Shown here: positions 1-64,000 of the stretch, piece after piece
How the letters are laid out: every line of letters starts with the position of its first letter
Numbering within the stretch: the stretch's first letter is position 1
DNA from: an uncultured Lachnospiraceae bacterium
GTDB taxonomy: Bacteria > Bacillota > Clostridia > Lachnospirales > Lachnospiraceae
Assembly (NCBI GenBank): GCA_910577015.1
Contig: CAJTKU010000001.1
Location: forward strand, 185,298-249,297
Length of the DNA: 64,000 bases
Direction of reading: 5' to 3'
Made by a program: the position numbers and the translations under genes
The notes under the pieces: generated by a model
The model's input: only the letters and a program-made list of their open reading frames with translations
The model's database searches: none
Told to the model about the DNA's origin: nothing

Positions 1-445
1 CAAAATTGGGGACAAAATCCACCACGTCCTTGTCCAAATCCGCCAAAAAAGCTTCCTGTGTAATCTTTTCCAGACGGGCTTCCGTGTAACGCATGGCAGC
101 CGCGCCGTCGCCTTCGATATTGCCGAAATTGCCGTGTCCGTCAATCAAAGGCAGCCCCTTCTTAAAATCCTGCGCCATCACGACAAGCGCTTCGTATATG
201 GAACTGTCGCCGTGCGGATGGTACTTACCCATGGTATCCCCCACGATACGCGCGCTTTTCCTATACGGCCTGTCGTAACGGATTCCCAATTCATGCATAT
301 CGTAAAGGGTACGTCTCTGCACCGGTTTTAAACCGTCGCGCACATCCGGCAGCGCCCTTGCCACAATCACGCTCATGGCATAGTCGATGTAGGATTTCTG
401 CATCAAATCGGAATATTCTGTTCTTATAATTCTGTTATCGTCCAT
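1..445 (-). CDS. Type IIA DNA topoisomerase subunit A (GyrA/ParC family), N-terminal part; continues past window start
   Basis: Reverse translation from ATG at 445 (SD aggagaagg upstream) gives [54 protein letters not shown]...[21 protein letters not shown]...GHGNFG. This is the canonical GyrA/ParC N-terminus and stays open to position 1. KPVQRR and the lack of dnaA/dnaN/recF context lean towards ParC-type, but this is undecided. Confidence 0.9.
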
Positions 446-454
446 TTCCTTCTC

Positions 455-2377
455 CTAAATATCCAACTCCGCATCATGCGCATGTTCATGAATAAACGCC
501 TTTCTGGGAGGCACATCCGTTCCCATCAGCATCTCGGTAATCTCAGAGGCCATTCTGGCGTCCTCAATCTCAATTCTTTTTAACAGCCTCGTCTCAGGGT
601 CCAGCGTGGTTTCCCAAAGCTGGGAGGCGTCCATTTCCCCAAGTCCCTTATACCTCTGAAGGGTAAAAGGCGCCTTATGGGTTTTCCTGTATTTTTCCAG
701 CGCTTTGTCATCATACAGGTACTGCTCCGCGCCTTTACTCGGCATTGCCTTGTACAGCGGGGGCATTGCCTGATAAATATGCCCTTCATATATCAGTTCC
801 GGCATAAAGCGGTAAAACAGGGTCAAAAGCAGGGTACTGATATGCGCGCCGTCCACATCCGCGTCGGCCATGATGATGATTTTGTCGTACCTGAGTTTGG
901 AAATGTCAAAATCATTGCCGTAGCCTTCCGAGAAACCACAGCCAAAGGCATTAATCATGGTTTTGATTTCCGCATTGGCAAGCACCTTGTCTATGCTGGC
1001 CTTTTCCACATTCAATATCTTTCCGCGGATGGGAAGGATTGCCTGGAACATGCGGTTGCGCGCCATTTTTGCGCTTCCGCCCGCACTGTCTCCCTCCACG
1101 ATGAAGATTTCACATTTTGACGCGTCCCTGGACTCACAGTTTGCCAGTTTACCGTTGCTGTCAAAAGAAAACTTTTGTTTTGTCAGCATATTGGTTTTGG
1201 CTTTTTCCTCTGTCTTTCTGATTTTGGCCGCTTTTTCCGCACAGCCGATTACGTTTTTTAAGGTTTCCAGATTCCGGTCAAAAAAACGCACCACTTCTTC
1301 ACCCGTAATCTTGCTGACCACCTTTGCGGCGTCCTGATTGTCCAGTTTCGTCTTGGTCTGACCTTCAAACCTGGGGTCGGGATGTTTGATGGAAACCACC
1401 GCCGTCATACCGTTGCGCACATCCGCGCCGGTAAAATTGACATCTTTTTCTTTTAAAATGCCCAGTTCCCTTGCGTATGAATTGATGATATTGGTAAAAG
1501 AACTCTTAAAGCCTGTCAGATGCGTGCCGCCTTCCGCATTGTATATATTATTACAAAATCCAAGTACATTTTCATGAAATTCATTTACATACTGGAACGC
1601 CACTTCAACGGAAATCCCTTCACTTTCCCCTGAAAAAGAAATGACATCGTGGATTCCTTCTTTCGATTTGTTCATGTCCTTAATAAAGCCCGTAATGCCT
1701 TCAGGTTCATGGAACTCCACATGTTCCGTGACTTCCCTGCGCCTGTCCTCATAAATGATGGTAAGGCTCGGATTCAGATAAGCCGTTTCATGCAGCCTGC
1801 TCTTTACCTCATCCTCCTTAAACCGGGTCTTGTCAAAAATGGTGTCATCCGGAAGAAAATTGATGACGGTTCCTGTCTCCTTTGTTTTGCCTACCACAGG
1901 CAGAAGTCCGTTTACCAAATCAGTCACCGGAAGCCCTTTTTCATAAGAGTCCTCAAATATCTGCCCGCCATTTTTGACCCTTACGGTCAATCTGTTGGAC
2001 AATGCATTTACGACAGAAGAGCCTACCCCATGCAGCCCTCCGCTGGTTTTGTAGGCGTTGTTGTCAAATTTACCGCCGGCATGAAGGGTCGTAAAAACAA
2101 GACGCTCCGCACTGACGCCCTTTTCATGCATTCCCACCGGAATCCCACGGCCGTTATCCTCCACCGTGGCTGAACCGTCCGCTTCCAGCGTAACCTTTAT
2201 CGTATCGCAGTACCCTGCCAGATGCTCGTCCACCGCATTATCCACGATTTCATATATCAGATGGTTAAGGCCTTTGGTGGACACACTGCCGATATACATG
2301 CCCGGCCGCTTCCTGACTGCCTCCAACCCCTCCAGCACGGTTATGCTGGAAGCATCATAATTGTTTGCTTTTGCCAT
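455..2377 (-). CDS. Type IIA DNA topoisomerase subunit B (GyrB/ParE family)
   Basis: ORF 455..2437. The likely start is ATG 2377 (MAKANNYDASSITVLEGLEAVRKRPGMYIGS), preceded by ggagag. It has GHKL ATPase and Toprim motifs (EGDSAGGSAK, PLRGKILNVEKA, IMADADVDGAHI). It lies immediately upstream of the subunit A gene. Confidence 0.93.
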   Translation of the reverse strand: MAKANNYDASSITVLEGLEAVRKRPGMYIGSVSTKGLNHLIYEIVDNAVDEHLAGYCDTIKVTLEADGSATVEDNGRGIPVGMHEKGVSAERLVFTTLHAGGKFDNNAYKTSGGLHGVGSSVVNALSNRLTVRVKNGGQIFEDSYEKGLPVTDLVNGLLPVVGKTKETGTVINFLPDDTIFDKTRFKEDEVKSRLHETAYLNPSLTIIYEDRRREVTEHVEFHEPEGITGFIKDMNKSKEGIHDVISFSGESEGISVEVAFQYVNEFHENVLGFCNNIYNAEGGTHLTGFKSSFTNIINSYARELGILKEKDVNFTGADVRNGMTAVVSIKHPDPRFEGQTKTKLDNQDAAKVVSKITGEEVVRFFDRNLETLKNVIGCAEKAAKIRKTEEKAKTNMLTKQKFSFDSNGKLANCESRDASKCEIFIVEGDSAGGSAKMARNRMFQAILPIRGKILNVEKASIDKVLANAEIKTMINAFGCGFSEGYGNDFDISKLRYDKIIIMADADVDGAHISTLLLTLFYRFMPELIYEGHIYQAMPPLYKAMPSKGAEQYLYDDKALEKYRKTHKAPFTLQRYKGLGEMDASQLWETTLDPETRLLKRIEIEDARMASEITEMLMGTDVPPRKAFIHEHAHDAELDI

Positions 2378-2492
2378 TTGATTACTCTCCTTAATAAACC
2401 GCAAAAAAAATCTTTGCACACATACGCAGTATACCATAGATTTTGTATGTGTGCAAAGAAAAAGATACTATTTGTAGGGAATTGCCTGCATT

Positions 2493-3368
2493 CTATACGC
2501 TTATTTTCTTACAGCAGGCAATAGCAAGCGCGCCGGGACCGATATGGCAGGCAACACTCAATGAAAGCGGGTCTATGTGAATGTCATATCCGGGAAATGC
2601 TTCTGCAAGCTCGGATTTTAACTGCTCTGCCGCTTCGCTGTTGTGCGTATGCGCAATCTGAAGCCAGATTCCTTTTTCTTCGGTGAGTCCGCCAAAACGA
2701 TTGATAATGTCATTCCTGATTGCATTCATCATAATGGACTTGCCCTGCGTGGTTGTCCTGGCCTTTGCAAAAGCGTCTAATTTATCCCCCTGTATCTGCA
2801 AAACGGGCTTTAACTTCAAAATGGTGCCAAGAGCCGCGGCTGCCGGGGTAATCCGGCCTCCTTTTTTGAGGTAATACAGGGTATCCAGCATAATGTATAT
2901 GCTGCTGTTTAATTTGTCATTTTCCAAAAACTCTTTGATTTCACTGCCGCTTTTTCCTTTGGAAGCCAGAAGCTTTGCATCCAGCACCGACTGCCTCTGG
3001 GTAACCGAAATACGCTGATTGTTTACCACATGTACTTTTCCCTCAAATTCCGGTTCCTGGGAAAGCATTATGGCGCTCTGGCAGGAACCCGACAATCCGC
3101 TGCTCATGGGAATATGCACAATTTCATCGTTTTCTTTTAACAGTTCCCTCCACAGGTTCATAACCGAATCCGGGGAAGGCTGGCTGGTACCGATATCGTC
3201 TCCGCCCACCAGCATATCGTAAAACTCCTCCTGGGTCAAATCGATATCCTCAAAATATGTTTTTTCTTTAATCATAAAGGGCATTGGCAGAACCGCCACT
3301 GAAAGTTCCTTTGCCTGTTTCTGGGTAATCCCGCTGTTTGAATCCGTAACTATCGCAATCTTTGACAT
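2493..3368 (-). CDS. DegV family fatty-acid-binding protein
   Basis: 291 aa, starting MSKIAIVTDSNSGI. Contains TSQPSP, SSGLSGS and YYLKKGGRITPAAA, typical DegV motifs. Confidence 0.88.
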   Translation of the reverse strand: MSKIAIVTDSNSGITQKQAKELSVAVLPMPFMIKEKTYFEDIDLTQEEFYDMLVGGDDIGTSQPSPDSVMNLWRELLKENDEIVHIPMSSGLSGSCQSAIMLSQEPEFEGKVHVVNNQRISVTQRQSVLDAKLLASKGKSGSEIKEFLENDKLNSSIYIMLDTLYYLKKGGRITPAAAALGTILKLKPVLQIQGDKLDAFAKARTTTQGKSIMMNAIRNDIINRFGGLTEEKGIWLQIAHTHNSEAAEQLKSELAEAFPGYDIHIDPLSLSVACHIGPGALAIACCKKISV

Positions 3369-3438
3369 AATTTCCTTTCCATGCGTGCTGCAGGTCTGCC
3401 TGCATCAGGCACTAATCCGTATGAAAACTATTGTACCT

Positions 3439-5466
3439 TTAGATGCTCGTAAAGTCAACACTATTCCACAATCCCTGCATGTCGAACTGTCCCAGCCCGT
3501 CTGCATACTTTTGCACGCAGTCGGACGCCTGCTTCAAAACTGCCGAATCGTGGTAAATATCCGCCAGTTTAAACTGCAAGTCCCCGCTTTGCCGTATTCC
3601 GAACAAATCTCCCGGTCCCCGCAGCTTCAAATCTTCACCGGCAATAAAAAAGCCGTCATTGGACTGTTTCAGGATATCCAGGCGCTCACCTGCCTCTTTT
3701 GTATCGTTGGTATTGATAAAAATACAGTAACTCTGGTGTTCTCCCCTGCCCACCCGTCCGCGGAGCTGGTGAAGCTGCGCAAGCCCGAACCGCTCTGCAT
3801 TCTCCACCATCATCACGGTGGCATTTGGCACGTTAATGCCAACCTCTATGACTGTGGTGGATACCAGTACGTCAATCTGTCCTGCCGCAAACTCCTCCAT
3901 AATGCGGTTTTTATCCGAAGGGCGCATTTTACCGTGCAGACAGGCCACCCGGACGGATACCGGCAATGCCGCTTTTAACTTTTCCGCATAATCCCCGACA
4001 TTTTCCATACCGGGAAGTTCTCCCTCCTCCACCATGGGACAGATACAATATACCTGTCTTCCCGCTGCTATTTCCTTCTCAATAAAAGCATAGGCCTTTG
4101 GCCTGTAACCGGGTCCGACAACACAGTTTTTAATGGGCTGCCTGCCCGATGGCAGTTCGTCAATAATGGAGATGTGCAAATCCCCATACAAAATAATGGC
4201 AAGGGTTCTGGGAATCGGCGTGGCGCTCATGACAAGAACATGGGGATGATTCCCTTTATCCTTTAAAGCTTCCCGCTGCCTTACCCCGAAACGGTGCTGC
4301 TCATCCGTAACGACAAGCGCCAGGTTTTTAAAAGAAACTTTGTCCTGAATGACTGCATGGGTTCCCAATACCAGGTTTGCCCTGCCGCTTGACAGTTCTT
4401 CATAAATTCCCTTTTTTACGCCGGCCGTCTGCGAACCGGTGAGAAATACCGGCCGAAAAGGCAGGCGGTATCTTTTGGTCAGTTCGCTGATGGTTTCATA
4501 ATGCTGTCTTGCCAATACCTCCGTAGGCGCCATCATGGCCCCCTGATAACCATTGGTTACGCATAAAAGCAGCGCCCAGACTGCCACAATCGTTTTTCCT
4601 GAGCCGACATCTCCCTGTACCAGACGGCTCATCACATTTTCACCTGTCATGTCAGCCTTGATTTCTTCAATTACCTTTAGCTGGGCTTTCGTGAGCCGGT
4701 ACGGGAGCGTCTCTAAAAAGCGCACGGTTTCCGCCGTTTCCACCATAGGCGCATGGTTTTTTTCCTTCTCAAGCAGCGACTTTGACTCCCTTACCATAAG
4801 GAGGAAAAAGAAAAATTCATTAAATATCAGCCTGTTTCTCGCTTTAGCAAGCTGTTCTTCATTTGCCGGAAAATGAATGGCAGAAATCGCCTCGTCAAAC
4901 GGCATCAGGTTTTCCCCGGCAAGCATTTCTTCAGGAAGCATTTCTTTCGGCAGGGGACATAGGCTCAGCGCCTGTCTGACTGCCTTTGCAACTGCCTGAT
5001 TGCTCAGTCCTTTTGTCAGCGGATATCTGGGCTGTATAAATGCCATCAAGCTGCGGTATTCTTCTTCCTTGTAGATTCTGGGCTGTTCCATTACAAGGGC
5101 ATGGTTTGCCTTTTCCTGCACCAGGCCGTAAAACAGGTATACCTGTCCGCTCTTCAGCGTGTTCTTCAGAAAAGCCATGTTAAAAAAAGTCAACTGTATG
5201 GAACCGGAACTGTCCCTGATGATTGCCGTTACAATTTTTAAATTTCTTACCTGCTTTAAAACCGGCGTCTGTACAACAAAGCCTTTAACGGCGCAGACCT
5301 TTCCGGCTGTTATCTCACCTATGGGAACCGGTTCCCCGAATGTTTCATAATCCCTCGGGAAAAAAAATAAAAGTTCCCTGATATTTTCTATATGAAGTTT
5401 ACGAAAAAGAGCGGCGGATTTCTCCCCCACTCCCTTCAAGGTGGTAATATCTGATTGTAATTCCAT
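3439..5466 (-). CDS. recG: ATP-dependent DNA helicase RecG
   Basis: 675 aa. It has an N-terminal wedge/OB region (LKGVGEKSAALFRKL), helicase motif I GDVGSGKT, a DEQHRFGV box and TPIPRT. Length and order match RecG. Confidence 0.93.
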   Translation of the reverse strand: MELQSDITTLKGVGEKSAALFRKLHIENIRELLFFFPRDYETFGEPVPIGEITAGKVCAVKGFVVQTPVLKQVRNLKIVTAIIRDSSGSIQLTFFNMAFLKNTLKSGQVYLFYGLVQEKANHALVMEQPRIYKEEEYRSLMAFIQPRYPLTKGLSNQAVAKAVRQALSLCPLPKEMLPEEMLAGENLMPFDEAISAIHFPANEEQLAKARNRLIFNEFFFFLLMVRESKSLLEKEKNHAPMVETAETVRFLETLPYRLTKAQLKVIEEIKADMTGENVMSRLVQGDVGSGKTIVAVWALLLCVTNGYQGAMMAPTEVLARQHYETISELTKRYRLPFRPVFLTGSQTAGVKKGIYEELSSGRANLVLGTHAVIQDKVSFKNLALVVTDEQHRFGVRQREALKDKGNHPHVLVMSATPIPRTLAIILYGDLHISIIDELPSGRQPIKNCVVGPGYRPKAYAFIEKEIAAGRQVYCICPMVEEGELPGMENVGDYAEKLKAALPVSVRVACLHGKMRPSDKNRIMEEFAAGQIDVLVSTTVIEVGINVPNATVMMVENAERFGLAQLHQLRGRVGRGEHQSYCIFINTNDTKEAGERLDILKQSNDGFFIAGEDLKLRGPGDLFGIRQSGDLQFKLADIYHDSAVLKQASDCVQKYADGLGQFDMQGLWNSVDFTSI

Positions 5467-5474
5467 AAAAACCT

Positions 5475-7157
5475 CTATTCGGCTGACACAATATAATAAT
5501 AAATCGGCTGTCCGCCATACTGTAACTCTACATCACAGCCGGAATACTTTTCTTCCACTGCCTGTTTGATTTTTTCGGCATCCGCCTCATCCACATCACT
5601 TCCGTAGTAAATGCTGATAAGTTCCATATCCTCACCCATCATGGCATCCACCATACCCAACGTAATCTCAGATAAATCAGAGCCCACCGTCAAAATACCG
5701 GCATCCCCGATACCCATATAATCACCCTGCCTGATTACCTTATCCTCTATCTGGGTATCCCTGACGGCATATGTGACTTCACCTGTCTTAACATTGCTGA
5801 TTTCTTCGGACATCGCGGCAACATTCTCCTCTGCCGATAAGTCCGGGACAAAATTGATTACTGCCGTAATTCCCTGGGGTACCGTTTTGGTGGGAATGAC
5901 AATGATTTGTTTGTCCTTTACCAGCTGAGCCGCCTGATTGGCCGCCAGAATCACATTTTTATTGTTGGGAAGAATATAAACCGTATCGGCATTTACCTTT
6001 TCTATGGCGTCCAGCATGTCTGCTGTGGACGGATTCATCGTCTGTCCGCCTTCTATGACATAATCAACGCCCAGCCCCCTGAAGATTTCATTCATGCCCT
6101 CTCCAAGAGAAACCGCCACAAAACCGGACTGTTTTCTCTCCGCCGGTTCTGAAACCGCCTCTTGTGCTGCCTTTTCTTCTTCCTTTTTCTTTTCCGCTTC
6201 TTTAAACAGCTTTTCCTGATGCTCCAGACGCATGTTGTCTATCTTCATGTTGGACAATGCACCATACTTGAGAGCCCGTTGAATCGCCAGACCGGGGTCA
6301 TTGGTATGTACATGTACCTTAACCACATCGTCATCAGCCACACATACAATGGAATCACCTATGGATTCCAGAAATTCCTTGAAATCCAGTTCCTGTTTAA
6401 TATTGAAGGTACGGTTCAGCATAATGATAAATTCCGTACAGTAGCCAAACTTGATATCTGCTTCCGCTTTTACATCCTGCTTTGCTCCTGACCGTTTAGT
6501 CTCCTGCGCATCGGCAATGGTGTAATCGATTTCCTTTCCCTGGAAAGCGTCATAAGCGCCGGCAAGCACCTCCACAAGGCCCTGTCCGCCGGAATCCACC
6601 ACGCCTGCCTGCTTTAATACTGGCAAAAGCTCGGGTGTCTGGCTCAATACATAGCGGGCATGCTCGATAACCTTACCGATAAAGCCGTCCATGTCCTCCA
6701 TGCCGTCTTCCAAAAGTTCCCTTGCTTTCTCAGCCGCACCCCTGGCAACCGTAAGAATGGTTCCCTCTTTCGGCTTCATAACTGCCTTGTACGCAGTTTC
6801 CACTGCTTTATCAAGGGCATCAGTCAAAGCGGGAATATCGATTATCTCCAACTCCTTGATGCTTCTGGTGAGTCCCCTTAAAAGCTGGGATAAAATAACC
6901 CCGGAATTTCCCCTTGCGCCACGCAGGGAACCGGACGAAATAGCTTTACATAAAGATTTCATGTCAGGATTTTCGCCAAGGGCCGTAACCTCTTTCGCGG
7001 CAGACATGATAGTCAATGTCATATTGGTACCGGTATCACCGTCCGGAACCGGAAACACGTTTAATTCGTTAATCCATTCTTTTTTTGAATCCAGATTCTT
7101 TGCACCGGCTAAGAACATCTTTGCAAGCATCTTAGCGTCGATTGTATTTAAAGCCAC
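5475..7157 (-). CDS. DAK2 domain fusion protein (YloV family)
   Basis: 560 aa with a GTG start at 7157 behind aaggagg. It carries the Dak2 signature PDGDTGTNM and a C-terminal DegV-like/Dak1-related half. It sits in the conserved asp23-yloV-recG neighbourhood. Confidence 0.88.
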   Translation of the reverse strand: MALNTIDAKMLAKMFLAGAKNLDSKKEWINELNVFPVPDGDTGTNMTLTIMSAAKEVTALGENPDMKSLCKAISSGSLRGARGNSGVILSQLLRGLTRSIKELEIIDIPALTDALDKAVETAYKAVMKPKEGTILTVARGAAEKARELLEDGMEDMDGFIGKVIEHARYVLSQTPELLPVLKQAGVVDSGGQGLVEVLAGAYDAFQGKEIDYTIADAQETKRSGAKQDVKAEADIKFGYCTEFIIMLNRTFNIKQELDFKEFLESIGDSIVCVADDDVVKVHVHTNDPGLAIQRALKYGALSNMKIDNMRLEHQEKLFKEAEKKKEEEKAAQEAVSEPAERKQSGFVAVSLGEGMNEIFRGLGVDYVIEGGQTMNPSTADMLDAIEKVNADTVYILPNNKNVILAANQAAQLVKDKQIIVIPTKTVPQGITAVINFVPDLSAEENVAAMSEEISNVKTGEVTYAVRDTQIEDKVIRQGDYMGIGDAGILTVGSDLSEITLGMVDAMMGEDMELISIYYGSDVDEADAEKIKQAVEEKYSGCDVELQYGGQPIYYYIVSAE

Positions 7158-7169
7158 AATACGTCCTCC

Positions 7170-7529
7170 TTAATCAATCACTCTTACACCTTCGACAAAG
7201 ATGTTGATTTTTTCAACTTCAATACCGGTGAATTCTTCCACCTTGTATTTGACACTGTCCACCAGATTGTCGGTCACTGCCAGAATGCTTACGCCATATG
7301 CCACTATGACATGAAAATCCAGCGTCAGCTTATTATTTTTAATGGATACGGCAATTCCTCTTGTGAGATTTTCCATCTTGAGTAACTTTGCCAGTCCATC
7401 CCTTGCCGAATAGCCGGCCATACCTACAATACCGAAACATTCCACAGCGACGCTTCCTGCATATTGGGCAATGACTTCATTGTCAATTGTAATGTTACCC
7501 ATATGGGTATTCATAGAAGAACCTTTCAT
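7170..7529 (-). CDS. Asp23/Gls24 family envelope stress protein
   Basis: 119 aa with AGGAGG 7 nt upstream. IAQYAGSVAVECFGIVGMA and overall similarity to alkaline shock protein 23, upstream of the yloV-like gene. Confidence 0.85.
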   Translation of the reverse strand: MKGSSMNTHMGNITIDNEVIAQYAGSVAVECFGIVGMAGYSARDGLAKLLKMENLTRGIAVSIKNNKLTLDFHVIVAYGVSILAVTDNLVDSVKYKVEEFTGIEVEKINIFVEGVRVID

Positions 7530-7651
7530 GTTGAACCTCCTTCTTGCACACCGGCGCTCTCCTGCCAGCGTACATATATAGTGTATTATAACTGCTTTTC
7601 CTAAAAAATGGAATAAAAAAATTCAAAAATTCAAAAAACTTGAGTTTTTGC

Positions 7652-7680
7652 TTGCAATTCGCCATCATTTCTGTTAATAT
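7652..7680 (+). promoter_or_regulatory. Putative sigmaA promoter of rpmB (TTGCAA-N17-TAATAT)
   Basis: The hexamers and 17-nt spacer were read directly. They lie about 80 nt upstream of the rpmB ATG. The leader contains small hairpins (cgagtttcactcg, atgcaaatgcat). Confidence 0.5.
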
Positions 7681-7759
7681 ATCAATGTTGCGAGTTTCAC
7701 TCGTTTAAGATTTATGCAAAAAACAGATTAATGCAAATGCATTTTGAGGAGGTGTCAAG

Positions 7760-7945
7760 ATGGCTAAATGTGATATTTGCGGCAAAAGCGTTCAATTTGG
7801 TAATAACGTAAGCCATTCTAATAGAAAGACCAGCAGAATTTGGAAACCCAATATCAAAAGGGTAAAATGCAAAGTAAACGGCGGTTCCAAGAGAATCCAT
7901 ATCTGCACACGCTGTCTGCGGTCAGGCGCTGTAGAAAGAGCTTAA
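7760..7945 (+). CDS. rpmB: 50S ribosomal protein L28
   Basis: 61 aa: MAKCDICGKSVQFGNNVSHSNRKTSRIWKPNIKRVK. SD gaggagg is upstream. Confidence 0.95.
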   Translation: MAKCDICGKSVQFGNNVSHSNRKTSRIWKPNIKRVKCKVNGGSKRIHICTRCLRSGAVERA

Positions 7946-7963
7946 TAACAACACATGAATGTA

Positions 7964-7996
7964 AAGGCGGTACAGTTTTCTGCACCGCCTTTTTAT
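7964..7996 (+). terminator. Rho-independent terminator after rpmB
   Basis: aaaggcggtacag-tttt-ctgcaccgcct followed by ttttt. It overlaps the stop region of the convergent minus-strand gene. Confidence 0.7.
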
Positions 7997-8520
7997 TCTG
8001 CCCTTTTTCTTCTCTCATATTCGCGGTTAATCATTTGCACCAGTTCCGCATCCCCGCATAAGTTATCAGGATGAAAAATCTTCAGCAAATCCTTGTACCG
8101 TTTCCTTAATGTCAGGGGATTTGTCGCTCCCCGAAACAGCACCCGTGCAACATCCTCCGTTTCTGCCATGGCGCCGTACTCCCTTTTGCGGTACTCTTTT
8201 TCCATTTCAAACCGGGAACGTTCCTTATCCAGCCTGCGTCTGTCCGCGTCAAGCTGAATAAACGCATCCTTCAATATTTGCATTTTTTTGTCAAAAAACA
8301 GATTGTCATCTTTCAACCGCTTTTGTTCCATTACGATTTTATGGTTAAGCATGTCCATTTCCGTTCGGAACTGCGCACGTTCTTTGATTAACTTTTCCTT
8401 AAACTCCGCCGCCTCACGTTTTTCATTTTCAAGACGGATATTCTCCCTGAACAGAAACAGCTTCAATTCCCTGAGTTCTTCATCGCTCTCTGCCTTCAAA
8501 AGGGCTTCTACGTCAATCAT
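7993..8520 (-). CDS. Coiled-coil protein with short C-terminal J-domain-like segment (HPD motif)
   Basis: ORF 7993..8541. The likely start is ATG 8520 (MIDVEAL) behind gggagag. The body is a long E/K/R-rich coiled coil. The C-terminus TLRKRYKDLLKIFHPDNLCGDAELVQMINREYE has the helix II-HPD-helix III signature. Confidence 0.6.
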   Translation of the reverse strand: MIDVEALLKAESDEELRELKLFLFRENIRLENEKREAAEFKEKLIKERAQFRTEMDMLNHKIVMEQKRLKDDNLFFDKKMQILKDAFIQLDADRRRLDKERSRFEMEKEYRKREYGAMAETEDVARVLFRGATNPLTLRKRYKDLLKIFHPDNLCGDAELVQMINREYERRKRAE

Positions 8521-8544
8521 GATATTCTCTCCCACAGCCAAAGC

Positions 8545-8685
8545 CTAATCGCAGCTATAGCAGTTATAACCGATAAACAAAAGCAGCGCAATAATGATGA
8601 TACCTACAAAATCATTGTGAAGAAACAACATTATCAGCATGCCGATAGCTACAAAAAAAGCCAGCAATCCCATCATTTTCTTCAT
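8545..8685 (-). CDS. 46-aa small membrane protein (below ORF-track cutoff)
   Basis: ATG 8685 to TAG 8545 gives MKKMMGLLAFFVAIGMLIMLFLHNDFVGIIIIALLLFIGYNCYSCD, with two predicted TM helices. It abuts the J-like gene. Confidence 0.45.
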   Translation of the reverse strand: MKKMMGLLAFFVAIGMLIMLFLHNDFVGIIIIALLLFIGYNCYSCD

Positions 8686-8751
8686 GTCCACGCGGCATAC
8701 CCCACAATCCTGCTCTCTATACAGGATATGCGCTATTTAAGAAAATGTGCC

Positions 8752-9156
8752 TTATTGTGCTGTTTTTTCCGGAAAAGCAATTTCCACTGCTTCCGCATCC
8801 GGAATCATTTCTTCTTTTTTGGTGGTAAATTTGTCAACCAAATCAGGAATCATGTCCAGTACCTTGGTAATCGTATCCTGATTTTTGATATTGACAAGCT
8901 TGGTAGAGCCGTTTTTCCCTATCACCAGCACCGCGCTGGGAGTCATTTTGCCGCCCAGACCTCCGGCGCCGTTCTGTTTCTTCTTTTCACCGTTGCTCCC
9001 TGCCCCGGCGCCTACGCCAAAAGAGACATCTACCAGGGGAAGGATAATGGTATCCCCAATCTGGGTTGCCTCCCCTACCACTGTTTTGGTGGAAAGCACG
9101 GTATCCATCCCTTTCAGTAATGATTCCAAAACTCCGCCAAACTGATTTTCTGCCAT
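8752..9156 (-). CDS. ytfJ: Sporulation protein YtfJ (GerW family)
   Basis: 134 aa. GGVLESLLKGMDTVLSTKTVVGEATQIGDTIILPLVDVSFGVGAGAG is typical of GerW/YtfJ. Confidence 0.88.
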   Translation of the reverse strand: MAENQFGGVLESLLKGMDTVLSTKTVVGEATQIGDTIILPLVDVSFGVGAGAGSNGEKKKQNGAGGLGGKMTPSAVLVIGKNGSTKLVNIKNQDTITKVLDMIPDLVDKFTTKKEEMIPDAEAVEIAFPEKTAQ

Positions 9157-9158
9157 GA

Positions 9159-10163
9159 TTATTCCTCCCTTTTAAGTTGCTTTATAAAAATACGCAGCTG
9201 CTTATCCAGCAATACCCTTCCTGCCTGATGCAGAAGGGTAAATACGGTTATCCTTCCTTTTAAATAGAAATTTCCATTCAGTACCGCGTTCTCAAAATCT
9301 GCTTCCACATTCACATTATTGCCCAATACGGGTAACAGCATACCATACAAAGCGCAAAGATATCCTGTCGTGTCCGGTGAGCCTGTGCCGACCTGCACAT
9401 CCGCTTTCAACACCCTGGGACGGATGCTTTTCAATACGTTAAACAGCCTGCACCATACCCTTTGGTACAATCTTTGGTTGTCAATGTCAGTTAAAACATT
9501 TTTATAATATGAAATATTTTCTGCAATATGCTTTATCTTATCACATATTGATTGGATTGTGTACCATATCTTTGTGAATATATCCTTTATTTTTTGAATT
9601 TTCTCCTGCATCCATTTGACCGGATGTTTCCAAAAAACCGTTTTCTGTTCCGGTCGCGATACTTCGGCAGCTTCTTCTTTTTGCCGCGCATCTGCCTGCT
9701 TTGGTTCCTGTGCTTCTTCCTTCACCGGTTCCGCTTCCTGCGTTTCCTCTCCTGCCTGCTCCGCTTTCTGCGTTTCTTCCTGTTTCTGCGTTTCTTTCTG
9801 TTCCTGCGTTTTTTCCTGTTCCTGCGTTTTTTCCTGCCGCTCCGATTCAGGCAGCGGTTCTTCCTTCTGCTTCTTTGCAGACTTTTTTTCTTCCGCTTCC
9901 TTTACACCGGAAGCAGACATTTTAATGCCAAAGAGCCGTACAATAAGGCTTGCCGGTTTTGGATAGTCAAACCGTACTGTCAACATATGCAGGAGAAAAG
10001 ACGCCTTTGCCTCCAGCAAAATCTCTTTTTCCCTTTTGCTGCCCTTTATCCGGTACCTCACCGGCACAAAAAGCACCAAAAGCGCCAGCACAAGAAGCAG
10101 TCCCAGTATACATAACAGGACAATGCCGATTATGGCCAGTATTTGCAAAATCACATGTAACAT
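9159..10163 (-). CDS. DUF2953-type membrane protein with acidic QEKT/QEET repeat linker
   Basis: 334 aa with an N-terminal TM segment and a low-complexity EKTQEQEKTQEQKETQKQEETQK linker. The conserved C-terminal half, immediately upstream of ytfJ, is the usual DUF2953-ytfJ pairing. Confidence 0.65.
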   Translation of the reverse strand: MLHVILQILAIIGIVLLCILGLLLVLALLVLFVPVRYRIKGSKREKEILLEAKASFLLHMLTVRFDYPKPASLIVRLFGIKMSASGVKEAEEKKSAKKQKEEPLPESERQEKTQEQEKTQEQKETQKQEETQKAEQAGEETQEAEPVKEEAQEPKQADARQKEEAAEVSRPEQKTVFWKHPVKWMQEKIQKIKDIFTKIWYTIQSICDKIKHIAENISYYKNVLTDIDNQRLYQRVWCRLFNVLKSIRPRVLKADVQVGTGSPDTTGYLCALYGMLLPVLGNNVNVEADFENAVLNGNFYLKGRITVFTLLHQAGRVLLDKQLRIFIKQLKREE

Positions 10164-10462
10164 TTCAGATACTCCTTTAACCGGCAGTTCCCCTGTGCCG
10201 CAAACGATTCCTCGGCAATCTTTTGCACGATTCCCACCGCTTCCTCATAACTGCCTGCAATACCAACCACATAAGGCGGGTTTTCCCTGTAATATTTCTG
10301 GGACAGATATCCTGCCTTGTGTATTTCAAGCTGGTCCGAATCGTTCTTTGCCAGCGTCACCACATAAGCCTCCAGAAACTTTGCATGTTTCTGTAATTTA
10401 TGTATTACCTTATTCGGATTATTGACCGACTCTCCAATATATAAACGTGGATACAGTTCCAT
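10151..10462 (-). CDS. Hypothetical protein (103 aa)
   Basis: ORF 10151..10507. ATG 10462 (MELYPRLYIGESV) has aaggag 6 nt upstream. No motif recognised. Confidence 0.5.
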   Translation of the reverse strand: MELYPRLYIGESVNNPNKVIHKLQKHAKFLEAYVVTLAKNDSDQLEIHKAGYLSQKYYRENPPYVVGIAGSYEEAVGIVQKIAEESFAAQGNCRLKEYLKCYM

Positions 10463-10542
10463 ACCGGCTCCTTTTACAAAATGTTGCCTTTCCATAAATT
10501 TAATCATATCATATTTTATTTACAAACCAAAGCAAAAACTGA

Positions 10543-10587
10543 AAAAAATCAACGGCCGGTCTGTTTTTCCCGTTTCCGTTGATTTTT
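10543..10587 (-). terminator. Putative terminator downstream of the NUDIX gene
   Basis: The minus strand reads aaatcaacgg-(20 nt loop)-ccgttgat followed by ttttttt. Confidence 0.45.
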
Positions 10588-10606
10588 CCACTTCACAAAA
10601 TATACG

Positions 10607-11059
10607 TCAGTAGTACTTCCTCGTACCCCATAAGTTATTTCTTTTCATTTCCAGATACTCTCCGTAAGCTTTCTCCAAAATCTGCTTTTCATTGGCAAAT
10701 TTGAGGAGATGGTACGCTTCATGGTATTTGTAAAATCCGGAATCAACAAAATACTCTTCGCGCTGTGGTTTACTGTAATAACTATCCGCCATCATCAAAT
10801 ACCAGTGGACCTCTTTCGCTACGACATCTTCCGGCACATTAAAGGAATATTCGCTTTTCCCGATGTATTTGATTACAGATGCCTGAGCCCCTGATTCCTC
10901 CAGCACTTCCCTGAGCGCCGTTTCTTTGAACTCTTCGCCTTCTTCCACTGTTCCCTTTGGCAATACCCATCCTTCGTATTTGTTTTTAAAATTTTTATAC
11001 AAAAGAAGTATTTTCCCACGGAATATAACCACACCGCCGCAACTGGTTGCTTCAATCAT
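10607..11059 (-). CDS. NUDIX hydrolase
   Basis: Nudix box GWVLPKGTVEEGEEFKETALREVLEESG. The likely start is ATG 11059 (MIEATSCGG), 8 nt after AGGAGG. Confidence 0.85.
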   Translation of the reverse strand: MIEATSCGGVVIFRGKILLLYKNFKNKYEGWVLPKGTVEEGEEFKETALREVLEESGAQASVIKYIGKSEYSFNVPEDVVAKEVHWYLMMADSYYSKPQREEYFVDSGFYKYHEAYHLLKFANEKQILEKAYGEYLEMKRNNLWGTRKYY

Positions 11060-11154
11060 TGCAATTCCTCCTGCCATTGGTGTGTCAATTTGTTTGACCT
11101 AAATCCAGTATAGTCCAAATACGCATGGGGCGCAACTGTTTTTATTTGGGAGTT

Positions 11155-11357
11155 TTCACCCCTGCCCCGGCAAGGCATCCCCGACCCCGGCGTGCATTTG
11201 TTCCAACAGGACGCGCTCCCGCTCGAGTAAAAACGCAGCGGCACATAGGATGCCACAGAACAGCATCCAAGGGCCGGCGTTTTTACACGGTCCTTTTTGG
11301 AATCAAATGCACGCCGGGGGCGGGGATGCCTTCCCGGAGGCGGGGTGCGGAAGTGAA
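11155..11357. repeat. Nested palindromic intergenic element, copy A (about 200 bp)
   Basis: Arms aaggcatccccgaccccggcgtgcatttgttcca / tggaatcaaatgcacgccgggggcggggatgcctt pair. The core taaaaacgcagcggcac-ata-ggatgc(cacagaaca)gcatcc-aag-ggccggcgttttta is the reverse complement of the core in copies B2 and C. The element starts 6 nt after the stop of the upstream gene. Confidence 0.85.
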
Positions 11358-11362
11358 GGCCT

Positions 11363-14065
11363 TTACCGGTTAAACCATGCGTTAAACACCCTTTTAGCCA
11401 TGGGGACTGCGTAGTCGCCGCCGCTGCCGGCGCCCTCCAGAATAATGGTTACACAGATTTGCGGATTTTCGGCGGGCGCAAAGCCGGTGAACCATGCATG
11501 GCTTTCCCCTTTTACATTGCCGTACTCCGCCGAGCCGGTTTTTCCCGCAACCGTATAGGACAAACCGGAAATTCTGGTTGCAGTTCCTTCCTCGACTACC
11601 GCCGTCATAAGCCCTGCAAGAATCTGTGCCTCTTCTTCTGACATCACTCTTCCGTATGCGGACGCGCCAAATGTTTTCACAAGGTTTCCGTTTGCATTTT
11701 CCACATGGTCAATCAGATACGGTTTCATCATAATACCGTCATTGGCAATGGCTGCCGTAATCATATTCAGGTGCAGGGGCGTTATCTGGGTTTTTCCCTG
11801 TCCGATTACCGTCTGCATCATATCCGCCGGAGAAATTTCATCCCAGTACAGGGCGCTGCTCTTTGCGGAAAGGAAACTGACAGGAAGATTTTTATTGAAA
11901 AGCAGTTTTTCCAGCGTATCCTGCAGCATGGCTTCGTCAAGGCTCATTCCGATATTTGCAAAGGAAGCGTTACAGGACTTGGCAAACGATTCCGTCAAAT
12001 CTACCTTCCCGTGGCTTATCCCATGGTAGCAGCGTATCCGATTTCCATCCTCTTCATAATATCCCGGACAGGTAAAAGAATAATCCTGCCAGGTGTCAGG
12101 GTTTTCCCTGATATATTCCAGGGCAGTTACAATCTTAAAGGTGGAGCCGGGAGGATACAGTCCCTGGGACGCCCTGTTTACCAGCACGCTGCTTTCCTTG
12201 TCCTCCACCAAGTCCTCCCATATATCCGCGATTTCGTTGGAATCAAAGCCCGGCGTGGAAACCATGGCAAGAATCCTGCCCGTGGAAGGCTCTGAAACAA
12301 CTATGGCTCCCCTGTAGTTGTCAAGCGCTTTAAACGCCGCCTCCTGCAGCGCTGCATCAAGGGTGGTGTAAACATTATCACCCGCATTCTTTGCCCCTGC
12401 AACATCGTTTGCAATCTTTTCCGGAAGAGGCAGATTGGAATGAATGAGGTAATAATTGGCCTGCGCCTCGATGCCTGTCCTTCCCTGTGTGGAAAAACCA
12501 ACCACGTGGGAAAAGACTTCACCATAAGGGTACCATCGTTCTTCCGTGCCGTCTGCCAAAAGCTTCGTCTCCGCCAGCGCCTCTCCCCCGGATGCATAAA
12601 TGCTTCCCCTGTAGTTTTGCATATTCAGCATTTCCTGCCTGGAATTATAGCTGTTGTTGATTAATTCCTGTTCGTTTGTAACGGCAAAATAAACCAGATA
12701 GCCAATCATTCCCAAAAACAACAATACAAAAGAATATACAACCTTTACCCCGTACTGCTCAGCCTTTGCATTTACTTTCCTGACTGATATGGCTTCCACA
12801 ATAAAAAACATCAGCACGGTAGCCAGAACGGAACTTCCCCCATAGCTGAGAAACGGCAGTGTAACGCCCGTCAGCGGTATGAACTTGATACCGCCCCCAA
12901 TGGTCAGAAATACCTGAAATATATACATAACCCCAAGCCCAAGGGCTGTCAGTTTATAAAACCTATCCTTCTGGCGCATTCCAATCTGCATCATGGCCAT
13001 AAAACAGCTTACACAGATTAGTATGATACAGACACCGCAAATTACACCGAGTTCTTCACAAATGGCAGAAAAAATGAAATCCGTTTCCACCTGTGGGATA
13101 TCTCCCGGCGCGCCGCCAAAAAGCCCTAGTCCAAACCAGTTTCCGCTGCCTATAGCAAAAAGCGACTGTGAAATCTGAAAACCCTGATTGTCAATATAGG
13201 CAAACGGGTCCTGCCAGGCCAGTACCCGTATCCGCACATGGTCAAAAAGATAATAGGCCCCTATCGCACCCCCGCTTCCTGCCACCAGACCGATTAACAG
13301 ATACCAATAATTCCCCGTTGCCATGAACACAAAAACCACATATGTCACAAAAAAGATGACTGCCCCGCCAAGGTCTTTTGACGCCACCAGTATCATTACA
13401 TGCCCTGCCGCCAAAACCGAGGTCAGCACAATCCGTTTAAACGACGTATTTTCACAGAGCATGGCCGCAAGGAAAAGAACAAACAAAATTTTCACAAACT
13501 CGGAGGGCTGAAACGTAATTCCTCCAATCGAAAAAGAAAGCTTGGAGCCGCGTGTGATATCTCCCAATACAAACACCGCCGTAAGAACAAAAATCCCCAT
13601 TGCCGCATACAGCCATTTTAATTTGGGAAGAAATTTTATATTCTGCATCAGGGCGGGAACCGTCAGCCCGATTACCATGGCAAACGCCGCAATCACAAGC
13701 TGCCTTATGGATTTTTGCAGGGATAACCTTGATAAAACCACAAAGCTGATTCCCAACAGCATACACATATTGTTGAGCAACAGACGGTTTATTTTTTCGT
13801 AAAGCATCCTTGCCAAAAATATGACGGCAACCAGCAGAAGCTGCACAAACGCGCAGAAAAACAGATAGTCCCCATCGCCGCTTTTTAAGTAAATAACTGC
13901 AAAACATAAAAGCTGTACCGCAAACAGCAGAATTTCCTGAACGGCATAAACTCCCCTTTTTTTCTTTTCTTCCTTTATGCGCAGCGCCAGAAAACATTCC
14001 AGTGTATAAACCGACATACAAACGGCAATCAGATATTTTGACAATTCTATAAAATATTCCTGCAT
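11363..14065 (-). CDS. Fused SEDS glycosyltransferase (FtsW/RodA/SpoVE) + class B penicillin-binding protein transpeptidase
   Basis: ORF 11363..14101. ATG 14065 (MQEYFIEL) avoids overlap with the upstream gene. The N-terminal ~450 aa is polytopic with SEDS motifs QPSEFVK, SKDLGG, ETDFIF and PLTGVTLPFLSYGGSS. The C-terminal ~440 aa has PBP motifs STFK, SCN and KTGS in one uninterrupted frame. Confidence 0.88.
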   Translation of the reverse strand: MQEYFIELSKYLIAVCMSVYTLECFLALRIKEEKKKRGVYAVQEILLFAVQLLCFAVIYLKSGDGDYLFFCAFVQLLLVAVIFLARMLYEKINRLLLNNMCMLLGISFVVLSRLSLQKSIRQLVIAAFAMVIGLTVPALMQNIKFLPKLKWLYAAMGIFVLTAVFVLGDITRGSKLSFSIGGITFQPSEFVKILFVLFLAAMLCENTSFKRIVLTSVLAAGHVMILVASKDLGGAVIFFVTYVVFVFMATGNYWYLLIGLVAGSGGAIGAYYLFDHVRIRVLAWQDPFAYIDNQGFQISQSLFAIGSGNWFGLGLFGGAPGDIPQVETDFIFSAICEELGVICGVCIILICVSCFMAMMQIGMRQKDRFYKLTALGLGVMYIFQVFLTIGGGIKFIPLTGVTLPFLSYGGSSVLATVLMFFIVEAISVRKVNAKAEQYGVKVVYSFVLLFLGMIGYLVYFAVTNEQELINNSYNSRQEMLNMQNYRGSIYASGGEALAETKLLADGTEERWYPYGEVFSHVVGFSTQGRTGIEAQANYYLIHSNLPLPEKIANDVAGAKNAGDNVYTTLDAALQEAAFKALDNYRGAIVVSEPSTGRILAMVSTPGFDSNEIADIWEDLVEDKESSVLVNRASQGLYPPGSTFKIVTALEYIRENPDTWQDYSFTCPGYYEEDGNRIRCYHGISHGKVDLTESFAKSCNASFANIGMSLDEAMLQDTLEKLLFNKNLPVSFLSAKSSALYWDEISPADMMQTVIGQGKTQITPLHLNMITAAIANDGIMMKPYLIDHVENANGNLVKTFGASAYGRVMSEEEAQILAGLMTAVVEEGTATRISGLSYTVAGKTGSAEYGNVKGESHAWFTGFAPAENPQICVTIILEGAGSGGDYAVPMAKRVFNAWFNR

Positions 14066-14072
14066 ACTCTTT

Positions 14073-16391
14073 CTATTCCACTCCCCTCTTTTCATGCCCA
14101 AGAGTGTATTCCGTAAAAGGAAGCTTATTTTCCACTCCCCTTATTCTTTCCGAAAAGAACCGCAGTATGCCTTCGGTTTCCGCTCCTGTTTCTGTTGTAA
14201 AGCACAGTCTCATGTCGCATAATGTTTCCTTTTTCAGCACCTTATCGTGTAAGGATAGCGGCACTGAATTATAAATGATATTGTAACAATACCGGCAGTG
14301 GAGGGATACCGGAAACTTCTTCTTATAACGGTCCTCCAGAAATAAGCCTGCTTTTTCTTCCTTTGCCTGCGAAGACTGTCCGCATTTTCCCGATGTCTTT
14401 GCAATACAGTTTGCCGTAATCATCAGCGGAATCCGCCCGTATACCACCTGTTCCGTTTTTCCGGAAGCCTGTTCCAAAAGCCTCCTGCTTTCTTTCCTGT
14501 TCAGCTCATACGGCAGGCAAAAACAATCAGCCTGTCCCATATAAAAATCCATAGTACGCGTGTTGAAACAGTAAATTCCCGCATCCAGTCTTTTTTCTCC
14601 TGCGTACCCCCGCTTTTTCAGCCATTCAAGGGTTTCCAGATTCCGTATCAGACAACCGTCCGCTTTTACCGCCAAAGGATACAACGCTTCCATCTGCTCC
14701 ATGTTGTTTTGGCGCACGATAAAGGGCAGGGCAATGAAAACGCGAACCTTTCCGTTTTGCGCCACACGCTTCCTGCACTGTTCCAAAAAACTTACGGAAA
14801 GTCCCGGCATATCGGATTCCAGACAGATGCTTTCCACAGGCGCATCCGTTTCCATGACCGCCTCCAGCTGCTCCCTCGTGCTGACAAGGACGTTAAATGC
14901 CCTGTACTCTTTTTCTGTCTCCTGCTTTCCGCCCGTACCTCCTGCTCTTTTCGCATTTTCTTTCCTATTCCCGCCGGCATCCTCTTTTATGGCTGTCTGT
15001 CCCGTCCCTTTCAAGGTTCTTCCATGTCCCAGCGCGCCCAAAAGCTTCTCAACCCCTTTACGGCGCAAATCATTGACTGCCTTTAAAGGATAAAAAACGC
15101 CTTTATCAAGCCTTATCTCCAAATCTGCCTGTTCTGCATAAAAGGGAGTGTTTCCCAGCTTCATCATGCCGTTTCTTATATTTTCTTCTGTTACGGGCTG
15201 TCTGTCTGCCAAAACCACCTTTTCCCCGTATACAATCACCGAACGGCGCTCTGTATTTCCCTGCAGGGGGAATTGGGTTTCGCAGGACAGGGTGAGTTTT
15301 GCATTCTCCCCCTCCCTGAAAACAGCTTCCATACGTATCGCTTTCTTTAAGGGCTGTTCAATATATTTATTCCTGATTGCAGACAAAAGCTTTTCGTCAC
15401 TGCCCGAATAGGCAGGGTAATCCAAGGTTACCATTTCTGCGCCGTTATGCCTGAAATAATATCCCTCCTGTATGCCTGTGCGGATATACAGGGAAGAAAG
15501 CTGTCTTAAGTCCTCTTTCTTTACGGCATAGGCAGCGGCTCCCTTTTCATAATACAAATCAATGTACTTTCTGTAAATCGCCGTTACCCCCGCCGCATAT
15601 TCCGGCTTTTTCATCCTTCCTTCTATTTTAAAGGAAGAAATACCCGCTTCAATCAGCTTTGGAAGGAAAGAGATGGTACACATATCCTTCAGGCTCAACG
15701 GATGCTGCTCCGTGCCCGGCTTTCCGTCTCCGCCAATCCTGTACGGCAGGCGGCACGGCTGGGCGCACCTGCCACGGTTTCCGCTCCTGCCCCCCAATAT
15801 ACTGCTGAAAAGGCACTGCCCCGAATAACAATAACACATGGCGCCATGGATAAAAGCTTCTATCTCCAGACCGGTTTCCCTCCCAAGGCTTTCTATTTCC
15901 GAAAGGGAAAGCTCCCTCGCAGGCACTACCCTCACCACGCCCAGTTCTTTGAGCATCCCGGCCCCATAACTGCCCGTTATGCTCATCTGAGTGCTGGCAT
16001 GAAGCTCCAGTCCCGGGAAAGCCTCCTTTATGGCAAGCAGAGCGCCGATATCCTGCACGATAACGCCGTCAAGCCCGGCAAGGTAAAACGGCTCCAGATA
16101 TGGAATTAATTCCTCCAGTTCCGATTCTTTCATCAGCGTGTTGACCGTCAAATATACTTTTCTTCCGAAAACATGGGCATAAGAAACCGCCCTGCAGATT
16201 TCCTCTTCGGAAAAATTGTCCGCATAGGCCCTTGCACCGAACTTTTCACCGCCCAGATAAACTGCATCCGCTCCTGCGCATATAGCGCCCAGAAAACTTT
16301 CATAGTTCCCTGCCGGAGCCAATAATTCCACACGCCTCTTTTCCATAAAATCAAACAACGCCATCCGTTTCCGGACAGCGCCCTTTCTCAT
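14073..16391 (-). CDS. Double-length peptidase U32 family protein
   Basis: 772 aa. VELLAPAGNYESFLGAICAGADAVYLGG...VYLTVNTL is the U32 N-terminal signature, and a second U32-like half follows a G/K/E-rich linker. ATG 16391 overlaps the zapA stop (ATGA); the alternative start is ATG 16346. Confidence 0.8.
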   Translation of the reverse strand: MRKGAVRKRMALFDFMEKRRVELLAPAGNYESFLGAICAGADAVYLGGEKFGARAYADNFSEEEICRAVSYAHVFGRKVYLTVNTLMKESELEELIPYLEPFYLAGLDGVIVQDIGALLAIKEAFPGLELHASTQMSITGSYGAGMLKELGVVRVVPARELSLSEIESLGRETGLEIEAFIHGAMCYCYSGQCLFSSILGGRSGNRGRCAQPCRLPYRIGGDGKPGTEQHPLSLKDMCTISFLPKLIEAGISSFKIEGRMKKPEYAAGVTAIYRKYIDLYYEKGAAAYAVKKEDLRQLSSLYIRTGIQEGYYFRHNGAEMVTLDYPAYSGSDEKLLSAIRNKYIEQPLKKAIRMEAVFREGENAKLTLSCETQFPLQGNTERRSVIVYGEKVVLADRQPVTEENIRNGMMKLGNTPFYAEQADLEIRLDKGVFYPLKAVNDLRRKGVEKLLGALGHGRTLKGTGQTAIKEDAGGNRKENAKRAGGTGGKQETEKEYRAFNVLVSTREQLEAVMETDAPVESICLESDMPGLSVSFLEQCRKRVAQNGKVRVFIALPFIVRQNNMEQMEALYPLAVKADGCLIRNLETLEWLKKRGYAGEKRLDAGIYCFNTRTMDFYMGQADCFCLPYELNRKESRRLLEQASGKTEQVVYGRIPLMITANCIAKTSGKCGQSSQAKEEKAGLFLEDRYKKKFPVSLHCRYCYNIIYNSVPLSLHDKVLKKETLCDMRLCFTTETGAETEGILRFFSERIRGVENKLPFTEYTLGHEKRGVE

Positions 16392-16795
16392 TTTTTGTAT
16401 TCCTTTAACTCTGTTTCCAGACGAACGATTTTCTTTGCATTTTCATTGATATCCATCTGCAGTTCTTTCACACGCTTTTCCGTGGTCTCCAGCTTTATCT
16501 GTGCGGCAATCAACTCGTGTTTCAAATCGTAAAGTTCTTTTTCCTTTGACTGCTGTTCTTCTTCCAGCAGGCTTATCTGCTTCTTACATTTAAAATAATC
16601 ATCCGCTATGTTTAACTGCATCAAAACCGACTGCGTATCCAGCGGCTGTCTCCTGAAGCTTTCGATTTTGCTGTACTCGTCTAATTTGTTGTTGATGTAC
16701 GATGCCACCTTCTGCAGATATTCTTCGCTCTCATACCCGCTGAGGGTAAATATCTTTCCCCCTATAATGACTTCGGTATCTGTTTTAGAAGACAT
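16388..16795 (-). CDS. zapA: Cell division protein ZapA
   Basis: Start ATG 16795 (MSSKTDTEVIIGGKIFTLSGYESEEYLQKVASYIN) followed by a coiled-coil tail; typical ZapA. Confidence 0.8.
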   Translation of the reverse strand: MSSKTDTEVIIGGKIFTLSGYESEEYLQKVASYINNKLDEYSKIESFRRQPLDTQSVLMQLNIADDYFKCKKQISLLEEEQQSKEKELYDLKHELIAAQIKLETTEKRVKELQMDINENAKKIVRLETELKEYKK

Positions 16796-17106
16796 AAGCA
16801 ATCCCTCTCTTACCGCCATAATCACATCGATACTGCAAACATTATATCTCAATATGGCGTTACAGGCAAGCTTTTTTAATAAACCACAACCTTTTTCTTG
16901 ATACAAAATCCATTAAAACTTTATTAATGTTCTGTTTTATTCATGCCACATAAAGCCTTCATTCTCATGATAAAAGTTAAACCGTTATGGTTTTAACTAT
17001 CTTTTTGGCTATATCTGTACCATATTCTTGAGATTTTAAATCGGCATCAATCCACCCTTCCATATCCGCTCGTTCTTCTGCACATTTGTTACAATAATCC
17101 TGAGCC

Positions 17107-18822
17107 TTATTTCATAAACAGAAGCTGCCTGAAATAATCACAATTTTCTTCAAGTTCCCTAAAAGAACCTTTCGCAATGATATTTCCATTCTGCATAACT
17201 AATATTTTATCATACCGCGCAAGTACCTCCTCCTGCAATTTATGGGTGATAACAATTCGCGTCATCTCTGTCATTCGGATAATCATATCCTCCACTTTTG
17301 CAGAAGTAGCGGCATCCAGTGCCGAAGTGGCCTCGTCCAGAAGAAGCACGGACGCGTTGCGCAGCAAACTCCTCGCAATGGAAATCCGCTGCTTCTCTCC
17401 ACCGGAAAGACCACTGCCATTTTCACCACACCGGTAATGGATACCCCTCTCCGAAACCAGCTTCTCCAGCCCGGCTCTCTGGATTGCCCCGGCAACCTTT
17501 TCCTTATCAAAGTCTTTAAACATCGTAATATTATTTTCAATGGTACTGTCAAAAAGAAAGACATTTTGCTCTACCAGAGAAACCACATCATACAAACTGC
17601 TTCTGGATATCTGCCGAAGCTCCCGGTCCCCAAACAGAATCTTTCCCTGATAACCGGTATAGCCCCCCATTAAAAGGTTTAATAGTGTGGATTTCCCGGA
17701 ACCTGATGCACCCACAATCGCATAGCTTTTCCCCTGTTCAAAAAATATGTTTATATCCTTCAAAACAGTCTGGTCGCAGTCATATCCAAAAGAAACATTT
17801 TGGAAGCAGATTCCCTTCCCTATATCCGTTATGTTTTCACCTTCGTCCTTTTGCCCCGGCTGCTTTGTCACCGAAAGCATTTTATCCAAAAGTCCCACCG
17901 CAGCCTTTCTGTTCGCCAAAGCCGCAGGTATCTGCTGGATGGGTCCAATAATATAATTCATTAACTGGACAAAGGCAATCAGAACGCCCGCCGTAATTTT
18001 TCCCTGCAGTGCCAGATAAGCGCCTATCATCATGACACCCACATGTACACCAAATCCAAAGGTAGTACTAACCAGATTGATAGCATCCTCTGTCTTTCTC
18101 CGCCTGCATTTTTGTTTTTCCAAACTGCGGTTTTCACCGCCAAAAAGACGGGCTATCTCCTTTTCCGCCCGAAAGCTTTTCATCACCGTAAAGCCGCTTA
18201 AAATGTCTTTAACCAGACTGACATATTTCTCATTGGACCAACTGACCTTCTGCTCCTCCTTTGTCAGCCTTGTGCTGGAGAGTAGCGATACCACAAGTGA
18301 AACCACCACCAGTCCTATGGCACATAGGGTCAGAACCACATTATACATAAGCATTATGCCAAGCGCCAGTATAAACAAAAGAATATTTAATACGATATTA
18401 AAACTGTTCTGTAGATAATTAGTCTCAACAGAAATCATATCATTTGTCAGAATAGATACATATCTTCCCACCGGTTCCACTGTAAAAGAAGTAATATTCT
18501 TCTCCGTAATCCTCTCAAACACCGCTTCTTTTAGCTGACGCATCCCCTTTTCCACAAAACGGTTCCGAAGGGCGCGTCCTGCCAGACCTTCCAATACCAG
18601 TACCAATATATAGACAACAGCCATGGACAGCATTTTTTCAATATCTTTTACGGTTCCATTAACTGCGATATCCAGAATCTGCTGCAATAAAACCGCCACC
18701 ACTGTGAGCAGCACTGCATTAATCGTGAGAACAATAAGGGTTGCAATAAAATTCAGATGATTCTTCTCAAAACACTTTTTCCTGAGGTGATTTTTTTCCT
18801 TATTTAATTTTTGTTTCATCAT
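17107..18822 (-). CDS. ABC transporter, fused permease/ATP-binding exporter
   Basis: 571 aa with a six-TM N-terminal half, Walker A GASGSGKST, signature LSGGEKQR and Walker B LLLDEATSALD. Confidence 0.9.
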   Translation of the reverse strand: MMKQKLNKEKNHLRKKCFEKNHLNFIATLIVLTINAVLLTVVAVLLQQILDIAVNGTVKDIEKMLSMAVVYILVLVLEGLAGRALRNRFVEKGMRQLKEAVFERITEKNITSFTVEPVGRYVSILTNDMISVETNYLQNSFNIVLNILLFILALGIMLMYNVVLTLCAIGLVVVSLVVSLLSSTRLTKEEQKVSWSNEKYVSLVKDILSGFTVMKSFRAEKEIARLFGGENRSLEKQKCRRRKTEDAINLVSTTFGFGVHVGVMMIGAYLALQGKITAGVLIAFVQLMNYIIGPIQQIPAALANRKAAVGLLDKMLSVTKQPGQKDEGENITDIGKGICFQNVSFGYDCDQTVLKDINIFFEQGKSYAIVGASGSGKSTLLNLLMGGYTGYQGKILFGDRELRQISRSSLYDVVSLVEQNVFLFDSTIENNITMFKDFDKEKVAGAIQRAGLEKLVSERGIHYRCGENGSGLSGGEKQRISIARSLLRNASVLLLDEATSALDAATSAKVEDMIIRMTEMTRIVITHKLQEEVLARYDKILVMQNGNIIAKGSFRELEENCDYFRQLLFMK

Positions 18823-18830
18823 CTTTCTCC

Positions 18831-19682
18831 TTACAAAATGGGTTGATTCTTTGTCACCGCATTATTAAAGCAGCATTCTGCCTTTTTTATCAAATCCCCT
18901 GCTGAGAACAGAAAGGGAACCAGCGCGGCAATATTGGGATAATACTCCACTGCACGGTACAGAATACAGCTTCCCTCTTCTGTATCCATCTCAAATTCCT
19001 GCAGTAACTGTAATTCACATAAATCCCGAAGGATATCCTCTGCCTCTTTCTCCGTGATGAGAAGATAGTCTGCCATGCGCTTTCCGGAGAGCGCCATGGG
19101 CTTCCTTCCATATAAAAAAAGCAACGCTCTCATTCTGTCTTTTTTCCCCAGTATGGTAAAAAACTTTTCATATTCCCAGGCCTCCAGCAGTTTACTGCCA
19201 ATCCCTCCCTGGGGTGTGGGAAGCAGGAAAAAGCTGTGCATGTTGTCATTCACCCGCATATAGGTCATTCCCTCCTCAAAAAGAAGTACGGACGTGATTT
19301 TGGTGCTGTCAGGAACTACCATATCCTCCCGCAGTGCCCCCGTCAACAGTCCGGGGTCCAGATTGAACAGCCCCTGCTGGATGCTCCAGCAGTACTGATA
19401 GGCTTTTTCAAAACGCTCCTCTTTGGGTGTATGGCTGAGTTCCCAAATCAGTTCCAGCAAAATATCTTTTTTAATCTCATCTGATTTTCCAAACAGGTAA
19501 TCCACACTGACCCCGAAAAAATCAGCAATGGCAGGCAGAAGCTCCGCATCCGGCGTTCCGCCGCATTCCCAGTTGGACACCGCCTGGGCAGTGACGCCAA
19601 GGCTCCTGCCCAGCTCCTCCTGTGTCACTGATTTTTCTTTCCGCAGACTATGGATTCTATCACCCAGAATACTCTTCTTCAT
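18831..19682 (-). CDS. XRE-family HTH transcriptional regulator with extended C-terminal domain
   Basis: ATG 19682 (MKKSILGDRIHSLRKEKSVTQEELGRSLGVTAQAVSNWECG). The ~210 aa C-terminal domain is not recognised. The stop is 9 nt upstream of the ABC exporter start. Confidence 0.8.
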   Translation of the reverse strand: MKKSILGDRIHSLRKEKSVTQEELGRSLGVTAQAVSNWECGGTPDAELLPAIADFFGVSVDYLFGKSDEIKKDILLELIWELSHTPKEERFEKAYQYCWSIQQGLFNLDPGLLTGALREDMVVPDSTKITSVLLFEEGMTYMRVNDNMHSFFLLPTPQGGIGSKLLEAWEYEKFFTILGKKDRMRALLFLYGRKPMALSGKRMADYLLITEKEAEDILRDLCELQLLQEFEMDTEEGSCILYRAVEYYPNIAALVPFLFSAGDLIKKAECCFNNAVTKNQPIL

Positions 19683-20093
19683 AAACAGCCCCCCCATTAT
19701 AATAGTGGTTATTGTTTTAATTTGATGTTTTTGCAGTTATCTTAAGATTCCTATTTAGCCATATTTTACTTTCTCAAATGATGTTTTTATTATAATTCAT
19801 CTTTTTCTTGTATACAAACAAGTATTCTGCTATATTTTACAAGCGACACTTGTATTTTATGTTTTAAAAGAAAAAGCTGTTGACCGGATACAAAACTATG
19901 ATTTTTTTATAATACAAACTCTGTCAGTACATCATTCATTGTATGATATTTACCGAAATCTATTTTTCATAAAAATGCTGTCTTGCAAGTGCTGATAAAG
20001 TAAAAAAGAGGGAAAGAAAAACTATACCTGTTTTTGATATAGTTCTTCCATTCCCTCGTAAATTGCTTTCCTGTTTCTATAATTTAAGCCATT

Positions 20094-20831
20094 TCAATTA
20101 AACTGTGAAACAGCATCAACTTTACTAACACCATCAACATGAACATAAACATCCATATATCCAATTCCATTTTCTTCATATTCATATTCAAAGCAACCGA
20201 GAATATTATCCTGTTGTTTCTCTTTAAAATTATTTGTTTGAAGATATTCCATTATAATCTTATATGCGTTTGGGATTCTCTCAAAAGGCTGTATAAAGGG
20301 TTCTTTAATGGTAATCATTGCGTAGTCGGCTTCTGCATTTTCCGCATACTCCACGCCGGGGCAATCCGTGTCAAACCCTTCCGGCAAAATGTAAGCTGCC
20401 ACATATCCATGCATTCCGAATCTATGTTGTTGTTCCTGTGATACAAAGGGGAAATCCCATCCTATCATTTTCGCATTCGGGTTTGAAACTTTAAGGCCAC
20501 TGTTGATAGCCCATTTCCCCATATATTCCTGAACATCACTCTCAGGATTAGGAGAAATCATCACATATCTTGCCATTCTGAATGGTGCTACTTTTTTAAT
20601 CCGGACTTTTGAATAAATTTCTCCCTGAACTGATAATTTATCCTTCACAAGTGTATCAAGCTTGCATGAGAAAATGTCGCATATTTCAATAAGCTTAGCA
20701 AGTTCCGGAATTACTTCGTCGGATTCCCATCTTGATATAGTCTGACGCGTAACTCCCATCTTTTCAGCAAACTGTTCCTGCGTATATTTTTTCTGCTTTC
20801 TCAAAAAACATATATTTGTTCCCAAACTCAT
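20094..20831 (-). CDS. XRE HTH + GyrI-like/effector-binding domain regulator
   Basis: 245 aa. N-terminal LRKQKKYTQEQFAEKMGVTRQTISRWESDE. The C-terminal ~170 aa resembles GyrI-like small-molecule-binding folds (call by eye). The gene is AT-rich. Confidence 0.65.
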   Translation of the reverse strand: MSLGTNICFLRKQKKYTQEQFAEKMGVTRQTISRWESDEVIPELAKLIEICDIFSCKLDTLVKDKLSVQGEIYSKVRIKKVAPFRMARYVMISPNPESDVQEYMGKWAINSGLKVSNPNAKMIGWDFPFVSQEQQHRFGMHGYVAAYILPEGFDTDCPGVEYAENAEADYAMITIKEPFIQPFERIPNAYKIIMEYLQTNNFKEKQQDNILGCFEYEYEENGIGYMDVYVHVDGVSKVDAVSQFN

Positions 20832-20983
20832 ATATTCTATCTCCTATTATTCATAAATATTATCTTCCGGCCGACAAGACAAGAGTTATTATGACATATC
20901 AAATGTAACATAACAACCAACTGACATGTGCTCTTTTTTGATTCCATGTAATACATCGTGTTGCACGAAGTCTATTTTTTAAA

Positions 20984-21031
20984 TAAAAAATTTGCCCTTG
21001 TTTGGACGCCATAAGGAACAACAAGGGCAAA
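20984..21031 (-). terminator. Rho-independent terminator after the P-loop kinase gene
   Basis: The minus strand reads tttgcccttgtt-(17 nt)-aacaagggcaaa followed by ttttttatttaaaaaa. Confidence 0.65.
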
Positions 21032-21157
21032 TAGTTGAGTTGATAATATAATGGGTTTGGCAGGCTGCATAAAATGAAAAATAGGGCGTTACTTATTTGT
21101 CACCTGTAAAACAACTCCCGTATTTTCCGCATTTCCTTCCAGACATTATCCCCATAA

Positions 21158-21793
21158 TTACCTTTGTAAACCAAATGCCTTCTCAACTAATGCAAAAGTA
21201 TCTTCTACACTTCTGTTTTCATCTCTGACAATAATCTGAAAACCGGAATGGAGAAAAGCATCATATGCCGCACGAGAGTTTACCCTTTTCAGACATTGTC
21301 TGAAATTTTCCATCGCCAGTTCAGGATTCTCTTCATTCATAAGTAATTGATATAAAAACTGTTTTTCTTTATCCGGTCTTTCAAAGAAACGGTTTACCGA
21401 TATATCAGGGGCAGCCAACATAATCAGCACATGATTATTATCTGAAATCTTCTTCAACGTTTTTATGGAAATATTTGTATCCACAAAAACCATTTTACCT
21501 TCCGTGTTCAGCTTATCCAAAATATGAAGCTCCAAAGTTTCACATTCCTTTGATACACCCTTTGTCCAATCTTCATATTCATCCGGTGTCCGCCTTATAA
21601 AATCGCTCCAATCCTGCAAATCCCTTGTATAAGTCAAACATGGAAATTTTTCTCTGTCTAATCCGGATAATAATTCATCATGATAGTTTTCTTCACAGGC
21701 AATACCATTATACTTTTCGGCTAGTCGTTTCACCATCGTAGATTTCCCGGCATATGCAGTTCCATTTATAAAAAAAATATTATCAAATTTCAT
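21158..21793 (-). CDS. P-loop NTPase/kinase-like protein
   Basis: 211 aa with Walker A FINGTAYAGKST near the N-terminus. Size and layout resemble small nucleoside/nucleotide or antibiotic kinases. AT-rich. Confidence 0.6.
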   Translation of the reverse strand: MKFDNIFFINGTAYAGKSTMVKRLAEKYNGIACEENYHDELLSGLDREKFPCLTYTRDLQDWSDFIRRTPDEYEDWTKGVSKECETLELHILDKLNTEGKMVFVDTNISIKTLKKISDNNHVLIMLAAPDISVNRFFERPDKEKQFLYQLLMNEENPELAMENFRQCLKRVNSRAAYDAFLHSGFQIIVRDENRSVEDTFALVEKAFGLQR

Positions 21794-21821
21794 CTTGCCA
21801 CCTCGTTCAGACAGATGTTAT

Positions 21822-22832
21822 TTACGGCGCGGCAAACGGCATCAGCCCCATGTGCCGATACGCCAGTTCCGTCGCAACGCGTCCCCTCGGCGTCCTGTTA
21901 AGCAGGCCGTTCTGTATCAGGAAAGGCTCATAGACATCTTCTATGGTGCCGGCGTCTTCTCCAATGGCGGCGGCCAGTGTGTCCAAACCCACAGGACCCC
22001 CGTTAAACTTTGTAATCATGGTGGAAAGAATGTTGCGGTCGATATGGTCCAGCCCCAGTTTGTCCACGTCCATCAAATCCAGCGCGGTGCGGGCTACCTC
22101 CTCGGTGATTCTGCCGTCATATTTTACCTGTGCAAAGTCACGGACGCGTTTCAGGATGCGGTTTGCCAGCCGCGGCGTACCCCTGCTTCTCTTTGCAAGC
22201 TCCAACGCGCCGCCGTCGTCGATTTCCACCTCCAGTATGCGCGCCGAGTGCCTGACAATCAACTGTAACTCGGGAATAGTATAAAACTCCAGACGGTGAA
22301 TCATGCCAAACCTGTCCCTGAGAGGCGCCGTCAGCATACCTGCGCGGGTGGTGGCTCCCACCAGTGTAAACTTGGGAAGTTCCAGCCTGATGGAGCGCGC
22401 GGAAGAGCCTTTTCCTATCATAATGTCGATGGCAAAGTCCTCCATGGCAGGATAGAGAACCTCCTCCACCTGCCTGTTCAGCCGGTGGATTTCGTCCACA
22501 AAAAGAATATCCCCTTCCTGAAGATTATTTAAGATGGCGGCAATTTCCCCCGGCTTTTCTATGGCGGGGCCGCTGGTAATCTTCATGTTGACGCCCATCT
22601 CGTTGGCAATAATGCCTGCAAGCGTGGTCTTGCCCAGACCGGGCGGGCCGTAAAACAGGGCATGGTCCAGCGCGTCTCCTCTTTGCTTTGCCGCTTCTAT
22701 GTAGATTTTTAAATTCTCCTTCACCTTCTCCTGACCGATATAATCCTTCAGGTACTGCGGCCTTAAGGAGCCTTCGATTTTAATGTCCTCTTCCGTGATA
22801 TTGGTTTCTATCGTCCTTGGCATCTTTTCCAT
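21822..22832 (-). CDS. ruvB: Holliday junction branch migration helicase RuvB
   Basis: 336 aa with [30 protein letters not shown] and DEIHRL. Confidence 0.95.
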
Positions 22833-22835
22833 CCT

Positions 22836-23441
22836 TTAAAACATTTTTTTCAATGCTGCCTTTAACAATGCGCCACTGTCCATGGTTTCCGCATCCGGAA
22901 TCTGGCTCACAGCTTTTAAACTCTCCGCCTGACCGTATCCCAAAGCCACCAGCGCCTCCACTGCCTCCTTCGCCGCCCCGTCAGCCTGCGGGGAAGCGGC
23001 TCTATTTGCGGAAATTTCCCTGTCAATCATACCGTCATCAAAAGAAACCTTGTCTTTTAAGTCCAGTATCAGGCGCTCTGCCGTTCTCGCCCCGATACCG
23101 GGCGCCTTGGAAATCGCTTTGGCATCCCCGCTTAAAATGGCATACCGCAGGGCGTCCGCATCCATAACGGAAAGAATCGCCAGCGCGCCTTTTGGCCCGA
23201 TGCCATTCACTGTAATACATTTCTTAAAAATGTCCAAATCGCTTTTGGTCAGAAATCCGTACAACAAAAAAGCATCCTCACGCACAAGCGTATAAGTATG
23301 CAGCTTAATCTGCCGTCCGATGCCGGGAAGTCCCTGCGCCACCCTGGCAGAAACCTTTACATTGTATCCGATGCCGCCCACTTCTATTACCACATTGTCT
23401 TCTGCAATCTCCGCAATTTCGCCTTTCACATATGCAATCAT
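22836..23441 (-). CDS. ruvA: Holliday junction DNA-binding protein RuvA
   Basis: ATG 23441 (MIAYVKGEIAEI) behind ggaggt. Contains HhH motifs (VNGIGPKGALAIL, APGIGARTAERL). Confidence 0.92.
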   Translation of the reverse strand: MIAYVKGEIAEIAEDNVVIEVGGIGYNVKVSARVAQGLPGIGRQIKLHTYTLVREDAFLLYGFLTKSDLDIFKKCITVNGIGPKGALAILSVMDADALRYAILSGDAKAISKAPGIGARTAERLILDLKDKVSFDDGMIDREISANRAASPQADGAAKEAVEALVALGYGQAESLKAVSQIPDAETMDSGALLKAALKKMF

Positions 23442-23510
23442 AAAAACCTCCGTCCGGCTTAACATGCAGCCTTCATTCTACCTGCATTATAGCATTATCG
23501 AACATATGTT

Positions 23511-24872
23511 TCAAGATGATTCCTGCATTTTCATGGACTTTTTCCATATAATCAGAAAACAGCCCAGATGTACCAGACTGGTAAGCGCCCAAGTTATCGG
23601 ATAAGAAATATAAAGGGTATCCAATGTCCTGTAATCCCTAAATATGGTATATATCCAGACAATACGAAGCAGACAGACTCCCGTCAGGGATACCAGCATG
23701 GGCAGTACGGAGCGTCCCATGCCGCGCAGACATCCCACCAGGGTATCCATAACGCCGCACAGAAAATAGGGACAGCAGATATACAAAAGCCTCTTTACCC
23801 CATAGGCAATCACTTCCGTATCCGGTGAATAAAACCGAAGCAGCACACTGCTTCCGAAATACACTGCATTGCCCATGACAAGGCCCACTACCGTTACCAT
23901 GCCAAGGCATTGCAGGGCAATGACGCCGATGCGCTTAAATTTGTGCGCGCCAAAATTCTGCCCCACAAAGCTGACCGTCGTCTGGTGCATGGTGTTCATG
24001 GCCGTATAGACAAATCCTTCCAGATTGCCTGCGGCGGCATTTCCTGCCATCGCCACAGAACCAAAGGAGTTGACCGACGACTGAATCAGCACATTGGAAA
24101 TGGAAAAAACAGCCCCCTGCAGTCCCGCAGGCAGGCCTATCCGCAGCATCATGCCAAACTTATGCGGCGCAATGCAAAGCTTTTTTAATGTCAGTCTGTA
24201 AGGCCCTTCCGCACGCATCAGGCAGCGGAGGACAAGCAGCGCCGAAATTATCTGGGAGATGGCGGTTGCCAGCGCAACGCCTGCCACTCCCATGGCAAAC
24301 ACCACCACAAACAAAATGTTTAAAATCACATTGATGACGCCGGATACGGTAAGATAATACAAAGGCCTTCTGGTATCTCCCACCGCACGCAGGATGGCGG
24401 CTCCAAAGTTATAAAGCATCATGGCAGGCATGGATGCAAAATAAATCCTTAAATAAAGCACCGACTGCCCTAACACTTCTTTGGGACTTCCCATTAGGCG
24501 CAGTGCAAAAGGCGCCGAAAAAAAGCCCACAAAAATCAGAATCACGCCGCACACTACTGAAGTGAGAATGGCCGTGTGAACCGTATCGTGAAGCTCTTTT
24601 TCCTGATTTGCCCCGTAATAGCGGGAAACCAGCACATTGGCACCCACTGACAGACCGATAAACACATTTACAAGCAGATTGATTAAGGGTCCTGTAGAAC
24701 CCACCGCCGCCAGCGCATCGCTGCCCACCCATCGCCCGACCACCACCATATCCGCAGCATTGAACAAAAGCTGAAGAATGCCGGAAAGCATAAGGGGCAG
24801 CGAAAACAGCAGTATCTTTTTAAACAGCGGTCCGTTGCACATATCTATTTCATATTTTTTGGCGTTACCCAT
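23511..24872 (-). CDS. MATE family efflux transporter
   Basis: 453 aa, 12 predicted TM segments. The N-terminal LFKKILLFSLPLMLSGILQLLFNAADMVVVGR is typical of MATE/NorM. Confidence 0.85.
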   Translation of the reverse strand: MGNAKKYEIDMCNGPLFKKILLFSLPLMLSGILQLLFNAADMVVVGRWVGSDALAAVGSTGPLINLLVNVFIGLSVGANVLVSRYYGANQEKELHDTVHTAILTSVVCGVILIFVGFFSAPFALRLMGSPKEVLGQSVLYLRIYFASMPAMMLYNFGAAILRAVGDTRRPLYYLTVSGVINVILNILFVVVFAMGVAGVALATAISQIISALLVLRCLMRAEGPYRLTLKKLCIAPHKFGMMLRIGLPAGLQGAVFSISNVLIQSSVNSFGSVAMAGNAAAGNLEGFVYTAMNTMHQTTVSFVGQNFGAHKFKRIGVIALQCLGMVTVVGLVMGNAVYFGSSVLLRFYSPDTEVIAYGVKRLLYICCPYFLCGVMDTLVGCLRGMGRSVLPMLVSLTGVCLLRIVWIYTIFRDYRTLDTLYISYPITWALTSLVHLGCFLIIWKKSMKMQESS

Positions 24873-24887
24873 AGCTATTCCCTGTCT

Positions 24888-25373
24888 TTATTTGTTGTTG
24901 ATGTAATTGACAAGACCTTCCGCTTCTATAATCTTCTGCATAAAAGGCGGAAATGCCTGCCCCTTAAAAGATGTTCCTTTCGTCACATTGGTAATAATGC
25001 CGGAATCAAAATCCACTTCCACCTCGTCTCCCACACTGATGCCCCGGGACGCCTCGGGACACTCGATGATGGGCAGGCCGATGTTGATGGCATTGCGGTA
25101 AAAAATGCGGGCAAAGGTTTCCGCAATCACACAGCTTACGCCTGCCGCCTTAATGGCAATCGGCGCGTGTTCTCTTGAAGAACCGCATCCGAAATTCTTA
25201 TTTGCCACAATAATATCTCCCGCTTGGACCTTTTCCACAAACTCCTTGTCGATATCCTCCATGCAGTGGCGGGCAAGCTCTGCCGGCTCTGAAGAATTGA
25301 GATATCTTGCAGGAATAATTACATCCGTATCTACATTGTCGCCATATTTAAATACATTTCCTTTTGCTTTCAT
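24888..25373 (-). CDS. leuD: 3-isopropylmalate dehydratase small subunit
   Basis: 161 aa with [17 protein letters not shown] and [11 protein letters not shown]. Confidence 0.92.
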
Positions 25374-25398
25374 GTCTGTTATCCTTTCTCAGTTTATT

Positions 25399-26658
25399 TT
25401 ACAAATCATTCGGCCCGGAGATTTTGCCGGTCACGGCGCTTGCCGCTGCCACGGCGGGGCTTGCCAGATAAATTTCGGAATCCACGTGTCCCATACGGCC
25501 TACAAAGTTCCTGTTGGTGGTGGACACACATTTTTCCCCTTCCGCCAGAATGCCCATATAACCTCCCAGACAGGGGCCGCAGGTGGGCGTGCTCACAATA
25601 GCGCCCGCCTCAATAAAAATCTTTAACAGCCCTTCTTCCATGGCTTCCATGTATATCCTCTGTGTGGCAGGGATAATGATACAGCGCATTCCTTTTGCCA
25701 CATGCCGCCCTTTCAATACCTCTGCCGCCGTCCGCAAGTCATCCAGCCTGCCGTTGGTGCAGGAGCCAATCACCACCTGGTCGATGGCAATGTCGTCTAT
25801 CTCATCCAACGTGTGGGTATTCTCCGGCAGGTGCGGGAATGCCACCGTGGACTTTAAAGCAGACAAATCAATAGTATATTCCGCATCGTACACGGCGTCT
25901 TCATCCGCCGCATACTTTGTGTATGTACGTGAAGAATGCTCTTTCATATAAGCCTCTGCCAGTTCATCCACAGGGAAAATACCGTTTTTGGCGCCCGCCT
26001 CGATTGCCATGTTTGCAATGGTAAAGCGGTCATCCATAGACAGGTTTGCAATCCCGTCACCGGTAAACTCCAATGATTTATAAAGCGCCCCGTCCACTCC
26101 AATCATACCGATAATATGCAAAATCACGTCCTTGCCGGACACCCATTTGGACGGTTTTCCGGTAAGAACAAACCGTATTGCCGACGGAACCTTGAACCAC
26201 GCCTTTCCGGTTGCCATGCCGGCAGCCATGTCCGTGCTTCCCACACCGGTGGAAAACGCGCCCAGCGCACCGTAAGTACAGGTATGCGAATCCGCTCCGA
26301 TAATCACGTCGCCCGCTACCGTCAGTCCCTTTTCGGGAAGCAGCGCGTGTTCGATTCCCATCTCCCCCACTTCAAAATAATTGGTAATTTCATTTCGGCG
26401 TGCAAACTCCCTTACACATTTACAATGTTCGGCAGATTTAATATCCTTGTTCGGCACAAAATGGTCTGGCACCAGGGCAATTTTATCCTTGTCAAACACC
26501 CCGTTTACTTTCATTTTTTCCATTTCCTTGATGGCAACCGGACTGGTAATGTCATTTCCCAATACCAAATCGAGTTCTGCCTCAATCAACTGTCCCGCTT
26601 CCACCGTTTCAAGTCCTGCATGGGCTGCAAGAATTTTCTGTGTCATCGTCATTCCCAT
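25399..26658 (-). CDS. leuC: 3-isopropylmalate dehydratase large subunit
   Basis: 419 aa with [34 protein letters not shown] and CGPCLG (aconitase-family Fe-S ligands). Confidence 0.93.
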
Positions 26659-26695
26659 GGCTGTTCCTCCTTATATTCTGCTTTTACTTTTTCCC

Positions 26696-26724
26696 ATTCT
26701 ACCATACTTTTGTATATTCTTCAA
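26696..26724 (-). promoter_or_regulatory. Putative leuC promoter (TTGAAG-N17-TAGAAT with TGn extension)
   Basis: The minus strand reads ttgaag aatatacaaaagtatgg tagaat. The predicted short 5-prime UTR leads to aaggagg and ATG 26658. Confidence 0.55.
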
Positions 26725-26746
26725 ATATATATATTTCATATTTACT

Positions 26747-26761
26747 ATAACAACGAGTTAT
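26747..26761. promoter_or_regulatory. Candidate LysR-type regulator box (ATAAC-N5-GTTAT, T-N11-A)
   Basis: A dyad ataacaacgagttat is centred about 65 nt upstream of the predicted leuC transcription start. It lies in the divergent leuC / LysR intergenic region. Confidence 0.4.
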
Positions 26762-26819
26762 GATAATATGACATTACATTACCGGGAACGATTGATAAAG
26801 ATTAAGAAAGGAAACTTTC

Positions 26820-27713
26820 ATGAACCAGCAGAATTTAAACCTGTATCATATTTTCCACGAAACGGCTGTCTGCGGCAGCCTGTCCAATGCCGCAAAAAGA
26901 CTGTACATTTCCCAGCCCGCTATCTCCAAAGCAATCTCAAAGCTGGAAAGCAATCTTTCCGCCACGCTCTTCATAAGAAACTCCCGCGGCGTAAAACTGA
27001 CTCCTGAAGGGGAGCTTCTGTTTAAGCAGATTGATACCGCTTTTCACGCAATCAGGCAGGGCGAGGAACAGTTATGGCAAAATCACGAACTGGGGGTCGG
27101 ACAGCTTTCCATCGGAGTCAGCACCACCCTATGTAAATACCGGCTTCTTCCGTATTTGCAACGGTATATCCGCGAAAATCCTCATGTGACATTGTCCATC
27201 TACTGCCAGTCCTCCCTCGATACCATTGAAGGATTGGAAAACGGCAAACTGGACGTGGGGCTGATTGGGGAAAGCGAACACATGGGCAGTCTTTCTTTTC
27301 TTCCACTGGAAGAAATTCAGGATATGTTTGTAACCACCACGGCGTATATGGAGCATTTAAAGGAACGCACCCCCAGCGGGGACAACGATTTGCTCTCCCA
27401 AGCCACATTACTTCTCCTTGACCGCAACAACCTTACCAGGCAATATGTGGATAAATACCTGTTATTCAAAGACATTCTGCCCAAACAGCAGCTGGAAGTC
27501 ACCACCATGGACCTGTTGATTGAATTTGCCAAAATAGGTATGGGCGTTGCCTGCGTTATCGGCAATTTTGTGCAGAAGGAACTGTCGGACAATACCCTGA
27601 TTCCTTTCCCCATGTCCGAGCCGATTCCAAAAAGAAAAATCGGGCTTGCCTTTAAAGATAAGGCAAACCCGAATACTGCCATGCAAAAATTTATATCACT
27701 TACAAGGGAATGA
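26820..27713 (+). CDS. LysR family transcriptional regulator
   Basis: 297 aa with N-terminal HTH LYHIFHETAVCGSLSNAAKRLYISQPAISKAISKLE. Divergent from leuCD. Confidence 0.9.
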   Translation: MNQQNLNLYHIFHETAVCGSLSNAAKRLYISQPAISKAISKLESNLSATLFIRNSRGVKLTPEGELLFKQIDTAFHAIRQGEEQLWQNHELGVGQLSIGVSTTLCKYRLLPYLQRYIRENPHVTLSIYCQSSLDTIEGLENGKLDVGLIGESEHMGSLSFLPLEEIQDMFVTTTAYMEHLKERTPSGDNDLLSQATLLLLDRNNLTRQYVDKYLLFKDILPKQQLEVTTMDLLIEFAKIGMGVACVIGNFVQKELSDNTLIPFPMSEPIPKRKIGLAFKDKANPNTAMQKFISLTRE

Positions 27714-29930
27714 AGTGATGGCCTTGAACAAATCCCCGTCATTTTCCAGTACGAAAAGGCCTCCCTGTAATTCCACAAAACTCTTTACAATGGCAAGACC
27801 AAGACCGCTGCCCTCCGTGTTTCTGGATACATCCCCCCTGACAAACCTGTCTGTCAGCCGGGAGGCGTCCACGGTAATTTCCGCCGCCGAAATATTTTTC
27901 AAGGAAATGATAATCCGGTTATCCGTCCGCGTACCCTGCACATAAACCCGCGTGCCGGGCAGGGAATACTTTGCTATATTCTGGAACAGGTTTTCATATA
28001 TCCGATAGGTTTTCTGGCTGTCAAGGTAACAGATAACCTTTTCCTCCGGAAGTTCGAATCTCACGTCAAGCCCGGCTTTTTCCAGCTTATCCGACATTTC
28101 CAGTTCTACCTGCTTTACCAGATTACAAATGTCAACCTCTACGCAATGCAGGGAAACATTACCGCTGGTAGCCTTGCTTACCTCAAACAAATCTTCTATC
28201 AGCACCTTTAAACGCAAGGATTTTCTGTCCAGGGTATCCAGATATTCTTTCCTCTGCTCCTCCGTAATGTTTTCGTCCTTTAACAAATCCACATAAGTGA
28301 TGATAGCCGTAAGCGGCGTCTTCAAATCATGGGACACATTGGTAATCAGTTCCGACTTCATTTTCTGGCTCTTTACTTCTTCTTCCACCGCATTCCGAAA
28401 TCCTGTCTGAATCAGCAGTAATTGCTCTTTAAACGGCTCAAAAATCCCCAGGTCTTCCGTAATCGTCACATTTAAGTTCCCGGAGGATATTTCCTGTATC
28501 TTTTGTAACAGGATGGCGTATCTTCTCTGCATTCTATTGACATAAAACATAAGGCCGAAATACAGGCACACGGAATATACGATTGTGACAGTCATCCCTC
28601 CCAGCCACAAAAGACTGATGAAAAACAGCACCAATGCGTTAAGCAATACTATCTTTAATATCGTTCTCTTGGCTTTTTTTGTGACATCAATATGCTCCAA
28701 ATCATCATATAACTTGATAATCCGTCTTTTACAAAACGGAAATATCTTGTATATCAGGCTGTTAGACTTAATATATCCCTTAACCCCTTTTTCCCTTGCA
28801 GGTCTGAGCGAAAGCCCCAGATACCAGGCAAGCCCGAAAACAACATACAGAAGAACAAAATGGAGCAGGTAGGCAATAAGCCCTGCTGCAGATAAAGAAA
28901 CGTCTAAAAACAAAACAATGTTGTCGGCCGCCGTCCCGTCCAGAAGATAAATGATTTTCTCCAACAGCCATGAAGTACAGCACGCCAGAAAAAATAAAAT
29001 ACCGGCAACCGCCTCGAGGGGCAGATTTGTCAATCTGTTTTCCGCAAACTTTTTCCTGACAAGACCCTCCAGCGGCAAAAACAGCGCGAGCAGCCCTACG
29101 ATACAGAAAGCAAGAGTAATCCAGTTCATGACGCCGGACTCATAATACCGCCAATAGGTATTCTGATACACGCCATAGCTGTTGTATCCGTAATAAATAC
29201 TGCTCTCCGAAGAAAGGAACTGATTCCAGGCATCCTCCGTCATGCCATAGATAATCCTGCAGTTCTTAGGTCCCGCACCAAAACGTTGAAAATCCAACCC
29301 GCGGTAACTTCCGATTTTTTGCATCCAATTCTGTAGAAGCCCGTTTTTTGTGAGTACGCATTCCGACGCATTTTTCATTAAGAGGTCGGAGTTTTCCGAC
29401 TTTGCCGAAAGGATGGAGGCAGAACCGTTTTCATCGTATATCAATTCCAGATAATAGAAATAATCATTCCATTCATTGGATAAATTGACGGTCGTATTGC
29501 TGATGCTCGTACCGGATACGGTATCTTCCGCATAATATTCAAAGTAAGGAAGCAGCATAAAAAAACTGTTCTCCAATTCTGCCTTTAATGCATTGTCAAA
29601 AGTCCTTCCAAACGCCTGCAGTTCCTCCTCGCTGTATTCTTCATCGCTTTCCGAAAGCAGCCCATCCCGGTCCCTGATATAAATATCTGCGTAGGAAACA
29701 CTTTCCCCCAGCACTTTTTCGTATAGCGTTTTATACAATATATAATTTCCCTTAAAAAATGAACTGATGGTTCCTTCCGTTTCAAACGGGTTCACATAGG
29801 CGGAATTCACGTATCCTTTCACCGAGCCGTAAGAACTCATAATCACTGCCGCTGCAATAAGCGGAATCAAAAAAGAACACAATAAGAACAAAGCCTTTTT
29901 ATTTATTTTATTGGTTGTTTTATTTTTCAT
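27696..29930 (-). CDS. Sensor histidine kinase with large N-terminal extracytoplasmic domain
   Basis: 744 aa with H-box SHDLKTPLTAI, an N-box region and G2 box GSGLGLAIVK. About 250 aa lie between the first TM and a multi-TM block. Its 3-prime end overlaps the convergent LysR gene by 18 nt. Confidence 0.9.
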   Translation of the reverse strand: MKNKTTNKINKKALFLLCSFLIPLIAAAVIMSSYGSVKGYVNSAYVNPFETEGTISSFFKGNYILYKTLYEKVLGESVSYADIYIRDRDGLLSESDEEYSEEELQAFGRTFDNALKAELENSFFMLLPYFEYYAEDTVSGTSISNTTVNLSNEWNDYFYYLELIYDENGSASILSAKSENSDLLMKNASECVLTKNGLLQNWMQKIGSYRGLDFQRFGAGPKNCRIIYGMTEDAWNQFLSSESSIYYGYNSYGVYQNTYWRYYESGVMNWITLAFCIVGLLALFLPLEGLVRKKFAENRLTNLPLEAVAGILFFLACCTSWLLEKIIYLLDGTAADNIVLFLDVSLSAAGLIAYLLHFVLLYVVFGLAWYLGLSLRPAREKGVKGYIKSNSLIYKIFPFCKRRIIKLYDDLEHIDVTKKAKRTILKIVLLNALVLFFISLLWLGGMTVTIVYSVCLYFGLMFYVNRMQRRYAILLQKIQEISSGNLNVTITEDLGIFEPFKEQLLLIQTGFRNAVEEEVKSQKMKSELITNVSHDLKTPLTAIITYVDLLKDENITEEQRKEYLDTLDRKSLRLKVLIEDLFEVSKATSGNVSLHCVEVDICNLVKQVELEMSDKLEKAGLDVRFELPEEKVICYLDSQKTYRIYENLFQNIAKYSLPGTRVYVQGTRTDNRIIISLKNISAAEITVDASRLTDRFVRGDVSRNTEGSGLGLAIVKSFVELQGGLFVLENDGDLFKAITSFPCK

Positions 29931-29942
29931 AGCTTCCTTTCA

Positions 29943-30650
29943 TTACTGCTTTTCAATCTTATACCCGACCCCCCAGACCACTTTCAGGTACTTGGGATTT
30001 TTGGGGTCAATCTCAATTTTTTCCCTGATATTCCTTACATGCACCATTATGGTGTCTGTATTGACTGCTTTCTCATTCCATATTCTCTCATAGATTTCGT
30101 CCGCTGAAAAAACCCTCCCCGGATTTTTGATTAAAAGCTGCACAATCTTAAACTCCATGGGCGTCATCTTTACCGGATTGCCATCCACGCTGACCTCCAC
30201 TGTTTCCTCGTTCAGTTCCAGTCCGCCGATGGTATAAATATGTTCCGCATTTTCCGACTTTGTGGCATTCAGGTATTTGGAATACCTGCGCAGATGGGAA
30301 TTGACCCTGGCAAGCAGTTCCATGGGCGTAAAAGGCTTTGTCACATAGTCGTCGGCGCCCATATTCAGACCGAGAATCTTATCAACCTCCTCCGACTTCG
30401 CCGAAAGCATGATAACGGGAAACTCCTGTCCCATGGCCCTCAGCTTCATCAGCATGGTAACCCCGTCCATGACAGGCATCATAATGTCCACGATAGCCAG
30501 ATGGATTTCTTTTTCCTCCACAACCGAAAGCCCTTCCCTGCCGTTTGCCGCCTGGAACACTTCATATCCCTGGTTTCTCAAATAAATTTCTATGCCTTCC
30601 CTGATTTCCTTATCATCTTCCACAATTAAGATACGATACTTAGTTTCCAC
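29943..30650 (-). CDS. OmpR-family response regulator
   Basis: GTG start at 30650 behind gagggg. RILIVEDD receiver domain, and a winged-helix C-terminus ending YLKVVWGVGYKIE. Confidence 0.92.
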   Translation of the reverse strand: METKYRILIVEDDKEIREGIEIYLRNQGYEVFQAANGREGLSVVEEKEIHLAIVDIMMPVMDGVTMLMKLRAMGQEFPVIMLSAKSEEVDKILGLNMGADDYVTKPFTPMELLARVNSHLRRYSKYLNATKSENAEHIYTIGGLELNEETVEVSVDGNPVKMTPMEFKIVQLLIKNPGRVFSADEIYERIWNEKAVNTDTIMVHVRNIREKIEIDPKNPKYLKVVWGVGYKIEKQ

Positions 30651-31861
30651 TTTTCCGCCCCTCTTCTATATTTTGTAATATCTGAATGGTATTCTTCTAT
30701 TACCCTATTATACTGTCGAAGGGCCTCTTCCGCAATATTACTTTCATTAAACATGACAGCGCTGTCTTCCGCCCCCTTCCTCAAGCTGCGGCGAAGCTGT
30801 CCGTCCGTTATCAGAAGATGCATCCTGTTAGAAAAAACATCCATGTTTTCCGGAACCAGAAATCCGTTCTTCCCGTCATCAACCAAATCTGACACTCCCG
30901 TCGCATTCACGCCGATGACCGGGGTTCCCGCCGCAAACGCCTCCAGAAGGACAATTCCCTGCGTTTCAGACCTGGAAGCAAACAGAAAAGCATCCGCAGC
31001 CCCATAGTAATCCTTTAACAACTTATTTTCCACCTTACCGGTAAAAATCACTTCCCCTGAAAGACCATACTCATTTGCCATTTTTTCAAGTTCTTTCTTG
31101 TCCGGGCCGTCCCCCACAAGCAGAAAGCGGAAATCTCCTCCGTATATTTTTTTAAATTTTTCTATGCTCTTTATCAGAAACGGAACATTTTTCTCCTTTG
31201 CCATTCTGGATACCGTGATGAACAGAGGACATGTTTCAGCCCCAAAACGGCTTCTGATTGCAAGCGCCTCCTTTCTGTCAACCTGAAAGCTTTCATCCGC
31301 AAGTCCCGTAGGCAAAACAGAAATTTTATCCCTTTCATAACCGCAATTGGAAGCAAGATAATCTTCCATTCCCGCGGTTGGCGCAAAAATATGATGGCAG
31401 TTTTTGAAGAAGCTCTTTAAGTATCCTTCTATCAGCCTTTCGGTAGTCCTCACAATTTTAGGATAGGCAAGCATTCTGCCCGGCATCACATAGTGTACAT
31501 ACTGCTCGTATCTGGTATGGTAGGTAAACGTCATGGGAATATTGTACTTTTTGGACAGATACACCGCCGTCTTTCCGATAACCATCGGATGGTGGACATG
31601 AATGATGTCAAACTTCCTCTTCTTAAACTCTTCTTCAATCCTTCTGTCAATGGGAGACGGTACCGATACACCCCCACATATTCCCTGAATAAGCGAATGA
31701 TACCTTACCGTATCGATTTCCTCCTGCTGTTCCTTGTAAGTGGGGGCAAAAACCACCACCTCATGCCCCAGCTTCCTAAGCCCTTCCGTAAGCCTTTCGA
31801 TACTGATGGGAACTCCTGCCACAAAGGGCTTGTAATTGTTTGTCATCATTGCAATTTTCAT
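30626..31861 (-). CDS. Glycosyltransferase family 4
   Basis: 411 aa with MKIAMMTNNYKPFVAGVPISIERL and the E..GIVLLEAFAAGTPVIG motif (GT-B, GT4-like). It overlaps the response regulator start by 25 nt. Confidence 0.85.
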   Translation of the reverse strand: MKIAMMTNNYKPFVAGVPISIERLTEGLRKLGHEVVVFAPTYKEQQEEIDTVRYHSLIQGICGGVSVPSPIDRRIEEEFKKRKFDIIHVHHPMVIGKTAVYLSKKYNIPMTFTYHTRYEQYVHYVMPGRMLAYPKIVRTTERLIEGYLKSFFKNCHHIFAPTAGMEDYLASNCGYERDKISVLPTGLADESFQVDRKEALAIRSRFGAETCPLFITVSRMAKEKNVPFLIKSIEKFKKIYGGDFRFLLVGDGPDKKELEKMANEYGLSGEVIFTGKVENKLLKDYYGAADAFLFASRSETQGIVLLEAFAAGTPVIGVNATGVSDLVDDGKNGFLVPENMDVFSNRMHLLITDGQLRRSLRKGAEDSAVMFNESNIAEEALRQYNRVIEEYHSDITKYRRGAEKWKLSIVS

Positions 31862-31889
31862 AATCGTTTTCTCCTTGTCAGCGGTAATT

Positions 31890-32399
31890 TCAGGCTAAAT
31901 AAGTAAAAATGGCGTCTCCCAGAAAATAGCCGGCTCCTACAAAGACCAGATTCCAGATAAAAATACCTGCGGTGGAGCTGATTACATACTGGGGAAGTCT
32001 GATTTTCAACGCACCTGCCGGAATGGAAATCAAGGTTCGTATGGCAGGCAGAAGCTTTGCTATAAATACGCCTATGCAGCCTTTTTTTCTGAGCCATTCC
32101 ATATTTTTTTCAATTGTTTCACGCTGTTTGGGAAACTTTTTTGTGTATGCCTTCAGGAACACATCCCCACCAAGGTATCCGACGCCATACAGCATCAGGC
32201 TGCCAAGCAGTCCCGCACTAACCGAAAGCAGCATCACCATCGGAAAGGAAATCTGTCCCCTTTGTGCAAACACGCCTGCAAGCGGCATGATGATTCCTGC
32301 CGGAAAACCGGGCAGGTTTAAGTATTCCAAAAACACAATAACAAACACGGCAATCGCGCCATAACGCGTGAAATATTCCGTAATGCTGGCAAAATCCAT
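31890..32399 (-). CDS. DedA family membrane protein
   Basis: ORF 31890..32531. ATG 32399 (MDFASITEYFTRYGAIAVFVIVFLEYLNLPGFPAG) is 5 nt after GGAGG. Confidence 0.8.
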   Translation of the reverse strand: MDFASITEYFTRYGAIAVFVIVFLEYLNLPGFPAGIIMPLAGVFAQRGQISFPMVMLLSVSAGLLGSLMLYGVGYLGGDVFLKAYTKKFPKQRETIEKNMEWLRKKGCIGVFIAKLLPAIRTLISIPAGALKIRLPQYVISSTAGIFIWNLVFVGAGYFLGDAIFTYLA

Positions 32400-32553
32400 T
32401 TCTTCCTCCATTCCCAAGCATTTTGCTTTCTTTTGTATTTTGATGCTTTTAGTATAGATTCCATTTTGGAAATTGAAGCACAATAAAAGCCAAAGAATTT
32501 CTAAAGAAACTCTTTGGCTTTTATAAAACACCGATTATCTTTTCTTTTATGTA

Positions 32554-33642
<1,089 letters not shown>

Positions 33643-34146
33643 TTACTCTTCTATATATGTAATATTATCCGTTCCGCGGCTCAATCCTGCGATGCCGGTC
33701 CTCGCCAGTTCCAAAATCTCGTACCCTTCCAGCAGGCTGATAAAGGCGTCTATCTTTGTCTGGTCGCCGGTCATTTCCACAATCAGGCTTTCCGGACCCA
33801 CATCAATAATATTGGCGCGGAAAATCCCTGCCAGGGAAATCACTCCCTGCCGCTCGCTGGCCCTTGCGCGCACTTTAATCAGGGCAAGCTCCCTGTAAAC
33901 GCTCTCCTCCGGCCTTAACTCCTTGATATCCCTTATATCTACAAGCTTTGCAACCTGCTTTTCAATCTGCTCCAAAACCTGGTCGTCACCGCTTGTCACA
34001 ATCGTAATCCGCGAAAACCTGGGGTCTGCTGTCACCCCCGCTGTGATGCTCTCAATATTATAACCGCGTCTGGAAAATAATCCTGATATTCTGCTCAACA
34101 CGCCGGAAGTATTTTCCGCCAACAGTTGAAATACTTTTTTCTGCAA
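33643..34146 (-). CDS. ilvN: Acetolactate synthase small (regulatory) subunit, paralog 2
   Basis: ACT domain LLAENTSGVLSRISGLFSRRGYNIESIT plus a C-terminal ACT-like domain. The ORF track begins at TTG 34167. TTG 34146 is better spaced from GGAGG, so the start is uncertain. Confidence 0.85.
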   Translation of the reverse strand: MQKKVFQLLAENTSGVLSRISGLFSRRGYNIESITAGVTADPRFSRITIVTSGDDQVLEQIEKQVAKLVDIRDIKELRPEESVYRELALIKVRARASERQGVISLAGIFRANIIDVGPESLIVEMTGDQTKIDAFISLLEGYEILELARTGIAGLSRGTDNITYIEE

Positions 34147-34220
34147 TGCTTTTTCCTCCACTATCAATCATCCCTTAGTTTTTAACTATAGCAATAGTTG
34201 CGGGTGTTGTCAAGATTTTT

Positions 34221-34430
34221 GCATGAAGGGATGCTGTCGTTAGGATGTCGCGAGTGACGCGGGATGAAACGGATATTCCCGCGTCACCGCGCTTTCGCTC
34301 TGTTAAAAACGTAACAGTGCTAAGCTCGAAAATACCTCGCTAAGCGCTGACGTTTTTAAAAGGGTTCCTTCGGGAATATCCGTTCCATCCCGCTGTTTCC
34401 CAAAGCGGCCGCCTGACGGCATCCCGCATG
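34221..34430. repeat. Nested palindromic intergenic element, copy B1 (diverged, same orientation as A)
   Basis: gggatgaaacggatattccc pairs with gggaatatccgttccatccc. The outer pair is gcatgaagggatgc / gcatcccgcatg. The core is cgcgctttcgctctgttaaaaacg...cgtttttaaaag. Confidence 0.75.
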
Positions 34431-34513
34431 TACTGTAGTATTTTTTAGAAGTTTACGGGCAGGCGGCGTATCCTGCTAAATCAGGACACTTTGTGAGGGA
34501 ACGCCGTGTTACA

Positions 34514-34651
34514 GCAGCCGGAAGCCTTATATTCCTGTGAAGACCTTTTAAAAACGCCGGCATTTAGGCGCTGTATTTCAGCGCCTTACGTGCCGCTGCG
34601 TTTTTAAAGAGCGAAAGCGCGTCTGAATGGGAATATAAGGCTTCCGGCTGC
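34514..34651. repeat. Nested palindromic intergenic element, copy B2
   Basis: A perfect 21-bp basal stem, cagccggaagccttatattcc / ggaatataaggcttccggctg. The core is aaaaacgccggcatttag-gcgct(gtatttc)agcgc-cttacgtgccgctgcgttttta. Confidence 0.85.
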
Positions 34652-34692
34652 GTCACTCTCGTCACACCCTTTACCTTAAACGGCGCTTGCCC

Positions 34693-35181
34693 CTAGGTAT
34701 CGCTCTCCGAACACTTCGGCAGCGCCAGCGTCCCCGTCCTTGCCACTTCCACGATGCTGATGGATGCCAGCATCTGGATGAACAGCTTGGTTTTTTCGGG
34801 AATGTCGCAGACCTGAATCATCATCTGGCTCTTGGACATGTCCACGATATCCGCTTTCATCATTTCACAGATTTCCATGATTTCGCGGCGGGTGGTTTTG
34901 TTGTATTTTACCTTTATCAGCATCAATTCCCTGCTGATGCTGCGCGACTCATCAAAGGTTTTTACTTTTATGACATCCAGCTTTTTATTCAATTGTTTTT
35001 CTATCTGCTCTATGGTGCGCTCGTTGCCGCTGGAAACAATGGTCATGCAGGATACGGCGGAATCGTCCGTTTCTCCTACCGCAAGACTGTCAATATTGAA
35101 GCATCTTCTGGAAAAGAGCCCTGCCACCTTGCACAATACGCCGGAACGGTTCTCCACCAGTACTGAATATATCTTTTTCAT
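34693..35181 (-). CDS. ilvN: Acetolactate synthase small (regulatory) subunit, paralog 1
   Basis: ATG 35181 (MKKIYSVLVENRSGVLCKVAGLFSRRCFNIDSL). It lies 18 nt downstream of the ilvB stop. Confidence 0.88.
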   Translation of the reverse strand: MKKIYSVLVENRSGVLCKVAGLFSRRCFNIDSLAVGETDDSAVSCMTIVSSGNERTIEQIEKQLNKKLDVIKVKTFDESRSISRELMLIKVKYNKTTRREIMEICEMMKADIVDMSKSQMMIQVCDIPEKTKLFIQMLASISIVEVARTGTLALPKCSESDT

Positions 35182-35199
35182 AAGCAAAACCCTTCCTTC

Positions 35200-36816
35200 C
35201 TACTTTACCAAATCCATGGGGTCAATCAGGCATTCCAGCAGCATTGTCTTGTCCTCTTTTAAAAATGCGTCGATAATTTCCTCCGCTTTCTCCATATTTT
35301 CCAGCCTGAGGAACGGGATTTCATATGCCGCCGAAAGCTTTTCCAAATCAGGACTTCCCGAAAGGTCCACCACGGAATACTGGTCTTTATATGTGTAATG
35401 CTGGTATTCCCTTACCATACCCAGATAATTGTTTTTTAGGACGATTATCTTTACCGGTATCTGATGCTGTCTTATGGTCGCAAGTTCCATCATGGACATC
35501 TGGAAGGAGCCGTCGCCGCAGACAGCGATAACCTGCTTTGACATATCTGCCAGTTTTGCTCCCATAGCCGCCGGAATGGAATATCCCATCGTACCCATAC
35601 CTCCGGAGGTAAGAAATTTCCCCTCTTTCACAATATGATATCCGCAGGACCATATCTGGTTCTGTCCTACGTCTGCCACATAGACGCCGTCAGCCTGCAT
35701 TTTTTCGGATAGCCGGGTGATAAAAGCAGCCGGGTCCACATAGGCAGGATTGGGCGTCCTCTTTTTTTCCATGGTGGAACGGTATCCGTCCAACGCCTCT
35801 ATCCACTCTTCATGCTCGCAGGCAAATTCCTGTTGGGCAAAATCCATAAAAATATTTCTGGCGTCCCCTACCAACGGTATGGTCGGTCCCGCATTCTTAC
35901 CTATTTCCGCCGGGTCCACATCGATATGTACAAGCACCTTATTCTGCGTAATCAAATCCGGCTGGCTCACCGCGCGGTCTGCCACGCGCGCCCCCACCAT
36001 AATCAGCATGTCGGACTCATTCATTGCCCTGTTGGCATATGCTTTTCCGTTGTTTCCCACCATTCCGTAGTAGAGCGGATGCTCCGTGGGCATAACGCCG
36101 ATACCCATCATGGTGGATACAACCGGAATCCTGTGCTTTTCCGCAAAACTCCTAAGTTCCTCCTTGCCGCCGCTTAACAAAACGCCGCCGCCGGCACAGA
36201 TAATGGGACGTTTTGCATGTTCAAGCTCCTTTACCACTTTCTTAATCTGGACTGCATGTCCTTTGACCGTGGGCTTATAAGTCCTTAAGGATACTTCTTC
36301 CGGATAAGAAAAACGGCTGATTGCCGCATTCTGCACGTCAATGGGTATGTCAATCAAAACCGGACCCTTTCTTCCTGAATTGGCAATGTAGAACGCCTCC
36401 TTAAAAATCCGGGGAATCTCCTGTACATTTTTTACCAGATAGCTGTATTTCACGAAAGACTCAACCGCCCCCGTAATATCCGCCTCCTGGAACACATCGC
36501 TTCCCAGCAATTCACTGTCTACCTGTCCGGTAATGCAGATTAAAGGTATGCTGTCCGCAAACGCTGTTGCTATGCCGGTGATGACATTGGTGGCTCCCGG
36601 ACCGGACGTTACGGCGCACACACCGGGCCTGCCGGTGATTCTTGCCATGCCGCTTGCCGCATGTGCGGCATTCTGCTCCGTACGAATCAGAACGGTCCTG
36701 ATATCAGACTGTAAGATACTATTATAAAAAGGACAGATAGCGACTCCCGGATAGCCAAAGACTACTTCCACACCTTCCGCCTCGAGACATTTGATTATGG
36801 CATCTGCTCCTATCAT
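35200..36816 (-). CDS. ilvB: Acetolactate synthase large (catalytic) subunit
   Basis: 538 aa with MIGADAIIKCLEAEGVEVVFGYPG and the ThDP motif GDGSFQM...N. SD gggagg is upstream. Confidence 0.92.
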   Translation of the reverse strand: MIGADAIIKCLEAEGVEVVFGYPGVAICPFYNSILQSDIRTVLIRTEQNAAHAASGMARITGRPGVCAVTSGPGATNVITGIATAFADSIPLICITGQVDSELLGSDVFQEADITGAVESFVKYSYLVKNVQEIPRIFKEAFYIANSGRKGPVLIDIPIDVQNAAISRFSYPEEVSLRTYKPTVKGHAVQIKKVVKELEHAKRPIICAGGGVLLSGGKEELRSFAEKHRIPVVSTMMGIGVMPTEHPLYYGMVGNNGKAYANRAMNESDMLIMVGARVADRAVSQPDLITQNKVLVHIDVDPAEIGKNAGPTIPLVGDARNIFMDFAQQEFACEHEEWIEALDGYRSTMEKKRTPNPAYVDPAAFITRLSEKMQADGVYVADVGQNQIWSCGYHIVKEGKFLTSGGMGTMGYSIPAAMGAKLADMSKQVIAVCGDGSFQMSMMELATIRQHQIPVKIIVLKNNYLGMVREYQHYTYKDQYSVVDLSGSPDLEKLSAAYEIPFLRLENMEKAEEIIDAFLKEDKTMLLECLIDPMDLVK

Positions 36817-36864
36817 ACTGTTTCCTCCCTGCTGTTCTTTTTTGAATGATACACGTATACGGAC

Positions 36865-36894
36865 ATTTTAGCACAGTAAAGTATAATATTTCAA
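36865..36894 (-). promoter_or_regulatory. Putative ilvB promoter (TTGAAA-N18-TAAAAT, TG-extended)
   Basis: The minus strand reads ttgaaa tattatactttactgtgc taaaat. It lies between palindromic element C and the ilvB SD. Confidence 0.5.
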
Positions 36895-36906
36895 CAAAAA
36901 TTTTAT

Positions 36907-37091
36907 GATTCCGCATACGGCATGGCGGCAGCCCCGGCGCGCATTTGATTCCATAAAGGACCGTGTAAAAACACCGGCATTTAGAGGTTGTATTTTAACC
37001 TCTTATGTGCCGCTGTGTTTTTACCCGAGTGAGAACGTGTCCTGTTGGAACAAATGCGCGCCGGGGCTGCCGCCATGCCGTATGCGGAATC
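36907..37091. repeat. Nested palindromic intergenic element, copy C (185 bp, 41-bp perfect basal stem)
   Basis: gattccgcatacggcatggcggcagccccggcgcgcatttg (36907-36947) is the exact reverse complement of 37051-37091. The core is aaaaacaccggcatttag-aggtt(gtatttt)aacct-cttatgtgccgctgtgttttta. Confidence 0.9.
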
Positions 37092-37097
37092 ACAAAT

Positions 37098-39605
37098 TTA
37101 TCTCATCTGTTCCATAAGCCTGCCCGCCAGTTTTACTGCTTCCGCTGCGTCCTTGGAATATCCGTCCGCGCCGATTTCCCGTGCGTATTCTTCTGTGATA
37201 ACGGCGCCGCCCACCATGAATTTTGCAGTGACTCCCTGCTCTCTGGCGTACTTTATGACAGCTTCCATCTGCTTCATGGTCGTTGTCATCAGCGCGGAAA
37301 GGGCTATAATGGAAGCATTATGCTGCTTTGCCGCTTCAATAATTGTTTCTTTGGGGACGTCCTTGCCCAAGTCTACCACCCGAAAACCATAGTTTTTTAA
37401 CATCAGGGCCACCAGATTTTTACCGATATCGTGAATGTCCCCTTCCACCGTGGCAATGATGATGACGGGCATGTCTTTCCCGGTCTTCTCGGTAAGAAGC
37501 AGTGGTTCCAGCACTTCAATGGCAAGCTTCATTGCTTCCGCGCCTGCAATCAACTGTGGAAGGAAATACCTTCCGCTGTCAAAGTAATCCCCTACCGTGT
37601 TAATGGCCGGCAAAAGCACTTCGTCCAACAGCGCCCTTGGCTCTTCCCCTTCTGCAAGGGCATCCCGCGTTATCTGCACAATTCCGCTTTTGTTCCCTTT
37701 TAACACCGCTTCTTTCAGCATATGCCTTACCGGACTGCCTTCTTCCTTTCCGCCGTCCTTTTTGGCTTCCTTACCTTCCTGCCCCTTTTCCACGCTCTTT
37801 GCAGCTGCCGGAGCGGCCGCCTGCAAATGCCGCAGGGCTTCTTCTCGCTGTTCCCTCTTTTCTTTCAAAACGCCCGCATAAGATATGTAGCGCATGTCTG
37901 CGTCTTCTTTGTTCAAAAGCAAATCAGCCGCAAACGCACAGCCCATTAACAGTTCCTGTGATGGATTGGCAATCGCCATGGTAAGTCCCGATTGTATCGC
38001 CATCGTCAGAAAGGCCGTATTCACATAACCTCTCTCCGGCATTCCGAAAGATATGTTGGAAAGCCCGCAGATTGTAGCAAACCCTTCCTTTTTGCAGAAA
38101 CGGATTGTTTGCAGGGTTTCTAACGCCGCCGTTTTATTGGCCCCCACCGTATTCACCAGTCCGTCCACCACAATATCTTCCTTTTGAAATCCGAGGTCTT
38201 TTGCCCTCTCCCATATTTTGCGGATAATCTCCTTTTTTTCCTCCAGATTGGCCGGCAGTCCTGCGTCGGAAAGCGGAAGCAGGATAAACATGGCGCCGTA
38301 TTTTTTTACAATGGGAAGCAACCGCTCAAATTTTTCCTTCTCATAGGAGACGGAATTGATTAAAGCCCTGCCGGGGTAACGCCTAAGCGCCGCTTCCAGA
38401 ACGGAGATATGGCTGGAATCAAGGGAAAGGGGCAGACTGGTAACCGTGCCCACCTCCTCAATCGCCTTCAGCATCATCTCCTTTTCGTCTATACCACCCA
38501 TCCCCATGTTGACGTCAAGGATACTTGCTCCGCAGTTCTCCTGTTCCTCCGCAAATTCCCTGACCATATCAAGGGAGCCTTCTTTAAGCGCCGCCTGCAG
38601 TTTCTTTTTGCCGGTAGGGTTGATGCGCTCCCCCACCACGATAAAAGAATTATCCAAGGTAAAGGACACCGTCTGTCTTTCAGACGCAAGACAGCGAAGG
38701 CCTGACTGTCCTTTACACCTTCCCTGCCTTTCCACTCCCAATTTCTCTTTAAGCAATGCAATATATGAGGGCTGGGTGCCGCAGCATCCGCCAAATATAG
38801 AAGCCCCTGCTTCTTTCAACAGCCTCATTTCCTCTGCAAATTCTTCGGGCTGCATGTCATAACAGGTATTTCCCTCCTTGTCCACAAAAGGAAGCCCTGC
38901 ATTGGGTTTCGCTATAACGGGAATCCTCACCGCCTGCGCCATTTCCCCGATAATACCCTGCATGGCAGCAGGACCCGTGGAGCAGTTTGCCCCGATAGCG
39001 TCTGCGCCTAAAGAGGAAAGCACTACTGCGGCAGTTAACGCGTCTGTCCCGAAAAGGGTTCTGCCGTCCCCTTCAAAAGTCATCGTCACCATAACGGGTA
39101 AATCGCAGGTTTCTTTGGCTGCAATGAGGGCTGCCCTGGTCTCCTGCAGGCTCATCATGGTTTCTATGACAAGCAAATCAACCCCTGCATCCAGAAGCGC
39201 CAGAATCTGCTCTTTATAGATGGTAATTAATTCCTCAAAATCCATCTTTCCGATAGGGGCAAGCTGCTGTCCCGTCATGGTAAGGTTTCCTGCAATATAA
39301 GCTTTACCTTCCGCCGCCTGCCTGGACAATGCCACCAGTTTTTTTGTCATATCCCTAAGATTATTCTGCAGGCCGTATTCCGCAAGTTTAATCCTGTTTG
39401 CCGAAAAAGTAGGTGCATAAAGGATATTACTGCCCGCTTTAACATAAGCCTTTTGCAGTTCCAGAAGTACCCCGGGGTTTTCCAGAATCCACTTTTCAGG
39501 ACAGACGCCCGCAGGCATTCCCGCTTTCATCAGGTTAGAACCGGTCGCCCCATCCAGATATATATTATTTTTACTGCTCCAAGCCGCAAATTCCTTTTTC
39601 GTCAT
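37098..39605 (-). CDS. metH: Methionine synthase, short form (Hcy-binding + pterin-binding + B12-binding; no reactivation domain)
   Basis: ORF 37098..39653; ATG 39605 (MTKKEFAAW). Domain order was read from motifs (GGCCGT region, pterin-binding barrel, DIHDIGKN B12 loop). The protein ends right after the Rossmann B12 domain. Confidence 0.88.
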   Translation of the reverse strand: MTKKEFAAWSSKNNIYLDGATGSNLMKAGMPAGVCPEKWILENPGVLLELQKAYVKAGSNILYAPTFSANRIKLAEYGLQNNLRDMTKKLVALSRQAAEGKAYIAGNLTMTGQQLAPIGKMDFEELITIYKEQILALLDAGVDLLVIETMMSLQETRAALIAAKETCDLPVMVTMTFEGDGRTLFGTDALTAAVVLSSLGADAIGANCSTGPAAMQGIIGEMAQAVRIPVIAKPNAGLPFVDKEGNTCYDMQPEEFAEEMRLLKEAGASIFGGCCGTQPSYIALLKEKLGVERQGRCKGQSGLRCLASERQTVSFTLDNSFIVVGERINPTGKKKLQAALKEGSLDMVREFAEEQENCGASILDVNMGMGGIDEKEMMLKAIEEVGTVTSLPLSLDSSHISVLEAALRRYPGRALINSVSYEKEKFERLLPIVKKYGAMFILLPLSDAGLPANLEEKKEIIRKIWERAKDLGFQKEDIVVDGLVNTVGANKTAALETLQTIRFCKKEGFATICGLSNISFGMPERGYVNTAFLTMAIQSGLTMAIANPSQELLMGCAFAADLLLNKEDADMRYISYAGVLKEKREQREEALRHLQAAAPAAAKSVEKGQEGKEAKKDGGKEEGSPVRHMLKEAVLKGNKSGIVQITRDALAEGEEPRALLDEVLLPAINTVGDYFDSGRYFLPQLIAGAEAMKLAIEVLEPLLLTEKTGKDMPVIIIATVEGDIHDIGKNLVALMLKNYGFRVVDLGKDVPKETIIEAAKQHNASIIALSALMTTTMKQMEAVIKYAREQGVTAKFMVGGAVITEEYAREIGADGYSKDAAEAVKLAGRLMEQMR

Positions 39606-39675
39606 TTTAATAACCATACCTTTCCGTAACCTGCAAATTTGAGCCACAGGCACAAATTGCGAGTGAAAAATTTAT

Positions 39676-39767
39676 AAGTGCCGCATTTCCGGCATTTTCC
39701 GGCGTGGAACTTAGAAGTTCTCCGCGAAACAGCCTTTGCTGTGAGCGACTAGAACTTCTTTCCACGC
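39676..39767. repeat. Possible related palindromic element, copy D (weak)
   Basis: gcgtggaacttagaagttct / agaacttctttccacgc form an inverted repeat. It is preceded by gtgccgcatttccggcatttt, which holds the family motifs GTGCCGC and CCGGCATTT in a different arrangement. Confidence 0.35.
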
Positions 39768-39930
39768 TACCAACATTTTACAGCTTTGCTGCGAGTGTTA
39801 AAAGTACTTCACACAATATTATCACGATTTTACGAATTGGGCAATTGGATTGTGTTTCCTTATTGCTTTCACGGCAAAAATATGATAAATTCAATATGTT
39901 ACTTAAATACTGACTACGGAGGACGGGTAA

Positions 39931-40404
39931 TTGAAAAACAGATTTCTGCTGCTCTTGTCATCACTTGTTTTATGCTTATCTCTGGCAGGCTGCGGCGAAG
40001 ACCCCCAATTAACACAGTTTAAAAATGACATTGACTCTTTTTGCAACGAAATCGCTGTCATTGACACCAACATCAACAGCATAGACGCACAGTCCGAAAA
40101 TGCAAAATATGAGCTTCTCGGCTATCTTGACCAGCTGGACCAGTCTTTCAAGACACTGGCGGAGATTACCGTACCGGAAGAATACGCATATATTGAAGGG
40201 CTTGCAGATGAGGCAAGCAGTTATATGACCATTGCCGTGGAGTCTTATCACGAAGCGTTTGGGGAAAGTTCTTACAATGAATACACTGCGGAGTATGCAA
40301 GGGAAAATTATGAGAGAGCCTACAAACGCATCACAGTTATTATAAAACTATTGCACGGGGAAGATATTTCCGACCTGGGTGCGACCATTGAAGAAAGCGA
40401 ATAA
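39931..40404 (+). CDS. Lipoprotein (157 aa)
   Basis: TTG start 8 nt after GGAGGA. Signal peptide with lipobox LSLAGC. The mature part is not recognised. Confidence 0.7.
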   Translation: MKNRFLLLLSSLVLCLSLAGCGEDPQLTQFKNDIDSFCNEIAVIDTNINSIDAQSENAKYELLGYLDQLDQSFKTLAEITVPEEYAYIEGLADEASSYMTIAVESYHEAFGESSYNEYTAEYARENYERAYKRITVIIKLLHGEDISDLGATIEESE

Positions 40405-40409
40405 ATATT

Positions 40410-40449
40410 TACCCAATAAAAAACCGCATAGGCGGTTTTTTATTGGGTA
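40410..40449. terminator. Bidirectional terminator shared by convergent genes
   Basis: A perfect 18-bp stem tacccaataaaaaaccgc-atag-gcggttttttattgggta. The right arm contains the last codons of the deacetylase gene. Confidence 0.8.
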
Positions 40450-41231
40450 AAATCAGATAACGGCCTGAACTCATATCCCATTTCTTCCCATCTGGTAAGC
40501 AGTTCATCGAGAATTTCCCCGTTTGTCTGCGAGGTGCTATGTAACAGTACAATGGCTCCGGGATGTATCCTGCCAATTAATTTATCGAAAGCTTCTTCTC
40601 TTGTCGGCTGGTTATCCTGATACCAGTCCACATAGGCGAGACTCCAGAAAAAGGTATGATATCCCAGTTCTTTTGCCATCTGCAAATTCTCCTTACTGTA
40701 CTTTCCCTGGGGCGGCCGGTAATACATTGCCAAATCCTCTCCGGTTATCTCCTTAAACAGGGCGGAAACATCTTCCATTTCCCTTTGAAAAGAATCCATG
40801 CTGGAAATCTGTGACATATCAGGGTGATGAAAAGTGTGATTGCCCACCGTATGGCCTTCTTCCACCATTCTCTTCACGATATCCGGCGCTGATTCCAGAA
40901 AATGACCCACCACAAAAAAGGTAGCCGGAGCATCATGATTTTTCAGGGCGTCCAGTATCGGTTCCGTATTGCCGTTTTCAAATCCACAGTCAAACGTCAG
41001 GTATATTACCATCTTACTGTCATCACCCACATAATGGGCATTATATTTTTCCAGTTCATCACTGGTAGCATTCCCTGTCGGCTGCGCACCTTCTTTTCCA
41101 AACCCCAATCCCCAGTTTTCGGTTTCCACCAGATGGGATGAGGCAGTTTCCACATAATGTACCACATATCCTGCCGCCCTGCCCAAAAAGAACATCGCTA
41201 CAAAAAGCGGCAATACCCAAAATTTTTTCAT
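40440..41231 (-). CDS. Polysaccharide deacetylase (NodB/PdaA-like)
   Basis: 263 aa with an N-terminal signal/TM. Contains TFDCGFENG and HTFHHPDM NodB motifs. Confidence 0.85.
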   Translation of the reverse strand: MKKFWVLPLFVAMFFLGRAAGYVVHYVETASSHLVETENWGLGFGKEGAQPTGNATSDELEKYNAHYVGDDSKMVIYLTFDCGFENGNTEPILDALKNHDAPATFFVVGHFLESAPDIVKRMVEEGHTVGNHTFHHPDMSQISSMDSFQREMEDVSALFKEITGEDLAMYYRPPQGKYSKENLQMAKELGYHTFFWSLAYVDWYQDNQPTREEAFDKLIGRIHPGAIVLLHSTSQTNGEILDELLTRWEEMGYEFRPLSDFTQ

Positions 41232-41320
41232 AAAAAAACCCTTCTATTCTGTTGTTAGAATATATGAAGGGTTTTTTCAAATCATGACTTGCAAAGCCAA
41301 ATTTTTAACCAAACGGATGA

Positions 41321-41857
41321 TTAGAAATATCTGTAAAAACTTGGGTCATTGATAACCACATTCAAATATACGCAGAAGAAAACGATTGCCACTACAATGC
41401 TGATTGCAGATACAATAATTGCCGCAATACCCAGCCCGGATTTTTTCTTAACCTGTCCGATAATGGAAAAGATAAGACCCACTATACCAATCAATGCGGA
41501 AATCCAGCTTAAAATACAGGAAGACAAAAGCGCTAAGATAGCAATTACAAAGCCTGCAATAGACAATCCGCTGGTGCCGCCTGTGGTCTGCATCGGAACC
41601 GCATAAGGCTGCTGGTACATATTCTGGTCCGGCATCTGCTGGTATGCATTCTGCTCATAACCAGTCTGCTGGTACGGCTGCTGATAGCCCTGCTGATAAT
41701 TAGGCTGCTGATAGCCCTGCTGTTGATAACCCGGCTGTTGATAGTTAGGCTGCTGATAACCCGGCTGCTGATAGTTAGGCTGCTGGTAGTTCGATTGTTC
41801 CGGCGTCTGTGAAGGCTGCTGCCCGGAATAGTTGTTATTGAAATTTTGTCCGTCCAT
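41321..41857 (-). CDS. Membrane protein with N-terminal Q/P/Y-rich repeats (QPNYQQPGYQQ) and C-terminal two-TM domain
   Basis: 178 aa. The tandem repeats are visible in DNA at 41640-41800. The C-terminal TM hairpin resembles those of 43208..43792 and 43935..44213. Confidence 0.7.
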   Translation of the reverse strand: MDGQNFNNNYSGQQPSQTPEQSNYQQPNYQQPGYQQPNYQQPGYQQQGYQQPNYQQGYQQPYQQTGYEQNAYQQMPDQNMYQQPYAVPMQTTGGTSGLSIAGFVIAILALLSSCILSWISALIGIVGLIFSIIGQVKKKSGLGIAAIIVSAISIVVAIVFFCVYLNVVINDPSFYRYF

Positions 41858-41910
41858 GATTAATGAACTCCTCTCTTTAATAATATTTGTAAAAGGTTCC
41901 CCTTCCTACA

Positions 41911-42333
41911 TCAAAAAGCAATGATATCAAATCCAAACTTTAAAATATTCTTTATGATACAATTTGAAATAACTATAAATAATGCCGAATATAAAAACCA
42001 ATTATGAAACCGCACCCCTCTGATTCGTCCCCTGCTGCAGATGCAGATAGTCTGGGAAACCATAAAAACAATGTATATTATGGCTGTATAAACCACCAGC
42101 GGATGGTAATACAGAGATAACAGAAAATGCCCTTCAAAAAATGCTTTCAATGCCCTGCTTCCGCCGCACCCGGGACAGTAAACTCCCAGATAACGATGCA
42201 GGACACAAGGAGGAAATAAACCGTCCTCCTGAAAGGATAAATACAGCAAGGCAAGCGGAAGCCCAATCAGCAATGCAAATAAACCTGTAATATATAGTCC
42301 TCTTTCCAGCGTAATCCTTTTTTTCCCATACAT
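41911..42333 (-). CDS. DUF2752-type membrane protein
   Basis: ATG 42333 (MYGKKRITLE). CPGCGGSRA motif followed by TM helices. Confidence 0.65.
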   Translation of the reverse strand: MYGKKRITLERGLYITGLFALLIGLPLALLYLSFQEDGLFPPCVLHRYLGVYCPGCGGSRALKAFFEGHFLLSLYYHPLVVYTAIIYIVFMVSQTICICSRGRIRGVRFHNWFLYSALFIVISNCIIKNILKFGFDIIAF

Positions 42334-42334
42334 A

Positions 42335-43132
42335 TCAGTTTTTCTTCCTGTACTTTCCACTGGCCAATATTACCGCTGCCGGAAGCAAAATCAGGCTAAT
42401 CAACTGGGAAGTGGAAAAAATACCCATTTTTCCTCTGATGACATCCCCCCGCAGCATCTCCAATAAAAACCTTATGACTGTGTAATACAGAAAATATATT
42501 CCAATCAACTGTCCCGAACGCAGTATCTTCTTTTTCATCAGATAAAATAAGACAAAAAACATAATTACATTGAATCCTGCCTCCAACAGCTGCACAGGCA
42601 CCCTGGGAACCTGGCTCAGTTCAGGCACTGCTTCATTGTATGGAAACTGCACGCTTCCAAAACCGTGATACTCCCTTCCGTAACAGCATCCGGCTAAAAA
42701 ACAGCCTATTCTGCCAAAGCCGTGAATCAAAGGGATGAAAGGTGCATAGTAATCCGCCATTTTCAGAAACGGCAAGTTATATTTTCTGCAATAAATCCAT
42801 GCGCCAACGACTGCGCCAAGCAAACCGCCATAAAAGACAAGTCCCCCAAAAGCATAATCCAATGCGTCCAAAGGAATCTTTTTAAACCACTTCCAATACA
42901 TATCAAAATGTAACAAAATGTTGGGAAGTCTTGTAAGAAAGTACAAAAGCTTGGCTCCAACCAGAAGGCCAATCACTCCATATGCCGCTGCAAAAATCAC
43001 ATCCGACTTATCCAGCCCGTATGCTTTGGCATTTTGTCGGGCAATTGCCATCGCAATAAAAAATCCAATCACAAAAACAATACCATATAACGGCAGGGAA
43101 AACTTACCTGCTATCTGTATGTAAGGTAACAT
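42335..43132 (-). CDS. lgt: Prolipoprotein diacylglyceryl transferase
   Basis: ATG 43132 (MLPYIQIAGKFSLPLYG) behind aaaggag. Contains the GRIGCFLAGCCYG motif. The longer ORF-track start would run through an upstream hairpin. Confidence 0.9.
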   Translation of the reverse strand: MLPYIQIAGKFSLPLYGIVFVIGFFIAMAIARQNAKAYGLDKSDVIFAAAYGVIGLLVGAKLLYFLTRLPNILLHFDMYWKWFKKIPLDALDYAFGGLVFYGGLLGAVVGAWIYCRKYNLPFLKMADYYAPFIPLIHGFGRIGCFLAGCCYGREYHGFGSVQFPYNEAVPELSQVPRVPVQLLEAGFNVIMFFVLFYLMKKKILRSGQLIGIYFLYYTVIRFLLEMLRGDVIRGKMGIFSTSQLISLILLPAAVILASGKYRKKN

Positions 43133-43147
43133 GCCGACTCCTTTTTT

Positions 43148-43176
43148 AAAAGGCTGTTGCATAAGCAACAGCCTTT
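43148..43176 (-). terminator. Putative terminator/hairpin between the zinc-ribbon gene and lgt
   Basis: aaaggctgttgc-ataa-gcaacagccttt forms a 12-bp stem. The U-tract is short. Confidence 0.4.
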
Positions 43177-43207
43177 CAGCTTATCAGACTATACGGACTA
43201 TGAAAGA

Positions 43208-43792
43208 TTAATAATAATAATCAAATAAGTCTTCAAAATCATCCAGGTCAAAGCTGTCGCCAAAGGTACTCTTTAAATCATTTTTGGCCTTGCAGCTTCC
43301 GCCCACACAGCCATAGCAGGTATAACCGCCGCTGACTGCACCGCAAATACCGCAGCTTGCTGCAAAAATAACGCCAAAAATCAATCCCAGTATTCCGCAG
43401 ACCAAACCTGCGGAACCCTTTGCATTATTGGTCTCCTTCCTTGCGCTGATACCCGTAACCAATGCAACAACGCCCAAAATCACTGCAAGCAGACCGCCAA
43501 ATACACCAAACATAATGCCGCCAAATACTGCAACAATGATGCTGATGACACCGCAGATAGTCGAAATCGTTGCATTCACATTACTGCCTCCATCCGGTGC
43601 AGGAACAGGCGCTACAGGCATCTGACCGGGCGTCTGGTAAACCGGTCCATTATTAACCGGCATTCCGTTGTTTACCGGAGTACTGTTATTAACCGAAGCG
43701 CTGTTGTCTGTCTGTACGCCTAATGCTGTACCGCAGTTCGGACATACATTTGCCCCATCCGGCACTTGGTTTCCACAATTACCACAAAACAT
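43208..43792 (-). CDS. Zinc-ribbon + multi-TM membrane protein
   Basis: ATG 43792 (MFCGNCGNQVPDGANVCPNCG) behind ggaggg. An N/P/V-rich linker precedes G/A/I-rich TM helices. Confidence 0.7.
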   Translation of the reverse strand: MFCGNCGNQVPDGANVCPNCGTALGVQTDNSASVNNSTPVNNGMPVNNGPVYQTPGQMPVAPVPAPDGGSNVNATISTICGVISIIVAVFGGIMFGVFGGLLAVILGVVALVTGISARKETNNAKGSAGLVCGILGLIFGVIFAASCGICGAVSGGYTCYGCVGGSCKAKNDLKSTFGDSFDLDDFEDLFDYYY

Positions 43793-43934
43793 CTTTTTCC
43801 CTCCTGTAAGAAAATATAACATTTTTTATAATTACTATGTAACTGTATATTACATTATTCAGTTTACCAATCCAGTGCATTAAAGTCAATATAATTCTGC
43901 CTTATATTTGTAGAAAACACTGCTTTATTCCCAT

Positions 43935-44213
43935 TTACACAGTCATAAAAAATAAACCTCTTCTGGCTGCGCCGCACATACTGCAGCTTACTGCAAAAAA
44001 AACTCCGAATATCAATCCCATTATACCGCAGACAAAACCGGCGGTTCCCTTTGCGCCATTGGTTTCCTTTCTTGCGCTGATACCAGTTACCAATGCAACA
44101 GCGCCCAAAACCGCTGCAAGCAGACCGCCAGACACACCGAACATGATACCGCCAATTTCCGCAACAATGATGCTGATAACGCCAAAGATGGTCGAAATCG
44201 TCGCTTTTAACAT
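43935..44213 (-). CDS. Stand-alone paralog of the TM domain of 43208..43792 (92 aa)
   Basis: ATG 44213 behind ggaggagaaagg. About 85% nucleotide identity by eye between 44010-44215 and 43380-43600. Confidence 0.65.
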   Translation of the reverse strand: MLKATISTIFGVISIIVAEIGGIMFGVSGGLLAAVLGAVALVTGISARKETNGAKGTAGFVCGIMGLIFGVFFAVSCSMCGAARRGLFFMTV

Positions 44214-44268
44214 CCTTTCTCCTCCATTAAGGCAATAAATCTTGCAAAAATGCGTTGATATTTTATGT

Positions 44269-44304
44269 GAAAACGCCATAATTCTTATGAATTGTGGCGT
44301 TTTC
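44269..44304. terminator. 16-bp stem hairpin at the junction between host genes and the prophage-like element
   Basis: gaaaacgccataattc-ttat-gaattgtggcgttttc has 15/16 pairs. Flanking sequence is T-rich on the plus side. Confidence 0.5.
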
Positions 44305-44343
44305 TATCTTGATTTCTCATTTTGTTGCTTTCGGTTCAACTAA

Positions 44344-44415
44344 TTAAAATTTTCCTGCTTTTGCCGCTTCCTCAATCGAGACGGTAACATACGCTTTTTC
44401 AGCACTTATCGCCAT
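44344..44415 (-). CDS. Possible 23-aa micro-ORF
   Basis: ATG 44415 behind ggaggt gives MAISAEKAYVTVSIEEAAKAGKF. The only support is the SD. Confidence 0.2.
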   Translation of the reverse strand: MAISAEKAYVTVSIEEAAKAGKF

Positions 44416-44493
44416 TTTTGTTACCTCCACGTTGCCTATTCAGCAATTTTTCTCACTTGCGAGCACATCCCACGACATTTTTAGCGCAAATAC

Positions 44494-44733
44494 TCAGCTC
44501 TCTGTGCCATCATACACATAGCCGGTTTCTTCCCAAAACTTCATCGGCGATATGTAATAATCATATTGTGAGCTGCCCTCTTTCTTGAAAGCCACTCCGA
44601 ATTTCAGAAATCCAAGTATGATGCCCTGGCGGATAAACTGCTGATCCTTTTTCATTACTCTGGCCGCTACAGCTACCGGAACATTTTCGCCGGTAAACTC
44701 TGGCACTTTCAAATATACCTTGTTCCTATCCAT
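44494..44733 (-). CDS. Small DNA-binding protein, excisionase/HTH_17-like
   Basis: 79 aa. VAARVMKKDQQFIRQGIILGFLKFGVAFKKEGSSQYDYYISPMKFWEETGY resembles short phage Xis-like HTH proteins (by eye). Confidence 0.45.
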   Translation of the reverse strand: MDRNKVYLKVPEFTGENVPVAVAARVMKKDQQFIRQGIILGFLKFGVAFKKEGSSQYDYYISPMKFWEETGYVYDGTES

Positions 44734-44977
44734 TTGTCAACGCCTTCCTTTCCTTTGCCAAATTTAATGCCTGCAGGATGTCGTTTGCTTTCTTCTCCCC
44801 GATCCCTTTTACCTGGAGGATTGCCTGCGTAATCTCTTCATCGGATAATATGGGAATCTCCTTTTTTCCCGCCTCATACCCCCTCTTATACAAGTCCTCA
44901 CAGAACGCACTCATTTGTCCGTGGTCCATCTTCCTGACATCCTTGTATGTTTTCCTGTTCAATTCGTATGTCCTCAC
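44726..44977 (-). CDS. Hypothetical protein with helix-hairpin-helix motif
   Basis: GTG start at 44977, 8 nt after aaggagg. Contains VKGIGEKKANDIL. Confidence 0.5.
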   Translation of the reverse strand: MRTYELNRKTYKDVRKMDHGQMSAFCEDLYKRGYEAGKKEIPILSDEEITQAILQVKGIGEKKANDILQALNLAKERKALTNG

Positions 44978-44994
44978 TCCATCGCCTCCTTAAT

Positions 44995-45777
44995 TCATAT
45001 ATCAAACAAACTTAACTGCATATTTTCGGATGCAAACCTTTTATCCAGGTCATGAATTGTGCTGCCGTCTGACCGATACGGAAAAGGCATCCTATTTTGC
45101 CAATCCTTGAAACTGCTCCATAGCTCCGGCAGATGCTTTCGGATATTTCTCAGCTCCTTCAGATTCTTTTGCTGGCAATGCTGGCAACTTACCCTATCCA
45201 ATATGTCATATAGCCGGATTCCGAATTGTTTCCACTGCACTCCATGCTGGTAGCAATACTCCAGACAGTCCGCCTCCGTCATGCCCCACTTTATCAGTGG
45301 GTATGACTTCGCATAATTCTTATGGGGCTTTATGTCTATTCTCTGTGCCTCGTCAGCTGCTATGCCTACATACTCAATCACAAACCGCTCCAATGACTGA
45401 TAATATCCATTCAACAGCTGCCTTTTTATGGCCGTTCCCCAGCGCTGCTTTCCGCACCATCCATACCCTTTACATCCATTTTGCTTTTCATGCTCAAATG
45501 CCATGAACTCAAACATGCCCAGCTCAACTCCTGTGGCCGCTCTGTATTCCTGGTACTCTTCTGTTTCTGGTATGCTGAGGACCGTAAACTTGATTCTCTC
45601 TTTCAAGCATATACTTGCCGCAAACAGAAGAGTATCGTATGTTGCCTGGTATTCATCGCCCAAATCTACAGTTACCACTTCATCCAGCCTCACACCTTCC
45701 TCTAAAATTTTTAAGAACAGCGCCAGGCTGTCCTTGCCGCCGCTTAGCGACAATGTGTAATATGAAAGATTCTTCAT
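44995..45777 (-). CDS. PAPS reductase-like PP-loop ATPase (phage type)
   Basis: 260 aa with N-terminal PP-loop SLSGGKDS and a Cys-rich C-terminal part (CQHCQQK). Confidence 0.8.
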   Translation of the reverse strand: MKNLSYYTLSLSGGKDSLALFLKILEEGVRLDEVVTVDLGDEYQATYDTLLFAASICLKERIKFTVLSIPETEEYQEYRAATGVELGMFEFMAFEHEKQNGCKGYGWCGKQRWGTAIKRQLLNGYYQSLERFVIEYVGIAADEAQRIDIKPHKNYAKSYPLIKWGMTEADCLEYCYQHGVQWKQFGIRLYDILDRVSCQHCQQKNLKELRNIRKHLPELWSSFKDWQNRMPFPYRSDGSTIHDLDKRFASENMQLSLFDI

Positions 45778-45952
45778 AACACCACGAACAAATCACTCTG
45801 TATCGTGGATAACGCCCTATGGCCTCCCATGCTACGCGGATATATGTCTTTCTCCATGTGGATCCATCCATAATCCCTCACGCTGCTAGTAGGGCATTTT
45901 TCGCCAGCAGTTATACACCCTCTGCATCAACCCGGTTTACCGGGACTCGTTA

Positions 45953-46312
45953 TTACTCCTTTCTCTCTCCTTTGCTTAAATTAACCCATATCACAGCTCC
46001 CTGCGGATGCCGATATGGGATAGGCTCCGTAAATCTTATGGCATCCTTTAGATACCAGATATGCGGCTCTTCGTATGGCAGGCTGTCAAATTCGCCAGGG
46101 ATATGATGATATTTCCGGAACATATCGAAATCTTCTCTCAGCAGTAGCGAGGACCCGACTATCTCAACGCTCCCCTGGATCATCCCGGTACCGGAAAATA
46201 TCACCCCTACCCTGCCGCGCACCCGCGTTCCTATGCCACGAATTTCCCACGGCTTAGAGCCATCCAGTATGAGGTTGCCCCAATGTTCCTTGACAATAAA
46301 AGCTCTATCCAT
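45953..46312 (-). CDS. ASCH domain protein
   Basis: ATG 46312 behind aggagg. MDRAFIVKEHWGNLILDGSKPWEIRG is the typical ASCH N-terminus. Confidence 0.7.
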   Translation of the reverse strand: MDRAFIVKEHWGNLILDGSKPWEIRGIGTRVRGRVGVIFSGTGMIQGSVEIVGSSLLLREDFDMFRKYHHIPGEFDSLPYEEPHIWYLKDAIRFTEPIPYRHPQGAVIWVNLSKGERKE

Positions 46313-46322
46313 CTGCGACCTC

Positions 46323-46586
46323 CTATTCTGCCGGAAATTCAAAAACCTTGTTTTGCCGGTATGTTCCTGGTCTGATGGCTTGTGCGGCAATATCAAAGAA
46401 ATCTACCGTATAACACTCGTCTTTGTGCGCCTCGCAAAAATCTTTCAGCACGGTCAGGCACCTTTCTTTTGTCGGGTACTCTGCAATTTCTTCAAGGCAT
46501 CCGTCTGAAATACAGATTGTATGCCGTATCGTCTCGCCTTTTCCTTTGCGATCCACGCTTTCCTTATTTTGACTTACTATCAGCAT
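46323..46586 (-). CDS. Hypothetical protein (87 aa)
   Basis: ATG 46586 behind aaggagg. It overlaps the 3-prime end of the ParB-like gene by 23 nt. Confidence 0.5.
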   Translation of the reverse strand: MLIVSQNKESVDRKGKGETIRHTICISDGCLEEIAEYPTKERCLTVLKDFCEAHKDECYTVDFFDIAAQAIRPGTYRQNKVFEFPAE

Positions 46587-47940
46587 GGCTTTCCTCCTTA
46601 AATAAATCATGAGTACCCTCTGCCAGCTTGTAATATTCCTCCTTGCTATACGAAAAGCCGAACAAAGACAAGATTTCATCGAACTGCATAACCAGCTCTC
46701 CGGCTCCCTTGCGGTAAGTCGCATTCCATTCTGCAATGTCCTTGTCTGCGACTCCATTGGCGGCGTAAATCATCAGCTTATAGAGAAGTCCGATTGCATC
46801 ACGCTGCTTTTCATATGCGGCTTTTTCCTCGTCTGACTTATCATACAAAGAGGTTTCTCCGGTAATGAATCTCAGCATCACCTGCTCGCTCATCCATGAA
46901 CCGCACCCAACCATGACGCCAAACAGGCGCTCCATCACCGCCTCCAGCTTTTCGCTCTCAGGCTTAAACTTCTGCTCGATAGCCAGCTTTATGAAATCGG
47001 CCCGCTCTGCAGACATTTCTTTCTGCATGGCTTTAATCTGCCGCTTTCTCTTGTCCTGGGCCTTCTGTTTCATCTCATACTCGGACAGCTCACGCTTTTC
47101 TTTCCCTTTCTTCTTGATGATTGCGAACGTCCTCCACCAGACCACATAGAACAGCTCTTCCTTCGCCGCCTGCGTCTTGCACCCCAACTTATCCTTGACC
47201 TCCTTATCCAGCTCGAACTCCTTAACCTTTTCCCACTTTCCGCCGTACTGCTCATTCTCGGCGCCTTCCGGAGCAGGCTTGATTCCCTCGGCCTTACAGA
47301 GTTTGATATAGGCTTTCTCATGCTCTTTGCGTTTGATTTCCTCGTATGCACTTCTCGCTCTCTGCGCCAGGTTATTGGAGCTGGTGGACTCCTTCAGGAT
47401 TTTATCCCTAGTCTTTACATCCGGGATCTTCTCCAGCTCGTACAAATCCTTTAATGACAGCTGGAACCCCTCGTCTTTCTCCTTCTCCTGTAGCACTTTC
47501 CGGTTGAGCTTTGCGATGTTCAGCCGGTGCTTTACCGTTGTTCTGGAGAAACCGGTCTTTTCTGCGATACTTTCCTCCGTCTCTCCCAGGTCGAGCATCA
47601 TCTGGAAACCGTTCGCCTGTTCCCAAATCGTCAGATCATTACGCTGCATATTCTCTTCCAGCATAATTGACATCTGCTCCCTCGGAGTCAGATTCTCGGC
47701 AATCTGGCAAGGAAACTCTGCTACCCCTACCTGGATACCTGCCGCATATCTCCTGTGTCCGATGATTGTCATGTACTCTCCCGGCTCGCCCTCCACCGGA
47801 ATCACCGTCAAATTCTGCAGGATTCCATTCTTCTTAATGGACTCCGCCAGCTCCGTCAAATCTCCCAGGTCTTTCCTGGGATTCTCCGGATGCGGTCTGA
47901 TATGCTCAGCCGCAATGTAAATAATCTGTTTTTCCGCCAT
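46564..47940 (-). CDS. ParB/Srx-like nuclease domain protein
   Basis: 458 aa. IRPHPENPRKDLGDLTELAESIKKNGILQNLTV...IIGHRRYAAG is the ParB N-terminal domain. The long helical C-terminal part is not recognised. Confidence 0.8.
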   Translation of the reverse strand: MAEKQIIYIAAEHIRPHPENPRKDLGDLTELAESIKKNGILQNLTVIPVEGEPGEYMTIIGHRRYAAGIQVGVAEFPCQIAENLTPREQMSIMLEENMQRNDLTIWEQANGFQMMLDLGETEESIAEKTGFSRTTVKHRLNIAKLNRKVLQEKEKDEGFQLSLKDLYELEKIPDVKTRDKILKESTSSNNLAQRARSAYEEIKRKEHEKAYIKLCKAEGIKPAPEGAENEQYGGKWEKVKEFELDKEVKDKLGCKTQAAKEELFYVVWWRTFAIIKKKGKEKRELSEYEMKQKAQDKRKRQIKAMQKEMSAERADFIKLAIEQKFKPESEKLEAVMERLFGVMVGCGSWMSEQVMLRFITGETSLYDKSDEEKAAYEKQRDAIGLLYKLMIYAANGVADKDIAEWNATYRKGAGELVMQFDEILSLFGFSYSKEEYYKLAEGTHDLFKEESHADSKSK

Positions 47941-48004
47941 TCGTTTATCCTCCTATAATCCATTTTGATGGAACTGGCGGCACAAGGCCGCCGATTCCAT
48001 GATG

Positions 48005-48859
48005 TTATGATTTCTTGATGATGAAGCAGACGGGCACCCGATCCGCAATGGACGCGTGCAAGTTGGAGGCAAGGCCGTAGCCGGAGACAAGGCACGCAAG
48101 CGGAGAAAAGCCAGACCTCACGGACGCCAGCCACCAGATGCAGGTATCTTCGCCCTCCGCTGATCCCCTCATTCTGTTTCTGCGGTCCTTGTAGTATTCC
48201 ATCTGTTCATACATCCCTTCATCGCCATAGCAATCGTCCTCGTCAAATACCTCCGATGCTGAAGGCAGGAACAGATATGTATTGAAAGATACCGTTTCCC
48301 CATTCCGCAGCGTCTTTCTCTCTGCCAGAGAGATCACCTTCCTCAAATCCTCCGGTAACCGCTCAAACAGCCCCTTATTCAGATACTTGTGGATATCCGA
48401 ACCAGGATAGCCCAGCTGAGTACCGCCATTTTTATTCCATTCCACTTCCTCTCCTACGCAATCCCGGCTCTCGAACCGCACATACTCGTCCGTCACATCC
48501 GTAACCACCAGCGTAAAGCCCTGGCCGTCCACCGTGCTACCCTTCTTGTAATCCCCGACCTTGAACTCAACGCCAGACTTGATTGCACTGGCGATTTCTT
48601 CCCAGGTTCCCTGCAGTTCTCCACAGGTTCTCACGATTCCCGGCTTTCCGGCATTTTCCGCATCCTTTTCCTGCCGCACCCTTGCGTACCAGGCCATGTC
48701 GTTTTTCATCCTCTGCATCAGCTCGGCTTTTGCCTTGATGTTGGCCTCTTCCACTTCCTTGATGTGCTGGTAGAAAGCCTCACGCTCTCTCTGGATCGTC
48801 TCCGAACTGCCCTTTACCTTCAGCTCTTCATTCCCTGCTCTTACTCTCAATTCCTCCAT
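48005..48859 (-). CDS. Hypothetical protein (284 aa), coiled-coil N-terminus
   Basis: A strong SD precedes it. The C-terminal CIWWLASVRSG...RVPVCFII resembles a module common in Bacillota phage/accessory proteins; not assigned. Confidence 0.5.
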   Translation of the reverse strand: MEELRVRAGNEELKVKGSSETIQREREAFYQHIKEVEEANIKAKAELMQRMKNDMAWYARVRQEKDAENAGKPGIVRTCGELQGTWEEIASAIKSGVEFKVGDYKKGSTVDGQGFTLVVTDVTDEYVRFESRDCVGEEVEWNKNGGTQLGYPGSDIHKYLNKGLFERLPEDLRKVISLAERKTLRNGETVSFNTYLFLPSASEVFDEDDCYGDEGMYEQMEYYKDRRNRMRGSAEGEDTCIWWLASVRSGFSPLACLVSGYGLASNLHASIADRVPVCFIIKKS

Positions 48860-48933
48860 CGTTTTTCTCCTTTCGCTATTGCGTTTCTATTTATCCAAAA
48901 ATCTCGAAATTGCGAGATAGTCGGTCAAAAAAA

Positions 48934-49659
48934 TTACCTGCTGATGAACAGCTTTTCCGTAACCTGCACCGGATTCTTGTCTGCCTTTATCGTCCTTGAT
49001 ACCGGTTTACTCCAGATGCACTTAAAATCATCCGGTGCCGCGCTGCTGCTTATCAGCACGATATTCTCCGCACTCATTGCTCTTACCCACTGCCAAAATT
49101 CTCCATAGTCAAAACCCTTGCTTATTCCATACTCCTTTGTACCCTCATATGGAGGATCGCAATAGATAACCGCCCCTTGCGTGTTGAGCAACTTATAATC
49201 ACTACAGATAAACTCGACACCCTTTAAGTCCTCAGCCTGTTTTATCAGATTCCTCAATGCCTCTTCGTAGTAATTCCTTACCCCATTTTCTGTATGCACT
49301 ATTCCGGCATATCCCCCATCAAAGAACCGGCCATTATAGCTTGCCAGATACCCGATAGCTCCCACATACCATTTTTCATATATGCCGGTCTGCTCATAAA
49401 AGCACTTTCTCACTTCTGAGTAATGCTCTTTCGTAACAAATCCCGGCAGTTCTTCGAGCCTGTCAAGATTTCTGAGCAGCTCTATCAAGTGTTCCTGCTT
49501 ATCATGTGCAAACCTTTTCCTTGCATGGATTTTGTCTATGATATTGCATCCGCCACAGAATGGCTCTATGTACGCCCACGGTTGGTTATCATCTATATAT
49601 CTCTGGATGATAGGCACTATATGCCGGGCAACTTTACTTTTGCTACCCATGTACTTCAA
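48934..49659 (-). CDS. DNA adenine methyltransferase (Dam/D12 class)
   Basis: TTG start at 49659, 7 nt after ggaggg. KYMGSKSKVARHIVPI (AdoMet motif region) and the catalytic DPPY (VIYCDPPYEG). Confidence 0.88.
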   Translation of the reverse strand: MKYMGSKSKVARHIVPIIQRYIDDNQPWAYIEPFCGGCNIIDKIHARKRFAHDKQEHLIELLRNLDRLEELPGFVTKEHYSEVRKCFYEQTGIYEKWYVGAIGYLASYNGRFFDGGYAGIVHTENGVRNYYEEALRNLIKQAEDLKGVEFICSDYKLLNTQGAVIYCDPPYEGTKEYGISKGFDYGEFWQWVRAMSAENIVLISSSAAPDDFKCIWSKPVSRTIKADKNPVQVTEKLFISR

Positions 49660-49671
49660 TGCAAATCCCTC

Positions 49672-50439
49672 CTATGCCGTTGCCAGCTGTTTATTCAGCA
49701 GAGCATCGAACATTTTGAAACCGTAGATGAATCCCTGCATCTCTGCCTCGATTGCCACGCCGTAAAGGGCATCTTCCAGCCTATTGCTCTCCTGGGCTTT
49801 CAGCTGAGTGGACTTCATTACCTCGTAGAACTTCTGGTATTTCTCCGTCAGCTCCGTTATCTCCCGGCCCTCTACTGCCGGTCCAGTGATAAAACGGTTG
49901 AACATATCACAATATTCCTCGTACTCACTTCTCGGCTTTCCCTCCAGAAGAAACTCTCCGCCAGCCCCGACGCTCACAGCGGCTTTCTTTTCTGGATGAA
50001 ACCGCTCCTGGATCGCCTGGTCGAATCTCCTTATACCGTCTGCAACGTACTTGATTCCGCTGCCGTACTTTGCAACCATTTCCCGGTATTCCATGCAGGC
50101 GCTTTCCGTCATTTCATACATCGGATACGATTTCCTGTTTTTGTGGGAGCAGACAAACGAAGTGAGGAAATACCCCCTCTCTTTTCCGTCCGTTTCCTCC
50201 GAACACAGGAGCTTTGCTATCTGCTTGAATACTGCAGAATGTGTCCTCCCCAGCGCATCCGCCACTTCACGGCTTGTCATAGTTGCGCCCGGCTTTTCCT
50301 GCGGCTTTGCCTCTTTTACTTCCGGAGCTTTCAAAACAATCTCCACAATATCGCTCGCAGACACATTTCCGGCAATTCCTTTGATGCAGGCAGCGATTTT
50401 TTCCGCATCGTCATGCCCGATATTCAGTCTTATGCTCAT
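49672..50439 (-). CDS. Rha-like phage regulatory protein
   Basis: 255 aa. MTSREVADALGRTHSAVFKQIAKLL resembles the Phage_pRha HTH region. Confidence 0.5.
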   Translation of the reverse strand: MSIRLNIGHDDAEKIAACIKGIAGNVSASDIVEIVLKAPEVKEAKPQEKPGATMTSREVADALGRTHSAVFKQIAKLLCSEETDGKERGYFLTSFVCSHKNRKSYPMYEMTESACMEYREMVAKYGSGIKYVADGIRRFDQAIQERFHPEKKAAVSVGAGGEFLLEGKPRSEYEEYCDMFNRFITGPAVEGREITELTEKYQKFYEVMKSTQLKAQESNRLEDALYGVAIEAEMQGFIYGFKMFDALLNKQLATA

Positions 50440-50693
50440 GCCGCACTCTCCTTTCTGAGTAATTCCAGCAACGGATGCCAGGGTCTTGCCCCACGCAGGC
50501 GGCTGATGATCTTTTTCAAATCGACCTCCTGCTTATCTACCCACCGATAATCCTGGTACTTCCCTGCGCTTCTCTCGTTTACCGGCCTGTCGTGAAACCC
50601 GTCCGTGATCTTGAACCGTTCCGGCCTCTTTTCATCCTCGTTAAACGCCACATACTGCTTATTCCCGTGAATGCAGTAGCCAACAATCTTCAT
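50436..50693 (-). CDS. Hypothetical protein (85 aa)
   Basis: ATGA overlaps at both ends. Confidence 0.5.
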   Translation of the reverse strand: MKIVGYCIHGNKQYVAFNEDEKRPERFKITDGFHDRPVNERSAGKYQDYRWVDKQEVDLKKIISRLRGARPWHPLLELLRKESAA

Positions 50694-51397
50694 GTGCCCT
50701 GCCTCCCCTCGTACCGGTCATGAATAGAAATCGGATATTTCGATTTCGTGATCTCCCTGAACCTGCTGTCTGAGGTATAGAGGAAATTTCCGCCAGCCAT
50801 ATACCAGCGCTTAGGAAAATATGCAGGCTTACAGTCAATGTACTGCTCGCCGCAACAATTTCTCCATTCGATATATACGCACTGCCTTATATCCTCCGGC
50901 TCAAACGGCCCTTTCTGCTCTGCTAAGATATATAAATCGCTTGCGTGTGCAGAAATTCCGTTGTTGGTACAATCCCCCAGCTTGTTGTCCCGGTACACTC
51001 CCGCTGTAAGGCAGCTCTCAATGTCAAAATTTGTCCGCATCCAGTCCTGTACTTCATCCCTGTACTTGCATCCGGACCAAATCTCTCCTATATACACCAG
51101 CTCGTTGTCAAACTTCTGGATAATCCAGCAATCTCCGCCCACGGGAAGTACCGCCTGTAACTGGATATACTCCTTTCTTTCTCCGTCATACGCCACTTTC
51201 TTAACGCATGTCGGATTACTTTTCTCAGATACGCTATGCTGCTGGATGAACTTTTCCAGCGCTTTTTCCGCATACCCTTCCGGGACGTCCTCCGGATTGG
51301 TTGCCACATCCCCATGTTCCAGCACCCCGTACTTGTTGGAAATCTCCATCCAGGTACCCTCCATGTGCAGAACAAAGCCATCTTTTTCTACCCGCAT
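50690..51397 (-). CDS. Hypothetical protein (235 aa)
   Basis: ATG 51397 (MRVEKDGFVLHMEG) is 7 nt after ggagga. The longer ORF-track start overlaps the upstream gene. Confidence 0.5.
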   Translation of the reverse strand: MRVEKDGFVLHMEGTWMEISNKYGVLEHGDVATNPEDVPEGYAEKALEKFIQQHSVSEKSNPTCVKKVAYDGERKEYIQLQAVLPVGGDCWIIQKFDNELVYIGEIWSGCKYRDEVQDWMRTNFDIESCLTAGVYRDNKLGDCTNNGISAHASDLYILAEQKGPFEPEDIRQCVYIEWRNCCGEQYIDCKPAYFPKRWYMAGGNFLYTSDSRFREITKSKYPISIHDRYEGRQGT

Positions 51398-51399
51398 TG

Positions 51400-51639
51400 T
51401 CATTCCTCCTGTTCTCTCTTTTTCCTTTCCCTTTCTCGCCTTTCTGCTAATACCACATAGTCTCCGATATGGTAGCCATTGATGATGTTTACTGCCTCCA
51501 GCTCTGTGAGATTGCACCTGGCCTGTAATTCTATTCTCAGCTTTCGTCTATCTCCGATGTCCTGCAGACCGTTTGGAGGCAGAAGTCTCGCCCTGTCTCT
51601 ATATTCATTTGCGATTTTTCTGGTAAGAACTTCTGCCAT
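51400..51639 (-). CDS. Hypothetical protein (79 aa), basic C-terminus
   Basis: Fits the coupled gene array; no motif recognised. Confidence 0.45.
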   Translation of the reverse strand: MAEVLTRKIANEYRDRARLLPPNGLQDIGDRRKLRIELQARCNLTELEAVNIINGYHIGDYVVLAERRERERKKREQEE

Positions 51640-51642
51640 TCC

Positions 51643-51831
51643 TTATACCCTTTCCACATAATCAACGCTGTCCGTCTGGAAACCATTCTCTGCACAAAAA
51701 TCAATCCAACATTCCAGCAATTCCGGCAGATCATGCGCATCGAACTGCGTTTCATCGCCGTCATTAAACCCTATATTGTAGGTACCGCCTCCTGCCCGGA
51801 CGACACCTGCGGCTGCTTTTGCCAATGTCAT
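51643..51831 (-). CDS. Hypothetical acidic protein (62 aa)
   Basis: ATGA overlap with the upstream gene. Confidence 0.45.
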   Translation of the reverse strand: MTLAKAAAGVVRAGGGTYNIGFNDGDETQFDAHDLPELLECWIDFCAENGFQTDSVDYVERV

Positions 51832-52754
51832 TGTCCTGCCTCCTGCATTTCTTCCAGCTTTTTGATAACCAGCTTTAAGGCATACCTGGCATTATCTGTA
51901 AGCTGCCTCTGCCATGCCGACTGGCTCGGTGCCCAGCGGAAACCATTGCTCTTTAATACCTCCCGCACTTCCGGCTCAGGCTTTCCGTCAAAGAACAGCT
52001 GGAGCCTCATTGCCTCCGTATTCTCAACGATCTTGAAGAACTGATTTTCTGTTTCCAGCGTTCCTCTTTCCTTCGTGGCCTGCAATTCCTTTATGCGCCC
52101 CTCTATCCGGTGGATGTTGGCGTTATTATTCTGGAGGGCATAATCCGGATAACCAACCCTCCCGCAGAAGTCCGGCTCGCGCAAATCCTTAATCTGCTCG
52201 TCCGAATATCCCATGATTCTCAGCTGTTCATCGCCTTTCTCCGTATCTTTCAAGCGGACCGCCTTATTCGCCGCTTTCATGCGCTCCTGCATATCTTTCA
52301 GATTTTCCAGTTTTTCTTCCAGCCTTTCGATTGCGTCCTCGTCACTGGACTTAATCAGCTCCTTTCCGTGCAGGATGCTCTCCATTTTGCTGAGGATGCC
52401 CTGCGTTTCATTGAAAAACTGATGATTCTTGTCCCACGCCTGGTTCTGCTTTTCCTTTTTTCTCACAGGGAAATTCCCGGCACCGGAAATCATCACAGAC
52501 GGACACATACACCCGATATGTATATCCCGATTCATGTACTCTGCCATTCTCTTCGAGTACCTGCCCGCCATGCTATATACCCGGTCTGCCTGGTCCGGCC
52601 TCGCCTCCACAATTTGGTCTGCCAATTCATAGGCCCGGTCAACATATCCCTTGTACTCTGCCGTCTTGCTGCCCTCCTTGTAATCGCTGAAAGACATCAT
52701 CTGGTGCGCTGTCCTTGCAGATGCCTCATTGATACTGTAATAAACTCTCTCCAT
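51828..52754 (-). CDS. DUF3560-like protein
   Basis: 308 aa. The C-terminal RLQLFFDGKPEPEVREVLKSNGFRWAPSQSAWQRQLTDNARYA matches my recollection of the DUF3560 C-terminal module of phage/ICE proteins. Confidence 0.55.
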   Translation of the reverse strand: MERVYYSINEASARTAHQMMSFSDYKEGSKTAEYKGYVDRAYELADQIVEARPDQADRVYSMAGRYSKRMAEYMNRDIHIGCMCPSVMISGAGNFPVRKKEKQNQAWDKNHQFFNETQGILSKMESILHGKELIKSSDEDAIERLEEKLENLKDMQERMKAANKAVRLKDTEKGDEQLRIMGYSDEQIKDLREPDFCGRVGYPDYALQNNNANIHRIEGRIKELQATKERGTLETENQFFKIVENTEAMRLQLFFDGKPEPEVREVLKSNGFRWAPSQSAWQRQLTDNARYALKLVIKKLEEMQEAGQ

Positions 52755-52951
52755 TACGCTGTTTCCTCCAATCTTTCTCTGCGCTTTACCATGCGCACAT
52801 CACATTTTCCGTATGCCTGCAGGTTCTCCCGGTACTCCCGGAAAGAACGTCTTGCATCTTCCCTTGTGTACTCGCTGTTCTCCACTTCCCATCCGTATCC
52901 GTAATTCGTTTCAATATCCCAGCGATCCCTTGTCTTTCTCTGATATGCCAT
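52754..52951 (-). CDS. Hypothetical protein (65 aa)
   Basis: SD ggtggtg upstream. TAATG overlap with the downstream gene. Confidence 0.45.
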   Translation of the reverse strand: MAYQRKTRDRWDIETNYGYGWEVENSEYTREDARRSFREYRENLQAYGKCDVRMVKRRERLEETA

Positions 52952-52953
52952 AC

Positions 52954-53262
52954 CTACACCACCTTTAATGAAATAATGATATGCTCCAACGTGAAACTCT
53001 TGTCGCTGTCATACAGAGTACAGATGCCGCTTTCAAACTTCCAGAATGCCGCCTTACTCCAGCCCAGGTATGAACCCCTGCCATTGTTTGCCAGCGTTTC
53101 CCGGCTGTCCGGCTGATCCGGAATGATGCTATAGAACCCTGTGCTGTCAGCAACATTCACTCTCCTGCGCTGTCCTACGCATCCCTGCCGGGCATGGGCG
53201 ACAATTTCAAACTCTGCCCCCTTTACAAGCGTTCTCTTCAACTGCGCCAAATTCTTAACCAT
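52954..53262 (-). CDS. Hypothetical protein (102 aa)
   Basis: SD aggagg upstream. Confidence 0.5.
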   Translation of the reverse strand: MVKNLAQLKRTLVKGAEFEIVAHARQGCVGQRRRVNVADSTGFYSIIPDQPDSRETLANNGRGSYLGWSKAAFWKFESGICTLYDSDKSFTLEHIIISLKVV

Positions 53263-53272
53263 GCTTTTCCTC

Positions 53273-53614
53273 CTATTCCCATCCCGGCTGGCAATCTTCC
53301 GGAGCCGCCCACGGATGTTTTGCTATGTATCTTGCAGAGACTTCGCCCCTCCAGGCTTTCATCGTAAACCGATCATTCATCAGAATGTTGAATCTGGTGG
53401 TACCCATGAGAGCCTTTAACTCATTCCTCAGTACACTGATTTCATCGTTCATCTTTTCCAATGTCTGGTGGAGTCTGCTGCCTACATCGATTCCCCCTCC
53501 AAACCACATGGCCTCGTCTGCCATCAGCGTCGCCTCACACTCCAGGCCGTCATGCTCTGCGAATTTCTGTAATTCCGTCCTCGTCCACATGATTTTCTGG
53601 TGCATTCTCAGCAT
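53273..53614 (-). CDS. Hypothetical protein (113 aa)
   Basis: SD aaaaggag upstream. Confidence 0.5.
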   Translation of the reverse strand: MLRMHQKIMWTRTELQKFAEHDGLECEATLMADEAMWFGGGIDVGSRLHQTLEKMNDEISVLRNELKALMGTTRFNILMNDRFTMKAWRGEVSARYIAKHPWAAPEDCQPGWE

Positions 53615-53694
53615 ATAGCCACACTCCTTTTCGATTATGCGTTTTCAATCATCTCTCTAGCTCTCAACTGCGAGCTTTCGGGGTAAAAAAATAC

Positions 53695-53910
53695 TTAGTT
53701 CCAGTCCAGCTCTCTAAGTTCCTGGGCCTTATCTTCATGCCCATTACTCTCAAGCAACCAGATGTCAAACTGTACCGCCGCATCCCCAAATTCAACCCCG
53801 CAATCATTGAGGCTATACACTTCATACATCACTTCCTCTACCATCTGGCAGTTGCCGTTTGCTACCAAACTGCCACAATGCTCTGCACTTTCATCTGGCC
53901 TAATTTCCAT
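53695..53910 (-). CDS. Hypothetical protein; start unclear
   Basis: The 71-aa ORF has no SD at 53910. A 38-aa ORF with a strong SD (ATG 53978) overlaps it in another frame. See findings. Confidence 0.3.
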   Translation of the reverse strand: MEIRPDESAEHCGSLVANGNCQMVEEVMYEVYSLNDCGVEFGDAAVQFDIWLLESNGHEDKAQELRELDWN

Positions 53911-53995
53911 TCTGAGGACTCTATATCATGGCTATCTCTCTCGTTCAAAGCTGCTCTGTAATCGTTCATATCGTACATATCCTTACCTCCAAGTG

Positions 53996-54081
53996 CTTTA
54001 TTTGTTGTTTGATTATGTATATATTATACTTCGCAACTGCGAGTTTGTCAATAGTTTTACTTCTCAAAATACAAATTTTTT
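53996..54081. repeat. 86-bp promoter-operator cassette, copy 1
   Basis: Near-identical to 62414..62499. A 64-nt run is identical (54007-54070 = 62425-62488). Confidence 0.9.
54023..54051 (-). promoter_or_regulatory. Consensus sigmaA promoter TTGACA-N17-TATAAT with dyad in spacer (copy 1)
   Basis: The minus strand reads ttgaca aactcgcagttgcgaag tataat. An A/T-rich tract lies upstream. Confidence 0.75.
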
Positions 54082-54431
54082 CAGATTTTTCTCAGAATAA
54101 TCTCGTATCCAAGAGCCTTCGCCATCCGGTAAAAGCTGTCGTATCTCATGTTCACAGTTCCCCGGTTCAGCGTTTGGCTGACATTCTGCCTTACGCATCC
54201 CATCTTTTCCGCAAGCTCTTTCTGGTTCACATCCTCTCTTTCCATGATCTGCCGGATAGTGGCCGCTGCATTTTCTCCGCTCAACTCACCTTTCAGCTTT
54301 TTTACTGCCTCCCGGAGAGCCTCCGCATCAACCCTCCAAATATCTTCCGGATCGTCCTTGTCTATCATGCTTTCGCAATGCTCTGACAGGCTTTCCAGCT
54401 GTCTGATGATTTCCCCTATAGTCATACTCAA
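54081..54431 (-). CDS. XRE-family HTH protein (candidate phage regulator)
   Basis: 116 aa. The C-terminal half is IRQIMEREDVNQKELAEKMGCVRQNVSQTLNRG. The stop codon abuts promoter cassette copy 1. Start is TTG 54431 or ATG 54425. Confidence 0.7.
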   Translation of the reverse strand: MSMTIGEIIRQLESLSEHCESMIDKDDPEDIWRVDAEALREAVKKLKGELSGENAAATIRQIMEREDVNQKELAEKMGCVRQNVSQTLNRGTVNMRYDSFYRMAKALGYEIILRKI

Positions 54432-55243
54432 TTCTGCACCTTCTTTCCTCTCCTTTGTCGCGCCGCCACTTTTACTTTTGCAATCGCAACGCCCGCCCTC
54501 GTAAATTCCGCATTGGAAAACCTCAGATTGCTGCGATTCAGCTCCAGGTTCTCCTTGTTATCTATCAGCGCCAGATTATCAATATCGCAATTATCCTTAT
54601 TCCCATCCAGAAAACTTACCATCTTGCCCTCCGGGATCGGGCCGTTATGCTCTTCCCATACTTTCCGATGGACGAACTCGAATCGCTCCCGCTGTGTTCC
54701 TTGCTCCTGCACTTTCCGGATTAGATAACCGTCAGTGGTATGCGTGTACTCTCCGACCTCCATGTGATTCGCAGGAACATTTCCCTTATGAAACATCGTA
54801 GCCTTGCATTTCTCGTACTGCTCTGGACTCATTTTCTTCCCTTTGTTTGCAGGTTCGTCTCCCTCCTTAAACCGGCAATCCAGACCGCTTACAATGTCAT
54901 GGTTCTTTTTGTATGCCCTACACTGAGAGACAGAAAACTCTATGCCAAAATGCTCTGATACTGCTTTCGCGATTTCCCCGGCCTCTTTCCCCTCGGCAAT
55001 GCTCCGGATGTATTCCTCCATCCCCTCCGGGTATTTCGCAGAATATCCTTTCGGATTCCCCGTAGGTGTACCGCTTTTGAAACCATACCGGCTCTTTGCG
55101 CCCTTAACTATGCTCTCCGTGAATACCATGCCGTACTTCCTGTCATACCCCTGCTGGTTGATAAGGATTGTCAATTCCTTTGTGGTCCGGCCTGCGGTAT
55201 TCTCACGCATCCAGTCCACTACTTCTACCGGCCATTTCCACAT
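54428..55243 (-). CDS. HNH endonuclease (HNH_3-like) with N-terminal accessory domain
   Basis: 271 aa with HRKVWEEHNGPIPEGKMVSFLDGNKDNCDIDNLALIDNKEN. Confidence 0.8.
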   Translation of the reverse strand: MWKWPVEVVDWMRENTAGRTTKELTILINQQGYDRKYGMVFTESIVKGAKSRYGFKSGTPTGNPKGYSAKYPEGMEEYIRSIAEGKEAGEIAKAVSEHFGIEFSVSQCRAYKKNHDIVSGLDCRFKEGDEPANKGKKMSPEQYEKCKATMFHKGNVPANHMEVGEYTHTTDGYLIRKVQEQGTQRERFEFVHRKVWEEHNGPIPEGKMVSFLDGNKDNCDIDNLALIDNKENLELNRSNLRFSNAEFTRAGVAIAKVKVAARQRRGKKVQN

Positions 55244-55246
55244 CCG

Positions 55247-55489
55247 TCAACCCTCCCGAACCTCCAGCATTTCCGGTACGGCTTTCTTTCTGTCATAGCC
55301 GTATTCGTCCATATGCTGCATAGCCTTCAGCTGGAGTTCTCCGGTCTTGATGATCTGCTCACCTACCTTTGCCATCGCCTCAGACCGCCTTATCTCAGCC
55401 TCCAATTCATCGCCTTTTAAATCTTCATCGCCCAACTTCTCCAGCTGAGCAAACAGATGATTATTCAAATCTCCGAGCGTATTCTTCAC
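55247..55489 (-). CDS. Hypothetical coiled-coil protein (80 aa)
   Basis: GTG start at 55489 behind gaggggg. Confidence 0.45.
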   Translation of the reverse strand: MKNTLGDLNNHLFAQLEKLGDEDLKGDELEAEIRRSEAMAKVGEQIIKTGELQLKAMQHMDEYGYDRKKAVPEMLEVREG

Positions 55490-55861
55490 TTACGACACCC
55501 CCTCTGCCTCTGATAATCCAGGAAACTGCTGCATCAGAAAACTTTTCATTGCCTCCGCATCATCTGGAGGGAGTATCTCCGGCCCCCTCTGGATGCCGAA
55601 AAGGACATCGCCCGCTATCGTACAGCCGTGAATATCGGCTCCATACAGATAGGATGCTGCCGGATTGTCCGAACGGTTCTTGATAAGCCCCGATTCGTCT
55701 ACAATCATCACAACATAATCCTTGAACAAATCATACATGCGCTGCGTCTTTACTGTTTCCGTGCAATCAGCTCCGATCATTTCTCCCTGTGCCTCTACAT
55801 TCCAGGGAACCTCCACAACCGAAATGTGGTTATCCGTGGTAATTTTCACTGTCTTAGCCAT
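55490..55861 (-). CDS. DUF3846-like protein
   Basis: 123 aa. The layout KITTDNHISVVEVP...VVMIVDESGLIKN...IAGDVLF resembles DUF3846 of phage/conjugative elements (by eye). Confidence 0.45.
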   Translation of the reverse strand: MAKTVKITTDNHISVVEVPWNVEAQGEMIGADCTETVKTQRMYDLFKDYVVMIVDESGLIKNRSDNPAASYLYGADIHGCTIAGDVLFGIQRGPEILPPDDAEAMKSFLMQQFPGLSEAEGVS

Positions 55862-55875
55862 ATCGCATACCTCCT

Positions 55876-56568
55876 TTAATCCATACCGCTATTCATCAGT
55901 GCCGCCACTCCTTTGGAATGGTATTCATCAAACCAGCGCCAAATTTCTTCTCTGTCCGTCCCTATCTCATAGCCCATGAAACGATCAGTGAGACAGCCAT
56001 CATCATCAACTGGCACATCCCCAAGCCTCCCCCAGAGAAACTCCAGCACTTCATCGGTTAGCGTGATTTCCGCTCTAACCCTCTCAACCACATTTTCCAG
56101 AGTAGTATTGAACGATGTATTGCAATCCTCCCATTTGTCGAACATCTGGAGGATTTCTTCCATCACTTTTTCACTGTTTGTCATATACTCATACAGCCAC
56201 GGCTCCATGCCGCCCGTCTCATACAATCCGAAAATATATTCCCCTATATCTCTGGAACGATCAATCTTCTCCATTTCCCGGCTGATCCTTCCCATAAGCG
56301 GCTCCGAAATATCCAAATCATGCTCAGTGATATAAAACTTCGCATACTTTCCGCTGGCGTTCATGGCCTCATAGTACCTTTCCCCGCGTTCCTCCTGGAT
56401 ATAGTCGCACATTTCCACATACTCTCTGGCCTTGCTTTCGGCTATTTTATCCAACCGTTTTTGCAACGGTTCGATATCCGCAGACACTCCGAGAACTATC
56501 ACTCCGTCCTCCGACTGGCTATCCCATGCGCCGTGCAATACATACAACAAAATTTTGCTATTTCCCAT
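55876..56568 (-). CDS. Hypothetical protein (230 aa)
   Basis: Fits the coupled array; acidic. Confidence 0.5.
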   Translation of the reverse strand: MGNSKILLYVLHGAWDSQSEDGVIVLGVSADIEPLQKRLDKIAESKAREYVEMCDYIQEERGERYYEAMNASGKYAKFYITEHDLDISEPLMGRISREMEKIDRSRDIGEYIFGLYETGGMEPWLYEYMTNSEKVMEEILQMFDKWEDCNTSFNTTLENVVERVRAEITLTDEVLEFLWGRLGDVPVDDDGCLTDRFMGYEIGTDREEIWRWFDEYHSKGVAALMNSGMD

Positions 56569-56929
56569 TATCCTTGACCTCCTTTATCTCTTCCCATTCC
56601 ATACATAAAGTAGAAACCAATCTCTTTTTGAACACTGCCTTGCTGGTGTCGTAGTCCTCATTCATCCAGCCTTTGCTTATGTACTCCTGCAACCGGTTCC
56701 GGCATAACTGCTCTGTCTGGACTGCCCTGTTGACCTGCTCATATCTGCCACGACTCCGGCTCCACAGGAATGACGCATACTCGTATTCCCCTTTCTGCTC
56801 CTGGTATTCGAGCATCCGGATGCCAGACTGTTCAATCCATCCCATTTCATCCTCAAAGCTCCCGCCAGACTCAGCCAGTTTTTCTTTATCTACTTCCAGA
56901 ACCGCCACCATTCTCACTTTTTCACCCAT
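56558..56929 (-). CDS. Hypothetical protein (123 aa)
   Basis: ATG 56929 (MGEKVRMVAVLEV). The longer ORF-track start overlaps the upstream gene. Confidence 0.4.
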   Translation of the reverse strand: MGEKVRMVAVLEVDKEKLAESGGSFEDEMGWIEQSGIRMLEYQEQKGEYEYASFLWSRSRGRYEQVNRAVQTEQLCRNRLQEYISKGWMNEDYDTSKAVFKKRLVSTLCMEWEEIKEVKDNGK

Positions 56930-56939
56930 TCCCTTGCAC

Positions 56940-57368
56940 CTACCCTTCGATGTTGAAACCGGTGTAATCCATGAGGTCCTGCATTTCCTGCTCAAACATT
57001 TCTTCGTAAATCTCTTTCTTGTTGCTGTCACAGTTCAAATGCGTATCGAGACAATTCACATAATATGTGAAATCATTCTGAGGGCTGAGATTATGCCGGC
57101 GTATCGCCTCCAGTTGCTCATATCCCGCCTCTGTCAGCGTCCCTTCGTACTCTTCGGTCTCCAGCCTTTTCTTTTCTGCTTTAATCGCCTCGTCCATGCG
57201 GAAGATACCCTCCTTAAAGATTTCTGCCATGATTCCGTTTAAGGTAAGCTCCACCCCCTCGAACTGCATTTGCTCAACGATCTTAAACATATCCGCCTCT
57301 GAATCGTCCAGTATGCTCAGATCATCTACGCCACAATTTAGAATTGCTCTGATTAAATCATTTCTCAT
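56940..57368 (-). CDS. Hypothetical acidic protein (142 aa)
   Basis: SD aggagg upstream. Confidence 0.5.
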   Translation of the reverse strand: MRNDLIRAILNCGVDDLSILDDSEADMFKIVEQMQFEGVELTLNGIMAEIFKEGIFRMDEAIKAEKKRLETEEYEGTLTEAGYEQLEAIRRHNLSPQNDFTYYVNCLDTHLNCDSNKKEIYEEMFEQEMQDLMDYTGFNIEG

Positions 57369-57378
57369 AGCCTGCCTC

Positions 57379-57669
57379 CTACAAATAAGATTTTCCGTAT
57401 CTCTTCCGGAACTCTTCCCTGGTGCCGATCCGGCCCTCGAAAATTGCCTGTCCCAGCATCTTTGACAACTTCTCTGCCATCGGGTTATCGTGTACCCGGT
57501 TCAGCTTGTCTCCCATGTTATGACAGTTATTGCAGATGGGAACTTTCAAGCCGTCTTTCTCGCTCAGCTCCCTGCCCGCCGTTCCGAAAATAAGATGATG
57601 TTCCCCCTCTGCCTGTCGGCCACAAAAGAAACATATCCCTTTGTACTCTGTAACAATACTTTTGCTCAT
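57379..57669 (-). CDS. Small HNH-type zinc-finger nuclease-like protein (96 aa)
   Basis: CFFCG...EGEHHLIFG...PICNNCHN matches the Cys-X2-Cys / HH / Cys-X2-Cys-His pattern of minimal HNH proteins. Confidence 0.55.
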   Translation of the reverse strand: MSKSIVTEYKGICFFCGRQAEGEHHLIFGTAGRELSEKDGLKVPICNNCHNMGDKLNRVHDNPMAEKLSKMLGQAIFEGRIGTREEFRKRYGKSYL

Positions 57670-57678
57670 GTCTGCCTC

Positions 57679-57741
57679 CTATTTCTTTTTCTTCTCCATC
57701 CCCATGAATACCAAAAATGCCAACACCACTATTGCCGCCAT
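57679..57741 (-). CDS. 20-aa hydrophobic micro-ORF
   Basis: ATG 57741 behind aggagg gives MAAIVVLAFLVFMGMEKKKK. Confidence 0.3.
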   Translation of the reverse strand: MAAIVVLAFLVFMGMEKKKK

Positions 57742-57750
57742 ATTTGCCTC

Positions 57751-58176
57751 CTATCCGTAAATCACATCACCGAACAGCGCATACTGGATGATACAGTCTG
57801 CGGCTCCTGCATCAATATTGCAGGGGTCTATGTTCAGTTTCCCGGTATAAACTCCGATGCGGTTTGTTTCCCGGTCAATACAGCCCGTATTTCCGGCTGC
57901 AATGTACTTTTTCAGCCCTTCAATGAATTTCTCTTTGCTGAGGGTATACGACTTGTTTTCCTCTGCATCATGCAGAACCAATTCTCCTCCTCTGCTGATC
58001 TGGTCGCTCGCATACTCTCCGAGATAGTCTCCCTTGGCCTCGGCTTGTCTGCACCAGTAATTGATTCCCCCCTCCAGGGCCGAAACCATGATGTCGTCAA
58101 TGTCCTCATTGCGGACTCTTACATCAAGCGCACAATTCAAAACCATGCAATCCACAACCTCCAACTTTTCTTCCAT
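57751..58176 (-). CDS. Hypothetical protein (141 aa)
   Basis: TGATG overlap with the upstream gene. Confidence 0.5.
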   Translation of the reverse strand: MEEKLEVVDCMVLNCALDVRVRNEDIDDIMVSALEGGINYWCRQAEAKGDYLGEYASDQISRGGELVLHDAEENKSYTLSKEKFIEGLKKYIAAGNTGCIDRETNRIGVYTGKLNIDPCNIDAGAADCIIQYALFGDVIYG

Positions 58177-58574
58177 CAGTCATTACCTCCTTCATATTCC
58201 GCCCCGCAATATGGGCACTTCGTTTCTCCATAGCAGTTGAACATCTTCCCGCACTCTTTGCAGGTATCAAGCTCTCCGTTCCTGAGCCAATCTTCCAGCA
58301 GACTGCTTACATGCTGCCAGTCAACCGCCTCGTAGACCTCTTCTGCTAAATCCGTCTGTCCGTTGCACTCCTGCAGGATGCTGTTTCTGGTGTACTTCGT
58401 ATCCGACAGCTCCGGTATGTAGCAAACCCTGTCCGGGTGTTTCGTATCATAGAAAGCCTCGTCGCTCTTGAAGATCATCCCCTGCCCGTAAAACTCCCGC
58501 TGGATTACTTCCCCCTTTCCGTTCTCGTCCGGCGGAGTATAGCGTCCCACCAGCAGATACTTTCCATCAGTCAT
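58176..58574 (-). CDS. Hypothetical protein with C-terminal zinc ribbon (132 aa)
   Basis: CKECGKMFNCYGETKCPYCG at the C-terminus. Confidence 0.5.
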   Translation of the reverse strand: MTDGKYLLVGRYTPPDENGKGEVIQREFYGQGMIFKSDEAFYDTKHPDRVCYIPELSDTKYTRNSILQECNGQTDLAEEVYEAVDWQHVSSLLEDWLRNGELDTCKECGKMFNCYGETKCPYCGAEYEGGND

Positions 58575-58962
58575 CTTCGTCCTCTACCTCCATTTCCCGC
58601 AATGTCTGCGACAATTTCAGAATCATAGCGTCAATTTCCTCCGCATCCTTTACAAGCTCCCGTATAGACGGTACCCCGGAAATGCCATTCCTTCTTGCCT
58701 CGACCCACATTTCAACATGCTCGTCAATATCAAAATCCTCATAGTAGGATTCCAGGCTATCCCGGAAACTACTGCACTGATCCTCAGCATCAAAATCAAT
58801 TATCATGCTGAAATCTTCTCCTGCCGGGGAGTGCTGGCCCATTTCTACATACGTTCTGTTATTCTGGCTCTCTTCGATCCATGCACTCGACCACCAGCCA
58901 AGTTCCTCTGCTTTCGCCAGCAGAATTTTCATTCCTGCAGACAAGCCTTTATATTCTTCCAT
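58567..58962 (-). CDS. Hypothetical acidic protein (131 aa)
   Basis: SD ggagggg upstream. 8-nt overlap with the downstream gene. Confidence 0.5.
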   Translation of the reverse strand: MEEYKGLSAGMKILLAKAEELGWWSSAWIEESQNNRTYVEMGQHSPAGEDFSMIIDFDAEDQCSSFRDSLESYYEDFDIDEHVEMWVEARRNGISGVPSIRELVKDAEEIDAMILKLSQTLREMEVEDEDD

Positions 58963-58965
58963 CCA

Positions 58966-59202
58966 TCACCCCTCCACGTCTGCGTAGTACGCATCAAAGG
59001 CAATCCCAGCCTCCACCATTTTCGCCTCCAGGAAGTTTCCGTAGCACCAGCCTTCGCCCTCTTCCCAAAAAGCATCCCAGGCTTTCTTCAATACCTCGCT
59101 TGCCCTCTCCTTATCTTCCGGGCTTACCAGAAATATGCAATCCATCCACTCATTCGTGCTGGACTGTACTCTGATGCAGCCGCCTTTCATTTCTTCAACC
59201 AT
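58966..59202 (-). CDS. Hypothetical protein (78 aa)
   Basis: SD ggaggt upstream. Confidence 0.45.
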   Translation of the reverse strand: MVEEMKGGCIRVQSSTNEWMDCIFLVSPEDKERASEVLKKAWDAFWEEGEGWCYGNFLEAKMVEAGIAFDAYYADVEG

Positions 59203-59214
59203 AACCGCTACCTC

Positions 59215-59601
59215 CTAAATGTAATAACAGCTGAAATTCCAATGATGCCCGAACTCATAGTAAAGCCCATACTTCTTGAAAATCGCATCAAACTTATTTC
59301 TGATTCCCTGAAACATACCGTAGTAGAGCATTTCGCATACCATGCCCTCGAAACTCATGCTGAGGATATGATCTGGATTGACATATTCAAAATATGTCCT
59401 GGGGTCCTCATTCTCCCGTACTACCAAGTGTTCTCGGTCATTGTAATAGAATTTTCCTGTCTCCTTATCGTAGGTGGTAAAGCACTTACCGTTAAAGTAA
59501 ATATCCACATCAACCCACATTTCATGCTCCAGCAGAAACTCTCTGATTTCGATTGCCAGATTTTCAATTCTTTCTGATGTCAGTTTTGCCGCTTCATTCA
59601 T
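59215..59601 (-). CDS. Hypothetical protein (128 aa)
   Basis: ATG 59601 (MNEAAKLTSERIENL) overlaps the stop of the upstream 59-aa ORF (ATGA). Confidence 0.45.
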   Translation of the reverse strand: MNEAAKLTSERIENLAIEIREFLLEHEMWVDVDIYFNGKCFTTYDKETGKFYYNDREHLVVRENEDPRTYFEYVNPDHILSMSFEGMVCEMLYYGMFQGIRNKFDAIFKKYGLYYEFGHHWNFSCYYI

Positions 59602-59777
59602 TCTGCTGTCACCTCCCTTACCATTCCCCTGTTTCTCTGACGGGCCTTCTTTTTCAAATTTCTTTTCCATCTGCGAATCGTCACAGCCTTTGTGTGATTT
59701 CTGGAGAAACAGTAATCATCCAGGACATACCGCCCATGCTGCTCGCGCTCTCCGTATGCGTGCATTTTTCTCGCCAT
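59598..59777 (-). CDS. 59-aa highly basic protein (below ORF-track cutoff)
   Basis: MARKMHAYGEREQHGRYVLDDYCFSRNHTKAVTIRRWKRNLKKKARQRNRGMVREVTAE. It fills the gap exactly and is coupled by ATGA to the next gene. Confidence 0.4.
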   Translation of the reverse strand: MARKMHAYGEREQHGRYVLDDYCFSRNHTKAVTIRRWKRNLKKKARQRNRGMVREVTAE

Positions 59778-59779
59778 CT

Positions 59780-59935
59780 CTACTGATTCGCCTCCTTTCT
59801 TCTCTCCTTTACCAGAACCAGAAGTGTTGCCCGGTCCATTCCCAGGCTTTCAAGCTCCCTCTCAATGCGTTTCGTAACCGCTTTGTTTCCAGCTGTTACC
59901 GCCACTTCATACTGCCTGATGTATTCCTCCAGCAT
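59780..59935 (-). CDS. 51-aa helical protein (below ORF-track cutoff)
   Basis: ATG 59935 behind ggaggg gives MLEEYIRQYEVAVTAGNKAVTKRIERELESLGMDRATLLVLVKERRKEANQ. Confidence 0.4.
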   Translation of the reverse strand: MLEEYIRQYEVAVTAGNKAVTKRIERELESLGMDRATLLVLVKERRKEANQ

Positions 59936-59941
59936 ATTTCT

Positions 59942-60430
59942 TCATCCCTCCAATCCTACATACTCCAGAATCTTTCGGCGGGCAAACTTCCCGATTTCTT
60001 CCAGATAATCTTTCTGGTTCCAGTCGGTACCCACCTGCGCCGCCTCAAAATCATCCGCCCACTGCACAAACAGCTGTTTCCAAGTGATGCTGTCAACGCC
60101 GCTCAGCCGCTTGTGTTCCTCCAACATACCAACATAAACAAGGGTAATTTCCACCAGGTTCTCAGATGCTTTGTTGTAAATCATTTTCTCCTGCCGCTGA
60201 TCCTGCAACTGGATTTCCTCTTTGAACTCATAACACATATTGACAGGCCCGCCGTTGACTTTACCCATTTTCCAGTCGGAACCATGAATGCTGAAGGCGA
60301 AATAATCATCCCCGTCTATCGTGAGACTCGCCATCGCCTCGTATCCGTTTCTTTTGACAGCCTCCGCAATTCCGTTAATCAGAGGCAAGACCTCCTGGCA
60401 AAGACCTCTGAATTTTTCTTTGTTATTCAT
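59942..60430 (-). CDS. Hypothetical protein (162 aa)
   Basis: Fits the coupled array. Confidence 0.5.
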   Translation of the reverse strand: MNNKEKFRGLCQEVLPLINGIAEAVKRNGYEAMASLTIDGDDYFAFSIHGSDWKMGKVNGGPVNMCYEFKEEIQLQDQRQEKMIYNKASENLVEITLVYVGMLEEHKRLSGVDSITWKQLFVQWADDFEAAQVGTDWNQKDYLEEIGKFARRKILEYVGLEG

Positions 60431-60593
60431 CCTTGACCTCCTTAACTGCGGTGACTACGCCGCCAACCAAATGCCATGCTTTAATGTACTGGTTTCCTTT
60501 GCTCCTTGCCTCCGACTCGTTCCTAGCCTCGAATATTGCAGGAGAGTTGCATCCAGATTCATCGTCATAAATAAACACCTGGTATTTCTTCAT
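60423..60593 (-). CDS. 56-aa protein (below ORF-track cutoff)
   Basis: ATG 60593 overlaps the upstream stop (ATGA). MKKYQVFIYDDESGCNSPAIFEARNESEARSKGNQYIKAWHLVGGVVTAVKEVKDE. Confidence 0.4.
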   Translation of the reverse strand: MKKYQVFIYDDESGCNSPAIFEARNESEARSKGNQYIKAWHLVGGVVTAVKEVKDE

Positions 60594-60976
60594 GCGTCCT
60601 TTGCCTCCTTTACAAAATTCTCTGCATCTTCCTGGCTCTCGAACCAGTCATGATAGATGTCTTTCCGGGCCGTACTCCTTGAATCATTCTCCGGCTTGCT
60701 GACCGCCTCAACCGTGCTGGTAATGTTTGCTACCACCTTGCCGTTATCATATACAGTCGTTGTCACACACCAGAATATTTTCATGCCTCCCAAAGTAAGC
60801 TCGTAGGCATCCGCCTCTTCTTTCGTCAGCGACTCACTGTACTCAATGAATCCCCATGCCTCCCGCCCAATTTCCTCACAGAAAGTCTTTGTGTCGAAAT
60901 TCTCAATCTTCTCAACTGCCGCTTTCTTAGGAAAGCCGCCCGGCATAACCGGGCGCTGTGTGCTGTAATATCTCAT
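60590..60976 (-). CDS. Hypothetical protein (128 aa)
   Basis: The N-terminal MRYYSTQRPVMPGGFPK resembles a module seen in large polyvalent proteins of Bacillota mobile elements; not assigned. Confidence 0.5.
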   Translation of the reverse strand: MRYYSTQRPVMPGGFPKKAAVEKIENFDTKTFCEEIGREAWGFIEYSESLTKEEADAYELTLGGMKIFWCVTTTVYDNGKVVANITSTVEAVSKPENDSRSTARKDIYHDWFESQEDAENFVKEAKDA

Positions 60977-60978
60977 GC

Positions 60979-61611
60979 CTACTCTTCCTCCTGGATCTCT
61001 TTCTTTTTCCTCCTGGATGTCGTTTTCTTTTCTCCGGTGGATGCCTTTCTGGTTCTCTTAGACTTTTCCGGCTCTTTATCCTCGCTTACAGGCTCAGGCA
61101 GCGTTTCTTCTGCCTTTTCCGTAGGAATTACCGCCTCTGCCTCTTCCGTCTGGATTTGAGCCGCCTGCTCCGGCAATCTCTCCTGCAGTTTGTACCGCTT
61201 ACGGATGGAGGCAATCATAAGTTCTACTTCCGCATTTACCAGCTCCTTATCCTCGTCCGTCAAACCTGCAGACAAATCCTCTCTCTCCTGCCAATACCCT
61301 GCGTTATCCAGAAACGCATCAATAATTCTCTTCGCCTTGTCATGCTTTACATCCCATTTCATCATAGTATTTTTCCTCCTTGTGCTTTCCGCATATTCTT
61401 TTACTATTGCCTTGCCCTGCTCTATCGCCTCCAGAATATCAACGCCGATCTGCTGGTAGAAATCCGGATGAACGATACACTCATAGGCTCTCGCCATCTT
61501 ACTTCTCTGCTCCTGCGTCACTCCGATATGAAAATCCTTCGCTATCTGCAACGCTTTCTTCCAGTCCTGCTCCTGAACCGCCTCTCTTACGATGTCCGAC
61601 TTCTTAATCAT
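60979..61611 (-). CDS. Hypothetical protein (210 aa) with E/K-rich tail
   Basis: ATGA overlap with the upstream 51-aa ORF. Confidence 0.5.
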   Translation of the reverse strand: MIKKSDIVREAVQEQDWKKALQIAKDFHIGVTQEQRSKMARAYECIVHPDFYQQIGVDILEAIEQGKAIVKEYAESTRRKNTMMKWDVKHDKAKRIIDAFLDNAGYWQEREDLSAGLTDEDKELVNAEVELMIASIRKRYKLQERLPEQAAQIQTEEAEAVIPTEKAEETLPEPVSEDKEPEKSKRTRKASTGEKKTTSRRKKKEIQEEE

Positions 61612-61763
61612 TCATCATCACCAGCCCCCGGCACTTCCAGCAAATCTTTCTCAATCCAGAACTTCTCGCCCAGGAAATCTACCTTCACTGCGTTTCTGCC
61701 GGTCTGGACCACCGTTGCCAGTGGTCCGATGTCCGGAATCTTTACCTGCGTTCCTACACTCAT
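61608..61763 (-). CDS. 51-aa protein (below ORF-track cutoff)
   Basis: The codon-by-codon read gives MSVGTQVKIPDIGPLATVVQTGRNAVKVDFLGEKFWIEKDLLEVPGAGDDE. ATGA overlaps at both ends. Confidence 0.45.
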   Translation of the reverse strand: MSVGTQVKIPDIGPLATVVQTGRNAVKVDFLGEKFWIEKDLLEVPGAGDDE

Positions 61764-61972
61764 GCCGCTACCTCCCGAATCTCTTTCAGTTTGTCAATGC
61801 TGGTATAGATACAGCTGCCTGTTGTGAAAACCAATCCATCCCAGCGAACATACTTCACAGTTTCGGTATTCATTTCTCCTGTGGCTCCGTCTTTCCACTC
61901 AACCTCGACTGTTTTTCCGTCTGCCAACATTTTCTCTATCTTCTCTACGTCTGCCATTCTAAATGTTTTCAT
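61760..61972 (-). CDS. Hypothetical protein (70 aa)
   Basis: SD aggagg upstream. Confidence 0.5.
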   Translation of the reverse strand: MKTFRMADVEKIEKMLADGKTVEVEWKDGATGEMNTETVKYVRWDGLVFTTGSCIYTSIDKLKEIREVAA

Positions 61973-61981
61973 CCCTTGCCT

Positions 61982-62134
61982 CCTACTGATCTTTCTTCTC
62001 TGCCGCTATAACTGCCAGCACAATCACTCCGTTTACCAGAACCGCCGCCAGATTCCCGGCTCTCATTCCGTCATGCAGGCCCACCATGAAATTGATGAAC
62101 AACAGCGCCTGCAGAAACCTCCGAATTTTTTTCA
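61982..62134 (-). CDS. 50-aa membrane peptide (below ORF-track cutoff)
   Basis: ATG 62134 behind aaggagg gives MKKIRRFLQALLFINFMVGLHDGMRAGNLAAVLVNGVIVLAVIAAEKKDQ. Confidence 0.45.
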
Positions 62135-62225
62135 TTGCCTTTCAGCCTCCTTTATGGTAGACTTATCAGCTGAGGGGGCTTTGTTTCTGCCCCGCTCAAC
62201 CGATAAGGAACTGTTCGCTTAGTTG

Positions 62226-62381
62226 CTAATCAATCCAACTCAGCACCGCCGTGACGATTGCCAAAAGCATTGTCACTATGGTTGCTATGATAGCGGTCAA
62301 ACTTTCATAGATTTGGAATCTGATCTGGCGCTCTTCGAGCAGTTCTTTTTCTTTCTGCCTTTTCTTCTTTCCTTTACCCAA
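62226..62381 (-). CDS. 51-aa tail-anchored membrane peptide, first gene after promoter copy 2
   Basis: TTG 62381 is 5 nt after aaggagga. It gives (M)GKGKKKRQKEKELLEERQIRFQIYESLTAIIATIVTMLLAIVTAVLSWID. Confidence 0.45.
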   Translation of the reverse strand: MGKGKKKRQKEKELLEERQIRFQIYESLTAIIATIVTMLLAIVTAVLSWID

Positions 62382-62413
62382 ATGGCGTCCTCCTTTCCGT
62401 TGGATTTAATCAA

Positions 62414-62499
62414 GCATTTGTTTTGTTTGATTATGTATATATTATACTTCGCAACTGCGAGTTTGTCAATAGTTTTACTTCTCAAAATGCAAATTTTTT
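62414..62499. repeat. 86-bp promoter-operator cassette, copy 2
   Basis: See copy 1. The offset between copies is 8418 bp. Confidence 0.9.
62441..62469 (-). promoter_or_regulatory. Consensus sigmaA promoter TTGACA-N17-TATAAT with dyad in spacer (copy 2)
   Basis: Identical to copy 1. It is the most upstream early promoter visible. Confidence 0.75.
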
Positions 62500-62637
62500 A
62501 CCCATCCAGCTCTCAACATTGAATTTATGGAGGATATGCTTATTGAAGGCTCAAATCTGGTGCATTTCATTTCTGCTCATTTTCTGTTCTTTATGGGAAA
62601 AGTCCGAGAAACCGCATAAATACGCTATCGCTTGTAA

Positions 62638-62715
62638 GATTTCTTACATGATTTCTCGTTAGATTTCTGGTAGGATTCTTTACTAGAGATAAGAGATAAA
62701 GAGATTAGAGATATA
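62638..62715. repeat. Phased short direct repeats (4 x GATTTCT/GATTCTT at exact 12-bp spacing, then 4 x GAGATWA) in an AT-rich tract
   Basis: The first repeat set starts at 62638, 62650, 62662 and 62674. The GAGATAA-type units start at 62686, 62693, 62701 and 62708. Confidence 0.8.
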
Positions 62716-62787
62716 TAATATATGGCCAGCTTTTGAAATCTGACCGCCTTTATTTGCTCTCATTTGAGTATTTTATTCACATATTCG

Positions 62788-62805
62788 TGTGGATAATGTG
62801 GATAA
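62788..62805. promoter_or_regulatory. Two abutting perfect DnaA boxes (TGTGGATAA TGTGGATAA = complement of TTATCCACA)
   Basis: Read directly at 62788-62796 and 62797-62805. Confidence 0.7.
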
Positions 62806-62823
62806 TCCTTGATTCAAAACGCA

Positions 62824-62852
62824 TTGACTTTTTCGCCAATTTGGGATATTAT
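62824..62852 (+). promoter_or_regulatory. Plus-strand promoter TTGACT-N17-TATTAT (candidate antitoxin RNA promoter)
   Basis: Hexamers and spacer were read directly. Transcription from it would run antisense into the 3-prime end of the small toxin-like ORF. Confidence 0.5.
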
Positions 62853-62858
62853 CTAAAT

Positions 62859-62985
62859 AGAAAAGGGCATCTGCTGGTAACAGACACCCTTTAGGCGCTA
62901 CCGATAGACGGTTGGCCCGATATAGTCAGCTTAGAAACAGCCGCTCAGTTTATCAGACCGGGGCGGCTATTTCTGTGTCTTTCCA
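62859..62985 (+). ncRNA. Candidate antisense RNA (type I antitoxin-like)
   Basis: Inferred only from the promoter at 62824-62852 and a possible hairpin/T-rich stop (agccgc...gcggctatttctgtgtcttt). The ends are not determined. Confidence 0.3.
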
Positions 62986-63068
62986 TGATGAAATCCTATC
63001 GTATATCCAATCCCAAAGCAGGTACCGCATAATGCCAGCACCGCTATCAGACCTTCCATAGTCAGCAT
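62967..63068 (-). CDS. 33-aa hydrophobic peptide, type I toxin-like
   Basis: ATG 63068 behind aaggaggg gives MLTMEGLIAVLALCGTCFGIGYTIGFHHGKTQK, a single TM helix with a basic tail. Confidence 0.5.
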   Translation of the reverse strand: MLTMEGLIAVLALCGTCFGIGYTIGFHHGKTQK

Positions 63069-63179
63069 AACACACGCCCTCCTTTCCTTTCGATTCCCTT
63101 ACAGGTTTCTATGTAATCAGAGGGTCACAGTCCCTCCGTAGAGGGCCAACCGCCTACCATCCTGGTAGCACCCACAAAA

Positions 63180-63208
63180 ATGCTACCACAGAAAACGGTT
63201 AATTTCAA
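63180..63208 (-). promoter_or_regulatory. Putative promoter of the toxin-like mRNA (TTGAAA-N17-TAGCAT, TGn-extended)
   Basis: The minus strand reads ttgaaa ttaaccgttttctgtgg tagcat. It predicts a ~100-nt 5-prime UTR. Confidence 0.4.
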
Positions 63209-63392
63209 CTGTTTTCCAGCATATATGCCTAAAAACTCGTACTCGGCTCGATGCCGGCCTTTTCTCTTTAGGCATAGGATAGGTACTAAAAACGTCTATC
63301 GTTTCTCAGGCACATTTCGTCAAATTACCCGGTCAAATTTTGGTTATTTTGTATATTGATTTTTTCTGCTGATTTGCTCCGCATTTACAACT

Positions 63393-63424
63393 AAAAAACG
63401 GCCCCGGCCATTACGACCAGGGCC
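63393..63424 (-). terminator. Rho-independent terminator ending the late/lysis transcription unit
   Basis: The minus strand reads ggccctgg-tcgtaatgg-ccggggcc followed by gtttttt, 8 nt after the stop at 63432. Confidence 0.75.
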
Positions 63425-63431
63425 ATTCCTC

Positions 63432-63605
63432 TTATTCCTCGGAATTGATAAAATCCTTACAGTCCAGTTTCCGGTATGCCTTTTCAAATGTCTCCTTCGG
63501 ACTCCAGGAAACATAACCATCCGGATATTTCACCCGGTACCCAGGACGTCCGTTCTTCTCCTGCGGCTCCGCTTTCACGATTTTTACGCCAATATAATTC
63601 TCCAT
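63432..63605 (-). CDS. Small phage protein (57 aa)
   Basis: ATG 63605 behind ggaggg gives MENYIGVKIVKAEPQEKNGRPGYRVKYPDGYVSWSPKETFEKAYRKL. A similar Y-x-SWSPK-x-FE-x-AYR motif recurs in small phage proteins (recollection). Confidence 0.55.
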   Translation of the reverse strand: MENYIGVKIVKAEPQEKNGRPGYRVKYPDGYVSWSPKETFEKAYRKLDCKDFINSEE

Positions 63606-63618
63606 GATTCCCTCCTGT

Positions 63619-64000
63619 CTACTGCGGAATGGAAAGAGTCCAGCCGACAACGATATAATTCGCTGTGATCTTCGGATATTTTCCCTTATTTGCTGCCACG
63701 ATTTTTGCAACGGTGGTTCCGTTTTTGTTTGCGATTGCAGAGAGCGTGTCACCGCTCACGACTTTATGCGTCCTCGTGCCAGATGATCCGCCGCTGGCTG
63801 ATGAACCAATATCCCCGGCATCCACCCAGCCGTAAACGGTGCTGGTGCTGTCGGTATGTACCAGATGGTACGGATGCCTGGCTCCCGCAGAAACAGCAGT
63901 AATTTTTGCCTTGCCAGGCTTGCAGGCTTTGGGAGACGTATCATTGGCGCTGGAATAGTGCTTCGTTCCGGTAAACGATACCACATCACCAATCTGGCAG
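63619..64000 (-). CDS. Cell-wall-binding C-terminus of a phage lysin (SH3-like segment + LysM); 5-prime part outside window
   Basis: The frame is open to position 64000 (..CQIGDMVSFTGTKHY..). The C-terminal LysM is HKVVSGDTLSAIANKNGTTVAKIVAANKGKYPKITANYIVVGWTLSIP. Confidence 0.7.
   Translation of the reverse strand, partial: CQIGDVVSFTGTKHYSSANDTSPKACKPGKAKITAVSAGARHPYHLVHTDSTSTVYGWVDAGDIGSSASGGSSGTRTHKVVSGDTLSAIANKNGTTVAKIVAANKGKYPKITANYIVVGWTLSIPQ

Follow-up and report, generated by a model that had tools for sequence, protein, structure and literature searches.

The 18-kb run of about 40 small genes in the DNA analysed here (64,000 nucleotides, hereafter the window) is one arm of a complete temperate phage of approximately 67.2 kb, whose host is a gut bacterium. 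The prophage is of the contractile-tail type, and the run of small genes (hereafter the block) is its integrase-distal arm. On balance, we favour the reading that the block is an early accessory arm made up of two repressor-gated operons, which may serve establishment, counter-defence and excision.

The extent of the phage and the position of the block within it are as follows:

44362-44377, no strand assigned: attL core TGCCGCTTCCTCAATC, an exact direct repeat of 16 bp, its flanks being imperfectly similar.
111526-111541 (extrapolated): second copy of the att core, inside the 3′ end of a host GGGtGRT gene.
44494-62381, minus strand: the block, 43 tiled open reading frames (ORFs), about 40 of them credible, in predicted tandem operons running from 62381 to 54081 and from 53978 to 44494.

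The two repeats enclose 67.2 kb. Beyond the window, the same contig holds genes for holin, endolysin, a diversity-generating retroelement (DGR), tail fibre, baseplate, tape measure, sheath, major head protein, portal, terminase, RusA, a DnaC-like protein, a replisome organiser and RecT and, further on, cro, cI and a tyrosine integrase, by which the phage is integrated into the 3′ end of the host GGGtGRT-family gene. In two related genomes (G047 and G048) the site is empty, the flanking host genes being only 0.65-1.2 kb apart; in a related contig (L043) the last block gene (g01), an attP-like segment, int, cI, the cro promoter and cro are consecutive, without intervening host DNA. An earlier, sequence-only reading had called the element prophage-like, which is borne out by the phage genes and integrase beyond the window, the att repeats and the empty site: the rest of the element past 64,000 supplies integrase, the second att core and structural genes. 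The start that it gave, 44305, falls 57 bases outside the attL core. It saw no integrase, replication or structural gene, which is correct for 44305-63600, whereas the window's final 382 bases (63619-64000) belong to the 3′ end of the endolysin gene.

A single-strand array of about 40 genes, from 62381 down to 44494, had also been described, and the 43 minus-strand ORFs agree with this; three are doubtful (45680-45871, 53664-53825 and, for its N-terminal half, 46323-46757). All eight of the stop/start overlaps quoted are found in the sequence: seven ATGA overlaps (at 50436, 50690, 51828, 59598, 60590, 61608 and 61760) and TAATG at 52754. Among 41 gene junctions, 15 are overlapping, 17 have gaps of 0-15 nt, three of 16-60 nt, and six of more than 60 nt. 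The reading had counted at least seven genes below 60 aa, and there are indeed seven credible genes of at most 60 aa (38, 59, 51, 56, 51, 50 and 51 aa), six of which have orthologues with dN/dS of 0.03-0.30. Across the block, dN/dS is 0.03-0.35 in all 22 orthologue pairs with the relative G043, and pN is lower than pS in all 27 pairs with G041, 16 of these being too saturated for a ratio. Because of these values the block genes are counted as real; their orthologues are under purifying selection. The gene order is kept in related prophages; it is not a synteny without flanking phage structural genes, nor is the element a non-phage island. A pI below 5.5 is seen for 19 of 40 block proteins, and 22 of the 43 ORFs match a PHROG family.

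Between the lysis genes and the block, and within the block itself, the following features (from late operon to block) are relevant to transcription:

63619-64000, minus strand: 3′ end of the endolysin gene (511 aa, running to extrapolated 65154; ELLD 3.9e-44, Phage_lysozyme2 2.4e-27, LysM 3e-12).
63432-63605, minus strand: g45, 57 aa, preceded by the Shine-Dalgarno sequence AGGAGG; it closely follows the endolysin gene and is the final gene of the late operon (dN/dS 0.03-0.07).
63397-63425, minus strand: intrinsic-terminator-like hairpin with a T run (scan site 63412-63397), which would close the late (lysis) operon.
62809-63217, minus strand: inserted module; its RNA, in which the 5′ and 3′ ends pair, carries a hydrophobic ORF of 33 aa (62967-63068); outside the block proper.
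62469-62441, minus strand: putative promoter P2, TTGACA-17-TATAAT, matching all 12 consensus positions; it precedes the first block gene by 60 bases and has the same spacer palindrome as P3.
54051-54023, minus strand: putative promoter P3, TTGACA-17-TATAAT, 12 of 12 consensus positions, palindrome CTCGCAGTTGCGA in the spacer.

The interval from 62382 to 63618, some 1.2 kb between block and lysis genes, contains only one small gene and the inserted module. This insertion of approximately 410 bp resembles a type I toxin module: its RNA has a 26-pair long-range helix in which five pairs are changed on both sides, and a comparison with Rfam gave no match. The insertion is missing in G041 and G043, and homologous DNA is present in 10 of the 24 genomes of the genus.

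P2 is predicted to be a sigma-A-type promoter of perfect consensus. P3 lies within a roughly 75-nt cassette whose sequence is nearly the same as that of the P2 cassette, and in both the palindrome core CGCA-NN-TGCG is located between the -35 and -10 boxes. The 26-mers of P2 and P3 are identical and are matched at 24 of 26 positions at the cro promoter beside cI (extrapolated 108763); no further copy was found in the 3.2-Mb genome at up to five mismatches. A scan of 19.8 kb gave 24 promoter-like sites in total, against a shuffle mean of 25, so only P2 and P3 stand out, as perfect sites. Of 11 related loci, seven have the cassette in the corresponding position, with g21 and g20 on either side, and G063 and L043 each have three promoter copies in the same layout as here; the arrangement is seen again in related prophages of Lachnospiraceae. 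A relative in Blautia has just two copies at up to two mismatches, thus the three-copy design is not universal; both of its block promoters carry the same variant palindrome, TACGCAAGTGCGAG. The core is kept in the examined promoter copies while the flanks diverge, with the exception of the cro-promoter copy in G041, whose right half is TACG. Since a terminator-like hairpin follows the lysis genes and P2 and P3 match the consensus at 12 of 12 positions, the block is, on these signals, a transcription unit separate from the late operon. Its activation is probably early and due to two additional copies of the main lytic promoter of the phage. A perfect consensus promoter could equally be active constitutively in the lysogen, and the palindrome could be bound, besides the phage repressor, by Cro or by the helix-turn-helix (HTH) protein g21 of the block; control of the latter type would parallel the anti-CRISPR-associated autorepressors outlined in a preprint (bioRxiv 10.1101/787200).

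The genes of the block to which a family, fold or feature can be attached are, in the order of transcription:

61983-62381, minus strand: g43 and g42, the pair of genes that directly follows P2; their products, of 51 and 50 aa, each have a single hydrophobic segment (dN/dS 0.05-0.30).
60590-60976, minus strand: g38, DarA_C-domain protein, 128 aa (DarA_C 1.1e-21).
57751-58176, minus strand: g29, 141 aa, of a large phage protein family without a solved fold (1912 relatives; pLDDT 93.2).
55490-55861, minus strand: g24, DUF3846-like, 123 aa (DUF3846 20 bits, under the cut-off of 27.5; phrog_3777 3.2e-16).
54428-55243, minus strand: g22, HNH endonuclease (HNH_3 4.1e-17; phrog_1891 2e-64).
54081-54431, minus strand: g21, HTH (Cro/C1-type) regulator, 116 aa, immediately upstream of P3 (several weak HTH families, E 1e-7 to 1e-3).
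51828-52754, minus strand: g15, DUF3560 protein, 308 aa (phrog_19458 6e-95; DUF3560 above the Pfam cut-off).
49672-50439, minus strand: g10, Rha-family regulator or antirepressor-like (Phage_pRha 33.2 bits against 29.9; phrog_518, phrog_63).
48934-49659, minus strand: g09, Dam-type (D12) N6-adenine DNA methyltransferase (MethyltransfD12 1.4e-13; PADLOC MTase_II and orphan MTase models).
48005-48859, minus strand: g08, DUF6273 protein, 284 aa, second (remote) target of the prophage DGR, with variable repeat VR2 at 48023-48142.
46564-47940, minus strand: g07, ParB/Srx-type with ParB HTH, 458 aa (ParB_N 4.1e-12, HTH_ParB 6.3e-6, phrog_6218 2.9e-60).
45953-46312, minus strand: g05, 119 aa, with an ASCH domain (23.0 bits; cut-off 21.2).
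44995-45777, minus strand: g03, PAPS-reductase-like, 260 aa (phrog_424 3.4e-33; Pfam PAPS_reduct 18.3 against a cut-off of 22.5 bits; PADLOC SspD 5.5e-9).
44494-44733, minus strand: g01, 79 aa, winged-helix protein with a predicted excisionase (Xis/RDF)-like fold, the last block gene, 116 bases from the attL core.

Among the families that the sequence-only reading had named, ParB_N, D12 methyltransferase, Phage_pRha, HNH_3, ASCH and DUF3560 are over Pfam's own cut-off, as are DUF6273 and DarA_C, which it did not list; DUF3846 and PAPS_reduct are both under it, the PAPS-reductase likeness of g03 being retained through its PHROG match. Roughly half of the block proteins are left without an assignment. 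No ParA partner for g07 and no endonuclease partner for g09 were found in the block. The g15 protein is the stand-alone form of a module that a YodL polyvalent protein of 1306 aa, from a conjugative enterococcal plasmid (pMG2200 context), has at its C-terminal end; g15 matches occur in 415 plasmid records, 215 of them conjugative. For g29, there was no match in the PDB (best Foldseek E 0.13, best Z 3.5), and its 17 matches in BFVD at E <= 1e-3 include none of known function. Searches with Pfam, PHROG and PADLOC revealed no known anti-defence family in the block other than the orphan methylase and the DarA_C domain, and no block protein matched a known anti-CRISPR family in the libraries searched, none of which is an anti-CRISPR catalogue.

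VR2 of g08 aligns with the DGR's template repeat (TR) at extrapolated 68136-68261, and 21 of 29 TR adenines are changed, against 5 of 93 other positions; six related VR2 copies vary at 28 of 29 TR-adenine positions, compared with 30 of 88 others. By this substitution pattern, 48005-48859 is the second target of the phage's DGR. The g01 family has 247 proteins, with at least 72% identity among the 120 listed. The AF2 model of g01 (pLDDT 84.9) resembles BldC (Z 5.9), RdfS excisionase (4.5), Pukovnik Xis (4.2), Tn916 Xis (3.8) and GIsul2 excisionase (3.4), Z-scores that are all low (<=5.9) and in a range rated as common by the structure-comparison tool itself; from this model we infer that g01 may act as an excisionase. 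The sequence-only reading had mentioned neither the DGR target nor the promoter repeats, nor had it noticed that the last gene is excisionase-like or that there is a toxin-like insertion.

In the proposed explanation, the late operon (packaging, head, tail, lysis) would stop at the terminator near 63400, and the block would be the next, separate unit, its transcription starting at P2 and being boosted midway by the second copy, P3. In the lysogen, P2, P3 and the cro promoter would be kept off by the phage repressor or by some other regulator that acts on the cro promoter, and all three would fire together upon infection or induction. The products would have three roles: excision, by g01, which adjoins attL and would adjoin int after the genome circularises; protection or processing of phage DNA, by the orphan Dam-type methylase and the ParB/Srx-type, PAPS-reductase-like, ASCH and HNH proteins; and, for the regulators (Rha, HTH) and some 25 small, often very acidic proteins, regulation and other functions, host takeover and counter-defence being the most likely for the small proteins. 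The second DGR target gene likewise lies in the block. The sequence-only reading had regarded the block as an early or counter-defence region; in favour of this are its own promoters, which copy the cro promoter with an operator-like palindrome, and domains of polyvalent proteins, argued in one account to act early in invasion by phages and conjugative elements (PMC5512222), although no known anti-defence family was identified to go with them.

Alternatively, the block could be a lysogenic-conversion (moron) region, with promoters active in the lysogen and products that serve the host (phage exclusion, host DNA modification). Lysogenic-conversion genes usually sit after the lysis genes beside att, which counts against an early arm, and the block lies between lysis genes and att with strong promoters of its own; its first two products, g43 and g42, are small membrane-type proteins, as are many exclusion proteins. 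RNA-library contigs of two studies span variants of the whole block, which is weak support because DNA carry-over and induced cells remain possible sources; contigs on this stretch break at the promoter repeats, and such contigs cannot show strand, starts or levels. Against a moron region, the block promoters copy the lytic cro promoter, spacer palindrome included, the content is of lytic or early type (Rha regulator, HNH, ParB-type nuclease, excisionase-like last gene), and PADLOC defence-system models are unmatched except those for methylase and homing endonuclease, rendering this alternative unlikely.

It is also conceivable, but quite unlikely, that the promoter copies are mere recombination joints of mosaic modules without common control, the block being expressed under rules of its own or through transcription that reads in from the late operon. 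Replaced segments in related prophages do begin or end at promoter cassettes, assembled contigs break there, and, in a provirus fragment with identical int, cI and cro (G044), all 45 block proteins are missing from the first 20 kb. Joints alone fit poorly with a palindrome core conserved despite diverging flanks (the G041 cro-promoter copy excepted), with the change of both block copies to the same variant in the Blautia relative, or with the terminator-like hairpin between late genes and block. Several domains of the block are common to conjugative elements, and the 1.2-kb gap separates it from the lysis genes, as might be expected of an adjoining mobile element (a satellite, a second prophage in decay or part of a conjugative element). 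This is highly improbable, as no integrase, replication gene or att repeat lies between block and phage, the single pair of att repeats encloses the block, the block contains a gene targeted by the DGR of this very phage as well as copies of the phage's promoter, and it is linked to the same phage genes in relatives, including the excised-type contig L043.

As an early accessory arm, the block is interesting in layout and ordinary in kind. Its closest likeness in DGR content is Roseburia phage Shimadzu, a temperate phage of Lachnospiraceae with a two-target DGR, in which a second target of the DUF6273 type likewise lies among non-structural genes, with a DNA methyltransferase gene immediately before it; the product of its orf43 is 44% identical to g08 over 69% of the length of g08. 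Mutation of both variable repeats of Shimadzu is reported for virion DNA in a preprint (bioRxiv 10.1101/575076). However, its target is in an ordinary early region, between repressor and replication genes, with just three small genes from endolysin to integrase, whereas the target here is in an 18-kb arm past the lysis genes, with 20 kb separating it from the template repeat. Faecalibacterium DGR prophages (Lelie, CP11, Roos, Pioen) likewise have the variable region in a DUF6273 domain, and target pairs are described among them (PMC11792537). They differ in host and in phage lineage.

The acr-aca loci of Listeria prophages are located after the lysin gene near the prophage end. They are described as counter-defence operons with their own strong promoter and a palindromic operator bound by an HTH protein (bioRxiv 10.1101/787200). 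Those loci have 2-4 genes, compared with about 40 here, and each is under autoregulation by a product of the locus itself. For the leading regions of conjugative plasmids and for polyvalent proteins, single-strand arrays of small genes are described, among them genes for orphan methylases and for ParB-type proteins with a function upon entry (PMC11541004; PMC5512222). The homology of g15 to the YodL module and the DarA_C domain of g38 are of this kind, but the block is without oriT, relaxase or single-strand promoter, its proteins are stand-alone rather than fused, and first entry into the cell is not known for block DNA.

Repeated early promoters with conserved inverted repeats are present in phiC31, where one immunity repressor has many dispersed sites. 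A similar arrangement is described for the stoperators of cluster A mycobacteriophages, one immunity repressor acting at many sites genome-wide (PMC9283540). Here, there are just three or four putative sites, and, unlike stoperators, which are asymmetric elongation blocks, they are whole promoter cassettes with a symmetric site. The lambda PL operon and b region form a repressor-controlled early operon that ends at xis and int beside attP and carries non-essential accessory genes. The arm here would be analogous in its repressor control, its accessory genes and its excision end near att. However, the lambda operon starts beside cI and runs towards att, whereas this arm starts past the lysis genes, in late-gene orientation, and would be driven by duplicates of the other (cro) promoter, with int on the opposite strand, across attP.

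The window sits in a 474-kb contig; thus, the DNA past position 64000 could be read too, and positions beyond that point are extrapolated onto the same contig. Positions 1-44279 contain normal chromosomal genes (encoding a GyrB-family topoisomerase subunit, DegV, RecG, a fatty-acid kinase, RuvAB, ilv products, MetH and Lgt). To their right lies a complete prophage, and the run of small minus-strand genes from 62381 down to 44494 (here called the block, with ORFs numbered from g01 beside attL to g43 at the opposite end) is its integrase-distal arm. The sequence-only reading had called this region prophage-like, with no integrase or structural gene in view; by reading beyond 64000, integrase, att repeats and structural genes were found, and the prophage reading holds. 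The element has a recombinase at one end, att repeats, packaging, head, tail and lysis genes, and a divergent repressor/cro region.

Genes of the prophage outside the block, and the right-hand chromosomal border
63619-65154, minus strand: endolysin
65167-65526 (extrapolated), minus strand: holin
66674-67861 (extrapolated), minus strand: reverse transcriptase (RVT_1, 2.9e-10)
68845-69702 (extrapolated), minus strand: DUF6273 protein of the tail region
beyond the window, minus strand: tail fibre, Mu gp48-like proteins, baseplate J
75650-80323 (extrapolated), minus strand: tape measure, 1557 aa
beyond the window, minus strand: tail tube
81607-83016 (extrapolated), minus strand: tail sheath (8.4e-96)
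86332-87360 (extrapolated), minus strand: major head protein (1e-79)
beyond the window, minus strand: protease and Mu-type portal
92113-93561 (extrapolated), minus strand: terminase
beyond the window, minus strand: RusA, DnaC-like loader, replisome organiser, PD-(D/E)XK nuclease, RecT
108156-108599 (extrapolated), minus strand: cro-type HTH gene (HTH_3)
108795-109178 (extrapolated), plus strand: cI (Phage_CI_repr, 3.6e-12)
beyond the window, plus strand: three small ORFs between cI and integrase
110150-111280 (extrapolated), plus strand: tyrosine integrase, 376 aa (Phage_integrase, 1.9e-11)
111508 (extrapolated): chromosome resumes with a GGGtGRT-family gene, then a topoisomerase gene

The ends of the prophage are marked by an exact 16-base repeat, TGCCGCTTCCTCAATC, at 44362-44377 and at extrapolated 111526-111541, the right copy falling within the GGGtGRT gene, at its 3′ end. 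The flanks of the two copies are alike, not identical, as is expected if the phage brings a substitute gene end. In G047 and G048, two related genomes from this genus, only 0.65-1.2 kb separates the GGGtGRT gene end from the Zn-ribbon/Lgt genes, which are the left-end neighbours here. Thus, the intervening 67.2 kb is an insertion, and the block is entirely within it. Just outside attL, at 43935-44279, there is a 114-aa ORF similar to part of the neighbouring Zn-ribbon/DUF308 protein (43208-43822); as queries from this ORF and from that protein match one gene in relatives, the ORF may represent a fragment duplicated at the integration site. The gap at 62382-63618 was considered as the att site of a second element and rejected: it has no repeat of at least 11 bases in common with the right end, and the left flank shares just a 12-base word with it.

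Within the arm, 43 ORFs tile the minus strand from 62381 to 44494, in agreement with the single-strand array proposed earlier. All seven of the ATGA stop/start overlaps claimed for it, and the TAATG, are present in the sequence, and there are seven credible genes with 60 residues or fewer, as had been suggested. Neighbouring genes overlap at 15 of the 41 junctions and are 0-15 bases apart at 17 others. Three ORFs (45680-45871, 53664-53825 and the initial half of 46323-46757) are doubtful by their composition and overlaps. The long ORFs on the plus strand are shadows of a strongly skewed minus-strand coding sequence (GC skew -0.23 to -0.33 over most of the block), by which greedy selection of the longest ORF is misled. 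Orthologues of block genes are found in two related IMG/VR proviruses, G043 and G041, and six of the seven very short genes are included in these pairs. Against the close relative, G043, dN/dS is 0.03-0.35 in all 22 aligned pairs; against the distant relative, G041, pN is lower than pS in all 27 pairs, with 11 computable ratios of 0.03-0.30 and the remaining 16 pairs saturated at synonymous sites. The block genes are real. The tRNA scan found no tRNA genes in the window, and Rfam gave zero matches in 44000-64000 at E <= 1.

Pfam matches above the families' own cut-offs were obtained for eight of the 43 ORFs and weaker matches for six more, whereas PHROGs matched 22 of the 43, mostly with families of unknown function.

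Block ORFs with a recognisable product (all on the minus strand, between 62381 and 44494)
g03: PAPS-reductase-like protein
g05: ASCH protein
g07: ParB/Srx protein with a ParB HTH, in a block without ParA
g08 (48005-48859): DUF6273 protein
g09: orphan D12 adenine methylase
g10: Rha
g15: DUF3560 protein
g21: HTH protein
g22: HNH protein
g24: DUF3846-like protein, weak
g28: zinc-finger protein resembling DUF968, slightly under the cut-off
g38: DarA_C protein

Some of these types recur elsewhere in the prophage: the main early/middle region (extrapolated 94031-96318 and 98810-99556, minus strand) has a second ParB-like gene, a Dam-like/GNAT fusion and a second PAPS-reductase-like gene; thus, the phage has two sets of such DNA-modification-type genes.

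The relatives of g15 are found in 13 phage records and in 415 plasmid records, 215 of which are typed as conjugative. On the plasmid pMG2200, a 1306-aa YodL-domain protein, encoded between a topoisomerase gene and the relaxase genes, has the g15 homologue as its C-terminal part; such polyvalent proteins, and their domains when stand-alone, are argued (PMC5512222) to work in the first phase of invasion. The phages Maintenon and Toutatis have their g15 homologues within small-gene arrays ahead of the terminase, so the placement after the lysis genes belongs to the present lineage, not to the gene.

Many of the block proteins are strongly acidic: the pI is below 5.5 in 19 of 40, and the net charge of several is -20 or lower. 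The genes that come first after the promoter P2, g43 and g42, encode small proteins with one hydrophobic segment each. The gene g29 (57751-58176) is present in all relatives and belongs to a family of about 1900 proteins in which an acidic motif is invariant. Its fold is predicted confidently (pLDDT 93.2); the model has no counterpart among PDB structures, and its structural relatives are 17 BFVD matches at E <= 1e-3, all of them uncharacterised proteins of many unrelated phages. When g29, g12, g38 and g24 were compared with the sequences of solved structures, nothing was found below E 0.4, and g12 had no usable match in the ESM Atlas.

The region had also been put forward as the most likely place in the window for counter-defence functions. 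It is a good place to look, but no counter-defence gene in it can be named from Pfam, PHROG, PADLOC or NCBIfam. In these four resources, the only anti-defence-type content recognised is the orphan D12 methylase and the DarA_C domain, and no ArdA, anti-CRISPR or SSB/PsiB-type genes are recognised in the block. PADLOC finds no defence system there, its matches being to methylase, control-protein, homing-endonuclease and, weakly, SspD-like entries; NCBIfam has nothing in addition to ParB, Dam and Rha.

How the block might be expressed is suggested by the DNA that precedes it. Reading along the minus strand, the endolysin gene is followed by a gene for 57 amino acids (63605-63432, with an AGGAGG Shine-Dalgarno sequence) and by a hairpin with a T run at about 63425-63397; then come about 930 bases without a conserved protein gene, then P2, and the first block gene starts at 62381. 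P2 (62469-62441) is a perfect TTGACA-17-TATAAT. The promoter scan is uninformative as a whole, as shuffled sequence gave a mean of 25 promoter-like sites and the real sequence 24. Exactly two of its sites agree with the consensus at 12 of 12 positions, namely P2 and P3, which is in the middle of the block (54051-54023). Both belong to a cassette of about 75 bases that is nearly identical in the two places, and the cro promoter beside cI, at extrapolated 108763, is the 26-base core of P2/P3 with two changes. This core has no further copy in the 3.2-Mb genome at up to five mismatches. The spacer between the hexamers contains the inverted repeat CTCGCA-GT-TGCGA, and additional TGCGAG half-sites are in the cro leader. 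A fourth, weaker site is on the plus strand at extrapolated 97919-97944: the perfect palindrome CTCGCATATGCGAG, similar in type to the operator-like repeat of the three promoters, with TATAAT after it. It is upstream of a plus-strand 125-aa ORF within an otherwise minus-strand early region, and may be a further regulated promoter.

From the shared promoter core and its recurrence in relatives we infer that the block and the cro promoter are under a common regulator and, by extension, that the block is an early transcription unit. Most probably, it is a pair of repressor-gated early operons, which would carry genes for excision, DNA modification and regulation along with many small proteins without assignment. 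Four RNA libraries have contigs that span variants of the whole block, at 90-99% identity. These contigs are silent on strand, starts, level and timing; they stop at the promoter repeats, as is usual for assemblies where DNA is repeated.

The last gene before attL, g01 (44494-44733), has its stop 116 bases from the attL core. Its family has 247 proteins, none of which is named, and the 120 listed are all at least 72% identical to g01. The AlphaFold model (pLDDT 84.9) consists of a helix-turn-helix, a beta hairpin and a third helix (helix-helix-strand-strand-helix), and gave no Foldseek match at E <= 0.001. In exhaustive structural alignment, the best entries were BldC (Z 5.9), the RdfS excisionase (4.5) and a DNA-binding protein of phage P2 (4.4), with Pukovnik Xis (4.2), Tn916 Xis (3.8) and the GIsul2 excisionase (3.4) further down; entries with excisionase in the title make up five of the best 16 rows, at Z 3.2-4.5. 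All of these scores, that of BldC included, are in the range which the aligner itself calls common. Thus, it is likely from the model that the fold class is winged-helix, of the Xis/MerR type, and a function as excisionase is a reasoned guess, made because of position: after excision, g01 and int would face each other across attP. Were an excisionase made from a repressor-gated early operon, excision would be coupled to induction.

Upstream of P2, at 62809-63217, the minus strand carries an insert of 410 bp, to which copies at the loci L011-L014 are related; genome G000 has one copy. Within the 19.7 kb, just its portion at 62857-63188 has DNA relatives in other genomes of the genus (10 of 24, at 68-73% identity), and the two closest proviruses are without the insert, having 27-30 bases at its place. 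The insert comprises a hydrophobic 33-aa ORF behind AAGGAGGG, a conserved leader, a terminator and, on the 3′ side, a segment that is complementary to the 5′ end. RNAalifold analysis of five copies predicted 69 pairs, 16 of which are changed on both sides, and the two ends of the insert are joined by a predicted 26-pair helix with compensatory changes. The insert has no Rfam match, and its peptide has no match in Pfam, NCBIfam or PADLOC. Judged by these parts, it looks like an undescribed type I toxin-antitoxin-like module. It recalls what we take to be the closed mRNA form of hok-type type I toxins.

The layout of the arm is shared by related proviruses. When IMG/VR was searched for the promoter core, six loci turned up, in four proviruses. 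Two of these proviruses have two copies 8.1 kb apart, and their DNA is collinear with the block, with 66-94% identity in patches. In G041, a 111-kb record, a third promoter copy adjoins a cI homologue at the far end. A scan with the DUF3560 protein as query, over one genome per species, gave 11 loci; the Lachnospiraceae concerned bear labels such as Hungatella, Acetatifactor and Blautia. All 11 preserve the block's gene order, the promoter cassette is between g21 and g20 in seven, and an endolysin homologue is upstream in each of the three loci that reach that far. The related genome G063 has three promoter copies spaced as here. A Blautia prophage has only two copies at up to two mismatches, both block promoters carrying the same variant palindrome, TACGCAAGTGCGAG. 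The promoter copies examined retain the core CGCA-NN-TGCG, with the sole exception of the G041 cro promoter, which has TACG in the right half.

A related 64-kb contig, L043, also has three promoter copies. On it, the order is g01, an attP-like segment of about 440 bp (17110-17554), int, cI, the third promoter and cro, uninterrupted by host DNA, so that g01 and int are on either side of the attP-like segment. This arrangement looks like an excised or circularly permuted phage; the orientation of the segment is opposite to that predicted from the attL and attR of the present prophage. The provirus fragment G044 has an integrase, cI and cro 100% identical to those here. Between cro and recT, its genes are different over about 12 kb, and not one of the 45 block proteins is encoded in its positions 1-20000; identical int, cI and cro but other genes point to strong mosaicism inside one immunity type.

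At the DNA level, the block is seldom matched. Against 40 relatives, just the toxin-like stretch of 330 nt and a few short pieces were matched, which places the block outside the core genome of the genus, and megablast of the 19.7 kb against 50,697 records found no near-identical DNA in cultured or deposited phages. Near-identical block DNA is present in public runs from 13 studies, for the most part with the label mouse gut metagenome. MT835491, an uncultured human-gut phage, has a terminase 73% identical to the present one and a g15 homologue 36 kb downstream of it, consistent with the same layout.

The prophage also contains a diversity-generating retroelement (DGR), one target of which is in the block. 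The template repeat (126 bases, extrapolated 68136-68261) is upstream of the reverse transcriptase gene. It matches the variable repeat VR1, at the 3′ end of the neighbouring DUF6273 gene (extrapolated 68859-68987), and also VR2 (48023-48142), at the 3′ end of g08, 20 kb away. Differences are concentrated at template adenines: 13 of 29 differ in VR1 as against one of 93 other positions, and 21 of 29 in VR2 as against five of 93. Natural copies of VR2 from related prophages, six in number, vary at 28 of the 29 template-adenine positions, compared with 30 of 88 others. Both target proteins, which are 31% identical to each other, carry DUF6273 with the variable repeat at the 3′ end of the gene, and a lectin fold is predicted from the domain. 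At the place expected for Avd there is a 157-aa ORF (extrapolated 68304-68777) without a Pfam or PHROG match. The g08 protein has a charged, coiled-coil-like N-terminal extension and, by eye, no obvious signal peptide.

In the Roseburia phage Shimadzu, the second DGR target is a g08 homologue (44% identity), likewise encoded directly after methyltransferase genes in a non-structural region, and both variable repeats were shown to mutate (bioRxiv 10.1101/575076). In Faecalibacterium prophages, DUF6273 is described as a DGR target domain that carries the variable region (PMC11792537). A second DGR target of the g08 kind is, accordingly, already known from Shimadzu, and is not new in kind.

What was an anonymous run of small genes is now a defined unit with exact prophage ends, two promoters and a candidate excisionase, and its DGR target differs between natural copies. 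About 25 conserved, often very acidic small proteins are sensible first candidates for screens for counter-defence or host takeover. The triplicated promoter-operator cassette may be of wider use as a simple marker of immunity groups in these phages, and may explain the swapping of whole gene sets between them. To our knowledge, the temperate phages of gut Lachnospiraceae have barely been characterised.

A bolder reading would make the block the viral counterpart of a plasmid leading region, i.e., an 18-kb post-lysis establishment arm gated by the immunity repressor via duplicated cro promoters, and would make the DGR-diversified g08 an adaptable intracellular binder of variable host targets, e.g. 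defence proteins, rather than a receptor-binding protein. On this reading, g08 is an apparently cytoplasmic lectin-fold protein, of a family (that of Shimadzu orf43) always encoded beside a DNA methylase. We consider this combined reading improbable. A plasmid leading region proper adjoins oriT and is first to enter the recipient; the present element is a phage and has no relaxase or transfer gene. The block is most probably the early accessory region of a temperate phage, and as such is of a known kind. It stands out by its unusual placement, the triplication of its promoter and its conservation across an uncharacterised lineage of Lachnospiraceae phages.

Follow-up and report, generated by a model that had tools for sequence, protein, structure and literature searches.

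A candidate DnaA-linked replication origin in a Lachnospiraceae prophage without a recognisable initiator gene

The intergenic module at 62634-62805 of a Lachnospiraceae prophage is composed of an array of 12-bp-spaced units, a set of short tandem repeats that runs into an AT-rich tract, and three DnaA boxes. We give an even chance to the interpretation that the module is the replication origin of a temperate phage, a hybrid that would recruit host DnaA and at the same time offer a lineage-specific array to a binding protein. The interpretation is based on comparative and physical-chemical arguments, from which we infer DnaA binding, duplex unwinding, a repeat-binding protein, and origin firing.

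The window, which is the whole 64,000-nucleotide stretch that was analysed, is part of a Lachnospiraceae (Acetatifactor-like) chromosome with a prophage extending from 44344 to beyond 64000 (Table 1). All prophage genes are encoded on the minus strand. Read in this direction, the genes of a holin and a LysM endolysin, the latter incomplete at the window end, are followed by a gene for a 57-residue protein, a terminator, the gap that harbours the module, a promoter, and an 18-kb early operon. The operon encodes small acidic proteins, a DarA_C protein, an HNH endonuclease, a DUF3560 protein, and a Rha-like protein, as well as a D12 methyltransferase, a ParB/Noc-family protein, an ASCH protein, and a PAPS-reductase-like protein. 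The small acidic proteins and the DarA_C protein look like an anti-defence set. The genes of the D12 methyltransferase, the ASCH protein, and the PAPS-reductase-like protein are clustered with that of the ParB/Noc-family protein (46564-47940 and 44995-45777), and the cluster looks like a DNA-modification or anti-defence group rather than a partition system.

The right end of the prophage is placed at 44344, where the homology to relatives ends and metagenome contigs break. In a relative (L283), a tyrosine integrase gene (16564-17784) is located on the opposite strand exactly at the equivalent point; no integrase was found at this end in the window. Past the end lie a short open reading frame (MAISAEKAYV...) and a bidirectional terminator (44269-44304). 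In L001 (1-938) and relatives, just past window position 64000, the tail genes that precede the lysis genes include one for a reverse transcriptase (RVT_1), which suggests that the phage family of the window carries a diversity-generating retroelement. No tRNAs were found in the window. A search of the whole window against Rfam gave zero matches at gathering scores and, in the gap, just one chance snoRNA match (E = 0.31). Among GenBank phages and PLSDB plasmids there was no relative of the gap or of the early operon, and matches were limited to the toxin-like cassette of the gap and a short chance stretch.

Table 1 Positions of features in the window, with emphasis on the gap between the lysis genes and the early operon
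Feature	Position	Strand	Description
Chromosomal genes	455-39653	all -	GyrB/ParE-like, RecG, FakA, RodA-PBP fusion, U32 peptidase, ABC transporter, histidine kinase, TPP enzyme, MetH
ParB/Noc-family protein with long C-terminal extension	46564-47940	-	TIGR00180, 89.8 bits against a cut-off of 58.45
Early promoter cassette P1	62419-62500	-	Perfect TTGACA-17-TATAAT (62441-62469) whose spacer contains palindrome TCGCAgtTGCGA; directed away from the module and into the early operon
Four 12-bp-spaced units	62634-62683		First a perfect palindrome GTAAGAAATCTTAC, the rest half-site-like; candidate binding array for a putative phage protein
Four 7-8-bp tandem units and AT tract	62686-62723		GAGATAA on the plus strand, WATCTCW on the minus strand, running into TATATAATATAT; candidate DNA-unwinding element
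Short inverted repeat	62724-62745		GGCCAG...CTGACC, between the boxes and the AT tract
Third DnaA box, inverted	62773-62781	+	TTATTCACA, one mismatch at tolerated position 5, 6 bp from the pair
Two abutting perfect DnaA boxes	62788-62805	-	TGTGGATAATGTGGATAA on the plus strand; TTATCCACA TTATCCACA on the minus strand, aimed at the AT tract
Type-I-toxin-like cassette	62860-63236	-	Promoter 63180-63208, 33-residue open reading frame 62963-63064, terminator 62862-62892
Conserved non-coding block, 160 bp	63237-63398		Between the late terminator and the module
Late-operon terminator	63397-63412	-	
57-residue protein gene upstream of the gap	63432-63605	-	

The array contains the four GATTTCT/GATTCTT units that an earlier note on this DNA had described at an exact 12-bp spacing, with GATTTCT starting at 62638, 62650, and 62662 and GATTCTT at 62674. 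Three copies of AGAAATC are thus spaced by exactly 12 bp on the minus strand. The Tandem Repeats Finder (TRF) reported a period of 12 with 3.7 copies and just 65% matches. The units are 65% alike over their whole length, share an exact 7-nucleotide core in three of four cases, and are shorter than classical iterons. The palindrome formed by the first unit is 14 bp long (62634-62647), and the 64 kb contain no second copy of it with fewer than three mismatches. The adjacent GAGATAA-type units, also noted before, start at 62686, 62693, 62701, and 62708 in the forms GAGATAA, GAGATTA, and GAGATAT (TRF period 7, 4 copies, 82%), and continue into the AT tract at 62712-62723. According to nearest-neighbour free energies, positions 62674-62723 form the least stable duplex in the prophage part of the window at lengths of 30, 50, and 100 bp. 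An AT-rich candidate unwinding element beside repeats, as is looked for in iteron origins, is therefore present both in the window and in the 47-kb genome of a relative described below.

The two back-to-back perfect DnaA boxes of the earlier note were found again, and an inverted third box was added to them. Only three perfect DnaA 9-mers are present in the window, two of which form the abutting pair, and there are 30 matches with at most one mismatch, compared with 16.5 ± 4 in shuffled sequences. Among the 29 distinct relatives, 18 have the perfect form TGTGGATAA as their third box, with fixed geometry. Its mismatch in the window affects position 5, which is N, the sole free position, in the relaxed DnaA-box consensus TTWTNCACA. 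The viral sample consists mostly of near-identical contigs and yields 29 distinct box regions, in which substitutions fall on position 5 in 17 of the 31 occurrences and in 9 of the 22 variant types. The binomial p values of this excess, 3e-9 for occurrences and 3e-4 for types, are overstated, as the sequences are not phylogenetically independent. Such a pile-up is what selection for DnaA binding would predict. A chance origin of the box cluster was ruled out by the shuffle comparison together with the fixed geometry and the position-5 pattern in the relatives.

The box pair is identical in L002 and L184 despite their diverging flanks. In the window, 49 bp separate the AT tract from the nearest box, and the intervening inverted repeat corresponds to a perfect hairpin with an 8-bp stem in the same two loci. 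In L190, the place of the hairpin is occupied by a different stem sequence, GGTCATTTG..CAAATGACC, and the inverted repeat is missing from the IMG/VR sub-family.

Relatives were assembled into two samples. Scanning of viral contigs for the 18-mer box pair returned more than 117 loci, about 29 of which share the gap architecture; this sample is biased, since it was selected by the boxes themselves. The loci with the shared architecture differ in the copy number of the heptads, keep the 12-mers and the promoter cassette, and show the third box in its perfect form. The unbiased sample was anchored on the 57-residue protein, not on the boxes, and was drawn from species-representative genomes and viral contigs. 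It comprises 91 evaluable loci from Acetatifactor and other Lachnospiraceae, mainly from mouse gut. The search for the same architecture in related phages that had been proposed earlier was thereby carried out, and 57 of the 91 loci proved to have the box trio with its geometry fixed and no box deviating by more than one mismatch. The geometry is kept with one weaker box in 5 loci, and the tandem pair is in reverse orientation in 2. Another 2 loci (L183, L197) have decayed boxes, with 3-4 mismatches each, but retain the heptads, palindromes, and promoter. The other 25 loci have different architectures or no boxes; a boxless sister architecture is formed by L189, L191, L192, L194, L195, L355, and L356. 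The decay of the boxes in L183 and L197 and their absence from the sister architecture argue that DnaA is not the sole initiator across the phage family.

Between lineages, the arrays belong to at least four sequence types. Type A is the palindromic AGAAATCTTAC, type B is AAATGTCYG, type C is TGTCCGTGGAC, and type D is GTCAC-based. Types A and B have heptads as the short tandem tract, types C and D have CCGTAA-/ACCGTC-like hexamers, and the arrays of types C and D are divided into two clusters. The units of all types measure 11-12 bp from start to start, and their number and position are kept. An array sequence that changes within a constant register would be as expected for cognate binding sites. 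A comparison of the repeat types over the initial 4-5 kb of the early operon gave no candidate for a type-specific protein.

The internal polarity of the module is fixed. On the strand where the boxes read TTATCCACA, they are always followed by the AT tract, then by the short tandem repeats, and finally by the arrays. The AT tract is positioned 30-50 bp past the boxes in type A phages and abuts them in type D. In three type D relatives with Roseburia-like hosts (L198, L371, L358), the order with respect to the flanking genes is the opposite one, and the boxes are turned round as well. Since the inverted cassette keeps its internal order and polarity, the boxes appear to be coupled to the AT tract, not to the promoter. 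This constancy despite flipping relative to the promoters is hard to reconcile with a promoter element and would be easy to accommodate for an autonomous cis site at which DnaA works on the AT tract.

The module is located between the lysis genes and P1, a sigma-70-type early promoter. The P1 cassette of about 84 bp has a second copy, P2, at 54000-54081. P2 is 96% identical, also contains a perfect TTGACA-17-TATAAT and the TCGCAgtTGCGA palindrome, and is without boxes or arrays. The relatives likewise have a second promoter cassette about 7 kb downstream of the first. The palindrome in the spacer is probably an operator, and the P1/P2 repeat probably causes the assembly breaks that occur near P1.

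The main competing interpretation, which we consider unlikely, is that the module is instead a regulatory region for early transcription. The arrays would then be operators at which a lineage-specific, immunity-like regulator controls P1, and DnaA, as a transcription factor, would tie early gene expression or induction to the replication state of the host. DnaA is an established transcription factor in Bacillus, and a perfect promoter is located 165-365 bp downstream of the module. L183, L184, and L197 have additional copies of the palindrome about 125 bp upstream of P1, and in the three relatives with the inverted cassette the boxes precede the early promoter and stop about 36 bp short of its -35 hexamer. 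The differing repeat types of otherwise similar phages resemble heteroimmunity, and the boxes are dispensable in some relatives. In most relatives, however, the boxes are about 300 bp away from P1, and after inversion of the cassette they still point towards the AT tract and not towards P1. P1 and P2 each have a spacer palindrome of their own, P2 manages without boxes or arrays, and no regulator gene is found beside the arrays. Regulation would also leave the stability minimum and the short tandem repeats between the boxes and the arrays unexplained.

A centromere-like or silencing site, at which the palindromic 12-14-mers serve as parS/OB-like sites for a ParB/Noc-family protein in episome partition or long-range silencing, is quite improbable. 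The operon does encode a genuine ParB-family helix-turn-helix protein (TIGR00180), the array includes one perfect 14-bp palindrome, and parC/tubC centromeres are resembled by the two-cluster arrays of 11-12-bp repeats. However, a type A phage and a type C phage with very different repeats have nearly the same helix-turn-helix in ParB (IAEKTGFS.TTV.HRLNIAKL), and ParB was rejected as the reader of the type-specific repeats because its helix-turn-helix does not co-vary with the repeat type. No ParA, ParM, or TubZ partner was found in the prophage part of the window or in the early operon of the relative. In addition, the element is integrated, its relatives carry an integrase, and the DnaA boxes and the AT tract would have no explanation.

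The origin interpretation also has to account for the replication genes of the phage. In agreement with the earlier note, there is no recognisable initiator gene adjacent to the module, and Pfam, PHROGs, and NCBIfam revealed none anywhere in the early operon. With the same collections, neither the 18-kb early operon of the window nor the scanned parts of the relative yielded a recognisable initiator, helicase, primase, or polymerase. Rep, DnaD-like, helicase, and primase families were absent from the genes flanking the module and from the 18-kb operon, and thus no adjacent cognate Rep was found. The DUF3560 protein is labelled a 'primase' in PHROGs. This assignment finds no support in the fold, as a confident model of the protein (pLDDT 86) had no PDB match with E <= 0.001; its 5704 homologues are all unnamed. 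Sequence searches of the PDB with three early proteins gave no matches.

The genome of a near-complete relative, an IMG/VR contig of 47,328 bp, was tiled from four loci, with 202 bases missing. Its map starts with the terminase large subunit, which is cut by the contig start, and continues through portal, head, and tail genes, a region like a diversity-generating retroelement, and the lysis genes to the gap. The early operon follows and closes with the genes of ParB, a PAPS-reductase-like protein, a single-stranded DNA-binding protein (SSB), and two small genes. In another relative, a tyrosine integrase is encoded on the opposite strand directly past the end of the early operon. The SSB is the sole replication gene recognised in the 47-kb genome. 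The box trio is unique in this genome and accounts for its only three perfect DnaA boxes. At 607 bp, the gap is by far the largest stretch without a long open reading frame, and the only other gap of at least 150 bp measures 161 bp. Beyond the third box, at a distance of about 30 bp, begins the global stability minimum of the genome at 30, 50, and 100 bp. With the terminase genes about 17 kb distant on the circular map, a cos or pac site in the gap was rejected. It is very improbable that the module is a DnaA-anchoring signal other than an origin, either a T5-like pause or attachment site for the entering genome or a small DnaA-titrating cluster: the paired boxes of T5-like phages lie by the first-entering genes and off the mapped origins (bioRxiv 10.1101/866236), and the operon downstream of the module, rich in small acidic proteins and with a DarA_C protein, has an anti-defence look, but the T5 model is itself a proposal, nothing hints at a genome end here with the terminase genes so distant, three boxes make a weak titration sink, and the conserved polarity towards the AT tract would not be explained.

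For the module as an origin, we propose that DnaA-ATP would occupy the three high-affinity boxes (62773-62805) and, from the tandem pair aimed at 62686-62723, would help the opening of the adjacent least-stable DNA. A putative phage protein would bind the four repeats (62634-62683) cooperatively in the 12-bp register and provide specificity or control. Since the phage supplies at most an SSB, the remainder would be performed by host helicase loaders and the host replisome. Since some lineages dispense with the boxes, which are otherwise common, under selection, and directed at the AT tract, DnaA is probably a helper to the putative repeat-binding protein and not the sole initiator. A more general proposal is possible but doubtful in our judgement: widespread temperate phages of gut Lachnospiraceae without an initiator, helicase, or primase may share a mobile, invertible, cargo-attracting origin with an oriC-like box pair that is directed at an unwinding tract and offered to host DnaA, and with a swappable cassette of repeats in the 12-bp register that a putative new family of phage proteins would read for control.

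The gap that surrounds the module is the one large intergenic region of the phage family and a hotspot for cargo. It had been described in the earlier note as a non-coding gap between the late-operon terminator and the first early promoter, and both the position and the promoter proved right. The gap is only partly non-coding, because it contains an inserted 33-codon toxin-like open reading frame that comes with a promoter and a terminator of its own; it is to this cassette, and therefore not to the late operon, that the terminator next to the box pair belongs. The toxin-like cassette is cargo that lies outside the module. It is missing from about 29 relatives, in which the 160-bp block abuts the boxes directly, and the cargo of relatives consists of the toxin cassette or of reverse-strand open reading frames between the repeats and the early promoter (L191, L194, L195).

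The open reading frame of the toxin-like cassette encodes a hydrophobic peptide, MLTMEGLIAVLALCGTCFGIGYTIGFHHGKTQK, for which Pfam gave no family matches. In the 318-nucleotide mRNA, a long pairing between the 5' and 3' ends closes the fold and the Shine-Dalgarno sequence is sequestered (z = -7.05). A second allele of the peptide is present in L183, L185, and L197, and further matches to the cassette were obtained in a Lachnospira eligens megaplasmid and in gut phage contigs. The 5' untranslated region of the cassette is covered 10-20 times deeper than its flanks in metagenomes and very deeply in metatranscriptomes. A convergent plus-strand promoter (62824-62852) with a terminator-like hairpin is located near the cassette and may yield an antisense RNA to it.

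The 160-bp block is the best conserved DNA of the gap, with 80-93% identity among relatives and an invariant 26-nucleotide core, AAAATCAATATACAAAATAACCAAAA. It contains no convincing promoter, and a structured RNA was rejected on the basis of 0 compensatory pairs and a covariation term of +0.72. The block is missing in L183, L184, and L197, where the toxin cassette directly adjoins the gene of the 57-residue protein.

Several observations were made on sequencing runs that cover the gap. Metagenome contig variants diverge exactly at the AT tract (loose end 62715). A very small run (X14, 1.8 Mb of contigs) contains just positions 52649-64000 of the prophage, at a depth of 40-190. It includes an inverted joint between 52649 and 61525 and one contig that skips 62376-62961, and with it the entire module and P1; the joint and the skip may represent an amplification chimera or a rearranged variant. 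RNA contigs span 62632-63009 at about the depth of the operon in two runs, which could be due to DNA carry-over. The runs termed 'organism A' have flat depth and the appearance of mixed samples.

To our knowledge, the replication origins of gut Firmicutes phages are almost unmapped. Most origin predictions rely on an initiator gene close by. In the present phage, which has no recognisable replication genes, a conserved origin-like cassette is found on its own. It occurs in exchangeable specificity types and carries host DnaA boxes in most lineages, though not in all. If the cassette is an origin, it shows how such phages borrow the host initiation machinery, and it provides a cis element for building Lachnospiraceae replicons. 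The 12-bp arrays would then be a handle for a new family of origin-binding or regulatory proteins. If its function is regulatory instead, the control of early phage genes through DnaA sensing would be of interest all the same.

The module can be compared with several known systems. The basal unwinding system of chromosomal oriC consists of tandem DnaA boxes, a spacer, DnaA-trios, and AT-rich DNA, and the tandem arrangement of the boxes is the commonest (PMC8287927). Its boxes have at most two mismatches and often form a tandem pair, and at least three DnaA-trios (3'-NAN-5', preferably GAT) follow within 0-16 bp (PMC8287927). The module resembles oriC in its tandem consensus pair, in which two perfect boxes abut and the 5'-TTATCCACA-3' reading is aimed at the putative unwinding region. 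Unlike in oriC, the inverted third box occupies the position of the trios, and there are no three or more trios within 16 bp of the pair; no run of three was found in any frame of CGAATATGTGAATAAAATACTC (window) or CGCATTTGTGGATAAAATACGC (relatives).

Origins of the SPP1 gene 38 type, from Firmicutes phages with replisome-organiser genes, are similar to the module as origins of phages of Gram-positive hosts that combine repeats with AT-rich DNA. The same 18-bp box pair is located inside a replisome-organiser gene (Phage_rep_org_N/DnaB_2) in two unrelated viral contigs (L047, L024) and near RecT in a third (L113). These contexts indicate that the pair marks replication modules in other phages. 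In many unrelated loci with the 18-mer, the pair is followed by a GC cluster and then by TAC/TAT runs, which is the chromosomal DnaA-trio layout. In contrast to the origins of the SPP1 gene 38 type and to L047 and L024, the module lies in intergenic DNA that separates the lysis genes from the early operon, and belongs to a phage without such an initiator gene.

In T5-like phages, paired DnaA boxes are found among repeats and palindromes in a non-coding region by the first-entering genes, away from the mapped origins, and the boxes of this injection-stop region have been proposed to serve in pausing or attachment of the entering genome (bioRxiv 10.1101/866236). The module is similar in its paired boxes with repeats and palindromes and in its conserved non-coding position by early host-takeover genes. 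T5 differs in having eight boxes, with pairs 3 bp apart, inside inverted repeats of the terminal repeat (bioRxiv 10.1101/866236). Its origins are elsewhere, and it encodes replication proteins of its own.

Iteron theta origins that also use host DnaA (P1 oriR, F oriS, pSC101, RK2 oriV) combine direct repeats for a specific protein, an AT-rich unwinding tract beside them, and high-affinity DnaA boxes at one edge. The module resembles them in this layout, with its 12-bp-spaced units as the candidate binding repeats, and the origin of phage lambda shares the layout of iterons and AT-rich DNA. In some iteron plasmids, DnaA boxes are auxiliary and not always required, and the boxes of the module, which are dispensable in some relatives, would likewise be auxiliary. 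Unlike in iteron theta origins, the register of the module is 12 bp, as opposed to 17-22 bp, and includes a palindrome; 6-7-bp tandem repeats are located between the AT tract and the arrays; and no Rep- or O-like initiator gene is present in or beside the module, or recognisable in the phage. The theta-type layout put forward in the earlier note stands with respect to the conserved cassette and its AT-rich stability minimum, and has to be qualified for the short palindrome and half-site units, the boxes that some relatives dispense with, and the lack of DnaA-trios. Judged by its sequence, the module appears closest in layout to plasmid and phage theta origins with specific repeats, an AT-rich tract, and DnaA boxes.
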